Source: a virus
Reading direction: 5' to 3' (one strand)
IMG/VR virus record: IMGVR_UViG_3300034200_001443
Location: 32,001 to 96,000 of that record
Length of the DNA: 64,000 bases
Positions 1 to 64,000 of the stretch are shown in pieces. Made by a program: the position numbers and the translations under genes. The stretch's first letter is position 1, and every line of letters starts with the position of its first letter. The notes beneath the pieces are model-generated. The model was given only the letters and a program-made list of their open reading frames with translations. It did not search any database and was not told where the DNA came from.

Positions 1-1007
1 TCCATAAAGTTAGAAAAGTAGGTGTTAGCCAGTTTGTCAGCCTTGCGTTGCTTAAGAACATTTTCTGCAAGGTTTTTAACATCGCTGTTGCCATTAATCA
101 TTAAAAGCTGAAGCTGGTCTTTGCTAGCAGATTTAGCTCCAGATGGAGTTGTTTCTGTAATATCTGCGCCAAGACCTTCAAGTAGACGAACTAGTTGAAT
201 GTTACTTGTAATGCTTACTCCATTGTATGTACTTGATGCCCAATTTTTTACGGAATCTGAATATTGAATAAGTTCATCAAATTTCTTTTTAGAGTAATTT
301 AAATCAATGCGAGCACCATTTAGCTCCATACGAGTAACAATTTTGCGTGTTGCCATCTCTAGCTCGTAAGCACGATTGTATGGTCCTTGTGGACCACACT
401 TCTGGTAGAACTGTTCCCAAAGACGCATTGTCAAAACTGTATCTAGAGCACCGTAGACCCAGTAAGGCTCGTAGTTAGTTGGAACAGTTCCCCAAGTCCA
501 ACCATTCTCAATTAGTCCTTGGTCAAGACTTTCTTGCATTGCAACAGCCTTTCCATCTACATAAAGAGCAGAGAGAGGCTTTAGCGCACCAGAACCTAAA
601 GGATTAATAATGTGAGCCATAATCATCGTGTCATGAGCACGCTCCCATGGAATCTTCCATCGAGATTGAATATCAAACCAACGGGCTTCAAATGCAATGT
701 TGTGACAAACAACAGGTCCATCAAATTTACTCATTGCTTCATAGAAAACACCGCCCCACTCATCCCAAGGAATAGACCAGCCAGTCATACCGTCTCCTAC
801 TTGAACAAGGCGTAATTTTCCATGCCAAGGAGACAATGCATGCTCTCTTTTACCGCCAGGCAATTCACCTGTTTCAGTGTCAATTGCAATTGCGTTGTGT
901 GGTCTTTTTTCACTTAACCATGAGATAAATTGCTGCGCTTTTTCTGCAGAATCTACAAGGTGCAGTTTTACGTTTCCCAGTCCGTTCGTCACTTGGTTGT
1001 CGCTCAT
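1..1007 (-). CDS. polA: Family A DNA polymerase, N-terminal 3'-5' exonuclease and start of polymerase domain (runs off window)
   Basis: Manual translation from ATG 1007 gives MSDNQ..AIDTETG (ExoI), HNIAFE (ExoII), HDTMIMAH, YGALD (ExoII/III region), then RMELNGARID and TPSG..S..K, typical of Pol I. Confidence 0.9.
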   Translation of the reverse strand, partial: MSDNQVTNGLGNVKLHLVDSAEKAQQFISWLSEKRPHNAIAIDTETGELPGGKREHALSPWHGKLRLVQVGDGMTGWSIPWDEWGGVFYEAMSKFDGPVVCHNIAFEARWFDIQSRWKIPWERAHDTMIMAHIINPLGSGALKPLSALYVDGKAVAMQESLDQGLIENGWTWGTVPTNYEPYWVYGALDTVLTMRLWEQFYQKCGPQGPYNRAYELEMATRKIVTRMELNGARIDLNYSKKKFDELIQYSDSVKNWASSTYNGVSITSNIQLVRLLEGLGADITETTPSGAKSASKDQLQLLMINGNSDVKNLAENVLKQRKADKLANTYFSNFM

Positions 1008-1021
1008 TTGTTCCTAACTTC

Positions 1022-1492
1022 TTAAGGGATCATCTCGATTCTATAGATAGAATCTATTTTTTCATCATTCAGGGCTGCTCTTTCAAGCAACCTTTGTGCA
1101 ACGTTAGTAAGGTATCTTGCACCACCAGAGTCGTATTTGTAAAGTGCATCTAATACTGGTTCTGGGTCTTCGCTTACTTGGGCCCAATTTCTATCTGTTT
1201 CTGGAAATATAATAGGCATATCAAAGCTAGGATTGCACTCCTCACAAGGAATAGCATCGTCTCTTAGATCATCAACAATTCCTTCCTTTAAACCATAACG
1301 CTTAACTAAAGAACAGGTGGGTGAATGAAAGACTGTAGAGACACCTATACGAGAAAGAATATAGGACCCATTTTCAGTTTTGTAAAGCTTGAACTCGATC
1401 CAGCGTGTCGAGCCACGGCGCCACGAGGTTGACTCCCCTAGCAAACGCCCGTTAAACTGAAGAGTTCTTGAGCCATCTTTAACCTCATGCAT
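1022..1492 (-). CDS. Hypothetical protein (156 aa) with H/C cluster
   Basis: ATG 1492 (MHEVKDG) overlaps the end of the upstream gene; H-x3-C ... CxxC suggests a Zn site. Confidence 0.7.
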   Translation of the reverse strand: MHEVKDGSRTLQFNGRLLGESTSWRRGSTRWIEFKLYKTENGSYILSRIGVSTVFHSPTCSLVKRYGLKEGIVDDLRDDAIPCEECNPSFDMPIIFPETDRNWAQVSEDPEPVLDALYKYDSGGARYLTNVAQRLLERAALNDEKIDSIYRIEMIP

Positions 1493-1907
1493 TAGGGACT
1501 TCTTCCCCTGTTTCAGGATCGTGAGTATGATCTGAATCTTCACCATGGGAATGACCTTCAGATATTTCCATAGTTGCATTTGGTTGTTCATTTTTAAAAT
1601 AAATATAGTTCCACCAAAGATTAATTTCATTGTTTGCCCATAAAAGTTCAAACCAACCGATAGCTGGCCAAGCTTCAGAACCTACAGGTTCATCTAATGC
1701 AATAAGTCTTAATGTTTCAGATTTATCTTGAATATATTGTATGCAATTGTTCATATGTGCATATATTAATTCTGCTGAAACGGCTTCTTTATCTTCGGTG
1801 TTTTCAAAGTTTATGCCCATACTAAATTCTTCACCAGAAGATGCAGTAAAAATTTTTTTAATAGCAGGTCGTGAACCTACTTCATAGCTAGCTTGATAAT
1901 TTATCAT
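1485..1907 (-). CDS. Hypothetical protein, possibly tail-fibre associated
   Basis: Coupled directly after the tail fibres; His-rich C-terminus. Confidence 0.6.
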   Translation of the reverse strand: MINYQASYEVGSRPAIKKIFTASSGEEFSMGINFENTEDKEAVSAELIYAHMNNCIQYIQDKSETLRLIALDEPVGSEAWPAIGWFELLWANNEINLWWNYIYFKNEQPNATMEISEGHSHGEDSDHTHDPETGEEVPNA

Positions 1908-3453
1908 ATTTTTCTCTCCGTCTCTTAATCTTTTCTTTGATTAAGCTTATCTCAGTTTGTTGTACCTTGACTAGTTCAAGGACTAAGGTTGATAAAAGAC
2001 CATAATTTAAAGAAGCAGGTTCTCCCTTTTCATTATATCCAACTAATTCTTTGAAACCAAGATCTTCTACCTCTTCAGCAATGTATCCGTACATCCATTC
2101 TCTATGAAGGCTTTCTTGCAAATACCTAACTTGGTTTTTGTATTTATATCTTTTTAATTGTAAATTTAAAAGTTTTTTTATTTCTGGAACTTGATAGTCA
2201 GATATGTCTTTTTTAACTTTTAGTGTGGAGGCGTTTTGTCCACTACTACCTGATATAACTGAATAAAAATGGACGTGACTTCCATTAGCTGAAGTATGCC
2301 CAGTATGAGCAGAAGAATCACCAAACTGCCCATTGCTTAATTGAGTAGGGAAAGCTGGACTACCAAAAGACATAGGGTGAGTGTGCTGAGCAACTCCAGT
2401 AGTACTTATATTTGAGTAACCGCCTTGGCCGTGAACGTGATTACCTGCTGCAGCATTAAAACCTGCAGAACTAACTGATAAACCTAAAGCAACTAAACCA
2501 CTTCCTCCACCCCCAGTAACTAATGTTTTAGTCATAGGAAAGCCAACAGATAATCCACTATTAACAATTCCACCACGAACTGATCGCAATGAGCTTATTT
2601 TGGCGTCAGTAACTGCTCCTGTAGCAAATTTTTCTGTAGATACAGCATTAGTAGATATCTCTGCTTCTGGAAATACAGGCATTCTAGCAACAGCTAAAAC
2701 TCCAGTCGTTAGTTTTTGAGTAGAAAGATTTGGAATACGAGCTGCATCAAAGGTACCAGTTGTAAATGCAGAAGCATCTAAACTTGGAATACGAGCTACA
2801 TCAAAGATACCAGTGGTTATTTTAGAAGCATCTAAATCTGGAATTTTATCAGCTGTAATTGATGGAATTCTTGCAAGATTAAAAACTCCAGAAGTTATTT
2901 TGGAAGTGTTTAAGTTAGGTATATTATCTGTACTTAGGATTCCGCTTACTTTAGATGCAGATAGAGAACTAATTTGGCTATCTTGTACTTGTCCAATTAA
3001 TTTTGAAGAAGACATTCCAGATATTTTAGAATCTTGAATATTTCCTTCAAGTTCACTATTACCTACAGCACCTGCGAGTATAGTACGAGAATCTACTGCA
3101 TTAGTGGCAATTTTGTCATTAGTTACTGAATCATCTCGTAGCTCAGCGGTACCTACCGAACCAGGCGCAAATGAGTCAGCATTAACTGCATTACTAGCAA
3201 TAAGAGCATTTGTTATTGAATCTTGCTCTATTTGTGTAGTACCTATTGCATTTGCTGCAATGGTTCTTCTAACAATTGCATTATCAGCAACTATATCTTC
3301 TTCTACAGATCTTAAAGACAAATTTTTACTTGCTACAGCTTTTGAAGCAAGACGCGAGGCAGATGGTCGTGTTTCTAGATATCTAACTCTTTTTTGAATA
3401 TCTGTAAGATTTCCAGAAATAGTCTTTCTGCGGGATCTACGACGGGTTGCCAT
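1888..3453 (-). CDS. Tail fibre 2 with C-terminal peptidase S74 intramolecular chaperone
   Basis: 16-aa RIPxLDASKITTG repeats, HxH metal motifs, S-x4-K then YGYIAEEV..LNYGLL and a coiled coil. Start placed at ATG 3453 by analogy with the paralog. Confidence 0.85.
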   Translation of the reverse strand: MATRRRSRRKTISGNLTDIQKRVRYLETRPSASRLASKAVASKNLSLRSVEEDIVADNAIVRRTIAANAIGTTQIEQDSITNALIASNAVNADSFAPGSVGTAELRDDSVTNDKIATNAVDSRTILAGAVGNSELEGNIQDSKISGMSSSKLIGQVQDSQISSLSASKVSGILSTDNIPNLNTSKITSGVFNLARIPSITADKIPDLDASKITTGIFDVARIPSLDASAFTTGTFDAARIPNLSTQKLTTGVLAVARMPVFPEAEISTNAVSTEKFATGAVTDAKISSLRSVRGGIVNSGLSVGFPMTKTLVTGGGGSGLVALGLSVSSAGFNAAAGNHVHGQGGYSNISTTGVAQHTHPMSFGSPAFPTQLSNGQFGDSSAHTGHTSANGSHVHFYSVISGSSGQNASTLKVKKDISDYQVPEIKKLLNLQLKRYKYKNQVRYLQESLHREWMYGYIAEEVEDLGFKELVGYNEKGEPASLNYGLLSTLVLELVKVQQTEISLIKEKIKRRREKYDKLSS

Positions 3454-4935
3454 GCTCAAGCTCTTCTAATTGTCGTAACTCTTCTTTTAAAGAATCTATT
3501 TCTTTTTGCTGCTCTTTAACTAACTCTAAAACAAGAGTTGATAAAAGTCCGTAGTTAAGACTGTTAGGCTCTTTATTTTCATCATATCCAACAATTTCTT
3601 CAATGCCAGTCTCAAGAACCTCTTCAGCTATATAGCCATACATCCATTCCCGATTAATGCTGTCTTGTAAATGTCTTACTTGATTTTTATATTTATATCT
3701 TTTAAGTTTAAGATTTAGTATTTTCTTTACATCTTCAATTTCGTAATTTGAAATTTCTTTTTTTAGTTTTAATGTGGAGCTATTGAATTGGGTAGTTCCT
3801 GAAACTGTAACTGTGTGTGAATGCGCTCCAGTATTACCTCCCGAGTGGCCACTGTGGCCACCACCACCTACGCTAGAAGAAATAGAAACAGGGTGAGTGT
3901 GCTGAGCAACTCCAGTGGCACTAGCATTAGAGTAACCGCCTTGACCATGAACATGGTTACCTATAGCAACTTGAGTTGCGCCAGGTCCAGTATTAACAAA
4001 AACAGTGGCTCCTGTTTTATTTAAAGGAGTATTAACTACTAATCCACTAGAAACAATTGATGCAAAAGCTGAACTAGCTATCTTTGCTGAAGTTATAGAT
4101 CCATCTTGTATTTTAGTATTAGAAATAGCATTTGGTGCTATTTTACTTTCTGGAAGCTGTGGAAGTCTTGCAAGGTCTACAATTCCACTTATAAATTTAG
4201 AAGCATCTAAACCTGGAATACGAGCTGCACCAAAGGTACCACTTATAACTTTAGAAGCATCTAAGTTCGGAATTCTTGCAAGACTAAATATACCAGTTGT
4301 TATTTTAGAAGCATCTAAGCTTGGAACTCTATCAGCTGTAATTGCTGGAATTCTTGCGACATCAAAGACGCCAGAAGTTATTTTGGAAGTATCTAAATTT
4401 GGAATGTTAGCGGTAGAAAGAGTTCCTGAAACTTTAGATGCAGATAGAGAACTAATTTGGCTATCTTGTACTTGTCCAATTAATTTTGAAGAAGACATTC
4501 CAGATATTTTGTCATCTGTTATACCGCCAGCAAGCTCTGAATTACCTACGGCACCTGCAGCTATAGAATCGGCATTTACAGCATCTGTAGCAATTTTTGA
4601 ATTAATTACAGCATTATCTGCAAGAGCTATCGTTTCAACAGCACCAGAGGCAATTGAATCAGCATTTACTGAGTTAGTAGCAAGAAGCGAATTTGTGATG
4701 GAGTCTTGTTCTATTTGTGCAGTACCAACTGCTGAGGCTGCAATAGATCGTCTTACAATGGCATTGTCGGCAACGATATTTTCTTCTACAGCACGAAGAG
4801 CTAAGTTTCGAGTCGATACAGCTTTAGAAGCAAGGCGAGTAGCAGATGGTCGTGTTTCTAGATATCTAACTCTTTTTTGAATATCTGTAAGATTTCCAGA
4901 AATAGTCTTTCTGCGGGATCTACGACGGGTTGCCA
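2948..4935. repeat. Two exact direct-repeat blocks shared by the tail fibre paralogs (2948-3027 = 4431-4510; 3359-3452 = 4842-4935)
   Basis: Direct comparison shows 80 bp and 94 bp identical, both at offset 1483. Confidence 0.9.
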
Positions 4936-4936
4936 C
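3437..4936 (-). CDS. Tail fibre 1 with C-terminal peptidase S74 intramolecular chaperone
   Basis: Same architecture as 1888-3453; GAHSHT motif; SSTLKLKK..YGYIAEEV. Confidence 0.85.
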   Translation of the reverse strand: MATRRRSRRKTISGNLTDIQKRVRYLETRPSATRLASKAVSTRNLALRAVEENIVADNAIVRRSIAASAVGTAQIEQDSITNSLLATNSVNADSIASGAVETIALADNAVINSKIATDAVNADSIAAGAVGNSELAGGITDDKISGMSSSKLIGQVQDSQISSLSASKVSGTLSTANIPNLDTSKITSGVFDVARIPAITADRVPSLDASKITTGIFSLARIPNLDASKVISGTFGAARIPGLDASKFISGIVDLARLPQLPESKIAPNAISNTKIQDGSITSAKIASSAFASIVSSGLVVNTPLNKTGATVFVNTGPGATQVAIGNHVHGQGGYSNASATGVAQHTHPVSISSSVGGGGHSGHSGGNTGAHSHTVTVSGTTQFNSSTLKLKKEISNYEIEDVKKILNLKLKRYKYKNQVRHLQDSINREWMYGYIAEEVLETGIEEIVGYDENKEPNSLNYGLLSTLVLELVKEQQKEIDSLKEELRQLEELEHGNPS

Positions 4937-4938
4937 AG

Positions 4939-7002
4939 TTAGTCTCCTTCTATATTTCTAGTAAGACCAGCTTCTTCTCCAGCTCTATCTACTTTCCAAT
5001 CTGTAATAAGTTCTAGATCTACAGTCTCTGGAAAAGCAGGATTGTCTGGAACTGAAACTTTATATGCTGCAATCTTTCTAACAATAATGTCATCTCTTGG
5101 TTCTTGATCATCTGCAAGACGAGCTAAAACAAATGGGTCGTCAATGATTAATGAGCACCAATCTCCTGGAGCGTAGCTTCCAATTACAGGAGTTAAAGAT
5201 CCATTCACAGTTAATTTAAACTCTCCAATAGGAGGCTTTGACTCGTAAAGATACTCTTTAGCGTATTCATATAAAACTTCTTCATCCCCTGTGTTATTTA
5301 CTACCTCAACTAAATCTAGTAGAGGCCAGCTTCTACCAAAAGGATTATTAAGTAATGAAATATCAGCAGCAGCAGCGTATGGCTGACTAGCTGCATCGGA
5401 TAAGTCAGAAATATTTCCTTCTACAAAGAAACGAGTTGCAGAATCTTCTGCACTCTCTTCTACTGTAAAAGTAGAAATGCTACCTGGATATTCAAATACA
5501 ACTTGATTAAACCCAAGACGTTCTGCATCTGTTAAATCTCTAGAGGTATCTTCTAAAGGGTTAGGGTTTTCAATATTAAGGAGAACAAAAGTTCTTGTAA
5601 ATGATGCTGTAGTAAAATCATAGTCGCAATCAATTCGGTACTCGAAGCCGTTAATATCATTTGAGTAGTCCTCTAAAATCTCTCCAACGCTCTTAAGTTC
5701 GTAGCCTCGTAGATATTGAGTATCTTGATAAAGATTGCTAGTTTCGTTTGTTCCTACAACTATTCCTATATCAGAGTTAGAAGAATACGGTCCATAAGTC
5801 CCATAGACTAATTTACTTCCTGTGGTCAGCAACCCTCCAGATACTGTAGTAGAGGGTATATTTCTAACGTTAGGTAGATCGTAACTAATAGTGTTAGAAG
5901 TAGTAGCTGTAATAGTAAAGTTTCCATCAAAATTTTCATCTAATCTTTCACTAAAAAAAGAATCTACTCCAGACAAAGTTATTCTTTGACCAATGCCAAC
6001 ACCGTGAGGGATGTGAGTAGTAACTGTTGCTACGTTGTTAGTAAGAGCTTTATTTGTTATGTAAAAACTTCTTACACCCGGCAAGGTAGTTAAAGCTATA
6101 TTTGCGCCTCTGTCCTCAAATACAACCGTTTTAGTGTCTGGAACCTCTACCACCGTGTGATACCCATTAAAGCTGGTATCTACTTCAACAAGCTCAAACT
6201 CTTGTCCAGGAACTAATTCGTGATCTTCTAAAGTTTTTAAAATTACTCTTCCCTCATCTCTTTTCTTAGAGACGACAGAGACTTCTATAGTATTACCAGG
6301 CTCTATTACATCATTAGCAAAAAAACCTGGACGTGCATCGGTAGTAACTGAAATGTCTGTAGCAACTTGAAAAAGAAGGTCTCTAACAAAATCGTAGGTG
6401 TCTATAAGTTTTCTTACAGCACCGCTAGTAATTAAAGTAGACCCAACGTTAGGTGCTGCTACAACATAGGTAAAGCTTGTAGGAGATGGTACAGATACAA
6501 TTTTATGCGTTCCGTCTACGGAAGGGTTTGTAAAAGTTACTTTTACAAAGTTGTTTTGCTTAAATCCGTGAGCTTCTTCTGTAACGATTGTGGCTGTTCC
6601 ATCTGTCACAGAAAAAGAAGAAACTCCAATAAACTCTGACCCATAAACAAGAGTTTGCCAGATGTGTCTATGATAAAAGTAGCTAATAAATTCAGAAGCA
6701 TCAACAGAAAGAGTTTTGCTACTTTCATTATAACTTCTTGCCCAAACTATTCCACCCCATACGCAAACATCATTACGCATAACATATAAGCCTGTACGAC
6801 CAGGCATAGTTGACTCGTAAAGGTTTAATTTACTAGTAGAAGCAATTACAGGAATAGTTCCAGAAAAAGATCCAGCTTTACGAAGCTGTCTTTCGTAGCT
6901 AACACCAGAAAAAGGAACTTCTGCTAAAACCTCATTAGAAACGAGGTCAGTTAAGAAATACCTATAATTTACATCTGTCAGTGTCGTGTCGATTGATGTC
7001 AT
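4939..7002 (-). CDS. Minor tail / baseplate hub protein with inserted beta-domains
   Basis: Follows the Dit-like gene; N-terminal siphovirus minor-tail pattern (RNDVCVWGGIVW); three T..H..G..V..G..F inserts. Confidence 0.75.
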   Translation of the reverse strand: MTSIDTTLTDVNYRYFLTDLVSNEVLAEVPFSGVSYERQLRKAGSFSGTIPVIASTSKLNLYESTMPGRTGLYVMRNDVCVWGGIVWARSYNESSKTLSVDASEFISYFYHRHIWQTLVYGSEFIGVSSFSVTDGTATIVTEEAHGFKQNNFVKVTFTNPSVDGTHKIVSVPSPTSFTYVVAAPNVGSTLITSGAVRKLIDTYDFVRDLLFQVATDISVTTDARPGFFANDVIEPGNTIEVSVVSKKRDEGRVILKTLEDHELVPGQEFELVEVDTSFNGYHTVVEVPDTKTVVFEDRGANIALTTLPGVRSFYITNKALTNNVATVTTHIPHGVGIGQRITLSGVDSFFSERLDENFDGNFTITATTSNTISYDLPNVRNIPSTTVSGGLLTTGSKLVYGTYGPYSSNSDIGIVVGTNETSNLYQDTQYLRGYELKSVGEILEDYSNDINGFEYRIDCDYDFTTASFTRTFVLLNIENPNPLEDTSRDLTDAERLGFNQVVFEYPGSISTFTVEESAEDSATRFFVEGNISDLSDAASQPYAAAADISLLNNPFGRSWPLLDLVEVVNNTGDEEVLYEYAKEYLYESKPPIGEFKLTVNGSLTPVIGSYAPGDWCSLIIDDPFVLARLADDQEPRDDIIVRKIAAYKVSVPDNPAFPETVDLELITDWKVDRAGEEAGLTRNIEGD

Positions 7003-7014
7003 TTTTATCCTTTT

Positions 7015-9636
7015 TTAACCTAGCCAACCAGACCTATAAAATACCTTAAGCAGTCCAGTACTTACAGAGTTTTTATCATCGGCAAACTCTATCTCATTAT
7101 CTCCAGGTTGTAGAAAGAAAAAATCAGTAAGTACATCGAGCTTTGCTCTAGCACCTTCATAGTTGCCATTTAAAGCAACATCTCTTGTAAGAGTGTCTAC
7201 CTCTAAAATGTCTGGGCCAAAGTCTACTAGTGCACCACTTAAACCTGGAGTAAAAGGTATATTAGCTTTTTTAACTGCAATGCCAGAAGCCTCTACTTCA
7301 CTTCCATCTCCATTAACAATATTTCCATTAATATTTGCAGTTCCACTAGCATATGCAGCAAACGGAAGTCCCCCACTTACTCTAGCTTCGCCAACATCAT
7401 TAGTGTTTGGAACAGATCTAGAACGTCTTACTAAAGCTCCTGAAATAGATGCAGTGCCACTAGGTGCTGCAGGGTCAATAGTTCCAGAGCTGGGAGTTGT
7501 ATAGGTAAATGTGTTTGCCCCTGTAACTGTTGCAATCCAAATTCCATTTAAAACAGCATCAAGACCATTTACTCTTACATACTGACCATTAACTAAATTA
7601 TGAGAAACAGATGTAGTAATTGTTACAGTGTTTCCAGTCCTAGCCCTAATTGAAATAGGAGGTGTAACTATGCTCGCATCAATTGCAGGTTTTCCTGTGC
7701 CATCAAGACGGATTACGTTAAATTGTGGAGTATCTAAAACAGTATAAGTTCCATTATATGCAGCTCCCAAACCAGAAATTGTAACGCTTTCTCCAACAAT
7801 AAAGCTATGAGTTCCACCAAAAATAATATCAAAAACACCAGCAGCTACTACAGCAGAAAAAGGTCTAATAGAAAGCAAAGTAACTTTTCCAGTTGTAACC
7901 CCAATAGGAGCTTCATTAGCCCCAACAGAAGCAAAAGCATACGTTGTGCTGCTTAAAACCGCAGTAACAGTAAATGTCCCATTGTATGAAGTGTTAGCTA
8001 CATCTTCAATAACTATAGTATCTCCAACGCTAGCTTGAATGCTTTCAGCTACTGTAATAGAAGCTTGATTTGAAGATCTAGAAGTTGTTGTTATAGAAGA
8101 AGAGTAAAGTCTAGGTACATCATAAGTAAAAGATGAAGTAGTTGGAAGAGATTTAATTATAAAAGTTCCATTAAATGGATTTTCAAAGTCAAGGGCAACT
8201 TGATTAGCAGTTCTTTCCATGCCAGATACAGCAACAACTTCGTTAACAGAAAATCCGTGTGTAGAACTCATTGTAATAGTGGCAACATCATTAGCCATTG
8301 AACGTGAAGAAATAGCTCTAGCATCTGTTCTTGTTTTAGAGTAACTAAAAGTCGTGGTTGATGGGATAGATATAATTCTAAAAGCTCCGTTGTAGTTTTG
8401 ATCTAGTCCAGCAATAGTTACCTCTTCACCTTCAACAAATCCATGTGCTTCGCTAGTGGTAAGAGTTGCAATGTTAGAAATTAAAACAGCTCCAGTTACA
8501 GTTCTAGATGTGCTTCTATCTTTTGCAAATGTAAAAGTTGTGGCTGTTGCACTAGTAATTGTGTAGCTACCACTAAAAACAGAATCTATGTCTTTTAAGA
8601 AAACAGTGTTACCGCCAACAAACCCGTGAGCTTCTTTTGTAAACACTGTAGCAACATTATTTACTAACTTTTTTGCTACAACAGTTTTTGTGATAGCTCT
8701 GTTTAAAGGAAAAAGACTGTATTTAAATGTTGTAGATGTAGGAACTTCTGTAATAAAAAATTCGCCATTAAGGTCAGATTCTGCAAGACCGCTAATTTCT
8801 ACTGTATCTCCTTGTAAAAGACCGTGAGCTGTTGTAGTAGTTAAAGTAACAATATCTTCCAAGGTATCTTCATTAAAATCTAACTGTTTATTAACAATTG
8901 AAGAAGTTAAACGTCCTCTAAGTCCTGAAACAATATAAAGCAGCTTGTCTGTAGTTCTGTTGTATATTCGAGCAGGTCCAATAATAGGACCAGAAATTTC
9001 AAAATTAACTGGAACTTCTACATTTCCAATATTAGTAATAGTTTCAATTCCTGTAGCACCAGTAGTTCTATTGACCGCTGGTATTTCAATTCTTTCATAG
9101 CCGTCTGGATCCGAGTCATTCCACGCATACTTAATTGGGTCAGCTGCTTTTAGACCAATTGAAAAATCTGTTCTGCCTCGTGCAGTAGTTGTTTGAATGC
9201 TTGGACCACCACTTAGACGTACAAATGAAGAACGTTTGTTGTCAGATTCAATACCTGTTTTAAGCCAAGCACCACGATATACAAGGTTTGTTGCGTCAAT
9301 GAGACGGTCACGAGCTGCTTCTACTAAAGATGGGTCAGGAGTTAAAAAGCTTCCACTAAGAGTCAAAATTCTTGCTTGGTAGCGACCTTTAATGTCGTAG
9401 GAACCGTCACCAAAACCACGAGGAATATCTGGCATATCTGGCTCTGGATGTTGCCACCATCCATCAATTTCTGTAATTACCCAAACAACACCATACTCAT
9501 CAATAGTGTTAAAAAGAAATTCTCCCAAGGCAATATCGCCTTGTAGCTTCATTCCAGTTAAATGCGGCTGTGGAAGAGGCGTTAAAGAACGATCTACAAT
9601 GCTGTTTTCTTCTCTTTGATTAAATACTTCAGCCAT
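7015..9636 (-). CDS. Distal tail (Dit-like) protein with tandem FCCH-like beta domains
   Basis: Directly after the tape measure; Dit-like ends (AADPIKY..., FFFLQPGDNEI) flank about 6-7 repeats of T..HG...G..V.I.G....NG.F.I. Confidence 0.8.
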   Translation of the reverse strand: MAEVFNQREENSIVDRSLTPLPQPHLTGMKLQGDIALGEFLFNTIDEYGVVWVITEIDGWWQHPEPDMPDIPRGFGDGSYDIKGRYQARILTLSGSFLTPDPSLVEAARDRLIDATNLVYRGAWLKTGIESDNKRSSFVRLSGGPSIQTTTARGRTDFSIGLKAADPIKYAWNDSDPDGYERIEIPAVNRTTGATGIETITNIGNVEVPVNFEISGPIIGPARIYNRTTDKLLYIVSGLRGRLTSSIVNKQLDFNEDTLEDIVTLTTTTAHGLLQGDTVEISGLAESDLNGEFFITEVPTSTTFKYSLFPLNRAITKTVVAKKLVNNVATVFTKEAHGFVGGNTVFLKDIDSVFSGSYTITSATATTFTFAKDRSTSRTVTGAVLISNIATLTTSEAHGFVEGEEVTIAGLDQNYNGAFRIISIPSTTTFSYSKTRTDARAISSRSMANDVATITMSSTHGFSVNEVVAVSGMERTANQVALDFENPFNGTFIIKSLPTTSSFTYDVPRLYSSSITTTSRSSNQASITVAESIQASVGDTIVIEDVANTSYNGTFTVTAVLSSTTYAFASVGANEAPIGVTTGKVTLLSIRPFSAVVAAGVFDIIFGGTHSFIVGESVTISGLGAAYNGTYTVLDTPQFNVIRLDGTGKPAIDASIVTPPISIRARTGNTVTITTSVSHNLVNGQYVRVNGLDAVLNGIWIATVTGANTFTYTTPSSGTIDPAAPSGTASISGALVRRSRSVPNTNDVGEARVSGGLPFAAYASGTANINGNIVNGDGSEVEASGIAVKKANIPFTPGLSGALVDFGPDILEVDTLTRDVALNGNYEGARAKLDVLTDFFFLQPGDNEIEFADDKNSVSTGLLKVFYRSGWLG

Positions 9637-12600
9637 TATGCAGCACCTTTACGAAGTTGGAAAGCAAGTTGACGGGAGACAAGAGAAGCAAGTTCACGTT
9701 CATCCATTCCTGGAGATGGATTAACTGTTATTTGAATTCCTCGTGACTCTCCAGCAATCATTTCAATCATTGCCTTATCACGTTTTGATAAACCATCTGG
9801 GTCAAGAGGCTCTACACGCTCTGGACGGCCAGCCTCTCCAATACGAGCAAGCATTCCTCCAGGTGTAGCTGGAACTATTCCACCTTCTGCCAGTGGAGTT
9901 ACATATGGAAGTCTAAGAGTTGGACCTTCAAAAGCAGGAATAACAGTTTTACCAGCAATTTTAAGTCCTTCAAAACTTGGCAGTTTAAATGATAAATTAT
10001 TCCATCTTTCAATTACCCAATTAAGAGCAGATTTAAAACTAGTTTTTATTCCTGCCCAAATATCACCAATTTTTAACTCACCTATTTTACCGAATATTTC
10101 TTTAACTTTATCGTAAAACCCTACTACTTCGTTTTTAAATCCAATTAATCTATCTACCCATCTTTGAATAGTTCCTATAATCCCTAAAATAACGTCTTTA
10201 ACTATGTTAATTGCACCAACAAGAATAAACTCAAGAAGAGGAACCAAAGTTACAGATAAAAAGTCTCCTATTTTTTCAAAGACACCAGAAACTCCACCAA
10301 GTGGCTCTAGAAGTTCATTCAAAGCTTCACTTATTTCGTCCCAAGCTTCTTTTAAAGCCTTTAGAACATTTTCAAACATATCTTTAAGAGCTTCTCTTAG
10401 TTTTTCACTATTCTTATATGCTAAGATAAATACTCCTACAACTGCTGCAATTGCAATTCCTATAAGTACAAATTTTGCACTAAGAAAACCAACACCATAA
10501 GTTAGAAAAGCAACTTCTTGCTTTAATCTTTTAACTCCAGGAATTGCACTAGGTAAAGCCATAATACCGTTCATAATTCCTATCATGGCACCTTTAAGTG
10601 AGTTTGCATAAAAAGTAAAAGCTATTTTAGATATATTTATTGCAGCAGTAAATGCAAGCAAACTACCACTAACCAACAAGAAAGCTTGTCCAAGCTCTGA
10701 CCCAAGAACTGTATTTAAAACTTTTAAAATGCCAGTTAAAGTTTTAAAGAAAATATTTATAGATTCTGATTCTGTAACTATTAAAACAAATTTTGCAATT
10801 TCTTCTAAAAACTTGCCAAAAGATTCAAGTGCCCCACCTGGCTTAGATATTTCAAGACCTACTTCATTAAAAGTTCTAGTTACATTTTTTAAAGATTCAA
10901 TAAAAGATAAATATCCTGGAGAAGCGGCTATTTGTAAAAACCCTAAAGCTATTAATCCAATAACTTCTAACACTCCTTGAGCCCCTATGGTTAAGTTTGT
11001 AAGGAATGGCGCAAGTTTTCCTTCTTCATTTAATGCTTTAGTTGTTTTTTCCCAACTCTCTGTTACATCTATAAACCACTGTAAAAACGTATCTGCTGCT
11101 CCACCTGGAGCAACTGTTGCAGAAATAATAGTTCCAAAAGCGCTAAAAGCATTTCCAAAACCTTCTCCTAGCTTTTTTACTATATCTGTAGCTGTCTTAA
11201 ATATCTCATTAAGCTCGCCAGTTGCATCTTTAAGCTCCACAGTTTTTCTAAAAGCTTCTGCTTTCTTTTCAATAAACTGGGAAAATTCTATTGTGTATGG
11301 GATAAAAGCAGCTTGAAGAGTTACAAAAGCTGAAGCAAGATCAATAAATGCTCCACCCAAAGCATCAAGAATAGGGGTAAAGGAATCAAATAAATCGTTT
11401 ATTTCTTTTTGTTTTCTAGCTGATGTAAATACTTCTGCAAATTCAAGAGATAGCTCTCCAAGTTTTCCTGCAATTCTTACTAAAGCTCCTTCTAAGCTAG
11501 AAGGGGAGTTCGGGTTTAAGTATGTGTCGTAAAGAAGTTTTACTGCTTCTGTAAACTTAGGAAAAAATGCTTCTTGTAGTTTTTTACGAAGCTCTTCAAA
11601 GGCTTCTTTTAAACTAATAATATACTTAACAAAATCTTGAGCAGCTGGGGATAGTTTATCTAGAGCAGCCTTATACTCATCAAAACCAGATCCTTTAGCA
11701 GCCGCAGCTTGAGCCTTAATTGCAGCTTCAACTTCTCTATTAGCAAGCTCTAAAGCACGAAGATTTTGACGATCTACTTCTCCACCAGCTGTTACTGCGT
11801 CTTGTGCTTTTTTAAGATCTTCTAAAGCTTCTCTATAAGAAATAGTTGATCGTGCAGCATCTATTTGAGCATCGCTTTCTGCTTGTTTAGAGTCTGCAAG
11901 TTTTTCTTGTGCAGCAATTACTAATTTATTGCCATCTACACCTTCACGATTTGCTTTAGCTGTTGATTTACGCAAGTCGTTGTTTTTATCAATTGCACGT
12001 CGAAGATTGAGATCTGCTTCAGCAAATGCAAGTTCTGCCTCACGGCGAGCACGAGAATTTGGTGGAAGATCTTGAACACGTTGCAGAGAGTCACGAGCTT
12101 TTTCAAACTCAAGACGTGCTTTCTTTTCAGAAATAACTCCGCCTTCAAGTTCAAAACGAAGTTGCTGGATTGCTTCTTTAGCTTCTTCACGAGCTTCTGT
12201 AACTGCTTCAAGGGCTTTTTCAGTATTTCTAACAGCACCTTGATAAGCTCTTTCAGCTCTTTCTACTGCAATAGCTGCATCTGCAACTGCAATAGATGCA
12301 TCTGATTCTGCTTCTACTGCATCTGCTTTTCTTTTATTGTTTTGACGAATTGTGTCATCTAAATTGTAATATGCATCTGATAATCTTAAATTTGCTTCAG
12401 TAAGTCTGTCTGCGTCTTGGGCAGCATTTGATCCAATTTTAGCTCCAGCACTTATTGCTTCGCCTACTCCACCAAAAGCAGCTCTTAATACTCCAGCTCC
12501 AGCGGCAACAGCTAAAAATGCGCCAGAAAGTCCTAATAAAGCAGGAGTAGCAGCGGCTGTTATTGAAATTAAAACACCTAAACCACCTATTACTGAACCT

Positions 12601-12899
12601 AAAACTCCACCAAGAGCAGTTAAGGCTGTAACTACTATATAACCAGTTCTAGCGAGAGATAAAAATCTTTCTCTAGCCGTAGTAAACCTGTCTACATCAG
12701 CTTGAGATAAAGATTTACCAAATAAATAACCTATATCTCCACTTGATTTACTTCTAAAACCTCTACTAAAACTTGCACCAGCGTCTGCACCAGCACGTTC
12801 TCCAACTCTATCAATACCATCAAATGCACGTTGAATATCGTTTTTTACGCCAGTGGTGACGGCACGAACAATTACGGATGCTTCACCTACAACTGCCAT
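9636..12899 (-). CDS. Tape measure protein
   Basis: 1087 aa; long Ala-rich coiled coil and amphipathic repeats; C-terminal LAEGGIV..GEAGRPE motif; follows the chaperones. Confidence 0.92.
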   Translation of the reverse strand: MAVVGEASVIVRAVTTGVKNDIQRAFDGIDRVGERAGADAGASFSRGFRSKSSGDIGYLFGKSLSQADVDRFTTARERFLSLARTGYIVVTALTALGGVLGSVIGGLGVLISITAAATPALLGLSGAFLAVAAGAGVLRAAFGGVGEAISAGAKIGSNAAQDADRLTEANLRLSDAYYNLDDTIRQNNKRKADAVEAESDASIAVADAAIAVERAERAYQGAVRNTEKALEAVTEAREEAKEAIQQLRFELEGGVISEKKARLEFEKARDSLQRVQDLPPNSRARREAELAFAEADLNLRRAIDKNNDLRKSTAKANREGVDGNKLVIAAQEKLADSKQAESDAQIDAARSTISYREALEDLKKAQDAVTAGGEVDRQNLRALELANREVEAAIKAQAAAAKGSGFDEYKAALDKLSPAAQDFVKYIISLKEAFEELRKKLQEAFFPKFTEAVKLLYDTYLNPNSPSSLEGALVRIAGKLGELSLEFAEVFTSARKQKEINDLFDSFTPILDALGGAFIDLASAFVTLQAAFIPYTIEFSQFIEKKAEAFRKTVELKDATGELNEIFKTATDIVKKLGEGFGNAFSAFGTIISATVAPGGAADTFLQWFIDVTESWEKTTKALNEEGKLAPFLTNLTIGAQGVLEVIGLIALGFLQIAASPGYLSFIESLKNVTRTFNEVGLEISKPGGALESFGKFLEEIAKFVLIVTESESINIFFKTLTGILKVLNTVLGSELGQAFLLVSGSLLAFTAAINISKIAFTFYANSLKGAMIGIMNGIMALPSAIPGVKRLKQEVAFLTYGVGFLSAKFVLIGIAIAAVVGVFILAYKNSEKLREALKDMFENVLKALKEAWDEISEALNELLEPLGGVSGVFEKIGDFLSVTLVPLLEFILVGAINIVKDVILGIIGTIQRWVDRLIGFKNEVVGFYDKVKEIFGKIGELKIGDIWAGIKTSFKSALNWVIERWNNLSFKLPSFEGLKIAGKTVIPAFEGPTLRLPYVTPLAEGGIVPATPGGMLARIGEAGRPERVEPLDPDGLSKRDKAMIEMIAGESRGIQITVNPSPGMDERELASLVSRQLAFQLRKGAA

Positions 12900-12910
12900 G
12901 CCATCACCTC

Positions 12911-13345
12911 CTAGCTACCTAATGGTGCATCTAATATGTCTCCGAAAGGATTTTCGGAGTCTGGATTGAAGTCCGTCGGTGGGACATAAGACTTCGTTGG
13001 TCCTTTTTCAGGATCAAAAACAGATATATCTTCCTCAAAACCATTTGCTGATGTTTGAGAATAAGTATTACTGTTAGATTTAAATCTATAATCTTTGTTG
13101 TATAGACTTTTATAGATAATGCCTCTAGCTTTATCACGAGCTTCTGCTTGTTCTGCACTCGATGTATTAAAATCGGTTTCCATATAGTAATGAAGGACAT
13201 CTAACATGTCTGACATATCCATACTCTCCAATTTTAATCCGTTAGTTAAGGCTTTACCATTTACATAAGGCCAGAGGTCTACTGCCCACTCTGTGATTGC
13301 TCTGGCCCCGACGTAGGGCGGCCTGAATACTGTTCTACTAGCCAA
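12911..13345 (-). CDS. Tail assembly chaperone, C-terminal (gpGT-like) frame, probably reached by -1 frameshift
   Basis: Overlaps the end of 13279-13629 in the -1 frame, directly before the tape measure. Confidence 0.7.
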   Translation of the reverse strand: MASRTVFRPPYVGARAITEWAVDLWPYVNGKALTNGLKLESMDMSDMLDVLHYYMETDFNTSSAEQAEARDKARGIIYKSLYNKDYRFKSNSNTYSQTSANGFEEDISVFDPEKGPTKSYVPPTDFNPDSENPFGDILDAPLGS

Positions 13346-13629
13346 GCGGTAATTTCGCCTAGTGTTTCTACAGTTACAATCTTGTCCTTATCATCAATAA
13401 GCTTTTCAAATCTTTCATAGCTTTCTGCTAGAAGAGCTCTTGAAAAGATATCTTTAATGGTATCTGCTGCATCTGTAGCGTTTCCACTACCAGCTTTTGC
13501 AACAAGACTTAAAAGCGCATTACCTTGTAGGTTTTTTACGCACTCGAAGTCTTCACCATGAAGTTTAAATGAGATTGGATCGGTGTTTTGAGCTCCACCA
13601 TCTCCAAAATCTTTAAATCGTGTTGTCAT
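13279..13629 (-). CDS. Tail assembly chaperone (gpG-like)
   Basis: Position in the tail block; ends ..WLVEQYSGRPT, typical of actinophage chaperones. Confidence 0.8.
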   Translation of the reverse strand: MTTRFKDFGDGGAQNTDPISFKLHGEDFECVKNLQGNALLSLVAKAGSGNATDAADTIKDIFSRALLAESYERFEKLIDDKDKIVTVETLGEITAWLVEQYSGRPTSGPEQSQSGQ

Positions 13630-13658
13630 CAGTTTTTCCTTTTCTGTCGTTGTGTTAA

Positions 13659-14042
13659 TTATATCTTGGCTTTAAGAGCATTACTTAAATAACGATTAGC
13701 TTTAGTTCCTGGATGCTGAACTGAATGTGCATAAACAATCTGTCCTCTTGAAACAAACCTAAGCATTTTTCCGCTTTTTGGGGTTATTACTCTAGGAGCA
13801 GTTCCTTCATGATGTGCTAGTGCGTAATTTAAGGTTGACCCAACCCAGATACGTTGACCTCGTGGATCTCTCATGTGTCTCATATGGATAGAGCTACGAA
13901 GATTTCCAGTTCTTACACCTACCATTGCTCTGGCAGCTGTAATTATTTCTTTTCCTTTATTATTTAGAAACCGACCTACTTCTCCGTTAGGATTGTTAAG
14001 AAAGTTATCTAAAACTGTATCGTAAAACTTAACTCTAGCCAT
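13659..14042 (-). CDS. HK97 gp10-like neck/tail completion protein
   Basis: VRTGNLRSSI..YALAHHEGT..HPGTKAN motifs. Confidence 0.8.
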   Translation of the reverse strand: MARVKFYDTVLDNFLNNPNGEVGRFLNNKGKEIITAARAMVGVRTGNLRSSIHMRHMRDPRGQRIWVGSTLNYALAHHEGTAPRVITPKSGKMLRFVSRGQIVYAHSVQHPGTKANRYLSNALKAKI

Positions 14043-14548
14043 TATGGAACCGCCATAGTTATAGTCATACTTACTGTTTGAAACCCACCCTCAGGAGAGC
14101 TAGTTTCTACTGTTGCAATAACTCCAAGACCAAAGTTTGCTGGATCCCATTGATCCAACAGTCTTGAGCTATCCAACAGAATCCATGCGTCGTATGCAGA
14201 AATTTCTGAACCATCTTGAATTGCATCTCCAGATGGTGCTCTGCCATTTGTTCCTACTGTAGGAACTTCACGAGAAACTTGAACTAAAAGAGTTACTGAG
14301 CGAGGATCATTGCATCTGCGTGGAGAGGTTGCTTCATCTCCTGGAGATCCAATGTACATTTGCAACATAGAAACAACTACCTGCTCGCAATCAACAGCTG
14401 GTGTACCTAATGTCCAATAGCGACGACCAGGAAGTGGCATCGTGTAAGAAGTATATGTATTTATTACAGCATTAAGAACGTTTTGCATAAGAACAGCTAA
14501 ATTCTTAGCATCGTTAGATACTGTAGCTGGGTTCACATCTAGTCCCAT
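14042..14548 (-). CDS. Putative tail terminator
   Basis: Synteny between adaptor and gp10-like gene; size 168 aa. Confidence 0.6.
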   Translation of the reverse strand: MGLDVNPATVSNDAKNLAVLMQNVLNAVINTYTSYTMPLPGRRYWTLGTPAVDCEQVVVSMLQMYIGSPGDEATSPRRCNDPRSVTLLVQVSREVPTVGTNGRAPSGDAIQDGSEISAYDAWILLDSSRLLDQWDPANFGLGVIATVETSSPEGGFQTVSMTITMAVP

Positions 14549-14576
14549 ATGTCCTCTTGTCCTTTAGTTTCTTTAG

Positions 14577-15716
14577 TTATACGGTATAAATTGGAATTGT
14601 TCGTTCGCCTAATTGCATAATAATGTTACTAGAAATTAGCGGAACAATCTCGTCGACAGCTGGATTTGCAAGACTTGGGCGAACAGCGTACATATCTAAA
14701 ATTCCTGGGTCACGAGGACCTAGTACATCTAATACATCTTTATAAGTTGTACTAATTCTTATTGTATTTTCTACTCTATCAACTGCAGCTGCGTTAGCAA
14801 TTGTTGTAGTTGTGAGGTTATTAATGTCAGAAAAATCAATTTGTATGGTCCAGTTATTGTCAGAATCTAAGAAGTCTCCATTAATTTCTGAGAAATAATA
14901 AAGATTAGCTGCGCCATCGGCTGTTACATAGAGATCAAATGCGCTAAGTGGATAGAGAGGAGATGCTCCAGTAATACGACGAGCACGAGGTTGATCAGGG
15001 CTAAAGACACGAGCGCGGGCGCGAGCTTTGTCTGGGTTAGCTGTTTTAAGAAAAAGATCAATTGCATATATACCAGTGCGAAGTTCATCAATAAAATCTT
15101 GGCTGTCAAGAAGGGTATATGAAACACCTTGACGAGAGATAGATGTAACTCGTTGTGGAAGAGCACAGGTGTCATCATTTTCATAAAGCTTTACAAGCTC
15201 TGTAGCAAGAACACGGGCAGCAGCACGACCTGCAGTAGGCGCTGGTGTTCCGTAGGTATAAGTAACTTCTACTTGAGATGGTGACCAACCTGCTCCGGGT
15301 ACTCCAAGAATTGTTGAGTGGTCAGATAAATAATATTTGTTTGGCTCGATAATGTTTCCATCAAGATCACGAAGGGTATGCACTTTAATTACCTTGCGAC
15401 CACGAAGACGTACACGAGAGTTTGCAGAGGTTCCATCACCTTGGAAGTCATCATCTGCGTAGCGATTAAATCCGCCAGATGCAATATTTACAATGTTGCC
15501 ATCTACTAAAACTGGAGTGTAGGTAAGGCTTGATCCGCCTGAGCGAAGATAAGGATCGTAAGAAGATACATATCTCTCTGTTACTGTTGTTACACCGCTA
15601 AATTTACGGCCTGACATTCCCCAAAGAAGATAAGAGGCTGTTTTACAAGCTTCGTAGGCGTAATCAGAGTTAGTGTATGTACCTAACTCTTCTGGTGTTA
15701 CCCAAAGATTACTCAC
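14577..15716 (-). CDS. Head-to-tail adaptor
   Basis: ASYLLWGMSGRKF, YTYGTPAP..G, CALPQRVTSISRQGVS match actinophage adaptors. Confidence 0.8.
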   Translation of the reverse strand: MSNLWVTPEELGTYTNSDYAYEACKTASYLLWGMSGRKFSGVTTVTERYVSSYDPYLRSGGSSLTYTPVLVDGNIVNIASGGFNRYADDDFQGDGTSANSRVRLRGRKVIKVHTLRDLDGNIIEPNKYYLSDHSTILGVPGAGWSPSQVEVTYTYGTPAPTAGRAAARVLATELVKLYENDDTCALPQRVTSISRQGVSYTLLDSQDFIDELRTGIYAIDLFLKTANPDKARARARVFSPDQPRARRITGASPLYPLSAFDLYVTADGAANLYYFSEINGDFLDSDNNWTIQIDFSDINNLTTTTIANAAAVDRVENTIRISTTYKDVLDVLGPRDPGILDMYAVRPSLANPAVDEIVPLISSNIIMQLGERTIPIYTV

Positions 15717-15740
15717 ACTCTCACCTCGTCTCTAAGTAAG

Positions 15741-15790
15741 AAGGCGGGCACAAACCGTAGTTTAAAAACCATCGGCTCGATGCCCGCCTT
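15741..15790 (-). terminator. Long stem-loop after the major tail gene (terminator or processing site)
   Basis: Perfect inverted repeat AAGGCGGGCA...TGCCCGCCTT with further internal pairing. Confidence 0.6.
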
Positions 15791-15800
15791 TCCTAATGAA

Positions 15801-16847
15801 TTAAGCGGTTGGATCCTCGGTTGACGCAATAATGAAGTCAACTGGTAGATCCGCGTTGTATTCTTCGCTACCTGGAACGTTGAATGAAGATGTTGAGCCT
15901 TGTGAGTCAAAATCTGTCACTGCAAGGTATCCACGGTTACGAAGTACTGAACCAACTGGGCTAACTGCTGTAGATGCAACATCTGATGCAGTCTTTGCAT
16001 AGCGGAAGGTTGTTGTGGTTGGAACTGCTGTGATTGTGTAAGTACCGTTAAATGTTGAATCAACGCCGCTTACAGTCACGCTCTGACCAACTTCAAACCC
16101 ATGTGCAGCACCTGTTGTAAGCGTTGCAATGTTTGATGTTAAAGCTTTGTTTGAAACTGTCTTTGTTGAGTTATTAAACCAGCGGTAGAAGCCTTTTAGA
16201 CCTGTAGGTGAGTATGAAGTACGAGCATATGAGTATGAACGCTCAGTAGCTACTGGATACTCCCAACGGCCATCTAGACCTGAACCAAAGTTAACATTTC
16301 CAAGTCCATAACCTTCAAAGGTTGTGGCAAGCATTCCATTTTCAATTACGCGGTCTCCGCTTTGGCGAAGCTTTGCGTATGGGAATACCCAGTGGAAGTA
16401 TGGGTTAGTTGAAGCACGGCGGCCATCTGCGACAGCAAAAGACCAGCATTCAAGAGCAACACCGTTGCCTGAAGGGTCATCGCCAACGGAAGGTGCGGCC
16501 CAACCGACTGACTTATTCTGTGGTGATGCAAAAGAACCGAAGTTCTTACGAAGCAACAAACCGCCAGAGATTAGTTGTGAAAGTTCTGTATCTGGTTCGC
16601 AAATTGCGAGTTCCATTGTAATTCGCTTAAGTGTGTCAGGGGCTTTGTATGACACGCATACAGTGCCGTCTGCTGACTTCTCAACGATTTCGTCACCCTC
16701 TTCATATTCAGGGGTGAAAGATGTGCGGAGGAACGCCGAGGTTGTGTAGCTGTCTCCTGCTCCATTGAGCAAATTGCCAGCGGCGTCCAGTCTTGTGACT
16801 CGGATCGCCACACCTTGGACGCTAGCCGCATAGTCCTGAGTGGCCAT
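15801..16847 (-). CDS. Major tail protein with one C-terminal FCCH-like domain
   Basis: IRVTRLD..G, EEGDEI..KSADG..C, ELAICEPD pattern; position after the capsid genes. Confidence 0.85.
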   Translation of the reverse strand: MATQDYAASVQGVAIRVTRLDAAGNLLNGAGDSYTTSAFLRTSFTPEYEEGDEIVEKSADGTVCVSYKAPDTLKRITMELAICEPDTELSQLISGGLLLRKNFGSFASPQNKSVGWAAPSVGDDPSGNGVALECWSFAVADGRRASTNPYFHWVFPYAKLRQSGDRVIENGMLATTFEGYGLGNVNFGSGLDGRWEYPVATERSYSYARTSYSPTGLKGFYRWFNNSTKTVSNKALTSNIATLTTGAAHGFEVGQSVTVSGVDSTFNGTYTITAVPTTTTFRYAKTASDVASTAVSPVGSVLRNRGYLAVTDFDSQGSTSSFNVPGSEEYNADLPVDFIIASTEDPTA

Positions 16848-16875
16848 TCCAGTGTTCTCCTTTGTTTATTTCTTA

Positions 16876-17754
16876 CTAGGTTGTGGGTAGTGCTAGACGA
16901 ATTGTGTAAAAGATACTTGGATCAAAGTATACCGCAGCTGAACGAACCGCTCTGACTGTTAAGTCATTTGTATTCGTACTTACAGTTGCACCTTGACCTA
17001 GGTTCTCATTTACAATTTCAACTTTACTTAGGTGTATATCAACAGGGCCAGTTGCAAACATCCACTTATTTGAAGCAGAAGCAGTGGTGTTGGCATCTTC
17101 TAAACGCCCAGCACCTGTGTAACCAGATCCAATGACAACATCTGTTCCTAAGCGAGTCATTGCTTTACCTGTTTTTCCTCCATCTGCTGGTAGGTAGATG
17201 ATGCGAGATCCTAGGATCGAAGCAACATCGCGGGTCATGTGAATGACTCCGTTTGTTCCTGCTGGCGATGAAGAAATTGCTTGTTCCAACAGCATAAGTG
17301 CTGTTGCTGGAGCTAGAGCACCGCTATTTACTACGGTTGCTACTCCTGTTTCCCTTAAAAAATCATTCCCATTTGTTTCAGCAATTGAAGCTTTGCCTTC
17401 CCAAAACTCAAGCTCTACTGCTTTTTGTGTTGCTGCTTCTAACTGCTTTCTAGCGATTGCAAAACGATCTTCACCATTAATACCAAAATATGAACGAGTA
17501 TCTGTTACTTGAATAAAGAAAGGTTCGTACTCTTTGAATTGTGGAAGAGTTGATGTTCCTACAACTGCACTAGCAGCTGCGTCATTTACTGTAAATATTT
17601 CTACTTCTGGTTGTGAATCAAACTCGTAGCTAAAGCCACGAACCCAACGCTCATCGTAATTTGCGGTGGTATGAGTCATAACCCGAGCGACACTTAGAAG
17701 TCCGCAAGGTGCCTGAACCAAATCTGGTGCTGGATAGATTCCTCTAAACGCCAT
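16876..17754 (-). CDS. Second capsid protein (pentamer / minor capsid type)
   Basis: Directly after the MCP; GLLSVA, GVIHM, TRLGTDVVIGSGY, FATGPV resemble cluster-B-type pentamer proteins. Confidence 0.7.
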   Translation of the reverse strand: MAFRGIYPAPDLVQAPCGLLSVARVMTHTTANYDERWVRGFSYEFDSQPEVEIFTVNDAAASAVVGTSTLPQFKEYEPFFIQVTDTRSYFGINGEDRFAIARKQLEAATQKAVELEFWEGKASIAETNGNDFLRETGVATVVNSGALAPATALMLLEQAISSSPAGTNGVIHMTRDVASILGSRIIYLPADGGKTGKAMTRLGTDVVIGSGYTGAGRLEDANTTASASNKWMFATGPVDIHLSKVEIVNENLGQGATVSTNTNDLTVRAVRSAAVYFDPSIFYTIRLALPTT

Positions 17755-17825
17755 TTCTAGTTTTCTCCTGTTTCTTTCTAAGTGTCTGCTCGGGTTTTGA
17801 CTTAATTACTTTAGGCTACCGAATT

Positions 17826-19910
17826 TTAGTATTCGATTGCCGCAGCGGTTGCGCCACCTGTTGTGTCACGGAGAGCTGCTGCTACACCGTTCACTGAGAT
17901 GGTTGATGTGACCTTGAGTGACTCAACGCCAACCTTTGCTACACCTTCGAAGGTTTCAACGAACATCTTGTAGTCGTTGGTTCCAACAAGGGTAGAATCA
18001 CGGATAACTCCGAGATCCAATGTACCGCCATCTAGGAACAAGAATGTTCCTTCTGCGAACATGTACCAGACGAATGTGTCTGCGAACTCGTTCATTGCAG
18101 CAGCACCTTGTGCATCGGTGAAATCATCGATGTGGTAGGTGATGTTGATGTTGCGAGATGCGATGTAACCATCGATCTCTGCGGCTGCATTAAGGGTGTT
18201 GTCACCAGGAGCTGCGATAGCAAGATCTGCAACCATTGCATCCTTGATCCAATATGGAGCAATGACGCGAAGTGGAGCATCTGCCTCTAGGCGATGGCGA
18301 CCACGGTAGTTAGCTGCTGCGCGACCTAGTTGTACTAGGAAGTCACGAGCTACACCGATTAGTGATGTTGATGTAACAGCTGTTGACAGTGCTGTCAAGC
18401 GAGTAAGGATTTGTCCTTCTGCTTCACGAGCGTGCTGAATAAGACCAAGCTCATTGTGGCGAGCGATCAATTCAGGATATGCACGAGTCATCAAGTTACC
18501 GAATTGTAGCTGTAGTGTTACAGCATCAGTAGCAACAGTGTTTTCACCAGCAGCAGTTACAGTCAAACTAAGCTTTGCAGCTGGGTTTGGTGTTTCTGCT
18601 GAGTCGTTTGCTGCGGTCCAGATTCCAACAGCGTTAGCGTATGAGCTAAGTACTGGTGGAGTTACGAAGCGGATACCGCCACGGTCAGCCTGGAATTTTG
18701 GAAGTGCATCACGAAGTGGACGAGCAGTGGTACCAAGACCAAAGATGTCGTACTTAACTTCGAATGGTGTTGAATGTCCACCAGATGCAACAAGTGCTTC
18801 AGGACCAGTTACGGCCTGAACCTTTGCCCAGTTTGACTCAGCATCTGTTGTCAGAGTGCGAGCTTCTGGGTATTGAGTAGCGATAGATGCAACGATGTGT
18901 TGCTCTCCATCTCCACCATTTACGCGACGTAGAGCGTGGATACGCTTTTCGAACGCTGAAGCAACATCGATCATGTTGTTCATTGGGCTGCCAGCTGTGT
19001 AGCCAGGAATGTCAGCACCCGCAGTGATTGCCACGGGAGCTACAGATGCCTGTGCAACAGGGCGACGGTCAGCCGGGACCTCGATATTGAGGTTATCTGC
19101 ATTATCAGCAGCGGCGGTCACAGGTGCCTCCATCTTTTCTTGAACCTCTGTAGGTTCTGTTTGTGTTTGGATTGATGCTTCTGCATCTTCTGTAACTTCT
19201 GCAACTGCAGCTTCTGAATCTGCAACAACTGCTGCATCTTCAACAACTACTTCTGCTTCTGTTACAACTGCTTCAACAGCTTCTGCTGCTTCAACAGGTG
19301 CTGCTTCTGCGGCTGGAGCATCTTCTGCACCATCTGCAACAACAGCGGTTGCCTCTACAGCGGCAGCTGCTTCGGTAACAACTTCGTTTGATTCTGTCGA
19401 AAGTTCGACGGTCTTATCTGCATCGATTGACGCTTCGGACATTTTTTCCTCTTCCTTTTTCTTTTCCTCATCCATCACTGGAGTTGGTGCTTCTTCTTCC
19501 ATTGGCATTTCTTCTGCCATAGGAGCTTCGGCTGCAGGAACTTCTTCAGAAGGCATGTCTTCTTCTTTTTTATCTTCAGCCATTGCAGCTTCAGATTCAG
19601 AAGTCATCTCTTCTTTCTTTTCCTCTGAGGAATCGGATTCCATATCCTTTTCTTTGTCTTCGCCGTACACACGAGAGGCTGCTTCTGCTGCCCGCTGTGC
19701 GAGCTCTTGAACCGCGGCCTCGCGTCGCTTGAATTCACCTTGAACGGTGCCAAGCATGTCGGCTAATGACGACATTGCGTCAACTGATTGCGGAGTAAGG
19801 TCATCTTTTTCTACAGACTCAAATTCTTTGATTATCTTGTTCTGTAACTCAGTAACTTGATCGTCAGTGAGTTCAGCTAGTGAATCAAATGATTCTTTAA
19901 TTTGGTCCAT
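17826..19910 (-). CDS. Major capsid (hexamer) protein with long acidic N-terminal scaffold-like region
   Basis: ITAGADIPG, ALVASGG, RPLRDALP..ADRGG, LDLGVIRDSTL..NDY..FVETFE; strongly biased codon use. Confidence 0.9.
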   Translation of the reverse strand: MDQIKESFDSLAELTDDQVTELQNKIIKEFESVEKDDLTPQSVDAMSSLADMLGTVQGEFKRREAAVQELAQRAAEAASRVYGEDKEKDMESDSSEEKKEEMTSESEAAMAEDKKEEDMPSEEVPAAEAPMAEEMPMEEEAPTPVMDEEKKKEEEKMSEASIDADKTVELSTESNEVVTEAAAAVEATAVVADGAEDAPAAEAAPVEAAEAVEAVVTEAEVVVEDAAVVADSEAAVAEVTEDAEASIQTQTEPTEVQEKMEAPVTAAADNADNLNIEVPADRRPVAQASVAPVAITAGADIPGYTAGSPMNNMIDVASAFEKRIHALRRVNGGDGEQHIVASIATQYPEARTLTTDAESNWAKVQAVTGPEALVASGGHSTPFEVKYDIFGLGTTARPLRDALPKFQADRGGIRFVTPPVLSSYANAVGIWTAANDSAETPNPAAKLSLTVTAAGENTVATDAVTLQLQFGNLMTRAYPELIARHNELGLIQHAREAEGQILTRLTALSTAVTSTSLIGVARDFLVQLGRAAANYRGRHRLEADAPLRVIAPYWIKDAMVADLAIAAPGDNTLNAAAEIDGYIASRNINITYHIDDFTDAQGAAAMNEFADTFVWYMFAEGTFLFLDGGTLDLGVIRDSTLVGTNDYKMFVETFEGVAKVGVESLKVTSTISVNGVAAALRDTTGGATAAAIEY

Positions 19911-20070
19911 TACTGTTCCTTTTCCGGGCCAGTTACGACAAGAAGGTGTTAAGGCTTCTCGTCTCGCTTATCAGTCGAGGCCGAGGGACTCACAGACGCA
20001 TTAGATGCGTGGAGGCACTCCACCTGATTTATATAGTACATTATTTTTTATATGGTTATTTGTACGATTA
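19911..20070 (-). promoter_or_regulatory. MCP promoter and structured 5' leader
   Basis: AT-rich region with TACTAT -10-like box; hairpins GTGGAG-tgc-CTCCAC, ACGCAT-cta-ATGCGT, GACGAGAAG..CTTCTTGTC; AAGGA RBS. Confidence 0.55.
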
Positions 20071-20078
20071 TCTTCTAC

Positions 20079-23000
20079 TTAGGTAAGTAAGCGAAGAAGC
20101 TTTGCCATCTGGGAAGATATTTCTGATTGATTATAGAGATCGCTACCTGAAATAAACTTCTTCAAACCCTCTGTTGCTTCGTCAGCATCTTCTTGACCAA
20201 TCTTGTCCTCTACACGAGTAATCATGTCTTTCATGAGGTCTCTAAGAGCTGGAGGAACGTCTGAGAAGCGAATCTTTTCTGCATCTTCACCGAAGGCAAA
20301 AGGTAGGTTAGCAATAACCTTTCCAAGCTCTCCAGCGCTAATTCGAACGTTCTCTAAAGCTTCAGCATTTAGTGCTCCAGAGTCCAATCGGTCAATAATT
20401 CCGAGTAAATCTCCTGCTGCTTTAGCTGCTCCAGCGTAATCGCCAGTGCTATCAAAGTTTTCAGCTTCTGCAATTTTATCTAGGACACGGTCTAAACCAG
20501 ATGTTCCAAGATCCTGCTTGATACGGGCTAATACCTGACGGAACTTGCCTGAGGCATCACGAGGTTGAGTTTCAGGGGTGTATTTAGCACGGCCATCTTC
20601 ATCACGAGAGATACCATCATTTTCTTGATCTTTACGAGCTTTTGCTTCAGTTTTTAATGCTTCAATTTCTTCATCTGTAAGGTCAGCAATCTCTTCTTCT
20701 ATAGGATCTTCAGCAAATTCTTGTGTTGAAAAAACTGCTTCTGAATTCATAGAAGCTGCTGCAAAAGTTGCTCGAGTTTTCATAGTCTCGACAATTTCAT
20801 CTAAATTAGAGGCTGCACCTTTCCAACTTTCTGGAATGATTTCTTCTCTATTAAGACCAATAGCACGTTTCATGATATGACGTTTTACCTTGCCACGGCT
20901 TCCTGGCCTTGAGCGACCATAAGCACGGATAGCATTTTTTAAATCCTGAGGATTGCGGATAGGAAAGGATCCATCTGGAAGTGCTTTTCCTTCTTCAGCA
21001 AGACGCATACGAGTCTTACGAGAGATAACTCCCATTTCATTTTCTGGGTCATCATCGAACATCTCGGTCATATAGTCATAATCGAGATCCGAGTCTACTT
21101 TTATTTTTGAAACTTTTGCAGCAATTAAAGCTTTTTGCTCTGATAATTGTGCATTTTGAAAAGCTTGAATACGAGAACGAGCATCATTTGCTGAAGCAAC
21201 TAAAGCTTCTTTTTGTGGACGCTCTAAAGCTTCAAGACGACCCTTCATTTCTAAAAGTGGATCGCTTTTTAGTTGTGCAAGAACACTTGCTCCAGCAGCA
21301 ACAAGAGCCATAACAGATCCTGATGCAACACGAGCACGAGCAATTGGGAATCCTGGAACATTTACCTGACATACAGCAACTAGTTCTAAAGAATTTTTAA
21401 TTGGGCGCCAGTCACCAGATGGTGCTGATGCACGAAGTGCACGAATTTGTTCTGGTGTAGATCCTGGACGAACTGATCCAGCTACCCAAATACCATAGGC
21501 ATCTTCTCCAGCATGTACATCTGCAATTGCAGACGCTGTGTCGTCGTAGTGACGAACTGCTTCAGAGGCTGATGCTTCTAGTGATGCGTGTCCCCCCGCA
21601 AGAGTTAATTGCCCTACTGGTACATCTGTACCATCATCTGTACGAACTACACCTGTGTGAAAATATGCATACTTGCTACGACTGCGTGGAGGCTTGGTTC
21701 CCATACTCATGCCGATATGATCAACATTCCAAGCTGCGATATGACCGAATACACGACCATCATCATCAACAGTGAGTGGTGTTGCAGTTGTTAATTTTGG
21801 ATCGTTAAACCACTCTTTTGGTGGATTAACTGGAATTGCACCTGCGATCATTCCGCAAGCAACAAGAGCCGAAGCATCGAGAGGGTTTACTCCTTCGACA
21901 TATACGCCGTCAGGGATATTCACTTCTTCCTCTTCTCCGCCGAGCTCATCGGCGAGTTGAATTGAGCATTCTTGGAAAGCTGGCTTCGGCACCAAAGTCA
22001 CAGCCATGACTCGTGCTTTCTTGATCTTTATTTTACCGCTTTCTACCTTGGTGTCAGAAGTTTCTTTAACCTCTTGAACCTCTTCGTCACCCTCAAATTG
22101 ATCGAGATCTGCCGAAACTCCACGAATAAAGCCACCACGAACTAGTCGTTCAGCTTCTTGTCCATATGCGCCTTTATCAAAGTAGCCTTTAGCATTTCCT
22201 ATTCCGCCATCTACTCTTTCCATTACAACAATTTTTCCAACTACAACCGACCCATTATGGCCTTCTCCTGTTTGAATTTGCCATAAAAGAGGCAGTGGAA
22301 GATCTCTTATAGAAAGAGCATCTTTAACAATAACTCTGCCATCTCCAGACTCGACTTCTTCTGGGATAACTAGAGGAATATAGAACTCTGACCCTTGGTC
22401 ATAATCCATGTCGCCACCAGCGGTCATAACTCTAGCTTTAGCATCTGCTGCTCTAGCACGCATAATAAAAGTGCTCAAAAGTTCATCATAATTATGCAAA
22501 GTATCGACACTAAATGATGTCATTTCACGATTCTTTTTATCGCCTGGCCAGTAACCATTTGCTTCTTTATGACGAAGAGCGCAGTAGCCCTTTGCACGAG
22601 GTCCCATGTATTTAGCTAATTGACGATAGCAACGGGTCCAGTCTCCTGGAGTTCTCCAACGAATTTTTGCTGCACCTTTACCGTATAACCAATAACGACG
22701 AAGCTTTTCTGCTTGACCGCGGTTACGATCTAGTCCTCCAGCAGCAGTCATTGACTCGCCTTTGTTGTCTACTTGCTCTAAAACGTCAACAAGAGTTTTG
22801 TCATCTAAGACAACCACTGGTGGAGGTGTTGCACTACGAAGATCATTTAATATCTGGGAATCAAGTATCCATTTACCATCTTTACGAGTGTAGGTAGCTG
22901 GTTCAATTGTTTTATTAGATGCAGGTACAAGAGCAACTAAATCCATAACAGCTTGCGGGTCATCTGGTGAAACTATTGCCATATGAAGAATAGGCACATC

Positions 23001-24851
23001 TGAAGTTTCAGGAGTCATTGCTTTTTCTTCTCCAGCAGAAGCTTTTAGAGGACGACCTTTAGAGTCAAGTTTAGGAGATTTAATTCCTCGTTCTTCAGTA
23101 ATTTTTTTTGTTTTTTCTGGATCTACAAAAGGATTATATTTACGACGAGTATCTGGTCCAGATTCAAGCCAAGGCTTAAGTATAGGAAGGTTGTATGCAT
23201 TTACTTCCTTAGTCCAATTAGTAAACTTTTCTGGGTAATACTTGTATAAAGGATTGTCTTTAGAAACTTCTTTTTCTACGTTTTGAGGTTGTTGAGGAAC
23301 TGCAGTTTGAGGAGTAGCTCTTAAATTAGAACTTGCAGGTGCTTGAGTTGGTTGTGGATCTGGAGACAGTCTTTGATCTGAAACCCATTGAGGATAATTA
23401 GTTAGCATTAAATTTAAATTTTGTGCGTTTAGTGAAGGAAGAGTTCCTGGCATACGGATAGGTGAATCCATAGGAGTACGAGGCTCACCAAGAATTCCAG
23501 ATGTATCTAATTCTCCTTCTGCAACTGAAGTAGGAATAGGAACGTATGACTCTGCTGGTTCCGTCATATTTGCAGCAATACTAATTAAATTTCCGTTATC
23601 AAGTTCTACTTGAGCAGTTTGTGTTTTAGCGTCAAGAGCACGAATGTTTCCTTGATATTCAGGACGGCCACCGATAATTACACGGCCACCCATCTTTGCA
23701 AACTTACCTGTTTTATCCCTTAACTGAGCAGATGCTTTTTGAGAGCGTTCTTCTGGAGTATAAATACCATCACCTTCACCAGAACTTGGAGTCTCTCCTG
23801 CAGCAGTTAAGCTGTCATCAAAGGAGTCCCATGAATCAGACATTTCATCTTGAAAAGCTAGATCATCTAACAAATCCATATCAATATCTGGGTAGGCTTC
23901 TTGATAAATTTTGCTTTCTTCTGGGTATAGCTTTTCTACCTTATGTGCAATAAATGGTTCGTTGTCGATAAGTGCTGCAATAAAAAGTGCAGTTTCTGTA
24001 TCTACTGGAACGTGTCCACAAGGTGTTTTATCGTTAGGGTTATCAAGAATTTTGTCGTACATAGACATATCAGCGTCTGGCATACCCATATCTTCCCAGT
24101 CGCCATCGTCCCACACATAAATGTGCCCTGCTGGTTCAATTCGATATAAGCGATCAATGCCAGATCCGTCTAAGCGAATACGAGCAAAAAACTCAATAAC
24201 ATTGTCTTCAGGCATTGTCTTTGAAACAATAAAAGAATCGTAATTAATTCTTTTTGGCATTTCAAAATCCATAGGATCTAATCCGCCAGCAGTAATTGAA
24301 TTTGATTTAGCCTTTTTATTTTCACGGTTTACAATTGCAGTAGCCCAAGACTTAGCCGCATCCCCACCCCAAAGAGCCCAAGCGATGCGGCCATTTGATG
24401 GGTAATTCTTTTGTCCCGGCTTGTAGCCAGTTCCCTTTTTATCTACTTCATGACGTGGGAAGTATTTGGCAATGTGTCGGACTTTTCTAATTCCGATTTG
24501 GCCACCCCGAGCAAGCGTGCGAGCGGTATTAAGCCCAACTGATGTTCCTCCTCTATCTTCTTCTTTGCGCCACTCAAGGCCGCGCTTTGCCTCAGCAACT
24601 ACTGAGTCAGGAATCGTATACATACGATCATTATTTGAAAAAACTTTAATATCTAAATTTGTAAGAGCTGCTGCTGCAAGTTCTACAGATGCTCCACTTG
24701 GACGGTTATTTTCTGAATCCCAATTAACTGCTGCAATAAGAGGCTCTTTAACGTCTAAAGCAACAACAAGGTTTTTTGACTCGTCTACTACAGCACCAAA
24801 AGTTTCAGATATGAAGAGAAATCTAGAGCCGTTACGACCAACGTAATCCAT
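20079..24851 (-). CDS. Multi-module prohead (capsid maturation) protease fusion, about 1590 aa
   Basis: Protease core ESGDGR..LPLPLLWQ..GH..VVGKI..GVSADLD..TLVPKPAF; GRVFGHIAAW..HYDDT..GIWVAG domain; extra small head modules. Start at the TAATG overlap (24851). Confidence 0.85.
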   Translation of the reverse strand: MDYVGRNGSRFLFISETFGAVVDESKNLVVALDVKEPLIAAVNWDSENNRPSGASVELAAAALTNLDIKVFSNNDRMYTIPDSVVAEAKRGLEWRKEEDRGGTSVGLNTARTLARGGQIGIRKVRHIAKYFPRHEVDKKGTGYKPGQKNYPSNGRIAWALWGGDAAKSWATAIVNRENKKAKSNSITAGGLDPMDFEMPKRINYDSFIVSKTMPEDNVIEFFARIRLDGSGIDRLYRIEPAGHIYVWDDGDWEDMGMPDADMSMYDKILDNPNDKTPCGHVPVDTETALFIAALIDNEPFIAHKVEKLYPEESKIYQEAYPDIDMDLLDDLAFQDEMSDSWDSFDDSLTAAGETPSSGEGDGIYTPEERSQKASAQLRDKTGKFAKMGGRVIIGGRPEYQGNIRALDAKTQTAQVELDNGNLISIAANMTEPAESYVPIPTSVAEGELDTSGILGEPRTPMDSPIRMPGTLPSLNAQNLNLMLTNYPQWVSDQRLSPDPQPTQAPASSNLRATPQTAVPQQPQNVEKEVSKDNPLYKYYPEKFTNWTKEVNAYNLPILKPWLESGPDTRRKYNPFVDPEKTKKITEERGIKSPKLDSKGRPLKASAGEEKAMTPETSDVPILHMAIVSPDDPQAVMDLVALVPASNKTIEPATYTRKDGKWILDSQILNDLRSATPPPVVVLDDKTLVDVLEQVDNKGESMTAAGGLDRNRGQAEKLRRYWLYGKGAAKIRWRTPGDWTRCYRQLAKYMGPRAKGYCALRHKEANGYWPGDKKNREMTSFSVDTLHNYDELLSTFIMRARAADAKARVMTAGGDMDYDQGSEFYIPLVIPEEVESGDGRVIVKDALSIRDLPLPLLWQIQTGEGHNGSVVVGKIVVMERVDGGIGNAKGYFDKGAYGQEAERLVRGGFIRGVSADLDQFEGDEEVQEVKETSDTKVESGKIKIKKARVMAVTLVPKPAFQECSIQLADELGGEEEEVNIPDGVYVEGVNPLDASALVACGMIAGAIPVNPPKEWFNDPKLTTATPLTVDDDGRVFGHIAAWNVDHIGMSMGTKPPRSRSKYAYFHTGVVRTDDGTDVPVGQLTLAGGHASLEASASEAVRHYDDTASAIADVHAGEDAYGIWVAGSVRPGSTPEQIRALRASAPSGDWRPIKNSLELVAVCQVNVPGFPIARARVASGSVMALVAAGASVLAQLKSDPLLEMKGRLEALERPQKEALVASANDARSRIQAFQNAQLSEQKALIAAKVSKIKVDSDLDYDYMTEMFDDDPENEMGVISRKTRMRLAEEGKALPDGSFPIRNPQDLKNAIRAYGRSRPGSRGKVKRHIMKRAIGLNREEIIPESWKGAASNLDEIVETMKTRATFAAASMNSEAVFSTQEFAEDPIEEEIADLTDEEIEALKTEAKARKDQENDGISRDEDGRAKYTPETQPRDASGKFRQVLARIKQDLGTSGLDRVLDKIAEAENFDSTGDYAGAAKAAGDLLGIIDRLDSGALNAEALENVRISAGELGKVIANLPFAFGEDAEKIRFSDVPPALRDLMKDMITRVEDKIGQEDADEATEGLKKFISGSDLYNQSEISSQMAKLLRLLT

Positions 24852-25561
24852 TATTTGCTCTCCTCTGTAACTGGTCCACCAGCGACCCATGCACGACATG
24901 TGCGGGATGCAGCGCATTTAAAGTCGAATGCTTCACAATACCCTAAATCTCCAGCTTCGATTGAGCCCCAAGCATCATTTCCTTCTTCATTTCCAAGCCC
25001 AGAAGCAATACAATCCAGCATCCTTGGGGTCTGAATAAACACGGCACAATTGCCGCAAAGTTGTTTCTTTGCAGTCTCTTTATCGACAGACCATTCATCT
25101 GCAATTGCTTCCCAATACTCATCGTTTGGTTCTAGAGGATTAAGGGGTCCATACATAGCGGTGTCAATAGCGTTTTTACGGTTATCAAGATTAATGCCAA
25201 TATCTTGAGTAGCTGGAGGGCATCCTTCAGATGTCTCAACAGCTGCTGTCATCGATCTACCTTCGATAGAATAAGCTACTTCATACTTTTTAACATTGTC
25301 ATATGTTAAAGGAGTTTTAGTAGCACTGGCATTATCAAACATTTCTGTAACTATTTTGTAGTCTTCTGGGAGAATGTCCATAATAGACATATTTTCCAAA
25401 CTCTCATCGTCTTCGGATAGCAGTTCCCATTGATTGTTTATTCGAGTAAAAATTCCGTAATCTTCTGTATAAAAAATTTGTTGAAGAATAATGTTGTCAC
25501 CATTTGAGTAGACTAATGAGACACCCTCTTTAGGGTACTCTTTAGCGGAAGAGATCTTCAT
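24851..25561 (-). CDS. Head-associated protein with Cys-rich domain
   Basis: CPPATQD..YGPLNP..CGNC..GYC..FKCAASRTC; coupled on both sides. Confidence 0.7.
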   Translation of the reverse strand: MKISSAKEYPKEGVSLVYSNGDNIILQQIFYTEDYGIFTRINNQWELLSEDDESLENMSIMDILPEDYKIVTEMFDNASATKTPLTYDNVKKYEVAYSIEGRSMTAAVETSEGCPPATQDIGINLDNRKNAIDTAMYGPLNPLEPNDEYWEAIADEWSVDKETAKKQLCGNCAVFIQTPRMLDCIASGLGNEEGNDAWGSIEAGDLGYCEAFDFKCAASRTCRAWVAGGPVTEESK

Positions 25562-25686
25562 AGTTCCTCCATTTCGTCTTCATCTGCCTCGACAGCGTTA
25601 GGGTCTGACTCGGCAATATCCATCAACTTTTTATAAGCTGCGGCAACGAGCTCAGCATACTTTTCTTTATCTGACTTAGTAACCAT
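25558..25686 (-). CDS. 42-aa micro-ORF (MVTKSDKEKYAELVAAAYKKLM...)
   Basis: Manual translation; TAATG overlap with the giant gene stop and ATGA overlap with the next start. Confidence 0.7.
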   Translation of the reverse strand: MVTKSDKEKYAELVAAAYKKLMDIAESDPNAVEADEDEMEEL

Positions 25687-28600
25687 TATACAGTCCTTTC
25701 ATCTTTGTTTTCAGGTTCAGCTTTTTTCTCTGCAGCAATCTCTTCTCCAGTTTTACCTTCACTTCCAACTCCGCTGCCAATTGGATTGCCGTCTTCATCG
25801 ACAGGACCTTCTGGCTCTTCTTGCTTTCCAAGCATATGGTCAACTGCTCTTTGAGCTTGTTTTGCTGCTTTAACGATCATCTGTGGATTATTTTTTACAG
25901 CTGGTAGCCAAGACTTGGCATATGCTGCAACGTTTTCGAAGTCAATTTTTACACCAAGACGACCTGCAACAAGTGCAACGGTAATTTCTGCAATAAGCTC
26001 TTCTTCACCACGGCTTTCTAAGTGCTTTCCATAATTGTCCAGAAGTTCTGTTCTATCCAAACGTGACCTATGACCAGTGCTATGCGCTAATTCGTGAACA
26101 AGAGTTTCAAAGAATGATTGCTCAGACTTGAACTGCTCACGTTGTGGAAGCTTAATAATGTCATCTATAGGGCTATAGAAAGCTTGATCTTGAGCTACAA
26201 ATAGAATTTCTGGCTTGTCTTTGTATGCTTCAAGAATTGCTGTTTCGCCTTCTGTAACTGGAATTGGTTCTCCCTTTACAATTGCTGGAAGATCAATATT
26301 CTCAGCTTGCTCTACGTTAAAGACTGTACGAATTGTAGGTGGTCGATAGACACGAACTTTTTCTTTTGTACCGTCTGGCTTTTCAACCTCTTTAAATATT
26401 TGTGGCCAGTGGATAACTTGAGTTCCCTTTTCACCACGACGAATATTTCCGCCAAGTTTTTCTGCTTTATTGTATGTAAGGAATCTGTTGTCTGTCCAGC
26501 CATTCTTTTCCATAGCTGCCCATAAAACAAGGATGTTTGATCCTTCATAAGTTTTACCTGTAGCAACGCTAGTTGGAAGGAATCCTCCACCAGTCCAAGG
26601 CTTTTGCCATGGGACAGTTCCTCTTTCGATTGCTTCAATAATTGCATTAGCAACTTTTTCAACAGCTGGATCAATTTTTTCAGCTGTTTTAACAGTGCTT
26701 TCATTAAACTCATCTTCAGTTACTTTTTCAGTAGGAAGAGCCATTCCCATAGCTGTTTCTACGGCAGTTGGCTTCTTTGGAGACTCGTCTTCATCTTCAG
26801 TGTATTCTTTAATCCAATTAAGTGGACCTGGATCTAACTTTTTCTGTGCACGAGTAAGTGCAACATATGCAAGACGAAGTTCCTCGTCTACTGGCATTTC
26901 AAGTTCGCCAGTTTTTTTGTTTGTACGAGGACCCCAGAAGTCATCAAAAATACGAACGTTGTTCCACTGTAAGCCCTTTGACTTATGTGCAGTGGTTACA
27001 ATTACATCAATTTCATCTTCTTCTTCACCTGCATCAGGTGCAAAACCTCCTACACCTCTGCGTAGGTCATTAATAGCTTTTTGACGATCTAAATCGTCTT
27101 CAACTTCTTTAAACCACTGCTTACCTGTCGCATCCCAACGGAAATTTTGATCTTTAATTTTGTCCTTACCTTTAAATGTTCCATTACCAGAAAGACGAAT
27201 TGCTTTATCTTTAACTTCATAATTAATACCTTCTCCAATAGAACCCTTAGCTCCATCTTCAGCTTGATCTAAAGTAATCTTCTTAAAATCAGATGATGGT
27301 TTTAGGTCTTTCTTTTCAGACTCAGGTGTAGCAACCTTTACTCTGCTAAGAATATCTTTAATAGATCCAATTCCATTTTGTACAACTAAATCGTATAGGG
27401 CTTTTACTTTTCTACCTTCGCCCTTTTCAACAGCTTCTTTTACCTCAGACCAATTTTTAAATTCTGCAAGATCTGGGTGCATTGTTGGCTTTTTAAACTT
27501 TGTCTGGTCTCCTATAAGCCATGAAGCACTAAGAACAAGGCTTTCTAATTCGTCTTTTGTTCCTTTTGTAATTCCAACAACCTTGCCAGCATCAAGAAGT
27601 TCAATCATTGCTCGGAATCCACCAGAGTTAGTACGGGTGATTACAACATCTGGATCTTCCATTCCATCTACTACTTCACCTTTTGACCCAGAACCTTCAA
27701 CGCGGTACTTAGAATCAAGTTGAGTAAGGAAGCGATTTGCCATTCCAGCAATTTCAGGGCCAAAACGGAAAGATTGAGTTAGTGGAAGATCCCATTTAGC
27801 TGTTGTCCTATCTAACTGGTCTTCTGCTCCACGGAATGCATAGATTGCTTGGTTTCCATCGCCAACATAAACTTTTTGAATAGTTTGATCGGCAATAACC
27901 TTTGCAATAACTGGGTTAATGTCTTGAGCTTCATCAAAAAAGATTACATCTGCTGGAGTTTTCATTCCAGAGCCAATAGAACCTAAATCTGGATTGCTTA
28001 ACGCCCAAATTTTTGTAATGTGAGCATTGTTGATACCAAATACTCCTGCAGGACTGTTTAGATCGTCCCAATAAGCATTGGCATACTCTACAAATGAGCG
28101 AGGAACTTCATCAAGCTCTTCTGTAAAATGTTTAGCACCAAGCTCATCGTCTGCGCTAATTGAAAAGTTATTAACTGCTTGCTTAATTATTGCTGGGATT
28201 TCTCGTGAAGAAAGACTTACTTCTACACCCTTAAGTTTTACACCAGTTGGTTTGATTCCAAGCTCGTCTGCAATATCTTCAGCACGAAGCTTCATATTTG
28301 CAGTTTTACCCTTTTGGTTTAAAAATTTTTGACGAATATCGTTGCTTACACCTTGGAAAGCAATTGAATCACCTGTGCGTGATTCAACATTTTTAGGCAT
28401 CTTGCCTTCTGCTTCCATCTGTACTGTTTTGTTAAATGCAATATAAACAATCTTTTTCTTAGGTTGTTCCTCAAGAAGTCGACGAGCAGCAAGTGTGAGT
28501 GTGCTTGTTTTACCTGTACCAGCTAAGGCACGAACAACGACGTTATCACCAGTCATAATTGCTGTAACTACATTTCGTTGCTCGGCTGTAGGAGGGAATT

Positions 28601-31600
28601 TTTCTCCTGCATATTCGTAGTTATCTTCTGGAAGAGCGTTAGGAACAGCTGAACCTTCTTCAGAAAGCGGTGCCATGTCATAAACTTCAGCTCCCATGTC
28701 TGGAAGTGCCATACCCATTGGAGTTTCTGGAGTATCTTCAGGTTTTCTCCAAACCTTTACCTTATCTGTTAAAAGGTAAACGTCGCCGCCGCCTCCTCTA
28801 GAACCTCTAGTTTTTTTGCCAGTATAAACTTTGTCGTCTCTAATCATCATCTTATGAATCGTAGTTTTTCCACTAGGGTCTAGCTTGTCTCCAGGCTTAA
28901 GATCCTTTGCATCAACTATTGATGAAACTAAACCTCTGGTAGTAGGACCTTCTGGAATAGACATTCCCATTCCCATATCTTCCACACCAGAAGAAAGGAT
29001 GTTATCTCCATCATCAAGGTTAAATACTTCTAAGCTGCTAGCACTAACATTTTCTCTTCTCTTAGTGTCATCATATCTGACCTTGAGATAATTTTTGTAT
29101 TTATTTTTTCCGTACTCTTCCCAGAAAACCGACACTGTTCCAGTTCTTCCATTTTTAACGTTTCTAACTCTATCTCCAGCTTTTATGGCTACGTTGTTAG
29201 CGTCTATGTGGAACTTAGAAGAGCCTTCTCGTGCAATAACCTGATCTTTAATTGTTTCGTCAATATTAAGATCCTTAATTGCTTCTTTAACTTTTTTACC
29301 AGACTTAGCTCCAGATGTAATAGTTTCAATAGCATCTGCAACAACTGAAGCCGCTTGAGGGTCTGTAACCTCTTGACCCTTGACTGGCTTTTGTTTTTCT
29401 GAAATTTTTGGAGTAGGGTCGCTTGGTATTGGTTTTGGCAGAATGTCTTTAATATCTTCAGGTTTAATTTTGCCAATAGAAGATCTACGACGAACTACTC
29501 CTCTAAGTACTTTTCCTCTAGCCCAACCAACTCCTGGAGTTGAAGAAGGTTCTACACGTTCTGAAAAAGGTTTTCCATCTCTTAATCTCTTGCGATAAAT
29601 AATAAGTTTGTCAGAGTTTTCTGGGTCAATTTGAATATCTACAACTTCAACTAATCCTGATGTACCTTCAAGAATATCTCCAATTTGTAGTTCGTCAACT
29701 ACAACAGATCCTCCACCATTAACTGCATAGGTATTCTCATCATCAAGTGCCCAAGCTTCGTTAATAATGTCTCCGAATATAGAAACGTGAGCGTAATCTG
29801 TTACTTTATCTGTAGGTCCATCTGAACCAAAGGTTGATGGTGAAACAGCTTCAGGTTGATCTCCTTGGGCTTTAAAGTCAGCTAAATCTTTTTCATATTG
29901 TTCAAGTTTACTTTCATATTCTGCCTTACGCAGTTCTGGCTCAAATTCTCTATTTTCTGGTTTCATTTTCTTAAGAAGATCTTCTAAAACTATTGGAAGA
30001 ACTTCAGAATCTGTCACGGCATTGTGCCACTGCTTATCTTTTGCATCAACTCCAGCCTTCTTTGCAACAGTTACAAGAGAACTACCTCTAGCAACACCTT
30101 TATTAGCAGCATCTATTTCAATAGTGTCAATAACTCCACCGAAAGAATACTCAATTCCAAATTTTTTGGCCCACTTTTCAAAAGTGTTTGTATCAAATTC
30201 TGCGTTATGAGCAACTAAAATTGCGTCTTTTCCAATAAATTCTGCAAATTTACGAAGCTGATCTTCAATGCTTGGTTGAGTAGATAACCACTCGTCATCA
30301 ACTTTTACACCTTTATTGTCAATAACTTTTTCTGGATTTAGAGCTCTATTGCCATTTTCATCAAGGTAAGGCTCTACTATTCTAGTTTTTCCTACATACC
30401 GTTCTTTTGTGTAGTAGTAGTCATCTAGAGGTTGTCCAGGATTCATAAAGAGATCTATTTCGCCAACTTTTTTACCTTTTTCATATAAAGATGCAGCAAG
30501 TTGAATAGGTGCATCTGGATCATCATAATCAAAACGACCAGTGCCTACCGTTTCAAAGTCAAAGTAAACAACTCTTTCGTCTTTAAGAGCTTCCCAAATA
30601 GCAGCGCCATCTTTTAGTTTTGTTAGTTTTTCAGCTGACCCGAAAAATGCTGGTCTGTTTGGACGATCAGGCTTGCTTAAAGCAGGAGATACTGATGGTT
30701 TGTAATCCTTACCTGCTTCTCTGCGGGCTTCTTCAATTTCAGCTCTCTTTTCAAAATATTCTTTGCCCTTTAAAGTTCCATTTGGAATTCTTTCAATTTC
30801 TGGTTTGTCACCAGATTTTGGCATATTAGCTTCAGACTCTCCTCTGATAGCGCTAATTATTGCTCCTTCATTCCAATCATTCTCTTGGATTGTATGTCCA
30901 GGATAGTAACCACGAACAATTGCTTTTATTTCTACTTCGCCATTGTCTGGTCTTACATATTCTCTCGTTTCTTCAAGAACTTCTGTTACAACAAAGAAAC
31001 GTTCTAATTCTTTAGTTTTTTCATTTACGCTAAATGTAATATCTCCTGGTTTAAGGTCCCTAGCTTTAACCGAAACAATAGAAGCTCTAGGAGCTTGAGC
31101 AGTAGATACAGACTCGACGTCTGTTGGAGGAGTCCATGTTGATTTACGACGATCCAACTCTTCATCGTATTTGGCTCTTGCTTCATTGTAGCCTGGGCTA
31201 TCCCCTCTAAAATCTTCACGCTTTGGTTGACGAAGTTCTGGTAAGTCTCCCTTTTCTGGAGGAGTTGCACCACGATAAACATCAAACAATGTGTCATCTG
31301 CCCAAAGCTTGCTTGATTGTTCAACAGATCCTGGGTAGTAGCCGCTAACAATTGATGCTGGTACTTCTACGCCTTTAACTGTCTTCTTATACCCACCTTC
31401 AACATTTGTAATTGTGAAGAAATCATTGACAGTTACATCGCCTGGTTGAAGATCTGCGCCACGAACTGAGGTCTTAATTGGCTTTGAAGCTTCTGGAGTT
31501 ACTTCTTCAGTTGTAGAAGTTTCTTCAGTAGGAACCTCTACTGACTCTGCTGGTCTCTCACCAAGAACAATTTCATCAATTATTCTGGTAACTTCATCTA

Positions 31601-34600
31601 GCTCATCTTTAAGAGCTTTTTTCTGAGCTGGAGTTGTTTCTTCGGAAAGATCTGCTCTATCAATCTTTCTTTGTATTTTGCGACGTCTGTCAACAAGTGC
31701 TTTAAGAACTTCTTTATCTTTAACGGAAAGAGGAGTTGGTTTTTCTTCAGCTACTTTTGGAGTCTCTTCTTCGGTTGAAGTTTCTTCAGGCTTATCTTCA
31801 GATTCTTCGAGAAGTTTGTCTTCACGCTCTTTACGTTTTCTAGCACGAGCATCAGCCAGCTTGCGACTTCTTTCTTTTCGCTCGTTTTGATCAGCAATAA
31901 TGGCATCCATCTCGTCATAATAAAGATTTAACATATCAATCATGTCTTGATCAGAAAGATTTTCTAGTTTTTTCTTATAATCTTTCATAGAAGAGCGAAT
32001 ATATTGAGACTCATTTCTGTAAGCTCCTGCACCCCACTTAAACCACATAAGTTTAGAGATCATATCTTTTCTGGTACCAAAGTTCCCTGAAACTTTATCG
32101 TCACTTTCTAACTTATCTTTTACTTTATTAACTAGATCGTCAACAGTGGGCTTTGGTCCCTCTTCTGTTATTACATCAACAATAGTTTCTTCAACAATAG
32201 TTTCTTCTGGCTTAGGAGTTCTGGAAGGCTTTTCTGTTTCTTCGTCGAGTATAACTTCTGGAGTTTCTACGGTTTCAGAAGTTGTTTCATCTCCTTCAAC
32301 AGGTTCAGTGTCTTCTTTTTCTCTGTCTTTTCCAAATATAGCGTCTTCTAAACGTTTAAGCGCTTTTGCCTCATCTAAGTTTTTCTTAAGAAGATCTTCT
32401 TCTTCCTTTACTCTTTCTTCATCTCCACTAATTTTTGCAAGTGCAATTGCTCTATTTCCATAAACAATAGCGTTTTCATAGTAGCGACCAGGCGTTAAAT
32501 CTTGATTTACTTGTTCACGGAGCTCGTCAGTAAGATCTTCAAATTCTGGCATATTTTCTTTACGAATATCCCCGATGTTTGCGTTAAGCCACTCTGCTGC
32601 TTCTTTTAATTCTGGGCTTCCAAAGTAGTCATTAATTTCTTCTTCGTTGCCCTTGTTAAACCATCCGTCAGCTCCAATTCCAAATATTGGGTACCACTTT
32701 CCTACAGGAACATTTTTCTTTCCTCCGCTACCTGTGCTAATATAAAACGGCATTCGTACTCCGTTAACATTAATTAACACGATAGGGCGACCAGCAAGAT
32801 TAAATACTGGAGTTTCAATCTCTTCTCCGTTTGGCCCAGTGATTTTAATCATTTGAATTCCATCACGCTTTATTAATTTATCTTTTAATTCAGAAGATGG
32901 AGGTACTGGTGTTGATTCTGTTGTAGCAGCAGTCTCATCTACTTCATCCTCTGAATCAAAATCAATAGGGTCTTGTCCAGAACGAGGCTGTAAATCAATA
33001 TTAAAACGATCACGAAGCTCACGGGCAAAAGCCTTAAACTCTTTATCTTCTTGTAGTGCTGTTTGTGCCTTAACGTTAATAGTTCTACCATCACGTTCTA
33101 CGGTGTCAGACCAAGTAAAACCATTTTCAGCTAAGAAGTCTGCAATATCTTTGTCACGGAAAGGAGCTCCTTTACCGCCACGAAGCAGTGTTCGCTTTCC
33201 AGAACGCTTGTATGTAATTATCTTTTTTGGAGGTCCTTCGTCTCCGTCAGTTGGTGGGGGACCTGATGGAGGAGCGCCAGCGGCTTCTTTTTCTTCTTCT
33301 TCAAGAATTTCTTCATCAATTTTACCTTGCTGTGTAGCGTCATACTCACCTGCAGGAGTTCCTTCAGGATACACACGTTCTACATCTTTGTAATTATCAT
33401 TCCAATACTTAAGTGCATCTTCAAAACTAGGAAATTCGTCAGTTGAGTCATTATCTATGTTTGCATCAGTAATGATGTACCAGTGAGGTTTAGTACCTTC
33501 TCTATCTTGATAACCAATAATGTCTCCAGTTTTTTTATCGGAGACCATTTGGTTATCTGTTCCTTCTACAAGACCCCAACCTTCGGGAAGAGTCTCTGGA
33601 ACCGATACTTTTCCTGTATCTGTTTCATCTTCTGAAATATCTTCAGATAAAGGATTCGGGTTACGCTCTCTCCAACCTTCAATAGATTCTAAAGAATCAT
33701 TAATAGATTCTTTAACTGCATCTACAAGTTTTTGATATTTCTCATCGTCAGAAGTTGTAGAATCTACAGCTTCTTTAAACTCTTTTAATGCTGCTTCTGC
33801 ATCATCATATTTGTCTAAATCTTTTCCTTCTAAGAAAGACTTGTAAGACTCTATAAGATCGTTGAGGTCCTTTTCATAGTCAGGATCATCACCAAATAGA
33901 TTTTGAGCTCTTAAAATTGGATTCAGAATATCTAAATCATTCCAACTATCTGTTTTTGTAAAACCTAAAGCTTTTCGTAAATTATCTCTGCGCTTTTGCC
34001 CTTTTTTAGCGGCTTCCTGCTGTCTCTTACGAGCACGACTTTCTGATTCTTTCTTTTCTTTAGCTAAATCTAATGTGCCGTTAGCAATATCTTTAAGAAC
34101 TCTATTTGCATCTTGACCACGCAATGCAATGGCATCACGCCAAGATTCTGCAGAAACTGAAGAAGGGACAAACTCCCCATTTTCATCAAGAGTTAATACA
34201 TCTGAGCTTCCACCATTTTTAATGGAATCGTCAAGACCTTTAATAAGGTCATCATCAGAAAAATTTCTAACTGAAGCTAAACTAACAGCTTCTTCTTTAT
34301 CAGCTTTAGAAGACTCTAAAGGCGTATACATTCCTTCAGGAAAATTAATATTTTCGTTTTTAGGTATAAACGGCATGTAGTCATCGTTATCAATTACTGA
34401 CTGTTTTTCTGCCCTAGAAAGACCCGCTAAAGCTGGTATTCGATTTAAAGCTTCTAACATATCTTCATTGCTTACAGTTTCGTCTTCTTCAGAGATTTCA
34501 GCAACTGGCTTTTCTGGTGTTTCTGATTCTTTTGAAACTACCTCATCAAAAACTTCATCTAACTCTTTAGGCTCTGCTGCTTTTTCTTTTCTTTCCTTTG

Positions 34601-36269
34601 AACGAGATTCAGTTAAAGCTTTTTCGTTTTCAGAGTTATTGTTGATCGTGTCATAAGCTTTTGCAAGAGCCATCTCTGTATCTCCACCTTGCTCGGAGAT
34701 TGCACTTAGGATTGCCTCAGCTGGTACTTCAAACTCTTCCCCATTTTCATCTTCAAGACGACCTAAACCAGTTGCAGGTGTTTTTGAATTTACAGGCTCT
34801 AAAGCATCAACAAGACCGTTTTGCAGTTCATCTTCACTTTGCATTGCAGCAAGCATTGCTGGATCGTCTTCAGATCCTTCTGGAATATAGTTGTAGTTTG
34901 GATCTAATTCTAAAGAGCGCTCTGGTACGTTGTATTTAAATTGGTCTGAAGGAAGTTTTGCTTTTTCTTCTGTTTTCTTAGCTGCTTTTTTCTTTCCACC
35001 TTTAAGATCTTTAGCTAAAGCAACTGATTCCTCTTCTTCGCCCTGCTCAAATTTTTCTTCATCGTCTATTTTTTCTTTACGAGAAATTTCAGCTAAAGCA
35101 TCTTTCCAATTTTGTGCAAAAGCAAACTGAGTGTTTTCTCCACGCTTATTAACAGCAAAAAGTTTACGATCTGGATCCCAAAGCTTTCCATCCTCTCCAA
35201 GCTTTACTTGACGAGGATCTTCTAAATCTAATTCTCTACTACGTTTAATTGCTGCATCAATAAGGTCACGAGTTTGTGGGCTTGGCCCATCAAAAACTGT
35301 TACATCAAATGATTCATCTGTATATTTATTTCCTGGACCTTTATAATCTTTATCTGAACGAAAACCCGATGGTGCTTCCATAAAAGCTAGGCTGTCTTCA
35401 GGAACTACTGGTGCATTATCATCAATATCTAAATCTGATGCTCTTACATAACCATTTTTACGAGCTTCATCGCTTGAGTCATCTAGGAAAGCTTCTGGCT
35501 GCTCACCTTGTGAAATTGGGACTGCTGCAATACGACCATCTGGAAGTTCCATATCAAGAAGATCTGGACTAAAGATGTTTTGACCTAAGATGCGACCTGT
35601 AGCACTTGCCTTACCGCCATCACGAAGACCAAGAATAAGTTTAAATGTTCCAAACATCTCTGCGAATCGACCCTTACGGTCACGGCGCTGTAGCTTTGCA
35701 CGAGCAGAACGGGCGGCTCGAGAGTTTCCATCTCCGTATGCTGCAACTAAAGCTTGAAGAGGAACTGTTCCTTGTGGAAGAAGTTCTATGCGCTTCATTG
35801 CATATATGTGCTCTGGTGAATCTGGGTGAGACATCATTGCTGAAGCTAGTAGAGTCTTTACAGAGTCATCTTTAAGCTTTGGATCGTCTATTACCCAATT
35901 AATCTGAGCCTGACGTACTGCTGCTGCAGTCATTGAATGAGCTCTTGTTGATCTTGGGTGTGATATTGGAAGTAAATCTGTATTAAAAGCAGTAAGTCCT
36001 ACTACTTTATTATTTTTAGCTAATGCTATGTATGTAGATAGCTCAGAAAAAGCTTGATACTTACGAATGGAAAAAGGAAGTCCTTTGCTTTTAGCAAGAG
36101 ATCTAGCAATTACTTTATAAGCAGATCTTTTACTTACACGACGTGATGTGGAAGAGAACTCGTTTGCTTTTTCTAAAATTTCTAAGGCTTCAGATCTAAT
36201 AATACGAGCTTGTTCTCTAGTAGAAAATACTCTTTCTGAAGTATGAAGTATTGGAGATTTATTATCCAT
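25686..36269 (-). CDS. Giant 3527-aa multidomain protein: DEDDh exonuclease + UvrD-like SF1 helicase + ArdC/zincin
   Basis: YFDFET, VAHNAEFD, HNAVTD (DEDDh); ALAGTGKT, FDEAQD, VGDGNQAIYAFRGA, HKSKGLQW, YVALTRA (SF1); VPWQKPW..IRRGEKG..VFNVEQ, HELAHSTGH..EELIAE (ArdC). Confidence 0.9.
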   Translation of the reverse strand: MDNKSPILHTSERVFSTREQARIIRSEALEILEKANEFSSTSRRVSKRSAYKVIARSLAKSKGLPFSIRKYQAFSELSTYIALAKNNKVVGLTAFNTDLLPISHPRSTRAHSMTAAAVRQAQINWVIDDPKLKDDSVKTLLASAMMSHPDSPEHIYAMKRIELLPQGTVPLQALVAAYGDGNSRAARSARAKLQRRDRKGRFAEMFGTFKLILGLRDGGKASATGRILGQNIFSPDLLDMELPDGRIAAVPISQGEQPEAFLDDSSDEARKNGYVRASDLDIDDNAPVVPEDSLAFMEAPSGFRSDKDYKGPGNKYTDESFDVTVFDGPSPQTRDLIDAAIKRSRELDLEDPRQVKLGEDGKLWDPDRKLFAVNKRGENTQFAFAQNWKDALAEISRKEKIDDEEKFEQGEEEESVALAKDLKGGKKKAAKKTEEKAKLPSDQFKYNVPERSLELDPNYNYIPEGSEDDPAMLAAMQSEDELQNGLVDALEPVNSKTPATGLGRLEDENGEEFEVPAEAILSAISEQGGDTEMALAKAYDTINNNSENEKALTESRSKERKEKAAEPKELDEVFDEVVSKESETPEKPVAEISEEDETVSNEDMLEALNRIPALAGLSRAEKQSVIDNDDYMPFIPKNENINFPEGMYTPLESSKADKEEAVSLASVRNFSDDDLIKGLDDSIKNGGSSDVLTLDENGEFVPSSVSAESWRDAIALRGQDANRVLKDIANGTLDLAKEKKESESRARKRQQEAAKKGQKRRDNLRKALGFTKTDSWNDLDILNPILRAQNLFGDDPDYEKDLNDLIESYKSFLEGKDLDKYDDAEAALKEFKEAVDSTTSDDEKYQKLVDAVKESINDSLESIEGWRERNPNPLSEDISEDETDTGKVSVPETLPEGWGLVEGTDNQMVSDKKTGDIIGYQDREGTKPHWYIITDANIDNDSTDEFPSFEDALKYWNDNYKDVERVYPEGTPAGEYDATQQGKIDEEILEEEEKEAAGAPPSGPPPTDGDEGPPKKIITYKRSGKRTLLRGGKGAPFRDKDIADFLAENGFTWSDTVERDGRTINVKAQTALQEDKEFKAFARELRDRFNIDLQPRSGQDPIDFDSEDEVDETAATTESTPVPPSSELKDKLIKRDGIQMIKITGPNGEEIETPVFNLAGRPIVLINVNGVRMPFYISTGSGGKKNVPVGKWYPIFGIGADGWFNKGNEEEINDYFGSPELKEAAEWLNANIGDIRKENMPEFEDLTDELREQVNQDLTPGRYYENAIVYGNRAIALAKISGDEERVKEEEDLLKKNLDEAKALKRLEDAIFGKDREKEDTEPVEGDETTSETVETPEVILDEETEKPSRTPKPEETIVEETIVDVITEEGPKPTVDDLVNKVKDKLESDDKVSGNFGTRKDMISKLMWFKWGAGAYRNESQYIRSSMKDYKKKLENLSDQDMIDMLNLYYDEMDAIIADQNERKERSRKLADARARKRKEREDKLLEESEDKPEETSTEEETPKVAEEKPTPLSVKDKEVLKALVDRRRKIQRKIDRADLSEETTPAQKKALKDELDEVTRIIDEIVLGERPAESVEVPTEETSTTEEVTPEASKPIKTSVRGADLQPGDVTVNDFFTITNVEGGYKKTVKGVEVPASIVSGYYPGSVEQSSKLWADDTLFDVYRGATPPEKGDLPELRQPKREDFRGDSPGYNEARAKYDEELDRRKSTWTPPTDVESVSTAQAPRASIVSVKARDLKPGDITFSVNEKTKELERFFVVTEVLEETREYVRPDNGEVEIKAIVRGYYPGHTIQENDWNEGAIISAIRGESEANMPKSGDKPEIERIPNGTLKGKEYFEKRAEIEEARREAGKDYKPSVSPALSKPDRPNRPAFFGSAEKLTKLKDGAAIWEALKDERVVYFDFETVGTGRFDYDDPDAPIQLAASLYEKGKKVGEIDLFMNPGQPLDDYYYTKERYVGKTRIVEPYLDENGNRALNPEKVIDNKGVKVDDEWLSTQPSIEDQLRKFAEFIGKDAILVAHNAEFDTNTFEKWAKKFGIEYSFGGVIDTIEIDAANKGVARGSSLVTVAKKAGVDAKDKQWHNAVTDSEVLPIVLEDLLKKMKPENREFEPELRKAEYESKLEQYEKDLADFKAQGDQPEAVSPSTFGSDGPTDKVTDYAHVSIFGDIINEAWALDDENTYAVNGGGSVVVDELQIGDILEGTSGLVEVVDIQIDPENSDKLIIYRKRLRDGKPFSERVEPSSTPGVGWARGKVLRGVVRRRSSIGKIKPEDIKDILPKPIPSDPTPKISEKQKPVKGQEVTDPQAASVVADAIETITSGAKSGKKVKEAIKDLNIDETIKDQVIAREGSSKFHIDANNVAIKAGDRVRNVKNGRTGTVSVFWEEYGKNKYKNYLKVRYDDTKRRENVSASSLEVFNLDDGDNILSSGVEDMGMGMSIPEGPTTRGLVSSIVDAKDLKPGDKLDPSGKTTIHKMMIRDDKVYTGKKTRGSRGGGGDVYLLTDKVKVWRKPEDTPETPMGMALPDMGAEVYDMAPLSEEGSAVPNALPEDNYEYAGEKFPPTAEQRNVVTAIMTGDNVVVRALAGTGKTSTLTLAARRLLEEQPKKKIVYIAFNKTVQMEAEGKMPKNVESRTGDSIAFQGVSNDIRQKFLNQKGKTANMKLRAEDIADELGIKPTGVKLKGVEVSLSSREIPAIIKQAVNNFSISADDELGAKHFTEELDEVPRSFVEYANAYWDDLNSPAGVFGINNAHITKIWALSNPDLGSIGSGMKTPADVIFFDEAQDINPVIAKVIADQTIQKVYVGDGNQAIYAFRGAEDQLDRTTAKWDLPLTQSFRFGPEIAGMANRFLTQLDSKYRVEGSGSKGEVVDGMEDPDVVITRTNSGGFRAMIELLDAGKVVGITKGTKDELESLVLSASWLIGDQTKFKKPTMHPDLAEFKNWSEVKEAVEKGEGRKVKALYDLVVQNGIGSIKDILSRVKVATPESEKKDLKPSSDFKKITLDQAEDGAKGSIGEGINYEVKDKAIRLSGNGTFKGKDKIKDQNFRWDATGKQWFKEVEDDLDRQKAINDLRRGVGGFAPDAGEEEDEIDVIVTTAHKSKGLQWNNVRIFDDFWGPRTNKKTGELEMPVDEELRLAYVALTRAQKKLDPGPLNWIKEYTEDEDESPKKPTAVETAMGMALPTEKVTEDEFNESTVKTAEKIDPAVEKVANAIIEAIERGTVPWQKPWTGGGFLPTSVATGKTYEGSNILVLWAAMEKNGWTDNRFLTYNKAEKLGGNIRRGEKGTQVIHWPQIFKEVEKPDGTKEKVRVYRPPTIRTVFNVEQAENIDLPAIVKGEPIPVTEGETAILEAYKDKPEILFVAQDQAFYSPIDDIIKLPQREQFKSEQSFFETLVHELAHSTGHRSRLDRTELLDNYGKHLESRGEEELIAEITVALVAGRLGVKIDFENVAAYAKSWLPAVKNNPQMIVKAAKQAQRAVDHMLGKQEEPEGPVDEDGNPIGSGVGSEGKTGEEIAAEKKAEPENKDERTV

Positions 36270-36272
36270 TTA

Positions 36273-37418
36273 CTACTTCTCTACATTTGGTAGTAAGTCT
36301 GCATCTAAACTTTCTTTTCCTAAAGAAGCTAAGATAGATGCTCTTTTAAATGGATCTTCTCCATTACGAACTGCACGAAGCCAAGATGCACGAATTGCGT
36401 GCTCTGCTTCATATCCATAGCCAGAATATTCAGCCATAGCAAGAATTGCTTGCTCTGGTGACTCGTAGTCTTCTTCTTTACCTAAGAAAGACTCTAGCTC
36501 TTCCTGATAACTCCACTGTTCTGAAAGCTCTGCTAGTTCTTGTTCTGATTGGATTTCGTTTCCAAGTTTTTCCCCTTCGAGAACTCCAACATCAACGACG
36601 CCATCTGGAATAACCGCGAAACGACACTTACCTTCGTCTTCGACTTCAAGTTCGATGATTCGGCATTGGCTATTACCCATGTATAAAACACAGTTAGAGC
36701 ATTTGACTCCGATACCTCTGACGTCATTTTCTTCTGGTGGTGTATATCCTGCCCAGATTCCTGTGGCATCTTCATTAAATTTTCCATATTTGTCTGCAAT
36801 CTCGATTAGCGCTTCTGCTAAATCGCTCTCTTCAGGAACCAAACCTGCTGAAGCTGCAATGGAGTTTGATTTCTTTGTTGAACGTGGGTGACCAGAAGGC
36901 AGTAAATCATTATCTGTTGTGTATGCAGAGTTTGATGGCTTTCCAGACTTCAACAATTTTAAAAACGCATTTACGCGACCCATTGCCCATTGGTTGCGAG
37001 TCATTCCTGGTCGATGCGAAACGCTGTAAGCACCTGCACCTCTGCGATAAACAGCTTTTAACATTCCAACTGTTGCACGACGACCTTTTTTAGCTTTTTC
37101 GTTATGAGTTTCAACTTTATTCTTCAAAGACTTTTCTACAGCTGCTGAAAATTTAACTTTACGAGTTCCTGATGCAGATCCTTTTTTATTTTTGCTAGAA
37201 CCTTTAATTTGATCTTTTTTAGGGGCAGGTGTTTGAGAAATTGTTCTTTTTTTCTTTGCTGCAAACTCTGAATCATCTGAAGCATCAACAGGAACACAGT
37301 TAGGAACCATTTTTCCGTCTTTGCCCTTTTTCATTCCAACTTGCTTATAGCCGTCCCAGCAAGGGTCTCCTGCAGATACAAGTGAGGTAGTTACAATGTC
37401 GATTGATTCGTCAGACAT
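36273..37418 (-). CDS. Modular head-associated protein (three small modules incl. HiPIP-like Cys cluster)
   Basis: PCWDGYKQVGMK..VPNCVP; KAVYRRGAGAY..QWAMGRVNAF; KCSNC..C..C; directly after the portal. Confidence 0.75.
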   Translation of the reverse strand: MSDESIDIVTTSLVSAGDPCWDGYKQVGMKKGKDGKMVPNCVPVDASDDSEFAAKKKRTISQTPAPKKDQIKGSSKNKKGSASGTRKVKFSAAVEKSLKNKVETHNEKAKKGRRATVGMLKAVYRRGAGAYSVSHRPGMTRNQWAMGRVNAFLKLLKSGKPSNSAYTTDNDLLPSGHPRSTKKSNSIAASAGLVPEESDLAEALIEIADKYGKFNEDATGIWAGYTPPEENDVRGIGVKCSNCVLYMGNSQCRIIELEVEDEGKCRFAVIPDGVVDVGVLEGEKLGNEIQSEQELAELSEQWSYQEELESFLGKEEDYESPEQAILAMAEYSGYGYEAEHAIRASWLRAVRNGEDPFKRASILASLGKESLDADLLPNVEK

Positions 37419-39154
37419 TACTGCTCTTGCCCTTCTGTGGGGGCCTCTGCATCAATTCCTGCTGCTTCTGCACCTTGGGTTGCCGCATCTAAAGCTGACT
37501 GTAGCTCTGGCGGAATTGGAGCGACTGAAGACTGTTGCTGTTGTTCTCTAACAGTGTTAATAACCTCTGGTGCAATTGCTGAAAGCATTGCTTCGGTAAA
37601 TTCTGGAGTAAGTACACCACGCTCTTGTAGAAGTCTAATTGAAAGTTCTTTTGGAGTTGGTGCATCTGCATCTGAGAAGCCATGAGCACGGCGCCATGTG
37701 TTTGCAGAGACTGCCATGCGATCAAAACCTGAGTCAGCATCTGATGCACGGTCATTGCGAGTTGCAATTGCTGATGGGTCATACCAAACAACAATTCGAT
37801 TTACCTGTGACTCTTCATAACCATTTGCAATAAGGTATGGGCGAAGATAAACAACTGTTAAAGCATCTGCAATGAGCAACATAAGTGGCTCGATGTGCGC
37901 CTTGTATAGTGACTCATCAATTTGCATTGCGTTTGAGTACTTAACATTTGCTAAACCTGTTACAACATCTTTTGGAACATCTAGTCCCTGCAAGATGCGC
38001 TCTAGAACACGATCAGAACGCTCAGCTAATGCTGGGTCAAATGAACGCTCAAACTTAAACTGCTTAATCTTGTCGCCAAGCTCTGCAGGACCACGAATGA
38101 TAAGAGGGACAACTGCTGATGCTGACTCTTCGTCACGAATCGGAGTCGTCATCGCATCCATTAATTGTTCTTCGAATTCATCCTCTGCTTCTTCAGCAGT
38201 AAAGTTTGGACCAATGCCGTCTTCGGAGTCGTAAGGGAAATCACCATCGCCTTGTGAAGCAACAGAAAGTCCGTCTGGCAAGTAAAGAGCACCTGCATTT
38301 AGACGAGAACGTGCAGTTGCACGAAATGTTCTGTTGAGGAGAAGAAGTTCAGCGCACAGATCTAGCAAACCACGAAGTGATGAGTCTGCTTCATCTGAGA
38401 AGCGAGGGTGTGAACGCCAAATGCGTCCTACAAATGCATCTTTACCTAACTTAGAAGTTTTATCTATGCCACCTTGTGTAGTAGTTGACTGTTCACGTCT
38501 TCCAATGACATTAAAACCGCCACGAGGGTCAGTTGTTACTTCATCAACAGAACGAATGTCCCAAGACTCTGGCAATCTTTGAGATGGCTTGCTTGGCATT
38601 TGAACTAGATAACATTCACCTGCTACTGAAAGGTTCAGTGCGGCATCTCTAAGCAATCCTGCTTGTCCACCGTATGCAGAATTTAATCGTGCAAGTGCAC
38701 GCTCTGCTGCAGCCGCTATACGATCATCTACTAATTCTGATTGACGAACAGAAATTGGAGTCTCTGATGGATCATCAATTACTGCAGCATATATACGAAT
38801 ACGAGAGACAACGGAGGCAACTAAATTAAAAGCGTATTTAATTTCACCAATTGCGTCATAATATTCCCATGCTTCTGACTGCCACGCACTTGATCCAGCA
38901 GATCGACGAATTCTAAATTGCTCAAACTCACCCTTGTCATTGACTTTAATTTGAGCTGCTGCAGCTGTAAGAGTTCTAGGAGTTGAGTAACTTGCAGACT
39001 GTGCTGTATTAGTAAATACAGATGAAATTGTTGAAGGCTTTGGAGCCTGAATTATTTGTGTAGAACGAGAAAATGTTGACTTAGTTCTTTTGCGCTTTGG
39101 CTGGGACGGTGGAGGAGTAGGTTGATCTGGTGTGTCGTTAGTAAATAGACCCAC
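37418..39154 (-). CDS. Portal protein
   Basis: WQSEAWEYYDAIGE, NLSVAGECYL, RIWRSHPR..ADS, SAVVPLII, GLDVP match cluster-B-type portals; GTG start. Confidence 0.88.
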   Translation of the reverse strand: MGLFTNDTPDQPTPPPSQPKRKRTKSTFSRSTQIIQAPKPSTISSVFTNTAQSASYSTPRTLTAAAAQIKVNDKGEFEQFRIRRSAGSSAWQSEAWEYYDAIGEIKYAFNLVASVVSRIRIYAAVIDDPSETPISVRQSELVDDRIAAAAERALARLNSAYGGQAGLLRDAALNLSVAGECYLVQMPSKPSQRLPESWDIRSVDEVTTDPRGGFNVIGRREQSTTTQGGIDKTSKLGKDAFVGRIWRSHPRFSDEADSSLRGLLDLCAELLLLNRTFRATARSRLNAGALYLPDGLSVASQGDGDFPYDSEDGIGPNFTAEEAEDEFEEQLMDAMTTPIRDEESASAVVPLIIRGPAELGDKIKQFKFERSFDPALAERSDRVLERILQGLDVPKDVVTGLANVKYSNAMQIDESLYKAHIEPLMLLIADALTVVYLRPYLIANGYEESQVNRIVVWYDPSAIATRNDRASDADSGFDRMAVSANTWRRAHGFSDADAPTPKELSIRLLQERGVLTPEFTEAMLSAIAPEVINTVREQQQQSSVAPIPPELQSALDAATQGAEAAGIDAEAPTEGQEQ

Positions 39155-39192
39155 GGTTACTCCTTGTCATCCTAGTTACGGAATATGAAGTC

Positions 39193-39489
39193 TTACTTAT
39201 CTTCATATGCAGTCAACAGTCCCGCAATAGCAGATACAGCAAAAACTGTAGCAACTATATAAGTTACTGATGGAATAATGATAGCCGAAATTACGAACCC
39301 TGATCCTATCCAAACGCTAAAACACCACTCACAAGTAGATAAATAACCTAGTCGAGAAGACTCTGGCGGAAACTTACCCCAAAAAGCATTACGAAGGGAG
39401 GCTGTAATGGTATCCCTTGTTATCAAGCGAGTCACACGATAAGTGCCTAGCCCAAGAAGTAGAAACTGAAGAAGGGTCATATCTGTCAT
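39193..39489 (-). CDS. DUF1360-like membrane protein
   Basis: YRVTRLITRDTI..CEWCFSVW with hydrophobic helices. Confidence 0.75.
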   Translation of the reverse strand: MTDMTLLQFLLLGLGTYRVTRLITRDTITASLRNAFWGKFPPESSRLGYLSTCEWCFSVWIGSGFVISAIIIPSVTYIVATVFAVSAIAGLLTAYEDK

Positions 39490-39854
39490 TCCATTGGATC
39501 CTCACTTGAGTAGACCGAACTATTCTGTCCGTAGGGGTTCCAAGCTCTTAATCTTGATCCGCAGCCGCAGCTGGCATCTTTGATAAAAGCTATGACCTTT
39601 CCAGATTCTGTTAAAACTGCTTGAAGCTTCCCGTCGACATGTCTATGGGTGTATTTCTCTCTAAAGACAAGTGTAGGACCTTGTGGAGAGTCTTGCGCTA
39701 TCAAAATGCTATCGCCAAAAACAACTACTCGAACTCTATCAACTTTGCGGGTTCCTTCAGGTGATTTTCCAGGTATTGAAAGTTCATCTAACCCAATTGA
39801 ATTGGGTGGAGCTATCCAGACTAGGGCTGGAAAAACATCCGAAACTGCTCTCAA
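39486..39854 (-). CDS. Hypothetical protein (CGCGSRLR motif)
   Basis: Coupled ORF in the late operon. Confidence 0.7.
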   Translation of the reverse strand: MRAVSDVFPALVWIAPPNSIGLDELSIPGKSPEGTRKVDRVRVVVFGDSILIAQDSPQGPTLVFREKYTHRHVDGKLQAVLTESGKVIAFIKDASCGCGSRLRAWNPYGQNSSVYSSEDPME

Positions 39855-40198
39855 GTATTTAATCCAAACTCTGTATATTCCTCTGGGATATAAAAATCAT
39901 TCCAGCCCAATGCGTAACCTGCTAGTTGTAGGTCAAGCATAATTGGAGCCTCTCTAGAACTATCTTCAATGCTTGAATCAAAGTCCTCTGAACTTTTTAC
40001 ATGCTTTGCGCTCTTCCAAGCATAATGATTTTTAAGAGAAACTAAGGGGAAAGCCATAGGGTAGCTTGAGTTAGGGGCAGACATAGTCTCGAGAGATCGT
40101 GACTGAGGTCTTTTAGATTTTTTAGGGTTCTTCCAAACAACTACAACAAGCTCTGTATCTTTGTAAGTACCTGTTTTGGTTTTATAGAGTCTACTCAT
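39851..40198 (-). CDS. Hypothetical protein
   Basis: ATGA-coupled ORF. Confidence 0.65.
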   Translation of the reverse strand: MSRLYKTKTGTYKDTELVVVVWKNPKKSKRPQSRSLETMSAPNSSYPMAFPLVSLKNHYAWKSAKHVKSSEDFDSSIEDSSREAPIMLDLQLAGYALGWNDFYIPEEYTEFGLNT

Positions 40199-40692
40199 TG
40201 ACTTAGACGCCTTGCCATAGCTCGGTAGGTAACCCCAGCGGCTTCAGCAATGGCTGCGGTAGGCACTCCACGATTTTTTAGCTGCCTAGCAATCTGAGTT
40301 AATTCATTGTTTGCCTGAGCTAGTGGGCTAGTAGGAGAAGTCTTTGCTCTATAACGCTTTGATAGGGCAGATAGCTCACGGAGTCGAATCCTTAGCTCTG
40401 GAGGGACGCCCGGAGAAACAGATCTGAGGCGAGGGGCATGTTTGGTTGGAACTGAGGTTGTAAGAGATTTAGGTGGGGGTAGAGGGAGTGCTCTCAACTG
40501 CTTCACGTCTGGCGCTCTACGAACCCAGAAATGAATAGTGGTCTTAGGCACAGCGGGGCTTAGAGAGCTTCCTATGACTCCTAAGGACCATCCAGCTTTC
40601 CACAGTCCGCGTAGGCGGGACTCCATCTCTGAGCGTGTGAGCGTAGAGAGGAACATAACCTCCTCTATGGGAAGTTTTGGTGGATTAAGCAT
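40195..40692 (-). CDS. Double helix-turn-helix DNA-binding protein heading the structural operon
   Basis: GWSLGVIG..PKTTIHFW and GVPTAAIAEAAGVTYRAMARRL. Confidence 0.75.
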   Translation of the reverse strand: MLNPPKLPIEEVMFLSTLTRSEMESRLRGLWKAGWSLGVIGSSLSPAVPKTTIHFWVRRAPDVKQLRALPLPPPKSLTTSVPTKHAPRLRSVSPGVPPELRIRLRELSALSKRYRAKTSPTSPLAQANNELTQIARQLKNRGVPTAAIAEAAGVTYRAMARRLSQ

Positions 40693-40844
40693 GGTCCTAT
40701 TGTACCGACTTTTTAAAGGGTGTACGAAAAGATAGTCTGCCTAATCTTGTACGGAATAGCTAAATATATGAACCTTTCCATATTTTGCTTTTGACCCCGG
40801 AGAAGGATATGTATGTTTTTGGCAATTCTGCAAATCGTTCCGGG

Positions 40845-41190
40845 CCTTTTTTCTAAAAAAATCTTTTTATTTTTTACCCCCTAAAAATAATCTTTTTTAC
40901 TATAAAAAAACCTAAAGACAAAGCAAGGAACTAATTTTTTATTGTTTTTTAGGTTATTTTTAAAGATCTTTATTATTTCTTTTTTCTTAATCCTTTTTAT
41001 TTTTTAATTTCTTAAAAGCTTTTTTTTTTTTTTTTATTTTTAAACATTTAACTCTTACTCACTAGTAACTTACTTACTAGTAATTTACTTACTAGTAACT
41101 TATTGAGTCTTATAAACTACTCACTAGTAACTTAGTGGGTCTTATAGAAAAAAGTTACTGACTAGTAACCCTCTAAAACTATAACTAGTC
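40845..41190. repeat. T-rich tract plus five 15-bp (T/C)TACTnACTAGTAA(C/T) repeats (origin- or terminus-like)
   Basis: Copies at 41055, 41070, 41085 (tandem), 41117 and 41155; T16 run at 41020-41035. Confidence 0.85.
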
Positions 41191-41214
41191 ATCTATAAAA
41201 AATCTTGTTTAGAC

Positions 41215-41244
41215 TTGCAAAAGTGCAGGAAAGTAGGGTATCTT
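41215..41244 (+). promoter_or_regulatory. Sigma70-type promoter with GCAGGAAAGTAG spacer motif
   Basis: TTGCAA-18-TATCTT. Confidence 0.7.
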
Positions 41245-41290
41245 TTACTTATTGGAGCAAGGGGCTTCAATAACACAAAGGGAGAAACAA

Positions 41291-41551
41291 ATGTCTTATG
41301 GAGTATCAATAACAGTTAAATACACAGAAACAACTTCAACAGGAACTATCACTAAAGAAACAAACTACAACTTCCATGTTGATACCGCATCAGGTGCAAG
41401 TGACTTAATCTCACAGACCGCAAAGAATGCAAAGGAAATGAATGCAGTTGTTCAAGAAGTAAAGGTCACAGAAGAGAACCAAAACTCTTATGAGAACCCT
41501 TACCGCAAATTATCAGACGGCGAAATCTTGGACTTACTCCTAACCAAGTAA
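41291..41551 (+). CDS. Hypothetical early protein
   Basis: AAGGGAG RBS before ATG 41291; flanked by promoter and terminator. Confidence 0.75.
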   Translation: MSYGVSITVKYTETTSTGTITKETNYNFHVDTASGASDLISQTAKNAKEMNAVVQEVKVTEENQNSYENPYRKLSDGEILDLLLTK

Positions 41552-41562
41552 CCGCAAGACTT

Positions 41563-41595
41563 AGCCCCCCTATCCAAGGGGGGCTTTTTCTTTTT
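41563..41595 (+). terminator. Intrinsic terminator
   Basis: AGCCCCCC..GGGGGGCT followed by a T run. Confidence 0.8.
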
Positions 41596-41628
41596 CAAGA
41601 CACACCGCAAAAGCTTTTACTTTTGATC

Positions 41629-41658
41629 TTGACAAAGTGCAGGAAAGTAGGTTATTCT
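41629..41658 (+). promoter_or_regulatory. Promoter with spacer motif
   Basis: TTGACA-aagtGCAGGAAAGTAGgt-TATTCT. Confidence 0.8.
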
Positions 41659-41702
41659 TTTCCTAGTGAGGTCAAGGGGACTTCACAAAAGGGAGAAATA
41701 AA

Positions 41703-41975
41703 ATGACAACACTAGCAATGACCGCAACACTAGAAATCACTCCAGTTCAATTATCTTTAATTGAAATGGCGCTACAAATTGAAATCGATACTTACGGCAA
41801 CAAAACTAAAATGCAAATGACTAGAGAACCTGCTCTCCGTATCTTCTCTCGTCTTATTGGTGACCCTCTACATCTTCCAAAGTTTAGAGGACTACAGGGA
41901 CGCAAGGACGCTCTTGCAATAGTTAAAGACTTCCTCATGCAACTTGAGGACGGCAGGGCTACCGTAGTGAAGTAG
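41703..41975 (+). CDS. Hypothetical early protein
   Basis: GGGAG RBS; cassette structure. Confidence 0.75.
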   Translation: MTTLAMTATLEITPVQLSLIEMALQIEIDTYGNKTKMQMTREPALRIFSRLIGDPLHLPKFRGLQGRKDALAIVKDFLMQLEDGRATVVK

Positions 41976-41987
41976 CCAACTCCCTAG

Positions 41988-42020
41988 AGAACCCCCCTAG
42001 AAATAGGGGGGTTTTTCTTT
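41988..42020 (+). terminator. Intrinsic terminator
   Basis: ACCCCCCTA-GAAA-TAGGGGGGT followed by a T run. Confidence 0.85.
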
Positions 42021-42030
42021 TGGCGTGTTG

Positions 42031-42059
42031 TTGCAAAATGCAGGAAGGTAGGTTATTAT
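42031..42059 (+). promoter_or_regulatory. Promoter with spacer motif
   Basis: TTGCAA-17-TATTAT containing GCAGGAAGGTAGG. Confidence 0.75.
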
Positions 42060-42103
42060 TTTCTTAGTGGGAAACCAATTACCACTATAGGGAGAGAGAC
42101 AAA

Positions 42104-42445
42104 ATGAAAACAGCAATTAAATTAACAACAGAGGGCAAGGCTTCTTTGATCGACTTAACCGCAGATAGCAACGAACTTGTAACACTTCAAATGGCGGTAG
42201 GTGGATACATTGAAGCAAAAACTCTTGAAGGTGGTTACACACTTTTTATGAACGAAGAAGGAAAGTTAATGCAACTTCCAATTAACGAAAGAGCAACCGA
42301 AATTTGGTTAGCCAACTTTCCTAACTTCCCAGATGTAATTGTGGGAGATGTAGTTATCGCAGGTGGAACAGATGATGAAGGCGAGCAACTAGGTCTTGAC
42401 TCTGACTATGCTGACCGCTTGTTGGAACTTTTTGCACAAGCATAA
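42104..42445 (+). CDS. DUF3846-like protein
   Basis: LQMAVGGYIE..NEEGKL..LPINERAT..IVGDVVI. Confidence 0.8.
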   Translation: MKTAIKLTTEGKASLIDLTADSNELVTLQMAVGGYIEAKTLEGGYTLFMNEEGKLMQLPINERATEIWLANFPNFPDVIVGDVVIAGGTDDEGEQLGLDSDYADRLLELFAQA

Positions 42446-42457
42446 GAACTAAAGCAA

Positions 42458-42490
42458 AGAACCCCCTACCAAAAGGCAGGGGGTTTTTTG
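42458..42490. terminator. Bidirectional intrinsic terminator between convergent genes
   Basis: ACCCCCT..AGGGGGT with A/T flanks. Confidence 0.7.
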
Positions 42491-42500
42491 TTGTCTTTAT

Positions 42501-42929
42501 TTAAGGAAGAACTCCAACGCTCTCACCTTGAAAAAGATAAGCCAAGACTTCTTCATCAAAGCAACCGCATTCATCAAGTCCCTTGGACTTTCTGAAAGCA
42601 TTGATCGCTTCAACTGCTCCTTCTTCAAGACGACCAAACTTATCGTTCATTACTGAACTAAAGCCTAAATCACTCAACCGAAGTTGAACTGTCTTGACTG
42701 ACTCGGAGTTGCCTTCATAAGCATTTACTTTTAATGCAGAAAGATAAACATACTTTTCAGGATTAGCTTGAAAAGTTGGGGCTTTCTTTTCTTTCTTTGG
42801 TTCTTCTTTTACTGCTACTGGTTTAACTTCTTCAACCTCTACTGGCTTGGACTCGAAAGAGAGCGCTTGCTCATTAGTTGAAGGTGCTACAGAACCAAGC
42901 AACGGCATAAGATTTTCTTGCTCGCTCAT
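42501..42929 (-). CDS. Protein with C-terminal peptidoglycan-binding (PG_binding_1-like) domain
   Basis: VKTVQLRLSDLGF..G....AINAFRKSKGL..G; start moved to MSEQEN (42929). Confidence 0.65.
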   Translation of the reverse strand: MSEQENLMPLLGSVAPSTNEQALSFESKPVEVEEVKPVAVKEEPKKEKKAPTFQANPEKYVYLSALKVNAYEGNSESVKTVQLRLSDLGFSSVMNDKFGRLEEGAVEAINAFRKSKGLDECGCFDEEVLAYLFQGESVGVLP

Positions 42930-42933
42930 AGTC

Positions 42934-43533
42934 TCACTTCTTTTCTGTGGGGAAATTGCCAAGCCATTGTTTGAACTTAGCGTAGTGACTTCCACTACTA
43001 CTAGTATAAGCGTCTTTACCTATGTGCCATGCTCTCCAAACCTCTCCACCTTGACTCATGTGGAAAGCAATTTGAGCATTTACAACAGGGTTAAACAAAT
43101 CTGCATTATGGGAAAGATCAAACTTCTCTCGTCTATCCTCTCCAAGACTGTTTATCATGTTGATTTGGAAGATACCGTAGGAGTTATCTCCTGTGAGAGT
43201 GTTTCCATTGAAGGCTAGGGGGCGACCATTACTTTCTTTCTTGGCTATTGCCCAAGCTTCTTTTAGTTCTTGACCTTCAAAGCCAACTGCTTCTAAAAGC
43301 CACACCAACTCAATGTCGGTAAGGTTGGTCTTGTTTTCAAAGTAGGACAGAGGCTTAGTCTTTTTGACTGGCTCTAACTGAACTACTGCTACTGCTTGCG
43401 TTGCCACTTGCTCTGTTGCGACAACCTCTTGGACTTTATTCTCTACCGCTACTGCTACTGCTCCTGATGATAGAACTATCATGAGCGACAACAGCGCCAG
43501 CACCTTTTCAGGGGTCTTTAGAGTTGGGTTCAT
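42934..43533 (-). CDS. Secreted lytic transglycosylase (SLT/lysozyme-like)
   Basis: Signal-peptide-like N-terminus; AIAKKESNG (catalytic Glu), SYGIFQIN, LFNPVVNA, W..W. Confidence 0.85.
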   Translation of the reverse strand: MNPTLKTPEKVLALLSLMIVLSSGAVAVAVENKVQEVVATEQVATQAVAVVQLEPVKKTKPLSYFENKTNLTDIELVWLLEAVGFEGQELKEAWAIAKKESNGRPLAFNGNTLTGDNSYGIFQINMINSLGEDRREKFDLSHNADLFNPVVNAQIAFHMSQGGEVWRAWHIGKDAYTSSSGSHYAKFKQWLGNFPTEKK

Positions 43534-43672
43534 TTGGTTTTTCCTTTGTTAGGTTACGGGGACAAGGTTGCTAACTGAGCCAACCCGACCATCGCCTCTT
43601 AGGGGATAGCCTTACTTCAAGTGTCTAATTCGTAAATCTCCTTGTGTCGTTAGTTCTTACTGTATAAACTCT

Positions 43673-43702
43673 AGCATAAATGCAGGAAAGTCCACTCGTC
43701 AA
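43673..43702 (-). promoter_or_regulatory. Promoter for the SLT gene; spacer motif in inverted orientation
   Basis: TTGACG-18-TATGCT on the minus strand; GCAGGAAAG reads on the plus strand. Confidence 0.6.
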
Positions 43703-44010
43703 ATCCGCATTAAGCGTGTCTTCAAACTATTTTTTACGCTTAAAAACCCTGCTGAGCGTGCTAGATCTATAAAAATCCCTAAATGCCCCAAAAAAAGTGC
43801 AGGAAGGACTGTTTTTAGCCCTTCCGCACACTTTTAGAGACTTGCGAGCGCCTAGCGTCTTTCCCTTGCTGAAAGGGTTGCAAGAGCGATAGAACTTAGT
43901 CCAAGAGACAAAACAAGACTGTCTTCTCCTTGTAGTCCAGCAATTATTGAGCCTACGGCAAGTATCATAGAGATTACCGCAGTCCAAACAACTCTTTTTA
44001 GATCCATTTT

Positions 44011-44241
44011 TTACCTCTTTCTTTTTTTATTAGAAGGTTTCTTTTTTGGCTCTGCTTTTTTTCCAGTAGGACTCGTCCTACCAACTAGCCTTGCAGAAGG
44101 GTCTCTAGCCTCTACCCCTTTTGAATAGACGGCTTTTCTTGCAGTTCGGTAGGCAACCCCTAACTCTTTAGCGACTGCCTCCATAGATAGACCGCTCTTA
44201 TAAAGCTTTACTGCTTCGTCTTGAATACTAGCGACTTTCAA
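44011..44241 (-). CDS. Small HTH DNA-binding protein
   Basis: LYKSGLSMEAVAKELGVAYRTARK; basic tail. Confidence 0.8.
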   Translation of the reverse strand: MKVASIQDEAVKLYKSGLSMEAVAKELGVAYRTARKAVYSKGVEARDPSARLVGRTSPTGKKAEPKKKPSNKKRKR

Positions 44242-44413
44242 CTTTATCTCTCCTTAGTCTAGAGATTTCTCCTTCAAGAAATCTTATCTTTTCATTTTTC
44301 TTGTTTATTACTCGGTGCAACTGACCTTGCGCCCTGATACCAACAACCATAACAAAGCAAGAGCCAGCGAGCGCAATAATTATTGCGAGCATTGTTCCTG
44401 TATCTAAAACCAT
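44228..44413 (-). CDS. Small membrane protein
   Basis: One TM helix plus a coiled coil; GGAGG RBS. Confidence 0.65.
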   Translation of the reverse strand: MVLDTGTMLAIIIALAGSCFVMVVGIRAQGQLHRVINKKNEKIRFLEGEISRLRRDKVESR

Positions 44414-44416
44414 TTT

Positions 44417-44584
44417 CTACCTCCTTACGCTTCTAGGGTCTACCTGTTTTGTCCCCTGACAAAATCCACACTCTTCCGCATGGGCATAACCTAAAGCCCC
44501 AACTAGATTAGATACTCCGCAAGACCTCATCAACAGACAGGCGAACTCTTGGTCGGTAAGTCCTGCTTGTAAATCATCAGCCAT
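44417..44584 (-). CDS. Hypothetical Cys/His protein
   Basis: ATG 44584; C..C..H..CxxC. Confidence 0.5.
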   Translation of the reverse strand: MADDLQAGLTDQEFACLLMRSCGVSNLVGALGYAHAEECGFCQGTKQVDPRSVRR

Positions 44585-44743
44585 TTTTAGCCTCTTCTTT
44601 TTCAAATTGAATTGCTTTATCTAAATCTATGTCGCAATAAGGGATACCCTTGTAAATTGTTATAGGTATCTCACTTGTATCTGCCCAGCAAACTTCGCAA
44701 GACTCCAACCCCGTGTATGGACTTGGGTGTTTAACTTTTTTAC

Positions 44744-44959
44744 TCATACCAAAATCCCTTCTAATCCTTCGTCATTTCCAAAGTCGCTTGGACTTATTAA
44801 ATCCAGCCACTCCCTAAATAAATAAACCAAACCTTCCTGCTCATTATTCCTTTTCTCAACAAGTCCCTCGTATAAGAAATAGGCTTGATCTTCTACTAAA
44901 TCTTCATAGGTTTCATAAGCTTCAATAAGCCGTAACTCTTCTAGCGTATAGGTTGGCAT
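44744..44959 (-). CDS. Hypothetical acidic protein
   Basis: GGGGTAAAAATG junction at the start. Confidence 0.6.
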   Translation of the reverse strand: MPTYTLEELRLIEAYETYEDLVEDQAYFLYEGLVEKRNNEQEGLVYLFREWLDLISPSDFGNDEGLEGILV

Positions 44960-44961
44960 TT

Positions 44962-45195
44962 TTACCCCTGCTCTTTAGTAAAGAGAAACGCAAAACCCGG
45001 ACCATTACCTTCGGGGTCTTGGGATAAACATAAGCCTTCGCCATTATCGAACTCTAAGAAAGGAATTGGCTCATGGGCTGAAACTTCCCACCCCAACTCT
45101 TCTGCTTCTTCGGCAGTAGCATTTCTAACTTTTATGAGAGTCGCCCCTACGAGCGACCCCCACTCCTTCTCTAAGTATTTCGATAGGTCGCTCAT
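44962..45195 (-). CDS. Hypothetical protein (SQDPEGNGPGF motif)
   Basis: ATGA-coupled start at 45195. Confidence 0.7.
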   Translation of the reverse strand: MSDLSKYLEKEWGSLVGATLIKVRNATAEEAEELGWEVSAHEPIPFLEFDNGEGLCLSQDPEGNGPGFAFLFTKEQG

Positions 45196-45380
45196 GGGTA
45201 TAACAAATCTAGGCAAAATTGGTTCATCTGCTCTGTTGGAACTTTGCACTCATCAGGTGTTGTTGCGTCATTAGCCCAAGCAAACAAACCTAGCAAGATA
45301 ACGCCAACGGCAATTCGGCGTCTAATAAACTTTGCTTCTGTTTTCACTTTGTCCCTGCTTTCTGTGACTCCCTTAGCCAC
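45192..45380 (-). CDS. Small membrane protein
   Basis: One TM helix; C..C; -10-like box 7 nt before the GTG start. Confidence 0.6.
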   Translation of the reverse strand: MAKGVTESRDKVKTEAKFIRRRIAVGVILLGLFAWANDATTPDECKVPTEQMNQFCLDLLYP

Positions 45381-45725
45381 TAGTAGAACTTTACACTACT
45401 TTCCTGCTTTTTTCTACTTTCCTGCTTTTTCCTTCTCTTTGGCGTGTCGCTTGGCTTCCTCTAGCAACTCCTCGAAACTTCTAAAGTCCTGCTCGAAAGA
45501 ACTCCAACTCTGTGCCAAAACTTTCTCTTTTCTTTTTGAGGAACTAATACGGCGTGATTTTTTAGTAAGTCTCTTTACAGTTCCGTAAATTGCACTATCA
45601 GGCAAACCCCACATTTTTTACCCCTTCCCTTAGTTAAGACTTAGTAGGGAGTCGTATTGTTTCCGCCCCTTGCAAGTTCTAGGCGTTCAGGTGACCAGCG
45701 ACTTCCCCCTACTAAGTTAAAAGAA

Positions 45726-45754
45726 ATAATACACGACTTCCCTGACATTTTCAA
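45726..45754 (-). promoter_or_regulatory. Promoter with spacer motif variant
   Basis: TTGAAA-atgTCAGGGAAGTCGtg-TATTAT. Confidence 0.7.
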
Positions 45755-45849
45755 ATTGACCGCACACGACACGCCAAGCCCCAAGTTCCCACACTTTTGT
45801 TTTTAGATAGAATAAAATTAAGACACAAGCCAAGAGAAAGGGAACTCAA

Positions 45850-45972
45850 ATGGCAAGAGTAAAAGCAAGAGAAGTAATGATTTGGATAAATTGCTATCGG
45901 TGTGGAGAGCAATTCCAAATTAGACAGATAGATTATTACCGCAACCTAATTTGTAATGGTTGCTTAAAATGA
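45850..45972 (+). CDS. 40-aa Zn-ribbon peptide
   Basis: AAGGGAA RBS; CYRC..CNGC (manual translation). Confidence 0.5.
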   Translation: MARVKAREVMIWINCYRCGEQFQIRQIDYYRNLICNGCLK

Positions 45973-46045
45973 ATTGCCAAACCGCAAAATGGCTTTATGA
46001 GATTTACGGATACGGAAAAGCTCATGAGTGCGAAAAGTGTTCAAA

Positions 46046-46074
46046 TTGAGAAATGCAGGAAAGTAGTGTATCGT
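46046..46074 (+). promoter_or_regulatory. Promoter with spacer motif
   Basis: TTGAGA-aatGCAGGAAAGTAGtg-TATCGT. Confidence 0.7.
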
Positions 46075-46125
46075 TAAGCCAGTTGGTTAATCATAGGGAA
46101 TAACCACACTAACAAAGGGAAACAA

Positions 46126-46458
46126 ATGCCAGTTGCAAGTCGTGAAGTAATTGAGGAACAAATAGAAAACGCAGATAGAAGTCTTGCAGTTCTTTCTATC
46201 TTTGCTATGAACTACCACCTAGACCTTTCCAAATGGGAAAGCTTTGCAGATGACGCAGAGAATAATTATCTCGGTAACTATGGAAGTCGTAGAACCTTTG
46301 CAGAGAATTATGCAGACCGCATTGGGATACTAAACTCAGGGGGCAACGGACAAATAGAAACTCTTGCTCGTTATTTTAACTATGACCTTTGGGTGCATAA
46401 CCTTTTCCAAGACGGAACAGTTTGGGAACATGAAGGTCATTACTTCCAAGCTCTTTAA
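46126..46458 (+). CDS. ardA: ArdA-like anti-restriction protein (C-terminal domains)
   Basis: YLGNYGS..FAENYAD...LARYFNYD.W..NL....V...GHYF matches the ArdA C-terminal consensus. Confidence 0.65.
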   Translation: MPVASREVIEEQIENADRSLAVLSIFAMNYHLDLSKWESFADDAENNYLGNYGSRRTFAENYADRIGILNSGGNGQIETLARYFNYDLWVHNLFQDGTVWEHEGHYFQAL

Positions 46459-46468
46459 GAAGTGAGAG

Positions 46469-46499
46469 TAGCCCCCCAAGAAATTGGGGGGTTATTTTT
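46469..46499. terminator. Terminator between convergent genes
   Basis: GCCCCCCAA-GAAA-TTGGGGGGT. Confidence 0.8.
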
Positions 46500-47067
46500 A
46501 TTCTCGGTATTGAGTTAAGAGGTAAAAAGGCTCGGCAGTTTTATTATCAAACTTTGAAGATACGGCGAGCGCAGTTTTAATTCCTGATCTTGCATTAGTT
46601 AAAGTTCTTTTCTTTCCTTCTGATAAAGCATTAAGAACACCTAAAGCATAAGCTGAACCTGAACCTACCGCATAAGCCCCGACAGTATCGTGACACCAAG
46701 AGAAGTCTTCGCCTATCTCATAAACAGTTCCATTAACTAAAACAATTATTTGGCTTTCGTGTTCCCCGTCCTTTGAGTATGAGGATTCCTCAAAACACTT
46801 CTTAAGTTCAGGGATAAAGACGGCAGTAATAAACTTATCTAGTTTTACCCCTAGAGTCGAAACAGTGCAGACAGGTGGCTTAAAGACATGAGCCAACAAG
46901 TTAATAGCCCGCACATCACCAGCTACTCCAATTATGTAATTTCCATTCTTAAAAACTTTCCCATTATCTTTCGGCAGAATGTAACTACGCCCGTCCTCTT
47001 CTGAAACCCTAGAGTCATAGCCAATAACTGACCAGCCTTCACCCTGAACCGCAGCTATTGTTGTCAC
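46498..47067 (-). CDS. HslV/proteasome-beta-like Ntn protease
   Basis: N-terminal MTTI, YDSRVS, GVAGD, AVGSGSAYALG. Confidence 0.85.
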   Translation of the reverse strand: MTTIAAVQGEGWSVIGYDSRVSEEDGRSYILPKDNGKVFKNGNYIIGVAGDVRAINLLAHVFKPPVCTVSTLGVKLDKFITAVFIPELKKCFEESSYSKDGEHESQIIVLVNGTVYEIGEDFSWCHDTVGAYAVGSGSAYALGVLNALSEGKKRTLTNARSGIKTALAVSSKFDNKTAEPFYLLTQYRE

Positions 47068-47079
47068 TTCAATCCTTAC

Positions 47080-47325
47080 CTAGTAGTTAAAATTATCCCA
47101 TAATTCATCACGCAAGGCGTATTCATACCTATCGGCAACCATAGAGTTTTTACCCCCTATGTCCTCACTTTCAATAAGTTTATCTAGTGAAAGAACCGCA
47201 GTGTATTCTTCGTCTTCAAACATGATTACTAACTTTGTATCTCCCTCGGCAGGATCATCAACTATAGCCACGACATACGGAGCGTTAGTTCCATTAGAGT
47301 GATAAACCTTTTGCACAATTTCCAT
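47080..47325 (-). CDS. Hypothetical protein
   Basis: YHSNG..PY.VAIV; TATTCT 7 nt before ATG. Confidence 0.65.
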   Translation of the reverse strand: MEIVQKVYHSNGTNAPYVVAIVDDPAEGDTKLVIMFEDEEYTAVLSLDKLIESEDIGGKNSMVADRYEYALRDELWDNFNY

Positions 47326-47415
47326 ACTCTAAAGAATAACCGCATCCAGCTTTCCTGATTTTTACCCCCCAAAAAGAAACCCCCCACTTTTCGGTGAGGG
47401 GCTTAGAGAGTTTTA

Positions 47416-47652
47416 TTATGCTTCTCCCCATAGTTCTTCTAGGGTGTCGGGTTCATAGGGGTCGCCCATTTCTTCCTTCTCCTTTTCGAAAGTCCAAGCG
47501 TGTCCGCACTCGCACTTTACTTCTGAGGATACATTTCCCCAGTCGTCTGTCATAAAGTCTTCTTCCCAAGCCTTACCGCACTCATAGCACTCTACTTCTA
47601 GAGTTACATCTTCGGCGTATATACCTGAGCCCTTCATACTTCCTTCGCTCAT
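47416..47652 (-). CDS. Zn-ribbon acidic protein
   Basis: CYECG..CECG; own promoter (47683-47711) and terminator (47376-47405). Confidence 0.7.
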   Translation of the reverse strand: MSEGSMKGSGIYAEDVTLEVECYECGKAWEEDFMTDDWGNVSSEVKCECGHAWTFEKEKEEMGDPYEPDTLEELWGEA

Positions 47653-47682
47653 TTTCTTTCTCCCTTCTGAGCAAGTGTTTTA

Positions 47683-47711
47683 ATTCTACACTACCTACCT
47701 GACATTTTCAA
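47683..47711 (-). promoter_or_regulatory. Promoter with spacer motif variant
   Basis: TTGAAA-atgTCAGGTAGGTAGtg-TAGAAT. Confidence 0.7.
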
Positions 47712-47866
47712 TAGGGACACTTCACCCCTGCTAGGGAGGCAAGGGTAAAGTGCGATAGGCATTGGAATACCTATCTCATCAGGGAGCGATAGGAAGGGAA
47801 TCCGCGCTACTACCTGGACTCCTATTCTAGCACCTACGATTTACCGCAAAAAACTTTTTACCCCTC

Positions 47867-48178
47867 TTAACCATTAAAACAATCAGGACACTCTAACTCT
47901 CTAACCGCACCAGCTACTTCACTATTAACTTTCCCTCTTCCGTAACAAGTCTCGCAATTAGGGTCACCTTCATCTAAGACTCCTATGTGATTACAAACCG
48001 CTTCTACATCCCACCCGTAGTGATGCTTCATTAACGCCTTTGCACTTCTAAGACAAGCGTCTTCATACACTTCGCCCTTTTCTACATCTTCTTCTCTTAC
48101 CGCAACACTTACGATCATAGAGAAATAATCTCCTATAAAGATTACATTCTTCGGTGTAATTAAATTATCCATAGACAT
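47867..48178 (-). CDS. Hypothetical protein with DnaJ-type CxxCxGxG Zn finger
   Basis: CETCYGRG..CPDC. Confidence 0.6.
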   Translation of the reverse strand: MSMDNLITPKNVIFIGDYFSMIVSVAVREEDVEKGEVYEDACLRSAKALMKHHYGWDVEAVCNHIGVLDEGDPNCETCYGRGKVNSEVAGAVRELECPDCFNG

Positions 48179-48248
48179 ACCTTACCGCTTTTTACCCCCA
48201 ACAAACAAGAAACCCCCGCCATTTCTGACGGGGGCTTCCTTTAATTTA

Positions 48249-48473
48249 TTACGCTACCGATACCCATTTAACGGCAGTGCTTAATACATTGTCGTAATCG
48301 CCTGACATACTTTCATCAAGATAAGCATTTATTTCTTCCTGAGAAACTCCTGCCTTTCTAAGTGCGTTAGCGACTCGTCCCATAATTGCAACGGCATTTC
48401 CGTCTTCGCCGACAAGTGCTACTTCAATCTCCGCATACTTTGGTGCATCAATCCCTATAAATTCTCTAGCCAT
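48249..48473 (-). CDS. Conserved hypothetical phage protein
   Basis: LVGEDGNA.AIMGRV..ALRKAG..SGDYD; GGAGG RBS; terminator at 48209-48240. Confidence 0.75.
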   Translation of the reverse strand: MAREFIGIDAPKYAEIEVALVGEDGNAVAIMGRVANALRKAGVSQEEINAYLDESMSGDYDNVLSTAVKWVSVA

Positions 48474-48673
48474 TTTTCCCTCCTTTCGTCCCTAGTGTCT
48501 TTATTATACTCCCGATAACTCTAATTTCAATTCATTTACAATCTTTTCTGCTTCGTGTGCCGTTAAGTATCTAGCCATAGCCCTGATAACTACAATCGGA
48601 TTAGCTCCTGCTTCCAATACTTCGCCGATCACTTTTCTATTAAACTCATACTTATCCAATTCTTTTTCCATTT

Positions 48674-49066
48674 TTACCCCTCCTCTTCTTCATCTTTAAT
48701 AAGGGTGAATGAGAAACCTGCGCCAGTAGGCTCGTCGTGGCTTGACCGTGTTGCAGTAAGGACTGTGCCTTCGTGCTTAAACCGTAAATTAAAGTCGCCA
48801 TTTATAGTTAGCGTGTTTAATACTTTGTCGAAAGAAACTATGGCTTCTCCACTTCTGTGTTGCCAACCCATATTTCTGCCAGTAATTCTTACGGTGTTCC
48901 AATCAACGCCTACTGCCTTGCGCCAGTTATTCATCATCTCTTTGAACAACCATTTAGAATCTTCCCAGCAATCGAAACAATAATCGCTAGGCGTATCGTC
49001 TTCGTTAGTGCAAGTGCAATCGCTAGTCATTTCTAGCGTAATCTTTTCTTCGGTGTTTATGCTCAT
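48674..49066 (-). CDS. Hypothetical protein
   Basis: CTC..CFDCW, SHDEPTG. Confidence 0.7.
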   Translation of the reverse strand: MSINTEEKITLEMTSDCTCTNEDDTPSDYCFDCWEDSKWLFKEMMNNWRKAVGVDWNTVRITGRNMGWQHRSGEAIVSFDKVLNTLTINGDFNLRFKHEGTVLTATRSSHDEPTGAGFSFTLIKDEEEEG

Positions 49067-49165
49067 AGTTTTACCTTTCCCTAGTTTTTATGAACAAGAT
49101 AATTTTATCATACCTTTATGCAAATAGGGCTCTTTAACTCCGTATTCTTTTTTCCCAGCGTCCAG

Positions 49166-49384
49166 CTAAGAAACAATTACATCATCTAGCCAATAGCCCG
49201 CATACTTTTCTCCGTCTTTCATTTCATCATTGAAACTTTCCGCAAACAAGTCTCCCTCTTCGCTATCTATCCAGTTTTTACCCTCGGCAAGAGTATCGAA
49301 AGAGATATGAGCCCAAACAATTTCTACATCATCATCTTCATTTCTAAGTATTGCTATCGCTTTATACGGCTTATCTATGATCAT
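49166..49384 (-). CDS. Hypothetical acidic protein
   Basis: GGGGTAAAAATG junction at the start. Confidence 0.6.
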   Translation of the reverse strand: MIIDKPYKAIAILRNEDDDVEIVWAHISFDTLAEGKNWIDSEEGDLFAESFNDEMKDGEKYAGYWLDDVIVS

Positions 49385-49386
49385 TT

Positions 49387-49692
49387 TTACCCCCCGTAGT
49401 CCTCATCTGTTCCATACCCTGCGCTTGCAAGAGTATCTGCGTCCGCTTCTACATCACTCATCTGTGGGATACCTTCGTCCGTTACCCAATAACCTGTTCC
49501 ATCTGCGTTCAGAGTATTTTCCTCAATAGTCCAATCCGCTTCGTCCCAGCGAACTTCGTCCGTCATAATCTTGCCGATTTCATCTATGAACCTCTGCATA
49601 ACCGCTTCGGCTTCTTCCATACTGCTCGCCTTGATTTCTACTATTGAGATAGTTAGGTCTCGCCCCGTTGAGTAATACTTTTCTGCGCTCAT
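49387..49692 (-). CDS. Hypothetical protein (LASAGYGTDEDYG C-terminus)
   Basis: ATG 49692. Confidence 0.65.
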   Translation of the reverse strand: MSAEKYYSTGRDLTISIVEIKASSMEEAEAVMQRFIDEIGKIMTDEVRWDEADWTIEENTLNADGTGYWVTDEGIPQMSDVEADADTLASAGYGTDEDYGG

Positions 49693-49976
49693 CACGCTAC
49701 CTCGCAATCGTGTCCGTATGCCCACTCGCTTGCTTCTATTTCATCTAATAAATCAAACACACGCTTACACTCAACGCATCTTGCCTTAGTGCTAATTTTC
49801 ATTTTTATCTCTTTCCCTAGCCGTTAGCCCCTTGCTAACAATTCTTATTATACACGACCTTCCTGCAATTTCATACGATCCCCTGCCGTTTCTTTTTTAC
49901 CCCTCGCCTTTTTACCTTGCCGTAGAAAGCAAAAACCCCCTGCTTTCGCAAGGGGCTTCTGCCGACTAGGGATTGT

Positions 49977-50411
49977 CTATTTGGTAAGAACAACTGTGAA
50001 AGTGCTTTCCACCTTAGTCTTAGCAAAGACTTCAGGGAAATCCAATTCCAACTTTTTCTTATCTACATCTGTGCGATTACGCTCGGAGATTGTAATTCTC
50101 GTTGCGCCGTTTAGTGTTCCCTTTTTAGCAACGCCGACCCATTTCTCGGTGCTACCAACTAACACTTTTTCCCAACCCATTAGCAAATAAATTGCTTCTG
50201 TGGCTTCTTGCTTTTGCTTTTCCAAATCAGTAATCGCTTCACGCAATCTAACTAATTCGGCAACTGTGGCTTCTGCCTTTTTCTTGTTCTTATCAAGCGA
50301 AATAACTTCACTTGTTGCTACAACTGTTGTTTCATCAACAACTGTCTTGATTGTTTTTCCAGCAACCTTTTTAGTGGTGCTAGTGGTGGTGCTTTTGATA
50401 GTGCTACCCAT
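49977..50411 (-). CDS. Hypothetical protein, coiled coil with VDKKKL..FPEV C-terminus
   Basis: Own promoter (50467-50496) and terminator (49930-49960). Confidence 0.75.
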   Translation of the reverse strand: MGSTIKSTTTSTTKKVAGKTIKTVVDETTVVATSEVISLDKNKKKAEATVAELVRLREAITDLEKQKQEATEAIYLLMGWEKVLVGSTEKWVGVAKKGTLNGATRITISERNRTDVDKKKLELDFPEVFAKTKVESTFTVVLTK

Positions 50412-50466
50412 TTGGATACTTCCTATTCATTTCGTCATTTCCTAGGCGTTGTTGCCTAGTAAAAGA

Positions 50467-50496
50467 ATAATAACCTACTTTCCTGCCTTTCGTCAA
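50467..50496 (-). promoter_or_regulatory. Promoter with spacer motif
   Basis: TTGACG-aaagGCAGGAAAGTAGgt-TATTAT. Confidence 0.8.
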
Positions 50497-50520
50497 ATCC
50501 AAACCTATCGTGTCGGGAAA

Positions 50521-50724
50521 TTAGTATCCCTCGGCATAGACTTCCTGTTCCTCGTCATAGAGTCCTGTGTAAATAACTACCTGCCCCTCATTGTCGTATT
50601 CGTGTCCAACCCTTTTGGCTAGGTTATCCACAAGGTATTCGGTAGTAATTGTCCAGCGTGAAATACCAAATCCAATCCCAGCACCGATAATCATCATCAG
50701 TAAAGTGAAACCATTGAAAAACAT
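50521..50724 (-). CDS. Small membrane protein
   Basis: N-terminal TM helix; junction motif at the start. Confidence 0.6.
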   Translation of the reverse strand: MFFNGFTLLMMIIGAGIGFGISRWTITTEYLVDNLAKRVGHEYDNEGQVVIYTGLYDEEQEVYAEGY

Positions 50725-50726
50725 TT

Positions 50727-50984
50727 TTACCCCTTATCCGTATTAGCGACAACTTTTTGTGCGATCTCTACAAAGTCCTCAGCAGCAGAGCTTTGGAAAT
50801 ACCACTCTCCGTTTTCGTAATTCTCTATTACCTCAGACCATTGTTCGTCCGTTAGTGTTAGGTCAGGCTTTTCTCCCCAACCCGAGCCGTATGACTCAAT
50901 AATCTTTTTATCCCAATAAGCGACAATCAACTCGTCCTCGCCGTCATAACTTTTCAATTGTTCTAATAAATCTTTTACTTTCAT
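50727..50984 (-). CDS. Hypothetical protein (MKVKDLLEQL..)
   Basis: ATG 50984 after GGGTAAAA. Confidence 0.7.
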   Translation of the reverse strand: MKVKDLLEQLKSYDGEDELIVAYWDKKIIESYGSGWGEKPDLTLTDEQWSEVIENYENGEWYFQSSAAEDFVEIAQKVVANTDKG

Positions 50985-51046
50985 TTTTACCCTTCCCCTT
51001 TGGTAAGGCACGCCGTTAGACGTGCCCTATAAGTTGTGTGACGCCG

Positions 51047-51283
51047 TTAGTAAGAGGCTCCTAGTTTGTCAGGATTATTTACTGCATAGTCCATGCCGTC
51101 ATTGTATCCAGCATAATAAAGACTCTCTAGCCGTTCGGCTAAAGCCTTTGTTGCCTTGTCTATGTTAGACATACTCGCCTCAAAATACATTATTTCTTCG
51201 GCTTGTTCTTTTACATCTTTACGAACTTCTTTTTTTGTTCTCAATTTTTCTACATCACCCCCCCGTAAGTTTCTTTCCAACAA
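51047..51283 (-). CDS. Hypothetical protein (start uncertain)
   Basis: Y.AGY.DG motif common in small phage proteins. Confidence 0.5.
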   Translation of the reverse strand: MLERNLRGGDVEKLRTKKEVRKDVKEQAEEIMYFEASMSNIDKATKALAERLESLYYAGYNDGMDYAVNNPDKLGASY

Positions 51284-51483
51284 TTAGGGTGCGTGCCTGT
51301 AAGCATTTGCTCACGCAACGCTTTATCTAAATCAGGGTAAGCCTCTTGAATAAGTCCACCAAGTTGCCTAACCAAAAAACCTTCCATAGGAACTTCTACT
51401 TGCCCGTAATCTCCACACACAAAACATTTTGGAGTTTCCACAATGTAAGTCGTGTTCTTTACCATTTCACCGAAAGCCGTCAT
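51250..51483 (-). CDS. Hypothetical Zn-binding protein
   Basis: CFVCG..IQEAYP.L....REQ..TGTHPNCW. Confidence 0.7.
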   Translation of the reverse strand: MTAFGEMVKNTTYIVETPKCFVCGDYGQVEVPMEGFLVRQLGGLIQEAYPDLDKALREQMLTGTHPNCWKETYGGVM

Positions 51484-51525
51484 TTTTTTCCCTTTCTGTT
51501 CGGTAAGTTTATTGTATCAGATTTA

Positions 51526-51822
51526 CTATTCAATTCCAAGTTCTTGGCGAATAGTGTCTACCGCTTCCATCCACGCTGCTGCTCGGACTTCATTGAGGAC
51601 ATCATCGTTCACGAAAAGTCTGAGAAACTTCAACCATTGTTCGTTTGTAATCTCAACTCCAAGATCAGACTCTACATCTGACTTACACCAGACGCCCCAA
51701 TGAACGAGTTCATTTTCGTCAAACTCTTGCGAAATAAACTCCGCAACTTGACCAGCCGTAAGGAACTCTGCATCTTCTTCTAATTCATCATCATCTATCT
51801 CTATGTCATTTTGATTTGTCAT
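51526..51822 (-). CDS. Hypothetical acidic protein
   Basis: ATGA coupling. Confidence 0.65.
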   Translation of the reverse strand: MTNQNDIEIDDDELEEDAEFLTAGQVAEFISQEFDENELVHWGVWCKSDVESDLGVEITNEQWLKFLRLFVNDDVLNEVRAAAWMEAVDTIRQELGIE

Positions 51823-52331
51823 TTTATATCACCCCCTAAAAAACCTTGATTCTTTTTATGGCGAAAGTTCTTTATATTGAAAGTAGTGTGACCCGTAGCC
51901 TCTGCTATTTCACGGGCAGTTATTTTATTGTCGATAGCAAGGATTATTAGTTCTTGCTTTCTTTTTTTCAGGTCGGAATATTGTTTAGAAATAATTTCCA
52001 ACTCGGTGAGAATTTTTACCGCAGTAGTGTCTACTGTTACTGACTTTGGTCTGCCCACTCTAAACTTCTGTGTAGATTTCACCTCACCTTTTTGAGTGAA
52101 ACCAATAGAGTAACTCTGCTTTACTCTTTTATAGCGATTAGTTATTGCTTGACTGCTTTGATAACCTAGAGCAAGAGCAAGTTCTACTGCCGAAACTCCT
52201 CGCTCAATCTCATCTACAATCAGTCTGTCAAACTCTAAAACTTCAACCGCAGCTCTATTACCGCCCCACGCTTTCTTTTGGTCTGGTTTTAGTTCTAGCA
52301 ATCTTTCGATTACCTTCTCGTCTGCTTTCAT
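51819..52331 (-). CDS. Double HTH DNA-binding protein
   Basis: VSAVELALALGYQSSQAI and ITAREIAEATGHT. Confidence 0.7.
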   Translation of the reverse strand: MKADEKVIERLLELKPDQKKAWGGNRAAVEVLEFDRLIVDEIERGVSAVELALALGYQSSQAITNRYKRVKQSYSIGFTQKGEVKSTQKFRVGRPKSVTVDTTAVKILTELEIISKQYSDLKKRKQELIILAIDNKITAREIAEATGHTTFNIKNFRHKKNQGFLGGDIK

Positions 52332-52376
52332 CAGCGAGATACCCCTTTCGTCATTTGGATAGTTATTATAGCATTT

Positions 52377-52871
52377 TTAGTGGTGGAAATCTGCAATAAC
52401 CGCAAATTGTTTTTTCGGGTCTTTTTCTATTCTTTCCATAAGATAAAAAAGCCCCCCTGTTCCTGCCTCTAAATCCCAGATAGCACTATCGCTATTCCAG
52501 TAATCAGCAATCAAAGTTCCAATCCTTCTTATGTAAAAACCAACCATACCTAAATCAAAGTTATTTATTCTTGGGTCATAACTATCTATAACTTCACCTA
52601 AAGTTTTACCCTCTTTATCGAAAGCAGCTAAACTTTCTTTCATGTGAGTATGGCGATACTCGGAAAAAGTATTTATCCATTTCATAAATACTTCAGGGTC
52701 ATTAGCGTAATTCAGAGCATTAGTAGGTTCATCATCTCCGAACATACCTGTCCAGCGACCACCAACTTCAGACCAATCAGACCAATCTGCTTCTTCTAGT
52801 CTGCTTTCAACTATCCCTATTGCTTCTTGGTGAGTATCTGCCTCAACCAAAAGTAATTGAACACAATGCAT
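52377..52871 (-). CDS. Hypothetical protein (WSDW..VGGRW.G, C-terminal ADFHH)
   Basis: Recurrent phage protein pattern; start motif upstream. Confidence 0.75.
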   Translation of the reverse strand: MHCVQLLLVEADTHQEAIGIVESRLEEADWSDWSEVGGRWTGMFGDDEPTNALNYANDPEVFMKWINTFSEYRHTHMKESLAAFDKEGKTLGEVIDSYDPRINNFDLGMVGFYIRRIGTLIADYWNSDSAIWDLEAGTGGLFYLMERIEKDPKKQFAVIADFHH

Positions 52872-52916
52872 TTTTTACCCCTCGTCATTTTGTCTTAGGT
52901 CTATTCTACCAAAAAT

Positions 52917-53384
52917 CTACTCCAAATCAAGAACCACGACTTGTCTGCCCTCAACTTGTGGCATTTGATTATTTTCAATCATGCAGACATTTACAAATTG
53001 TTCAATCAGGTATTGGCAAGCATGGTCAAAGGCTTCATCTGCTTGGTGATTGACCATGTCCAAATGCTCTCCGTCAGAACTGTAAACATCAAACCACGAA
53101 TTGTTTTGCCAATCCAATCGGGGATAATTCCCAGAACTTGCTTCTGCTAAAGCTTTATCCGTAAGTAGATCATCAGGGAACTCGCTACTGTTTGTGTAAG
53201 TGCTACCCGTTTCCCTGTCCTCAATCTTGGTATCTCCGTCTACATAAATCGTGACTTCAAAATCTCCTAGTCCTACTTTGCAGACCGCTCCCTTTTCCCA
53301 CCACACGCTTTCTTGGTGGTCGCCGTCAGGTGTGTTTCCATCAAGCCAAAAGAACTCAATCTCGTATTCCCCTGCCGTTGGCAT
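52917..53384 (-). CDS. Hypothetical protein
   Basis: Junction motif at the start; WQNNSWF. Confidence 0.65.
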   Translation of the reverse strand: MPTAGEYEIEFFWLDGNTPDGDHQESVWWEKGAVCKVGLGDFEVTIYVDGDTKIEDRETGSTYTNSSEFPDDLLTDKALAEASSGNYPRLDWQNNSWFDVYSSDGEHLDMVNHQADEAFDHACQYLIEQFVNVCMIENNQMPQVEGRQVVVLDLE

Positions 53385-53386
53385 TT

Positions 53387-53614
53387 TTACCCCTCGTTCA
53401 GTTTTTTCAAGAGCGAGCCTACTTGTTCCGTTGCTTCGTATTCCAAATCCATTTCGATAGGGTCGTCATAATTTAATGTTCTCCACCTGCCCTCATCATG
53501 ATCTACTCCGTCCCATACCGGGCCGTTCTTAAACCATGAACCTAAAGCTTCGTCTGCCGATGCCCATTTTTTTGTTTCCGTATTAAAACAAATTAAGTAA
53601 TGGATTTCTGCCAT
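53387..53614 (-). CDS. Hypothetical protein
   Basis: TAATG-coupled. Confidence 0.65.
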   Translation of the reverse strand: MAEIHYLICFNTETKKWASADEALGSWFKNGPVWDGVDHDEGRWRTLNYDDPIEMDLEYEATEQVGSLLKKLNEG

Positions 53615-53766
53615 TACAAAATCTCTCTTGCGTCAAAGTTCGCCTTATGAACTAGGTCGCCGTATTCCTCTGCCGTCCAAGCCTCTGCTTGTCGTAGAGC
53701 CTCGTCCTTGCTATCGGCTTCCCATACTGTTCTGATACTTGCCGATACTACAACTTCGTATTTCAT
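53614..53766 (-). CDS. 50-aa hypothetical protein (MKYEVVVS..EADSKDEA)
   Basis: Manual translation; AAAGGGA RBS; TAATG overlap. Confidence 0.65.
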   Translation of the reverse strand: MKYEVVVSASIRTVWEADSKDEALRQAEAWTAEEYGDLVHKANFDAREIL

Positions 53767-54198
53767 TTTTTCCCTTTCGTCATTTGTTCTTGTTATCCAA
53801 TCCTATCATACCTATCCAAATACCCGTCAATACCAAATTAAAGTTTTTACTTCCTATGCTCTCTTTTTAATTTTTGAGCGTAATTCCCGGTAGGGTGCTA
53901 CCTTTTTTTCGGAACTAAAAACTTCTAGTTAAAGGTGTTTAGTTTTACTGTGGTGCGGAAAATAAGTTATTCACTTCCGTCATGCTTCAGCTAATCCACG
54001 CTCACGACTACTTCGGTCTGCTGACTTGGTGGGGAACTGAAAACTTCCACACGATCTTGCGACCCGTTTCTTTTTACCCCGACAACGAAAAACCCCCTAC
54101 GCAACACCGATTCCGTAGGGGGCTTCCGTTAATCGTAATCGGGGGGACACACGCACCAATAAGGACGATACCCGACCACGAAATCTCTTGCCGTTATC

Positions 54199-55980
54199 TC
54201 ACGCCACGAACCTTTGCCCTGCCGTTGATAAAACTTTCTCGGCGTTCTTGCCGATAATTAAAGCAGACACACTTGGGTCAGTTATGTTCTCAACAACTTG
54301 GGCGTTCGCCGTTCCACAAATATGTTTAGCAGTTGAGCCGTTATCGCCAATCGGTAGCCATAGAACTGCTACGCCGTTCTTTGAGCAACGAGCAACCCAC
54401 GCCTTTGCGTTCTCTGTTTCCTCATGTGTGTAGTGTCCGTCAGATACAACAACTAATAATCTTGCGCCCTCACCATTAAGTAGATTGAGTGCGCCGTCCA
54501 AAGCACGAAACGCTTTATCAAACTTTTCAGTTCCGTCAGGGGCAGAATAAACATTTACTTCTTTTAGTCGTTGCCCTGCTTTTAGAGTTGGGAAAACATC
54601 TGAACCATAATAAACCATAGCGCAACGACCCTGAACTCGGCGAACTGCCTCACTCATAATCCAAGCAGTAGAAGCCATTGGGTTCATAGCAGAACTCATT
54701 GACCCTGAAATATCTACCATTACGCCAACTGAAAGTGTTGGTTCATCTGTGTGCTTACGAACTTTTTTTGAGAAAGCAGTTGGTTGAGAATAAACTCCAC
54801 GACTTTCCAAAGCCTTAGCCTCAATTACTTTTCTCATGTTTAATTTTCCGGGTGGAACAATACTTTTAACTTTAGTTATTCCACGCTCACGATACTTTGC
54901 TCTTTCTAAAGCCTTAGCAATTTTAACTGCGCTATTGCGTTCTTGACCATTAGGGCTTCGCTTCTCAACTAACTTAGAAGCAGTATGCGCTTCCCCCGGA
55001 CCTGAACTCTTTGAGAATACTTGACGAGCAATTTCCTCATTTTTCTTTTGCTCTTTAGAAGTATTGGCTTTAGCAGTTGCGCTCTCTTTCATATCCTCTG
55101 ATTGCTTTTGGTCTGCTAATTCATTGGCATTAGAAATAGAAATACTTTCGCTCATCTCGCCAAGCATTTCGCTAATCATTTCAGCAAAGGCTTCTTGTTG
55201 TTCTTGGGTTGGTTGTTCCCCTGCTTCCTCTGCCTTTTCACGAACTAATTTCGCCCACTCAATCGCTAGTGGATAGCAAGCAGAAATATCAGTATGAGTT
55301 GCGTGGTCTTGGAACTGATAAATAATTTCTTTTAATTTCATAACTAAATCAGAACCTAAAATCCCATTGACTTTATCTACTAAATCAAAGGCTTCTAATT
55401 CATCAAGCGACCCTGCGATAATTCTTGCGTGGCATAATCCAACTAAAGAACTAGCAGAACGAATTGTTGATTGCTCTGAAAATACTTCTTTGGCTTCGTC
55501 AATAATTAAACCCATAGCACTTGCTCGTAAAAAAACTTTTGCGTCAGCGTGGGTCTTAATACCCCATGCTTCTATGCGACCTTCCTCTAGCAACATCAAA
55601 GCCTCAAACTCATCTTGCTTTAGTGTCTTACCTGCTAGTGGAATATCCCATGCTGAAAACTTTGCGTGGTATGCCTCATGGCGAATTGCGCCAACTGCTT
55701 TAGCAAACTCGTATTGGTTCTTTCGCTTTGTTAAATCGTCAATCATGTTAGGTGTAGTGATTTCGCCAAAGGCTACTTTTGTATTTACTTCTACTTCTGC
55801 GAGAGCAGGTAAGAAACAAGCAGGTGCGCCTTGACCTGCTTCTGTTCCTAGTAAAGCAACTAGGTCAGTTCTATCAGCCCAAGTATTTACTAATTGAGTA
55901 ATTTCATATCCAACTCCTAGCCAATCGCTAGGTGTCTTAATCTTGGAACGATTAAGTTCCTGTGGCTTTATGTGTGCCAT
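54199..55980 (-). CDS. vWA-domain protein with N-terminal HExxH (CobT-like)
   Basis: RHEAYH..LEEGRIE; MIDAS DISGSM, GT, VSDG. Confidence 0.88.
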   Translation of the reverse strand: MAHIKPQELNRSKIKTPSDWLGVGYEITQLVNTWADRTDLVALLGTEAGQGAPACFLPALAEVEVNTKVAFGEITTPNMIDDLTKRKNQYEFAKAVGAIRHEAYHAKFSAWDIPLAGKTLKQDEFEALMLLEEGRIEAWGIKTHADAKVFLRASAMGLIIDEAKEVFSEQSTIRSASSLVGLCHARIIAGSLDELEAFDLVDKVNGILGSDLVMKLKEIIYQFQDHATHTDISACYPLAIEWAKLVREKAEEAGEQPTQEQQEAFAEMISEMLGEMSESISISNANELADQKQSEDMKESATAKANTSKEQKKNEEIARQVFSKSSGPGEAHTASKLVEKRSPNGQERNSAVKIAKALERAKYRERGITKVKSIVPPGKLNMRKVIEAKALESRGVYSQPTAFSKKVRKHTDEPTLSVGVMVDISGSMSSAMNPMASTAWIMSEAVRRVQGRCAMVYYGSDVFPTLKAGQRLKEVNVYSAPDGTEKFDKAFRALDGALNLLNGEGARLLVVVSDGHYTHEETENAKAWVARCSKNGVAVLWLPIGDNGSTAKHICGTANAQVVENITDPSVSALIIGKNAEKVLSTAGQRFVA

Positions 55981-56220
55981 GTCTTTCGTCCTTTTCTAAT
56001 CGTGTGTCCTTACAAAACCTATCATACCATTTTGGGGGGGATAATCAAACTTAGGGCTTGGCGTGGGGTGGGGAACTTGGGAAGTGATTTTAGATCCTGG
56101 AACCAAAGCTTTAACCCTGCCCTGCGTTATTTAGTTTTATTTACCCCTAGTTATTTAGAGAGTGGGAGTAGAGATACCTAACTCCCACCCTCAAAGCCAA
56201 CACTAGGTTCTAGGGAAAAC

Positions 56221-57279
56221 CTAGATTTTCGCTGGCTTATGCTCTGCGCCGAACGCCCGAGCAATTACATCAACAACTACATCTCTATCTATTTCAGGTG
56301 CGCTCGCAATTAAATTAGAAATTGCGAACTCTGTTCCAAAGACTTCACTTGTATCTCTGAAACCTAGCAACTCACGCATTTGTGGCGACCATGAGATTTC
56401 AGCACTATCGCCTTGTGTGCGCTTGTATAGATTTTGAGCAACGCTAACCATTGTCGCTGGCACTCCTAACTTCTTTGCCAACGCCCAATCAGTAGTTAGT
56501 TCTGCTTGGATTTGGAAACGAGATATTAACGCTTCACTCATGCGAACCCCCGGAGCATTTGGGTTAGTAGCAGAAACTACATAAAAATCCTCATGGACTT
56601 TAATAGTTCCTCTTTCAGGGTTCATTGGAATTGTTATCTCTTTTCGTCCGTCCATTACTGAATAGACAACTGCTAAGGCTTTAGGGTCAATCAAACCAAT
56701 CTCGTCAATAAAGAAAGGCTTTCCAAACTCAACTGCCTTAATAAATCCTGCGTCAATCCACTCAAACTTTCCACTTGGGGTCTGAATAAACGAACCATAA
56801 AAATCATTGGTATCAGTATCACCATTACCAATTAAAGTTATTACTTCGTCATTAGAAAAACTTGCTTCTACTAAAGCAGTTTTTCCTGTTCCCGGAACTC
56901 CATAGAAAAATGCGAATTGTGGAGAACCAACGCCCTCTGAAAAGAACTTCTTAGTTGCTTCTCTTGCTCGGCGTAGAACTGCTACATCAGTATGAACTCC
57001 CCATTGGCGAGTGAAATACTTTTGTCCATTAGGGCGAACATAGAACTCATCAGCACTCATGTTATCCACCTCAACTCCACTAGGGGTCATAGCACTAACT
57101 CGCTCTCTCGCTTTTCTTTTATCGCCACTTGCTCGCTCAACGCAACGACCACTTGGTAGAACTTTTGCGCTAAGTCGCAAAGAAGTATCCTCATGGACAC
57201 TTTGGGTCAAGCAATCAGAAACGATATTCCAAAAATCGCCTCTTAAAGAAGCCAACTTGTCTTTGATAATTGTATCCAT
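56221..57279 (-). CDS. MoxR/CbbQ/CobS-like AAA+ ATPase
   Basis: GVPGTGKT, FFIDEI, ATNP, SEALISRF, sensor-2 MREL. Confidence 0.9.
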   Translation of the reverse strand: MDTIIKDKLASLRGDFWNIVSDCLTQSVHEDTSLRLSAKVLPSGRCVERASGDKRKARERVSAMTPSGVEVDNMSADEFYVRPNGQKYFTRQWGVHTDVAVLRRAREATKKFFSEGVGSPQFAFFYGVPGTGKTALVEASFSNDEVITLIGNGDTDTNDFYGSFIQTPSGKFEWIDAGFIKAVEFGKPFFIDEIGLIDPKALAVVYSVMDGRKEITIPMNPERGTIKVHEDFYVVSATNPNAPGVRMSEALISRFQIQAELTTDWALAKKLGVPATMVSVAQNLYKRTQGDSAEISWSPQMRELLGFRDTSEVFGTEFAISNLIASAPEIDRDVVVDVIARAFGAEHKPAKI

Positions 57280-57291
57280 TTTTATTGCCCC

Positions 57292-57750
57292 CTAAGCAAT
57301 CTCAACAGGAAAGCCAAGTGCTTTTCTGCTTTGGTTGATACGATAAACAACTTTGATAGGTGTTTCACCTTTGTAAATCTCAATTAAATCATTTTGAGAA
57401 GTTTCTATCAGAATTGGGTCATTTACTAATTGCCAATCACCCTCAACCAATCCTGCGAAAATAGAGTTCAGGTGTTCTAAACGCTTAGAAACATAAGTGT
57501 CTTTAAGACCTAGTTCTGCTAAATCTTGTGAGCCAACTTTTGCTAATTCCTCTGCGAACTGAACAGTTGTCTGTTGCCATAACTTCTTTGGCTTTTCTCT
57601 AGAAACAATCCTGCGATAAATCTTGGCAGGAACTAAATCACCTGACGGCGTAAATCCGTCAGGGGTAATAAACATTTCTGTTCTGTATCCCGATTTTGCG
57701 AACTCGGCATAAACAGAAACACCCTGAATTGACTTTTCTTTGTCTAGCAT
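57292..57750 (-). CDS. Hypothetical protein, first gene of the AAA/vWA cluster
   Basis: 12 bp from the AAA gene; start motif upstream. Confidence 0.75.
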   Translation of the reverse strand: MLDKEKSIQGVSVYAEFAKSGYRTEMFITPDGFTPSGDLVPAKIYRRIVSREKPKKLWQQTTVQFAEELAKVGSQDLAELGLKDTYVSKRLEHLNSIFAGLVEGDWQLVNDPILIETSQNDLIEIYKGETPIKVVYRINQSRKALGFPVEIA

Positions 57751-57969
57751 TGGTATCTCTTTTCGTCATTTACCTAATTCCCTACGAACTAGGTGTTGGG
57801 TCAATCTTACCATTTTCTATCATAGAAGCAAATTAGGCTAGGTGTGTCTTAAAAAAGGTTCTACCCCCACACTAAAATGACGAGTAAAAGTATGGGGGTA
57901 GAAATCTATGTTTCCAGTTCCTAAGAAAGAGAAGCTTTAGAAAACCCTTTCTATGAGAACTGAAAGTTA

Positions 57970-58260
57970 TCAGTTCATATCGACTTCGATCAACTGTGCT
58001 GGAAGTTCGTCGGCAGGGGGTAAAACTTTGTGCGGTTTAATTCCGTACTTTTTAAATTCTTTTTTATACTTCTTTGAGTCACGACCCTCTGTAATCCAAT
58101 CCGATATCAGTCGTGCAACCAAAAAGCGTTCCTCGTCCTTAGCTTCACGAACTAACAAGAAGTCCTCGTGTATCCAGTTTTCTGTACCAATCACCGTTAT
58201 CTTGTCAGCGTTTCCGTAGTTTCCGTCAACATCAAAATAATGTATACGTCCCATGGGCAC
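57970..58260 (-). CDS. Hypothetical protein (YF.VDGNYG.A)
   Basis: AAAGGAG RBS. Confidence 0.65.
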   Translation of the reverse strand: MPMGRIHYFDVDGNYGNADKITVIGTENWIHEDFLLVREAKDEERFLVARLISDWITEGRDSKKYKKEFKKYGIKPHKVLPPADELPAQLIEVDMN

Positions 58261-58401
58261 TCTCCTTTCCTCTAGCCGTTAGTCTACCTGCTGCTGCAGC
58301 GCTGTTACTCGTCTTGCCGTTTTTATTTCCGGGCATCTGGCCTGGATCCAAACTCCTCTTGCCGTTGAGTGGGGCAGGGTTTTACCCCCACCCCCTCGCC
58401 G

Positions 58402-58647
58402 TTATTCAATCCAAAGGTCTCCTCTAATGAACCCGTGTTCTTTCACAACTGCTACACCCTTCATGAATGCTTCGTCTTTTGTAGTAGCACCTCGGACTAG
58501 CGAGAAGTTGTGCTCGCCGTCTTCGTCCGTGTAGCCAACTTGCCATGCTTCCCATGCCTCGTTGTATTCCACCTTGACGGCTTGCCGTAAGTCCTCTATC
58601 TCGCCGTTTCGTAGTTCAATCTCAAAGTAGCCCTCGTTCTTAATCAT
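58402..58647 (-). CDS. Hypothetical protein
   Basis: ATGA-coupled. Confidence 0.6.
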   Translation of the reverse strand: MIKNEGYFEIELRNGEIEDLRQAVKVEYNEAWEAWQVGYTDEDGEHNFSLVRGATTKDEAFMKGVAVVKEHGFIRGDLWIE

Positions 58648-59249
58648 GCCGTTGCCTTTGCTTTCTCTAGTGCTGGTGGGCAGTCGTCATAAAGATACTC
58701 TTCATACTCTTCAGGGTCTTCCGCATACTGTTCGCAGTTATAGCACTCAACACCAAGAGTTTCCCAAGCCGAATGGTTTAACTCGCCACCTTCTTCGGAA
58801 ACCATCTCGCCAGCCTTGTAGATTTCAATACCCCAGAAATCACAACCAGACTCGTAATACTTATGTTCAATACTTAGTTCCGGGAAAATCTCTGACAGCG
58901 TTTTTGTTGTTAGTGTTGGTGGGGCCCAAGCAGAGTCAAACGAATAACTAATAAACTCATCTCCCTCTTTATAGTCATTCATATAAACATTGCCATAGAC
59001 ATCCCACTTAGTTCCCCAAGAGTTGATGTTGTTGTGATACCAGTCGTCTGGACCTTTGCTCTCAAAATCTTTTCCTAGCAATGATTCTGAATCAGGAACA
59101 GATGGTTTGATATTGGCAAGTGAGTAAAGAACATTCTCTATCTGCTTACCATCTTCATCAGTTATTGGTCTGCCAACAAACTCTTTTAACTTCTTGACTG
59201 CATCAGCGTTTCCACTAATGCTGATTGTGTTATCGCACCAATTAGGCAT
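58644..59249 (-). CDS. DUF1281/YubB ferredoxin-like domain protein
   Basis: MPNWCDN..WGTKWD..FDSAWAPP..YYESG..F.G. Confidence 0.8.
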   Translation of the reverse strand: MPNWCDNTISISGNADAVKKLKEFVGRPITDEDGKQIENVLYSLANIKPSVPDSESLLGKDFESKGPDDWYHNNINSWGTKWDVYGNVYMNDYKEGDEFISYSFDSAWAPPTLTTKTLSEIFPELSIEHKYYESGCDFWGIEIYKAGEMVSEEGGELNHSAWETLGVECYNCEQYAEDPEEYEEYLYDDCPPALEKAKATA

Positions 59250-59490
59250 TGTGTTCCTCATGTTCTATTACAGACTGAGTAATCTCTAAACCAAGAGCCT
59301 CAATCGCTGTCCCTAAATCGTCAATCGCTTCATCTATATTTTGACGAACATCAAAGTAATCCCATGGATTCTCGTCAGTCTTTGGTGAGCGAATGTATTG
59401 CAAATCAACTGCACATGAAACTGCAATGTTAATTACCTTAATTGCATTCTCATCACCAGCCAAATACTTTTCTGCTAGTTCTTGATACAT
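59242..59490 (-). CDS. Hypothetical protein
   Basis: ATG 59490 after AAATGACGAAAGGG. Confidence 0.6.
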   Translation of the reverse strand: MYQELAEKYLAGDENAIKVINIAVSCAVDLQYIRSPKTDENPWDYFDVRQNIDEAIDDLGTAIEALGLEITQSVIEHEEHNA

Positions 59491-59720
59491 GTTTTCCCTT
59501 TCGTCATTTGTTTGGTCAAGCAATAGAAAATCTATCATAGAGATTCCAATGACGCAAGCACCTGAGTCAGGAGTTTCTTTCTTAACCAAAAGTTTTCATT
59601 TCCCCTCCAGGTCCCTGCACCTCCAGGTGGTTTTACGCTCAAAGGCCTGGGCGCTTAACAGCACGCCAATAACTTATTTTCCGGGCTGATGACCTTCTTC
59701 TGGTGTCCCATCTGAATTTA

Positions 59721-59930
59721 TTAGTTCCCGGTGACCTGGTCATCAACGAAACTTGTTTGGGCGAGCGCAATTGAAAACAACTCGTTGTACTTCACCATTT
59801 GCTCAATGTCCTCCGTGAAGCAAGTGGCAGCGTGCTGCAGCAGATCTTCATCCGACATTATGTTTTCCGGGTCCTCGAGCATCACAGCTTCGTCGAACTC
59901 GAACTCTATCTTGGTGCGAATCTTCCTCAT
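59721..59930 (-). CDS. Hypothetical protein
   Basis: AGGA RBS; acidic. Confidence 0.5.
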   Translation of the reverse strand: MRKIRTKIEFEFDEAVMLEDPENIMSDEDLLQHAATCFTEDIEQMVKYNELFSIALAQTSFVDDQVTGN

Positions 59931-60248
59931 TCGATTTTTCCTATCCGTTAGTAGTTTAAAAATTAAGGAGACCAGACCTGCTACACAAAGCGCTAACCGT
60001 TAGCGACCCTGCAGGTCTGGCCTCCTATAGTCAAGCCGTCTTGCCCGTTCACTGACGCAGCTTAAAGGCGGGCCTGAATTCTTTTTTCCGGGCTTTCTAG
60101 CTTGCCGCTTTTTGATTTTCCTCAATCAGCGTTCTTAGTTGACTAGCCGTTGTTATGCTAGCAATGGCACCGACCAAATACTCGATACCGTTATCACCCC
60201 ACTTAGAGCGGACCACATCAGCGAGCCGTGTTTCTAACTCCGACTGAA

Positions 60249-60590
60249 TCATGCCGTCTCCAATGCCAAGTGATAACTTATAAAGGTTTCAAATGGAACG
60301 GGCGTGCCGTTGTGGATAACTAGTTGTTTCTCAAAGTCGACGGTTGTGGTGTCGTAAGACTCCTCGCCGCCAATGTCGACAGACAAGCCGTAGCCTGTTT
60401 CTGAATCCCACTGGTTACCGATTAACTGTGAGACAGCAATCCGAATGGCGTAGTTGTTGTCTTCCCATCGTGGCTTTGCTTTAGCAATTGCATAAGCAAG
60501 GTCCGCTAGTTTGGAGTCGCCGCCCCAATGTGAGTAGAGCACTACGTCATGCCCGTTTGATTTGAAATTGAAGTTTGTTCTTGAACCCAA
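60249..60590 (-). CDS. Hypothetical protein (LYSHWGG..ETGYGL)
   Basis: Likely TTG start at 60590 after AAAGGA; TTGACA..TATAAT promoter at about 60638-60669. Confidence 0.7.
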   Translation of the reverse strand: MGSRTNFNFKSNGHDVVLYSHWGGDSKLADLAYAIAKAKPRWEDNNYAIRIAVSQLIGNQWDSETGYGLSVDIGGEESYDTTTVDFEKQLVIHNGTPVPFETFISYHLALETA

Positions 60591-60748
60591 TTGTTTTCCT
60601 TTCGTCATTTAAATCCCTAGGGTCCCCTAGTAAATCTATTATATAACTATCCTAAGGGCATGTGTCAACTACTGACGCCGAAGAATTTTTGATGTCTTCT
60701 GGCCCATCAATAGATAATGTTATTTCCGGGGATCCAGATCTGCAGCTG

Positions 60749-61186
60749 TCAGGCGGCCAAAACGTTTTCACTTCCTGGCCATATGTATGGGAGATTTTCA
60801 GGTACCTCTGGCCAATGCATCCTGTAGTGCTCTGGAAATTTTCGAATCAAGTTACTTTGGTGTGAGACGTGGAAGTTTTCATTTCCCAGCCAAGATGGCA
60901 GCTGCAGCTCCTCGCTGTGCCCGGAAAGTATTAATTCAAATCGCGGCAGCATCGAATCGTTGTAACCTCTTCGAATCCATTCTTCGCAAATAACTTTTCC
61001 ATACAGTGCAAGCGCTGGGACATGGTCCCTCCACATCACTGCTGCTGGATGATTCCTCCAGCCTCTGGTCTCACCGTTAATTGCTCTTATCAGTTGCCAT
61101 GTCTCTACCCGTTGTTTACCTAGTCGGCGATAGTCCAGTACTTCTGCACTCCGTTCGAACTCTGCGTATGGCAAGAATGTTTGCAT
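60749..61186 (-). CDS. Pyrimidine-dimer DNA glycosylase-like protein (DenV/MSMEG_6728 family)
   Basis: MQTFLPY..LD.RRLGKQRVE..HPA..MW..EWIRRGY..PSWLG..SHQSNL..LPY.WP. Confidence 0.85.
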   Translation of the reverse strand: MQTFLPYAEFERSAEVLDYRRLGKQRVETWQLIRAINGETRGWRNHPAAVMWRDHVPALALYGKVICEEWIRRGYNDSMLPRFELILSGHSEELQLPSWLGNENFHVSHQSNLIRKFPEHYRMHWPEVPENLPYIWPGSENVLAA

Positions 61187-61189
61187 GTT

Positions 61190-62027
61190 GTCACTCCCTC
61201 ATCCGTTTGAATATATAACCCTACCCATCCCTCGCCGCTAAATCAACAACCGTTAATAAATTCCTGCAGCTATCCCTCGCCGCCTGGAACAAACAAGCCG
61301 CGATGTCAATGCAGCTGCAGCTGTGATCAACGGTTATATTTTCCGGGCACTACCTCGCCGCTGTCAGCTCGAACTACTCCTCAGTAACTTGCCGTTTTAT
61401 TTCCGGGTGCGGATCGGGCCCGAAGCTCTTCAGCTCGCCGCTGCCGTTATATTATATTTTCCGGGCTTGATGCAAGCACGCCGCCTCCGCCTGAACCACC
61501 GCCACCGCCAGCTCAGCACCAGGTGCACTGGAAACCAGGAACAAACAATCCGTTGTTGGAGGGACGGATCCGTCTTCGCGGGGTTGAGCCAAGCCGACTC
61601 AAGTTTGGAATCCCTCGCCGCCATCCAGGGCCGGGAGAAAAAACATTGTTATTTCCTGGTCCGCAGATCTGCAGCTTGAGCTCGTAACCGACCCGGTGAT
61701 TCATTGCTCACGTTATTAGTTCCAGGCATCTGGAGCTACAGCTGCGGCCAACCGTTTGATTTGTTTTTTCCCGGCTTGTGGACCCGTTGGTCCCATTGGT
61801 CCTGTTGGTACTTTCTCATCCGTTAGGTTTCTTAAGGTTCATTAGTTCGCACTAGTCGTACAGGGTTAATTCTAAGTCTGTCCGTTTATCCACAGGCTGT
61901 TGTGGATCTGCGGGTAGCTGGTACCCGGAACTAACAACACCGTTTCACGATGTGGATCCTGAGCTCAGACGCTAACCGTTATATATTTGCGAGCGCTTAT
62001 CCCACGCCGCTTTTGTTGAAACTTAAA
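61190..62027. other. Probably non-coding tract dense in CCNGG, GCNGC and CCGTT
   Basis: Repeated TTTCCGGG, CTCGCCGC, GCAGCTG, CCGTT; no convincing ORF. Confidence 0.6.
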
Positions 62028-62192
62028 CTATCCCGCTGCGCTCGCCGTTTTCATTTCCAGGGCGATGGCAGCAGCTTCATTTGCCCGTGCCGTTAAACGG
62101 ATGTGTTCTTCGCGGGACTTGGCTAAAGTTATATCTTCCTGAAGGCGGGCCGCTAGCTCATCGAGCTTCTGTAAGTTATTATTTCCTGGCAT
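62028..62192 (-). CDS. 54-aa protein (MPGNNNLQKLDEL..REEHIRLTARANEA)
   Basis: Manual translation; overlaps the terS-like stop region; helical. Confidence 0.6.
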   Translation of the reverse strand: MPGNNNLQKLDELAARLQEDITLAKSREEHIRLTARANEAAAIALEMKTASAAG

Positions 62193-63117
62193 CTTGATCC
62201 GATCCGTCTTCTGGTTTGGGGGTTACATCTGTGATTGTATAAACTTCCGTGACATCCACGCCGTCATTAACAAGTTGAGTTGTTCGTTCCGATGCCACAG
62301 CTTCGAGCCTGGCGAGCCGTTCCGCAAGAACCTCTGCTGGGGAGCGGTCTGTGGTTTTGACATCAATGTTTAGTTCCATGCCGCCTCGGACTCCAGCACG
62401 GTCAAGGATTTCTGTAGCCGCTTTAAGTTTGACTGGTTCGGAGACAGCCGTCTCCATTAGTTCCTCAAGAACATCCACAGCGTAGGTGGAAGCCTGACTT
62501 ATTTTTTGACGGGCAATCTCGACATTGTTTGCCGTCCGTCTGGTCGAGCCCAAATGAATACGACACAGACCGTCATCTTTGATTCGCCCACTGTTCCATA
62601 GTTGGCATCTTGTTCCATCCGTCTTGGTCATCCGACATCTTCCCGGTAATCCAAGTGGTGCTCGCTTTGCGGATTTCGGGCCGCCCTCTTCCTGTTCTTT
62701 TAACCAGTTGCGAGTTGCGCCCAACACCCAAGGGGGTGCAATCTTTAAAGCCTCGTCATCTAAAAGTAGATCGAGGCCCGTTACGAAATCTGAGTTTACA
62801 TTTCCAGGATCTGACAACAGCTGTTTCTTGTTGTTGATGCTGATGAGCGCTCGCTCTTTATCCTGCTCTATTGACCTAGCTATAATAAGATTAGTGGCAG
62901 CGCCTGTCTGGTCGTCAAAGACTGGAGACCACTTCAGCATTGAACGCCGAAGCATGGCACGGTTCTCAAATGTGTCTTGGCAGATGCCTCGTTCAATTTC
63001 TATGATGCCGAGCTCTTCTAGGTTAGGCCGACGATCATATGGAGTTTCGACAATTGGGATTATATTTTCCGGGGTGTCTTCCTCTTCAAAGTATTCAACA
63101 ATCTCACTCACAAACAA
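62179..63117 (-). CDS. Terminase small subunit-like protein
   Basis: C..T.TDGTRC..LCRIHLG (HGGxSTG-like Zn knuckle) then AVDVLEELM..SEPVKLKAATEILDRAG; start uncertain. Confidence 0.65.
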   Translation of the reverse strand: MFVSEIVEYFEEEDTPENIIPIVETPYDRRPNLEELGIIEIERGICQDTFENRAMLRRSMLKWSPVFDDQTGAATNLIIARSIEQDKERALISINNKKQLLSDPGNVNSDFVTGLDLLLDDEALKIAPPWVLGATRNWLKEQEEGGPKSAKRAPLGLPGRCRMTKTDGTRCQLWNSGRIKDDGLCRIHLGSTRRTANNVEIARQKISQASTYAVDVLEELMETAVSEPVKLKAATEILDRAGVRGGMELNIDVKTTDRSPAEVLAERLARLEAVASERTTQLVNDGVDVTEVYTITDVTPKPEDGSDQDARK

Positions 63118-63180
63118 TTTCCCATTTCTCTATGATAAAAACCCTGAGGGTTTTTTACCCCCAGGGCTTTTACCCCTTAA

Positions 63181-63462
63181 TTACTTTTTAGCTTTTTTCG
63201 CTGCTTCGGCGGCTAGTTTTTTTCCAGCTTCCTTAGCAACACCTTCGGCGATACGGCCAAAGGCTGGGTCTTTCTTGTTCAACCAGCGGAGTGCGGTTGG
63301 GATGATGGAGGCCCAAAGTGCGTTGGCTACAAGGAGCCACTCACCTGCACCGAACTCGAGAGGTGACCCGATACCTGAGGTTTGCATGACGATCATTACT
63401 GCGCCAATAACTTGACCTGCAAGGTTACGGAGGTACGACTCGATTGCTACTTTGTTAATCAC
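63181..63462 (-). CDS. Holin-like membrane protein
   Basis: Two TM segments, LRWLN.KDPAFG, basic C-terminus. Confidence 0.65.
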   Translation of the reverse strand: MINKVAIESYLRNLAGQVIGAVMIVMQTSGIGSPLEFGAGEWLLVANALWASIIPTALRWLNKKDPAFGRIAEGVAKEAGKKLAAEAAKKAKK

Positions 63463-63696
63463 GAGTACTCGTTTCTACGGGGGTAAAAAGATTTGCCCCG
63501 TGATACATATAATGGCATGGGTTTGATTGGCCAAAAGTTTTTTGGGAAAGTTGTTTGAAACAGTAGGGGTCTGACGCTTTTATAAACAATAAACTGATTT
63601 TGAGCGTGTTTTATTAGATTTATTGCCCTACTTCATTATAGAGAATGTTGTACGAAAAAGTTAAAAGTATGTCTAAAAAAGTGCTTCCTGGATTCC

Positions 63697-63834
63697 CTAA
63701 AAGGTTTCTTGGTTAGGGTGTTTTGGTTTTCTCTTGTATTTCTTTTTGGATTCAACTGGTCGAGAAGCAGACGATCTTCGTAGTTCTAAAAGTCGCCTAA
63801 GTTCTTCTTTTGTCTTCTTAAACTTAAAATCCAT
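63697..63834 (-). CDS. 45-aa basic peptide (LRRSSAS..KKKYKRKPKH)
   Basis: Manual translation; AGGA RBS. Confidence 0.6.
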   Translation of the reverse strand: MDFKFKKTKEELRRLLELRRSSASRPVESKKKYKRKPKHPNQETF

Positions 63835-64000
63835 TTTCCTGTTCTCCTATGAAGTTCTCTACTTTGGTCAGGTGAAAGCCCATTGTCTTTTCGCACTTGA
63901 ACCATGTTAGCTCGATTCCATATTTGTCCCTAGTAGAGATTATTATAGAGAAGATTGTTTTTGGGTCTCTATAGATTTTCTTATAATTATGATGATGACA

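What the first reader, a model, noticed from the sequence alone, without database searches (positions are those of the whole stretch)
25686..36269. 3527-aa exonuclease-helicase-ArdC giant encoded inside the head-assembly operon: candidate virion-delivered DNA-protection polyprotein
Seen in sequence: the gene lies between the portal and prohead protease and is translationally coupled to head genes. It carries a DEDDh exonuclease (~30580-29990), an intact UvrD-like helicase (~28600-26830) and a C-terminal ArdC ssDNA-binding + HExxH zincin unit (~26650-25830). Acidic linkers and unassigned globular domains separate these (e.g. PFYISTG..GGKK..GKWYPIFG at ~32800-32650). Established: this slot normally holds MuF or ejected proteins; ArdC is a plasmid anti-restriction factor; P1 DarB is a packaged, injected protector. 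Inference: replication-type enzymes expressed late in a head operon make most sense if they are packaged and injected to protect, resect or circularise the incoming genome.
Basis: partly seen in the sequence, partly recalled or inferred. Interest (0 to 1): 0.88.

Follow-up and report, generated by a model that had tools for sequence, protein, structure and literature searches.

The report
Giant polyvalent head-cargo protein of lake phage
A 3,527-residue phage protein encoded among the head genes joins a conserved anchor region to an exonuclease, a helicase and an ArdC anti-restriction unit; it is most likely loaded into the capsid and injected with the DNA, a strategy already predicted for such "polyvalent" proteins.

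Summary
Window 25686-36269 (-) is one intact 3,527-aa ORF. It carries a DEDDh exonuclease, a complete UvrD-type helicase and a full ArdC unit (ArdC-N plus HExxH zincin). It lies in a gapless gene chain: portal, p381, giant, 42-aa ORF, p236, protease-containing p1612, major capsid protein. The host record is a complete 134-kb lake phage.

The gene is not a chimera. The same architecture appears in 46 of 120 listed relatives, and contigs from four other lake metagenomes tile it.

It belongs to the "polyvalent protein" class (Iyer et al. 2017), which was already predicted to be packaged and injected.

Specific to this family:
- A conserved ~740-aa non-MuF header sits in front of swappable cargo.
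- Three short motifs are shared with p381 and p1612.
- Met-rich MGM[AS][LI]P junction motifs flank the helicase and ArdC modules.
- Cysteine is almost absent: 52 Cys in 382,916 residues of 120 relatives.

Packaging is inferred, not shown. The scan found this family before on other DNA (e1-5797971), with the same reading.

The parts
25686..36269 (-). Whole giant ORF: 3,527 aa, about 390 kDa, no Cys, net charge -171.
34050..36269 (-). Conserved N-terminal header, aa 1-740. It is present in all 119 other listed relatives. No Pfam match and no clear fold match.
35922..35978 (-). Motif DLLPxxHPRST followed by SMTAA, aa 98-116. The p381 neighbour has a matching stretch at its aa 137-190.
35655..35753 (-). 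Motif ALVAA-x-GDGNS...LQRRDRKGRF, aa 173-205. It holds 6 of the header's 10 invariant columns and has low pLDDT in the model. The Q-x-[RK]D-x-x-G-[KR]-F part recurs twice in p1612.
31500..34049 (-). Variable middle, aa 741-1590. It contains a small alpha/beta unit (aa ~1016-1095), the beta-rich PFYISTG unit (aa ~1127-1195) and long charged helices (aa ~1210-1570). It is shared with only a few to about 40 of the 119 relatives, depending on the segment.
30840..31478 (-). Two repeated small beta-barrels, aa ~1598-1667 and ~1730-1810 (DLxPGD...GYYPG). They precede the exonuclease in about 91 of 119 relatives. The only structural matches are weak, to eIF5A-type barrels.
29970..30587 (-). DEDDh (RNase T / DnaQ-like) 3'-5' exonuclease, aa ~1895-2100, with all three Exo motifs.
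28953..28976 (-). Met-rich junction motif 1 (MGMGMSIP), aa 2432-2439.
28701..28718 (-). Met-rich junction motif 2 (MGMALP), aa 2518-2523, about 65 aa before the helicase Walker A.
26820..28613 (-). UvrD/FBH1-like SF1 helicase, aa ~2553-3150, with motifs I-VI and a ~200-aa insert.
26733..26750 (-). Met-rich junction motif 3 (MGMALP), aa 3174-3179, just before the ArdC unit.
26358..26663 (-). ArdC-N ssDNA-binding domain, aa 3203-3304.
25857..26195 (-). Zincin MPTase-PolyVal domain, aa 3359-3471, with HELAH at 3392 and EELIAE at 3423.
37418..39154 (-). Portal protein (phrog_776, 4e-108).
36273..37418 (-). p381, a DUF5824-containing protein. Its aa 137-190 are homologous to giant aa 65-117.
25558..25686 (-). 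Conserved 42-aa ORF. It overlaps the giant's stop (TAATG) and the p236 start (ATGA).
24851..25561 (-). p236, conserved downstream partner with no family match here.
20079..24917 (-). p1612, with a prohead-protease-like domain at aa ~850-1257. It carries two Q-x-RD-x-x-GKF motifs (aa 400 and 1453) and five [SA][LMIV][TV]A[ASG] motifs.
17826..19910 (-). Major capsid protein (phrog_777).

Best explanation
The gene encodes a phage-type polyvalent protein that is a capsid cargo.

Inferred steps:
1. It is made late, together with the head proteins.
2. Its conserved ~740-aa header brings it into the prohead. The header's short motifs also occur in p381 and in the protease-bearing p1612.
3. It is trimmed there by the prohead protease.
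4. The acidic, cysteine-free chain of small modules is stored in the capsid and leaves through the tail with the DNA.
5. In the new host the C-terminal zincin may cut at the Met-rich MGMALP junctions and free the helicase and ArdC modules.
6. ArdC-N would then cover single-stranded DNA and blunt type I restriction. The 3'-5' exonuclease and UvrD-type helicase would process or clear the incoming DNA ends, for example at the terminal repeats.

Shown: the domains, the intact motifs, the context, the modularity and the composition.
Inferred: packaging, cleavage, ejection and every activity.
For: The domains are intact and confidently assigned. The record is a complete 134,380-bp phage with terminal repeats.

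Gene junctions are abutting or overlapping. Promoter-like and terminator-like sites show no excess over shuffles in 24000-41500: 18 against 35 expected, and 12 against 14.

Synteny: all 83 fetched loci (80 distinct contigs, 3 fetched twice) show the same order and strand. The portal is upstream in 82. A p381-like gene is present in 81. A p1612-like gene is downstream in the 40 loci that reach that far, by my count.

Cultured relatives hold giants in the same slot: DSL-LC01 3,289 aa, Pumpernickel gp82 2,235 aa, Zooman gp70 1,764 aa, Mimi gp77 2,709 aa.

The header is conserved while cargo varies. My tally of the 120 listed relatives:
- 46: exonuclease + UvrD + ArdC-N + MPTase.
- 1: the same without UvrD.
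- 1: the same without exonuclease.
- 4: UvrD + PF23802.
- 49: exonuclease without ArdC.
- 4: PI3_PI4-kinase-like only.
- 15: no Pfam domain.
One protein also carries an ADP-ribosyltransferase domain.

Shared motifs:
- [RK]DxxG[KR][FWY] occurs 3 times in the 88-ORF proteome, all in the giant and p1612. The shuffle mean is 0.12.
- That motif is kept in 54 of 80 giants and 23 of 26 p1612 homologues.
- DLLPxxHPxS[TS] is kept in 80 of 80 giants and 70 of 78 p381 homologues.
- p381 aligns to the giant N-terminus at pairwise E 1e-5.

Cysteine: 0 of 3,527 residues here and 52 of 382,916 in 120 relatives, with 88 of 120 at zero. The phage's ORF set averages 0.63%, and its replication enzymes have 1.0-1.3%.

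Precedents read:
- P1 DarB is 251 kDa, is encoded next to portal and protease, is found in virions, and has an N-terminal 30-residue targeting signal (PMC9024508, passages).
- phi24B gp47, a 2,811-aa polyvalent protein, was detected in virions by proteomics (preprint 10.64898/2026.04.10.717836, passages).
Against: There are no virion proteomics, expression data or biochemistry for this phage or its relatives.

The header matches no known capsid-targeting or MuF domain.

R388 ArdC works when expressed in the recipient, and its protease activity was not needed for anti-restriction (PMC7213743, abstract). So delivery as protein is not required for ArdC function.

Helicase and proofreading-type exonuclease are ordinary replication or repair activities.

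Cysteine avoidance is not general among the head proteins. The portal has an invariant Cys and p1612 has 8 Cys.

The link between Met-rich motifs and MPTase is confounded. The motifs travel with the helicase and ArdC modules, and the proteins are related.
Confidence: 0.62

Rival explanations
1. It is a late cytoplasmic DNA-processing enzyme that is not packaged. In this reading the exonuclease, helicase and ssDNA binder act on replicating or concatemeric phage DNA near the packaging machine. The head-operon position only provides timing.
For: Helicase and DnaQ-like exonuclease are typical replication or repair domains. Among the ORFs I scanned I found no DNA polymerase and no other exonuclease of this type. 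ArdC acts when expressed inside the recipient cell (PMC7213743, abstract).
Against: The phage has a separate replication and recombination module: PrimPol-D5, SNF2 helicase, PD-(D/E)XK nuclease and AAA_24. A cytoplasmic enzyme would not need a 740-aa header with motifs shared with p381 and p1612. It would not need near-total loss of cysteine. Nor would it be expected to swap freely for kinase-like, NUDIX or ADP-ribosyltransferase cargo in the same slot.
Confidence: 0.17
2. It is mainly a structural or assembly protein of the large head, such as an internal core, a scaffold or a size determinant. The enzyme domains would be passengers, and it would be degraded or stay in the capsid rather than being injected.
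For: It lies among scaffold and protease genes. It has long charged helices at aa ~1210-1570 and a strongly acidic composition. In P1, Dar proteins are tied to head morphogenesis (PMC9024508 passages; PMC12810830 abstract listing).
Against: Only the header is conserved. Length ranges widely, from about 1,700 to 5,731 aa among uninterrupted ORFs. That fits a ruler or scaffold poorly. Catalytic motifs are fully kept.
Confidence: 0.12
3. The Met-rich junction motifs are internal translation starts. They would yield free helicase-ArdC and ArdC proteins from the same mRNA, not cleavage sites.
For: Each motif begins with Met codons placed exactly before the helicase and ArdC modules.
Against: The 30 nt upstream of the Met codons at aa 2518 and 3174 lack the AGGAG-like sites seen before most of the operon's annotated starts. 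The same hexapeptide, not just a Met, is repeated.
Confidence: 0.06
4. It is an assembly chimera or a fused mis-assembly.
For: It comes from a metagenomic record. Some related contigs carry interrupted versions.
Against: The same protein cluster was seen on 13 contigs, and the same architecture appears in 46 of 120 listed relatives. Twenty lake-water runs hold 84-100% of the gene's sampled words. Contigs from four runs not flagged as the source tile the gene and both ends at 95% identity or more (most at 99% or more), with no insertions or deletions listed.
Confidence: 0.02

Closest known systems
Phage-type polyvalent proteins (Iyer, Burroughs, Anand, de Souza, Aravind 2017; PMC5512222)
   Same: A very large protein that combines unrelated activities. 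It has the two hub domains ArdC-N and zincin MPTase. It is encoded among late virion genes of a portal-terminase phage. The predicted logic is the same: package, inject, possibly self-process by the MPTase.
   Different: No MuF or other known virion domain was found. The header is a family-specific ~740-aa region. The paper's main text does not mention a DEDDh, DnaQ or RNase T exonuclease domain (DnaQ and DEDD have 0 occurrences; the single hits for 'exonuclease' and 'RNase T' are a reference title and the phrase 'RNase toxin'). It names UvrD-type helicases only in Streptomyces plasmid giants. I could not see its supplements, which list all architectures.
Phage P1 DarB and the Dar system
   Same: A ~250-kDa helicase-bearing anti-restriction protein encoded beside the portal and prohead protease. 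It is found in virions, has an N-terminal capsid-targeting signal, and is believed to enter the cell with the DNA (PMC9024508, abstract and passages).
   Different: No homology was tested here. The Pfam scan found no methyltransferase domain in this protein. That DarB has one is recalled, not checked. DarB needs helper proteins, and its signal is about 30 residues rather than a 740-aa header.
Plasmid R388 ArdC (PDB 6i89)
   Same: The C-terminal 330 aa match full-length ArdC at 3e-42, covering both domains, with HExxH and the downstream Glu.
   Different: Here the unit is the tail of a 3,527-aa phage protein, not a free plasmid protein. R388 ArdC acts when expressed in the recipient, and its protease activity was dispensable (PMC7213743, abstract).
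Stx phage phi24B gp47
   Same: A 2,811-aa polyvalent protein with a metallopeptidase domain. It was detected in virions by proteomics and proposed to be an ejection protein (preprint 10.64898/2026.04.10.717836, passages).
   Different: Its domains differ (LPD domains, MuF-C peptidase), it comes from a podovirus, and its proposed role is as a conduit. No sequence comparison was made here.
Same family in another genome of this scan (e1-5797971)
   Same: A 3,613-aa cysteine-free giant between the portal and capsid genes of a freshwater actinophage. It has an anchor, an exonuclease, a helicase and ArdC.
   Different: That relative has a second zinc protease. More distant relatives here likewise show a second HExxH, but this protein has one.

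Membership tests
Polyvalent proteins (Iyer et al. 2017) | Two or more domains of disparate biochemical activity in one polypeptide | tested here: met
   Exonuclease, SF1 helicase, ssDNA binder and zincin peptidase.
Polyvalent proteins (Iyer et al. 2017) | Encoded by a phage or conjugative element. For phages, it lies among late virion genes of a portal-terminase system. | tested here: met
   Complete phage record. Portal, protease-like protein and capsid genes flank it. TerL is present elsewhere. Synteny holds in 83 loci.
Polyvalent proteins (Iyer et al. 2017) | Hub domains MPTase and/or ArdC-N | tested here: met
   PF18818 at 2e-29 and PF08401 at 6e-31.
Polyvalent proteins (Iyer et al. 2017) | Carried in the virion and delivered with the DNA | not testable with these tools
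   Only indirect support: context, shared motifs and Cys avoidance.
MuF / SPP1 gp7 head proteins | Phage_Mu_F domain | tested here: inconclusive
   No Pfam MuF hit in the giant at E up to 0.1, nor in p381, p236 or p1612 at E up to 0.01. BFVD rows named MuF-like or head-morphogenesis appear only at E 0.09-0.12.
ArdC anti-restriction proteins | ArdC-N ssDNA-binding domain followed by a zincin domain with HExxH and a downstream Glu | tested here: met
   (6i89, residues 11-284 of 297).
ArdC anti-restriction proteins | Relief of type I restriction | not testable with these tools
   Needs an assay.
UvrD/Rep/PcrA-type SF1 helicases | Helicase motifs I, II, III, IV, V and VI | tested here: met
   GTGKT, DEAQD, GDGNQ, SFRF, TAHKSKG and LTRA. 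Pfam UvrD-helicase and UvrD_C. FBH1 at 2e-25. Assigning these strings to motif numbers is from recall.
DEDDh (DnaQ/RNase T) exonucleases | Exo I DxE, Exo II D, Exo III Hx4D | tested here: met
   FDFET at 1903, HNAEFD at 2021, HNAVTD at 2082. PF00929 at 5e-13. PolC exonuclease 2p1j.
P1 DarB | Methyltransferase plus helicase with an N-terminal 30-residue capsid-targeting signal | not tested
   No sequence comparison with DarB was run. Pfam shows no methyltransferase domain here.

The most novel reading that the evidence does not exclude
These lake actinophages may use a modular cargo-loading system written in short peptides. A header would carry DLLPxxHPRST, hydrophobic-[TV]-A-[AS] and Q-x-RD-x-x-G-[KR]-F signals, which are shared with p381 and the protease polyprotein. 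That header would dock any cargo of up to about 5,700 aa into the prohead and mark it for trimming. The cargo's own zincin would later cut at Met-rich MGMALP junctions to release a helicase and an ArdC unit inside the host. This would be a self-unpacking injected polyprotein. Its header could serve as a general tag for packaging proteins into capsids.
Probability: 0.3. Interest if true: 0.75.

Novelty: new variant of a known kind. Interest (0 to 1): 0.5.

Why it matters
If it is packaged, this family would be an abundant natural example of phages delivering very large enzyme assemblies with their DNA. At least 297 IMG/VR loci encode relatives, and 20 lake metagenome runs hold this gene.

Three points make it useful:
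- The cargo can be read directly from the sequence and differs between close relatives. That is a record of which host defences matter in lakes.
- The conserved header and short motifs give concrete, testable candidates for a capsid-targeting tag and for protease sites.
- Cultured relatives on laboratory hosts (Arthrobacter phage Mimi, Microbacterium phages Zooman and Pumpernickel) make the packaging question directly testable.

As a class, however, the idea is already published.

Tried and rejected
Nucleotide search. Megablast of the gene against 50,697 phage records found nothing.

Header fold searches. Foldseek of the header model gave no match at E <= 0.001 against PDB or BFVD. VIA-align wide gave a best Z of 5.7, to small helical binders only. 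The model has 750 residues, so single domains were poorly tested.

Middle region. Foldseek of the aa 1000-1900 model gave no match at E <= 0.001. Only weak eIF5A-type barrel rows appeared, at probability about 0.9 over 77-88 columns. Pfam on ten tiles of unassigned sequence at E <= 1 gave nothing at or above a curated cut-off. The ESM Atlas search of aa 1125-1290 gave no usable hit.

Complex prediction. The job with the portal and giant aa 1-260 returned no verdict, with scores of 0.00 and 0.01. It counts neither for nor against binding.

Sequencing runs. No RNA holder was listed for the gene, so nothing can be said about expression.

Programmed frameshift at the header end. I rejected this idea. 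The split giant in L040 comes from a 32-nt deletion relative to L043. Other splits fall at different places. Most short 'header-only' proteins sit on short contigs.

Internal starts at the MGM motifs. I judged these unlikely.

Zooman gp69. It is not related to the giant's first 190 aa or to p381.

Literature. Searches for 'actinophages + freshwater + ArdC' found 0 papers. 'DSL-LC01' found one genome paper, which I saw only as a search listing. 'Pumpernickel/Zooman' found nothing relevant. So I found no printed description of this family. Supplements of PMC5512222 were not visible and may list it.

Full report
WHAT IS THERE

Window 25686-36269 on the minus strand is a single open frame of 3,527 codons with an ATG start. 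Pfam places four confident units in its second half:
- RNase_T exonuclease, aa 1992-2090, 5e-13.
- UvrD-helicase, aa 2562-2816, 2e-15, with UvrD_C at aa 3084-3145.
- ArdcN, aa 3203-3304, 6e-31.
- MPTase-PolyVal, aa 3359-3471, 2e-29.

PHROGs agrees: DNA helicase at 3e-85 and anti-restriction protein at 6e-73. Against PDB sequences, the last 330 residues match full-length ArdC of plasmid R388 (6i89, 3e-42, residues 11-284 of 297). The helicase matches FBH1 (2e-25), and the exonuclease matches the PolC proofreading domain (2e-6).

All catalytic strings are present:
- Exonuclease: FDFET, HNAEFD, HNAVTD.
- Helicase: GTGKT, DEAQD, GDGNQ, SFRF, TAHKSKG, LTRA.
- Zincin: HELAH and EELIAE.

About two thirds of the protein has no family match, even when tiled.

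CONTEXT

The window lies in a 134,380-bp virus record with direct terminal repeats, rated complete. The gene order on the minus strand is as follows:
- Portal, 37418-39154.
- A 381-aa DUF5824 protein, p381.
- The giant.
- A 42-aa ORF.
- A 236-aa protein, p236.
- A 1,612-aa protein with a prohead-protease-like domain, p1612.
- The major capsid protein.
- Then tail genes.

Three nucleotides separate the p381 stop from the giant's ATG. The giant's stop overlaps the 42-aa ORF's start (TAATG), and that ORF's stop overlaps the p236 start (ATGA). The 42-aa ORF is conserved in 18 locus rows. Promoter-like and terminator-like sites are not enriched in the region.

Replication and recombination genes lie elsewhere: PrimPol-D5, SNF2 helicase, PD-(D/E)XK nuclease, AAA_24 and RNR.

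NOT AN ARTEFACT

- The identical protein cluster was seen on 13 contigs.
- Twenty lake-water runs hold 84-100% of the gene's sampled words.
- Contigs from four runs not flagged as the source tile the gene and bridge both ends at 95% identity or more (most at 99% or more). No insertions or deletions are listed.

RELATIVES

By portal similarity, the phage is related to Actinomycetia phage DSL-LC01 (73%) and to large Microbacterium and Arthrobacter phages. Each has a giant in the same slot:
- DSL-LC01: 3,289 aa.
- Pumpernickel gp82: 2,235 aa.
- Zooman gp70: 1,764 aa.
- Mimi gp77: 2,709 aa, annotated as a helicase.

The helicase module is 39% identical to the one in the Arthrobacter phages. The DSL-LC01 giant shares only the N-terminus (32% over aa 17-340) and one more short block. 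Pumpernickel and Zooman share only the motif around aa 171-229, which sits at their own N-termini.

A search with aa 1-340 found 195 proteins of 1,939-6,173 aa. My tally of the 120 listed:
- 46 carry exonuclease + UvrD + ArdC-N + MPTase.
- 1 lacks UvrD.
- 1 lacks the exonuclease.
- 4 carry UvrD + PF23802.
- 49 carry the exonuclease without ArdC, and a few of these add NUDIX, PF12294, kinase-like, RyR or WYL domains.
- 4 have only a PI3_PI4-kinase-like hit.
- 15 have no Pfam domain.
- One protein adds an ADP-ribosyltransferase domain.

BLAST coverage along the protein shows the following:
- aa 1-740 are shared by all 119 relatives.
- aa 750-1000 and 1150-1350 are shared by about 5-18.
- aa 1600-2150 are shared by about 91-94.
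- aa 2550-3527 are shared by about 47-50.

IMG/VR holds 297 loci that encode relatives. In the 83 fetched loci (80 distinct contigs), order and strand are always the same. Portal identity is 57-96%, while the header is only 31-85% identical. Uninterrupted giants reach 5,731 aa.

THE HEADER

An AlphaFold model of aa 1-750, built from a 32-row alignment, has a mean pLDDT of 77. It contains:
- Helical bundles at aa 17-178.
- A small beta-barrel after aa 206.
- Further alpha/beta units.
- Two similar repeats at about aa 445-545 and 640-735.

The stretch that holds 6 of the header's 10 invariant columns, aa 180-205 (GNS...LQRRDRKGRF), is the least confident part. That fits a linear motif that needs a partner. 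No known fold or family was recognised.

Three short motifs tie the header to its neighbours:
1. aa 65-117, ending in DLLPISHPRSTRAHSMTAAA, align with p381 aa 137-190 (35% identity, pairwise E 1e-5). The core motif is kept in 80 of 80 giants and 70 of 78 p381 homologues (three contigs are counted twice).
2. [RK]DxxG[KR][FWY] occurs three times in the 88 ORFs of 120 aa or more: once in the giant and twice in p1612. Shuffles give 0.12. It is kept in 54 of 80 giants and 23 of 26 p1612 homologues. The other giants have a QLSDRFERW variant.
3. [SA][LMIV][TV]A[ASG], which other first readers proposed as a protease site, is enriched. It occurs five times in p1612 (0.12 expected) and three times in the giant (0.20 expected), and it also occurs in p236 and the capsid protein.

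In both the giant and p1612, a copy of motif 3 lies shortly before the RD motif.

JUNCTION MOTIFS

MGM[AS][LI]P occurs three times in the proteome, all in the giant. The sites are aa 2434 and 2518, before the helicase, and aa 3174, before ArdC.

Related Met-rich strings sit at the same offsets in divergent relatives. The offsets are about -160 and -80 from the Walker A and about -220 from HExxH. The pattern is found in 26 of 46 full-architecture relatives and in 0 of 68 relatives without MPTase. This contrast is confounded by module content and by relatedness.

Upstream DNA at aa 2518 and 3174 lacks ribosome-binding sites like those before most of the operon's annotated starts.

COMPOSITION

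The giant has no cysteine and a net charge of -171. The 120 relatives have 52 Cys in 382,916 residues, and 88 have none.

The phage's ORF set averages 0.63% Cys. Its replication enzymes have 1.0-1.3%, while the capsid, tape-measure-size and fibre-like proteins have none. The portal and p1612 do contain Cys.

INTERPRETATION

The protein fits the published class of phage polyvalent proteins (PMC5512222; sections 8, 27 and 32 and passages read). That class is multi-activity, has ArdC-N and MPTase as hub domains, and is encoded among virion genes. Its members were predicted to be packaged, injected and possibly self-processed.

Experimental precedents are:
- P1 DarB, next to portal and protease, with an N-terminal targeting signal (PMC9024508).
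- phi24B gp47, found in virions (2026 preprint).

I therefore rate 'capsid cargo injected with the DNA' as the most likely reading, at about 0.6. The rivals are a late cytoplasmic enzyme, a mainly structural role, internal starts, and a chimera.

What each module does after entry is inference. ArdC-N binds ssDNA and R388 ArdC counters type I restriction (PMC7213743, abstract). The 3'-5' exonuclease with a UvrD-type helicase could expose or clear ends at the terminal repeats, or strip host proteins.

NOVELTY

The class and its logic are known. An earlier follow-up in this scan reached the same reading on a 3,613-aa relative (e1-5797971).

Not found in print by my searches or in the main text of PMC5512222:
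- This header.
- Its motif sharing with p381 and the protease protein.
- The Met-rich junctions.
- The DEDDh exonuclease as the commonest cargo.
- The near-total cysteine avoidance.

I could not see the supplements.

Noticed in passing
window 25558-25686 (-): A 42-aa acidic ORF overlaps the giant's stop and the p236 start. It contains an ELVAAA string. It is conserved in 18 locus rows (tblastn E <= 1e-3).
   Followed up: partly
window 24851-24917: p236 and p1612 overlap by 67 nt in different frames. A similar ~60-nt overlap recurs in relatives (for example L020, L021, L023, L024, L027). The listed p1612 start has a poor ribosome-binding site. Either the true start is elsewhere or a frameshift fusion is possible.
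   Followed up: no
L022, L026, L029, L031, L034-L039, L063, L064, L067, L070, L090, L091: In several relatives a second p236-like segment lies between the portal and p381, in addition to the copy after the giant.
   Followed up: no
L001 34536-35270 (DSL-LC01): The gene in the p236 position of DSL-LC01 is annotated as a high potential iron-sulfur protein. Earlier notes of this scan (e1-5952209, e1-5927588) also saw HiPIP-like Cys spacing in this head protein.
   Followed up: no
G000:C1:9427-18117 (+), outside the window (L006): A second giant ORF of 2,896 aa has only E1_FCCH-like repeat hits and 2 Cys. Collagen-repeat proteins lie nearby.
   Followed up: no
L058 2851-20046, L054 4485-20864, L088 9992-25543: Relatives of the giant reach 5,731, 5,459 and 5,183 aa.
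   Followed up: no
P0017-P0047: More distant full-architecture relatives have a second HExxH 290-630 residues after the ArdC zincin. This matches the 'second zinc protease' of e1-5797971. This window's protein has only one.
   Followed up: no
L040 12201-12250; also L035, L036, L041: Some related contigs carry interrupted giants. In L040 the cause is a 32-nt deletion relative to L043, inside the header's last repeat.
   Followed up: yes
window 25736-30600 and loose ends inside the gene: One low-depth contig in run X16 joins 25736 to 30600, which would drop the exonuclease, helicase and ArdC. Its side is only 21 letters with 9 extra letters, so this is weak. Many contigs also diverge at points inside the gene, suggesting co-occurring strain variants.
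   Followed up: no
window 27000-27602 and 32880-33272: Two short segments look like copies of one small unit with the pattern L-x-G-x-G-x-F-[RK]-x-KD...F-x-W. They lie at aa ~1025-1060 and, within the helicase insert, at aa ~3020-3060. The second has a faint DUF5710 hit at E 0.93.
   Followed up: no

Follow-up and report, generated by a model that had tools for sequence, protein, structure and literature searches.

Experiments with T5 and BF23, on their first-step-transfer DNA, and with T7-like phages, on their leading end, have demonstrated that phage DNA can enter in stages. T7-type entry, in which about 1 kb is followed by transcription-driven internalisation, concerns type I enzymes and podoviruses whose repeats are short. 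According to the part of PMC10644984 drawn on here, restriction of tequintaviruses depends solely on sites within the first-step DNA, sites elsewhere are tolerated and the T5 factor that shields the late-entering DNA is still unidentified. The part of PMC12455610 drawn on here describes a comparable situation for the Autographiviridae, where the leading region decides sensitivity to type I enzymes, motifs count only in that region and anti-defence genes are located there too. As a control, we compared the annotated first-step DNA of T5 with the next 40 kb and found observed/expected (O/E) ratios of 0.83 versus 0.97 for tetramer palindromes and 0.67 versus 0.82 for hexamers. The T5 precedent, which a sequence-only reading of the present DNA had invoked, is genuine, given that both the literature and the T5 record, with a weaker signal in the same direction, bear it out. 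The principle is therefore already known from T5 and T7-like phages.

The locus described here lies in a window of 64,000 bp (the whole stretch of DNA analysed, to which coordinates refer unless stated otherwise) from the 134,380-bp genome of an uncultured lake phage, a siphovirus, in which a block of about 17 kb, or 13% of the genome, is purged of palindromes. It shares with T5 and BF23 the small early genes with host-type promoters, which in those phages lie terminally in a large siphovirus genome; the depletion of restriction targets in the block and their tolerance elsewhere, as seen in our counts; and a long repeat-rich non-coding region at one border. In contrast to T5 and BF23, the purge here is far stronger, affecting palindromes of 4, 5 and 6 bp, and the block, with its 17 kb, exceeds their terminal repeat of about 10 kb in length. 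Phages are also known to avoid restriction sites genome-wide, which concerns the same 4- to 6-bp palindromes and presumably the same selective agent, whereas here the avoidance is mostly confined to the block.

The tetranucleotide GTAC occurs 89 times in the window and not once within 40755-58040, as the sequence-only reading had claimed, and it is common on both sides (40167, 40702, 40722 and 40749 on one; 58045, 58184 and 59787 on the other), with the single correction that one flanking site is at 40167 and not 40147. Among the 232 GTAC sites of the genome, the widest gap is the 17,296 bp between genome positions 72749 and 90045 (window 40749-58045), and the second widest is 3,888 bp. Inside the island, none of 185 GTA trinucleotides is followed by C and none of 264 TAC is preceded by G. 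The near-absence of ACGT and GGCC was also borne out at the positions given: 1 of the 76 ACGT in the window (at 51020) and 2 of the 57 GGCC (40843 and 53521) fall within 40755-58040. With expectations from a maximal-order Markov model, those for the island being derived from the island itself, the difference from the rest of the genome is large for GTAC (0 observed/41.4 expected versus 232/377), ACGT (1/37.4 versus 137/285), CGCG (1/28.5 versus 31/83), GGCC (2/29.8 versus 118/133), ATAT (19/64.5 versus 604/528) and AGCT (25/71.3 versus 780/779), so that the avoidance stands after correction; TCGA (18/47.7), CCGG (9/23), TATA (31/70.7) and GATC (21/47.1) are also low in the island. The lowest ten of the 136 reverse-complement tetramer classes in the island are all palindromes (Markov-corrected O/E of 0-0.45), and the palindromes CTAG (81/83) and AATT (119/130) are near expectation. 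The 64 hexamer palindromes together reach 56/147 (0.38) in the island versus 1536/1658 (0.93) elsewhere, with 43 of them lacking any island copy, and interrupted palindromes are low as well (GCCGC, 0/15.3; GGACC, 2/17.1; CCAGG, 2/12.5). An unbiased 4-kb scan of the genome found only one such island (O/E of 0.38-0.62 versus about 0.7-1.15 elsewhere). The avoidance is real, affects palindromes of the restriction type specifically and does not extend beyond a single block of small early-type genes, whose features are listed in Table 1.

Table 1. Positions of the block, its borders and selected neighbouring features in the window.
Feature	Position	Strand	Remarks
First gene of late operon towards portal gene	40195..40692	-	165 aa; not in island
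Portal-side edge	40693..41251	.	560-bp AT-rich non-coding DNA with long T/A runs; separates late operon from first island genes
Three GTACA-type words	40702..40755	.	Directly beyond island, 5' of first late gene; kept by relatives
Palindrome-purged island	40850..58044	.	GTAC, ACGT, CGCG and GGCC: 3 found versus ~137 expected
Promoters with conserved spacer word, at 41214, 41628 and 42029	41214..42069	+	One before each of three rightward genes
DUF3846 protein	42104..42445	+	PF12957, 63.5 bits
Peptidoglycan-binding-like protein	42501-42995	-	PF01471, 21.9 bits, under cut-off of 23
SLT/lysozyme-like protein	42934-43533	-	PF18896, 52.7 bits
Six further conserved-spacer promoters	45387..50503	- and +	- at ~45391, 45729, 47686, 49850 and 50470; + at 46056
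ArdA C-terminal-domain-like protein	46126..46458	+	110 aa; own promoter; PF07275, 28.2 bits, cut-off 27
HslV-family peptidase-like protein	46498..47067	-	phrog_1040, E 6.6e-23
VWA protein	54199..55980	-	593 aa; C-terminal VWA (CoxE-like); PF05762, 23.7 bits, under cut-off of 26.4
MoxR-type AAA+ ATPase (AAA_5)	56221..57279	-	PF07728, 51.3 bits
p152	57292..57750	-	152 aa; no known family; first gene of p152-AAA-VWA operon
Far edge	57804..57903	-	Conserved terminator of upstream operon (57851-57903), then sigma-70-like promoter (~57804-57832) for p152
312-aa protein	62179..63117	-	Not in island; homologue is gene 1 of cultured relatives

We considered that the purge could simply follow from composition, codon usage or amino-acid content in small, highly expressed genes, given that the GC skew of the island is strongly negative and that one coding strand dominates. 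This explanation was refuted, and its probability is negligible: Markov expectations derived from the island leave four words at 0-7% of the expected number, and synonymous-codon shuffles of 37 island genes (n = 500), which keep the proteins and the codon pool, gave 36.5 +/- 5.4 GTAC where none is found and 716.9 +/- 22.1 copies of the 16 palindromes where 379 are found, with 0 of 500 shuffles as low. Moreover, palindromes alone are affected, and the intergenic DNA of the island is likewise purged.

The block recurs in relatives, and many of them carry it purged with a word set of their own. The VWA protein is its conserved anchor, with 52 related loci, and the core genes p152, AAA, VWA, HslV-like and SLT are syntenic in 7/7 genomes. 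In 12 of the 27 long VWA loci, the O/E of the block is at most 0.65 and at least 0.2 under that of the flank, and in 17 of the 27 the two differ by at least 0.15; among full portal loci, the block side is below the structural side in 10/10. The partial genomes G011 and G012 drop from about 1.0 to 0.14-0.17 at p152. The purged word sets are lineage-specific and come in two tiers, genome-wide and block-only. In relative G002, CCGG and GATC are at 0 genome-wide, and ACGT, ATAT, GGCC, GTAC and TTAA are purged in the block only (for TTAA, 1/35 in the block versus 505/529 elsewhere); in G003, AGCT and GATC are at 0 and GGCC is nearly absent genome-wide (0/41 in the block, 5/156 outside), with ATAT and CATG purged in the block only. 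A protection effective outside the block irrespective of the word would be in keeping with a temporal or physical mechanism. The purge was not found in G004, G005, DSL-LC01, G007 and G009, in which the block is present. Some genomes have a flat depletion profile and others a graded one, which in some relatives weakens with distance from the p152 edge, and the profile thus does not decide between two-step and progressive entry.

A recent horizontal import, with a donor phage avoiding these words throughout its genome, would fit the mosaic nature of phage early regions and the few small island ORFs with homologues in DSL-LC01. This origin is highly improbable, given that the core genes are syntenic with identities that broadly follow the ranking of the portal and capsid genes, that the island has a G+C content close to that of the genome (about 0.41-0.42 versus 0.408) and that other words are purged at the same place in relatives. 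The 10-kb stretch spanning the left edge was recovered in 20 lake runs (contigs, with 0.82-0.99 of its words found), and contigs from other assemblies carry VWA and portal together in 4 pairs of loci, which makes an assembly chimera unlikely.

The edges of the island are borders of transcription units. On the portal side, the non-coding DNA, which contains six ACTAGT-containing iterons at 41061-41190, is the point from which the late operon and the island's first genes diverge, and a long repeat-rich non-coding stretch occupies this position in all relatives. The GTACA-type words beside it are probably a late promoter or protein-binding element. Next to the portal gene in 7/7 genomes is the first gene of the late operon, whose homologue comes after the terminase gene in A3Wally and which had no match to a Pfam family. 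At the far edge, where the terminator is supported by an alignment of 9 relatives and the promoter was picked by eye, the GTAC border is sharp and partial depletion of second-tier words runs on to about 59.7 kb. Among the relatives examined, the island begins at p152 or no more than about 2 kb upstream. The non-coding portal-side edge and the terminator at the other edge are reminiscent of the T5 injection stop, a likeness of sequence only.

The sequence-only reading had proposed that the island is a long terminal repeat, which is partly in keeping with what is seen in cultured relatives. Gordonia phage GodonK, Microbacterium phage A3Wally and Arthrobacter phage Atuin have exact terminal repeats of small genes (7,581, 15,503 and 17,312 bp) and are like the present phage in their terminase (44-62% identity; 58-62% with Microbacterium and 43-44% with Arthrobacter phages), their capsid (48-52%, and 51-54% with phages of the A3Wally/Atuin type) and a gene-1 homologue. 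They differ in showing no purge and in how the VWA gene and the gene-1 homologue are ordered, and the repeat here is predicted only. The 312-aa protein matches gene 1 in 11/11 cultured records (E 2e-37 to 2e-5), where the homologue lies 62-260 bp from the physical left end, in both repeat copies; it is possibly the small terminase, as one record annotates it and as its sole PDB match, at a non-significant E of 0.8, would suggest. The start of the repeat in those records thus corresponds to a gene 4.4 kb beyond the island, and the intervening 4.4 kb are not purged, so that a simple equation of terminal with purged DNA fails at that end. If the repeat starts as in the cultured relatives, the purged block, unlike that of T5 and BF23, is not at the repeat-start end. 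The Atuin repeat stops where a reverse-strand block is followed by a divergent gap, equivalent to the portal-side edge here. At most, the island could form the distal portion of a repeat some 21-22 kb long. That the island is exactly the repeat, collapsed in assembly, and that the purge marks it, is improbable: the size of about 17.2 kb is similar to the two longer repeats, and in the annotated T5 record the repeat and first-step DNA almost coincide, but besides the displaced start, the three repeats examined were unpurged, which makes repeat and purge separable, and island length ranges between about 14 and 24 kb in relatives with the p152 edge constant. The genome assembly is one contig with an end overlap of just 87 bp within a 36-bp tandem repeat, and no consistent terminus was found at contig ends in public assemblies.

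We favor, with modest confidence, the explanation that host type II restriction acts on the early DNA at a time when the rest has yet to receive a protection that is independent of sequence, most likely because entry is staged, as it is in T5. What the counts show is the purge itself, its palindrome specificity, its limitation to a single syntenic early block and its recurrence with other word sets in relatives; the action of restriction as the selective agent, the later protection of the rest and the staging of entry are inferences. Host type II enzymes would select against their target words in the early-gene block, which, in a new host that does not modify the DNA, must stay intact and be read by the host's RNA polymerase, and the remaining ~117 kb would receive protection only afterwards. 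The block would enter first, the ArdA-like and about 35 proteins of unknown function would be made, and the rest would follow once restriction is disarmed. One option is that the repeat runs from upstream of the 312-aa gene to the non-coding DNA at about 40.8 kb, as in Atuin, so that the island would arrive first, with the last-packaged right end, and a pause in entry would fall near the terminator at about 57.85 kb. In the other, the p152 edge would lead and, in the manner of T7, leftward transcription would pull the DNA in. Transcription of most island genes runs one way from the p152 edge, which, together with the fading of the depletion from p152 in some relatives, resembles T7-like Autographiviridae. 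In contrast to these, the present phage is a 134-kb siphovirus with 17 kb purged of type II words, and a phage RNA polymerase was not noticed among the proteins scanned in general, not dedicated, searches.

It is distinctly less probable that the whole genome enters together, with a virion-borne protection of the rest, and that the island is purged because early genes need naked DNA. The protection could be a late base modification made in the previous cycle, for which the nucleotide-metabolism and glycosyl/methyl-transferase-like genes that the genome has in common with DSL-LC01 would speak, or could come from co-injected proteins such as the 3,527-aa virion-module protein of the head operon, which has helicase and ArdC-type anti-restriction matches (phrog_1967, E 2.8e-85; phrog_7245, E 6e-73). 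The position of the island edges at transcription-unit borders would suit it as well. However, C5, N4/N6 and D12 DNA methylases had no match in the phage genome, so self-methylation by these three major families fails to explain the tolerated sites, and we know of no mechanism that leaves a single contiguous 17 kb unmodified. Injected Dar-type proteins are known to be active against type I enzymes, not 4-bp cutters. Furthermore, any cut would be lethal, so an exposed rest should lose sites, whereas AGCT, ATAT, GGCC and GATC remain at 0.89-1.14 of expectation outside the island.

If staged entry is correct, then it and late sequence-independent protection would not be peculiar to T5-like coliphages and would also occur in abundant freshwater actinobacterial phages without shared early genes; a tblastn search of the genome with 15 T5 pre-early proteins, including A1, A2 and Dmp, gave no match better than E = 0.12. 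The purge signature would be strong enough to serve as a sequence-only marker of first-exposed DNA and could read out the restriction specificities deployed by uncultured hosts, and the ~35 early genes, including the conserved AAA+/VWA operon, are where the factor shielding late-entering DNA might be sought. A broader and rather doubtful proposal is that this lineage has two alternative anti-restriction architectures readable from sequence. Phages without a methylase would combine a site-free first-entering block with generic protection of later DNA, the block-only words marking host enzymes that the phage can disarm and the words purged genome-wide those that it cannot. Phages with a cytosine methylase would have no island and would lose genome-wide only the words that cytosine methylation cannot cover. 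G004, G005 and DSL-LC01, which lack a purged island, each encode a C5 enzyme, and ATAT and TTAA, both at 0 in the 129 kb of DSL-LC01, would be examples of such words. The p152-MoxR-VWA operon at the fixed edge would in this proposal be the functional counterpart of T5 A1/A2 and would gate the entry of, or shield, the rest of the genome.

The genes of the block also invite comparison with ArdA and the leading regions of conjugative plasmids, with which DUF3846 is associated, given that the ArdA-like and DUF3846 genes each have a promoter in purged DNA. The ArdA-like gene had been proposed from the sequence, and the match is genuine although marginal and incomplete, exceeding the profile cut-off by 1.2 bits and covering only positions 87-153 of 155, the C-terminal third of the profile; the protein also matches the anti-restriction family phrog_2059 (E 8.5e-5). 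The proposal of strong host-type promoters was upheld for individual sites and not for their number: six sigma-70-like sites agree at 10 or more of 12 positions, and all 9 genome-wide matches to the conserved promoter word lie inside the island (41226-50470), whereas the total of 30 sigma-70-like sites is no excess over the 31.6 +/- 6.7 in shuffles. Terminator-like sites number 29 in the island versus 15.4 +/- 4.0 in shuffles, and a hairpin terminator follows each of the three promoter copies nearest the portal-side edge.

The avoidance of palindromic words in the early-gene island of this phage was confirmed by our counts. Of the 89 GTAC sites in the window, none lies between positions 40755 and 58040, where ACGT is found once (51020) and GGCC twice (40843 and 53521), in agreement with a sequence-only reading that had described the first word as missing there and the other two as nearly so. 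Genome-wide there are 232 GTAC sites, and the biggest gap between them measures 17,296 bp, compared with 3,888 bp for the second biggest. The avoidance persisted after Markov correction, with expectations derived from tri- and dinucleotide counts within the island. When all 136 tetramer classes were ranked by observed/expected (O/E) count, the ten lowest were all palindromes: GTAC (0/41.4), ACGT (1/37.4), CGCG (1/28.5), GGCC (2/29.8), ATAT (19/64.5), AGCT (25/71.3), TCGA (18/47.7), CCGG (9/23), TATA (31/70.7) and GATC (21/47.1). Outside the island, the O/E of AGCT, ATAT, GGCC and GATC was 0.89 to 1.14, and that of GTAC, ACGT and CGCG was 0.62, 0.48 and 0.37, respectively. Hexamer palindromes numbered 56 in the island versus 147 expected (0.38, against 0.93 outside), with 43 of the 64 lacking any island copy, and the most depleted pentamers included the interrupted palindromes GCCGC, GGACC, CCAGG, GAATC, CTCAG and GCAGC. 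Synonymous-codon shuffling among 37 island genes (500 shuffles) gave 36.5 ± 5.4 GTAC sites, with 0 observed, and 716.9 ± 22.1 sites for 16 palindromes summed, with 379 observed; no shuffle was as low. A 4-kb sliding scan of summed palindrome O/E identified this as the sole island in the genome. The GTAC boundary is sharp on both sides, partial depletion of second-tier words extends to ~59.7 kb, and residual sites in this genome are not concentrated in intergenic gaps. Between window positions 59700 and 62100, and in the bin 2 to 4 kb upstream of p152 (the gene for a 152-aa protein at the far edge of the island) in relatives, O/E was at or above 1 (1.07, 1.01, 1.01, 0.93, 1.26 and 1.05 in six of eight genomes).

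We considered that the island could be a recent import from a donor that avoids these words throughout its genome. Related loci were retrieved from IMG/VR by the VWA protein (52 loci) and by the portal protein (80 loci), and five near-complete and four partial relatives were taken in full. The gene order p152-AAA-VWA, HslV, SLT, 165-aa gene-portal was constant in all seven genomes compared. Relatives G001 and G002 each carry one island at the equivalent place and G003 carries one for fewer words, while G004, G005 and Actinomycetia phage DSL-LC01 are without an island. Among the 27 VWA loci with a length of 21 kb or more, 12 had a block O/E of 0.65 or less that was also at least 0.2 under the flank; the block-flank difference was at least 0.15 in 17 of the 27 and less than 0.1 in 7. 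For each of the 10 portal loci whose flanks were complete, the block side was the lower one. At p152 in G011 and G012, the index drops from ~1.0 to 0.14-0.17 and recovers 20 to 24 kb further on, ahead of the terminase gene. The purged word sets vary by lineage and fall into two tiers, block-only and genome-wide. G002 has no GATC (~331 expected) and no CCGG (~152 expected) anywhere and is purged of ACGT, ATAT, GGCC, GTAC and TTAA in the block only; G003 lacks AGCT and GATC genome-wide, has nearly lost GGCC (0/41 in the block, 5/156 outside), and shows a block-only purge of ATAT and CATG. In DSL-LC01 (OQ999401; 129,469 bp), ATAT and TTAA are absent altogether (Markov expectation, ~126 and ~123), and other palindromes are near expectation. 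Given that one fixed segment is purged of lineage-specific words in two tiers, a recent import is excluded, and the findings point to restriction enzymes, in changing sets, as a selective force that continues to act on that segment. A terminase gene within the block was ruled out as a mark of island-free genomes, given that strong islands in G011 to G014 end before the terminase gene.

It is very likely that restriction drove the purge of an early block. Since a cut anywhere would be lethal and sites are abundant outside the block, the rest of the genome must be protected by something that is independent of the words themselves. This genome encodes no C5, N4/N6 or D12 methylase. A C5 cytosine methylase is present in three of the five island-free genomes (G004, G005 and DSL-LC01), is absent from the other two (G007 and G009, whose records are incomplete, at 88% and 68% by CheckV), and is found in none of the five island-bearing genomes (the phage under study, G001, G002, G003 and G010) nor in weak-island G006. 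This correlation, drawn from a small and phylogenetically dependent set of genomes, is only a lead. As for DSL-LC01, the only two palindromes lost from its whole genome consist of A and T alone, which would fit words beyond the reach of cytosine methylation.

For T5 and BF23, passages of one article (PMC10644984) describe type I and II systems as restricting these phages only if the terminal repeat's first-step-transfer DNA contains sites, and give the protecting factor as unknown; the leading region of T7-like phages, as treated in another article (PMC12455610), is a second precedent. By the same metric, annotated T5 first-step DNA gave 0.83 versus 0.97 for tetramers and 0.67 versus 0.82 for hexamers, a depletion with the same sign as in the island but much weaker. 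We found no homologues of T5 pre-early proteins in this genome, so the likeness to T5 is one of analogy, not family membership. Staged entry is the best candidate mechanism for the island.

The proposal that the island is also a long terminal repeat was only partly supported by sequence comparison. In its favor, cultured actinophages with a related terminase and capsid have long exact direct terminal repeats (7,581 bp in GodonK, 15,503 bp in A3Wally and 17,312 bp in Atuin), but none of these repeats shows a palindrome purge. In all 11 cultured Microbacterium and Arthrobacter phage records, the homologue of the 312-aa gene is gene 1, located 62 to 260 bp in from the left end and present at two places per record. 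Gene 1 is named small terminase in one record, and the sole PDB match of the 312-aa gene is a small terminase (E 0.8, nonsignificant). This homology would place the start of a repeat in this phage at ~63.15 kb, which is 4.4 kb beyond the island and where palindrome counts are normal; the placement argues against the island being the repeat itself. After a reverse-strand block, the Atuin repeat terminates in a divergent gap, an arrangement also seen at window positions 40693 to 41251. A repeat of ~22 kb ending in that interval would have the island as its distal 17 kb, and, were packaging to start at the small-terminase end, with a polarity as in lambda and SPP1, the island would leave the capsid first. 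Alternatively, the p152 edge could enter first, with leftward transcription drawing the DNA in, as suggested by the sharpness of that edge and by the graded depletion seen in G001, G002, G011 and G012; the profile is flat in G013 and irregular in the phage under study. Inspection of the repeat borders of A3Wally, Atuin and GodonK revealed no conserved cleavage motif transferable to this genome. Five portal-side contigs (loci L061, L072, L082, L086 and L087) start within ~20 bp of one another, near window positions 42555 to 42571, where the 3' end of the peptidoglycan-binding gene is conserved. We rejected these starts as a terminus, given that they lie inside a conserved coding word and fit an assembly-graph branch, probably between co-occurring strains. 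Contig starts upstream of the gene 1 homologue were likewise rejected as a proxy for the terminus, being mutually nonhomologous.

The left edge of the island is a 560-bp AT-rich noncoding region with six ACTAGT-containing iterons, situated between the first late gene and three rightward genes that each have their own promoter and terminator, and nearly all genes from 42501 to 57750 are leftward. All nine genome-wide matches (three mismatches or fewer) to a conserved-spacer promoter word lie at 41226 to 50470, on both strands, and five of its copies rank among the six best sigma-70-like sites of the island. The total of promoter-like sites in the island was no higher than in shuffles, and terminator-like sites were in excess (29 versus 15.4 ± 4.0 in shuffles). 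At the far edge, a conserved terminator and then a promoter lie immediately upstream of p152 and can be aligned in nine relatives. At the left border, ~600 bp ahead of the gene for the 165-aa late protein, G003 and DSL-LC01 hold long arrays of low complexity (CACATA/CATAGG type and CACGCA type) in the place of the AT-rich iterons of the phage under study. An Rfam search of the window returned no RNA families, and Pfam and NCBIfam gave no matches for p152, the 165-aa late protein or the 312-aa protein.

Features of the window and products of the island (window coordinates)
Feature	Position	Remarks
Tape measure	9636-12899	
Major capsid	17826-19910	
Head-module protein, 3,527 aa	25686-36269	Matches to helicase and anti-restriction
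Portal	37418-39154	
First late gene, 165 aa	40195-40692	Toward portal
Candidate late promoter or protein-binding (packaging?) site	40702-40755	Immediately upstream of first late gene; three GTACA-type words and ~60-bp conserved stretch, also in equivalents in G001, G002 and DSL-LC01
DUF3846		Island product
SLT lysozyme-like protein		Island product
Peptidoglycan-binding match		Island product; weak
ArdA-like protein		Island product; partial, 28.2 bits versus cut-off of 27
HslV-like peptidase		Island product
p152 - AAA_5 ATPase - VWA protein	57292-57750 (p152, minus strand)	Island products; operon
Far-edge terminator	57851-57903	Loop sequence conserved across nine relatives; stem differs through compensating changes
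G+C-rich segment (~0.52)	61187-62027	No convincing ORF; no Rfam match
312-aa gene	62179-63117	Gene 1 homologue

The genome is that of a siphovirus, and the window is bases 32001 to 96000 of its single 134,380-bp contig, the ends of which overlap by merely 87 bp, within a 36-bp tandem repeat. Queries with the island and the giant gene found no near-identical DNA records in the phage collection. The nearest named genome, DSL-LC01, is syntenic (identity of 75-78% for capsid and 75% for terminase) and is listed (PMC10611076) as itself a lake metagenome assembly. In 20 metagenome runs from lake water, of which 6 may be the source, a fraction of 0.82 to 0.99 of the sampled words of a 10-kb stretch over the left island edge was present. 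Two of the retrieved loci, L096 and L101, belong to a single 160,704-bp IMG/VR contig with two distinct portal homologues (80% and 76% identity) ~136 kb apart, implying either a chimeric join of two related phages or an assembly that is too long. In G014, the large terminase lies within an 816-aa open frame (59516-61951) and matches in two pieces, suggesting an intein or other insertion.
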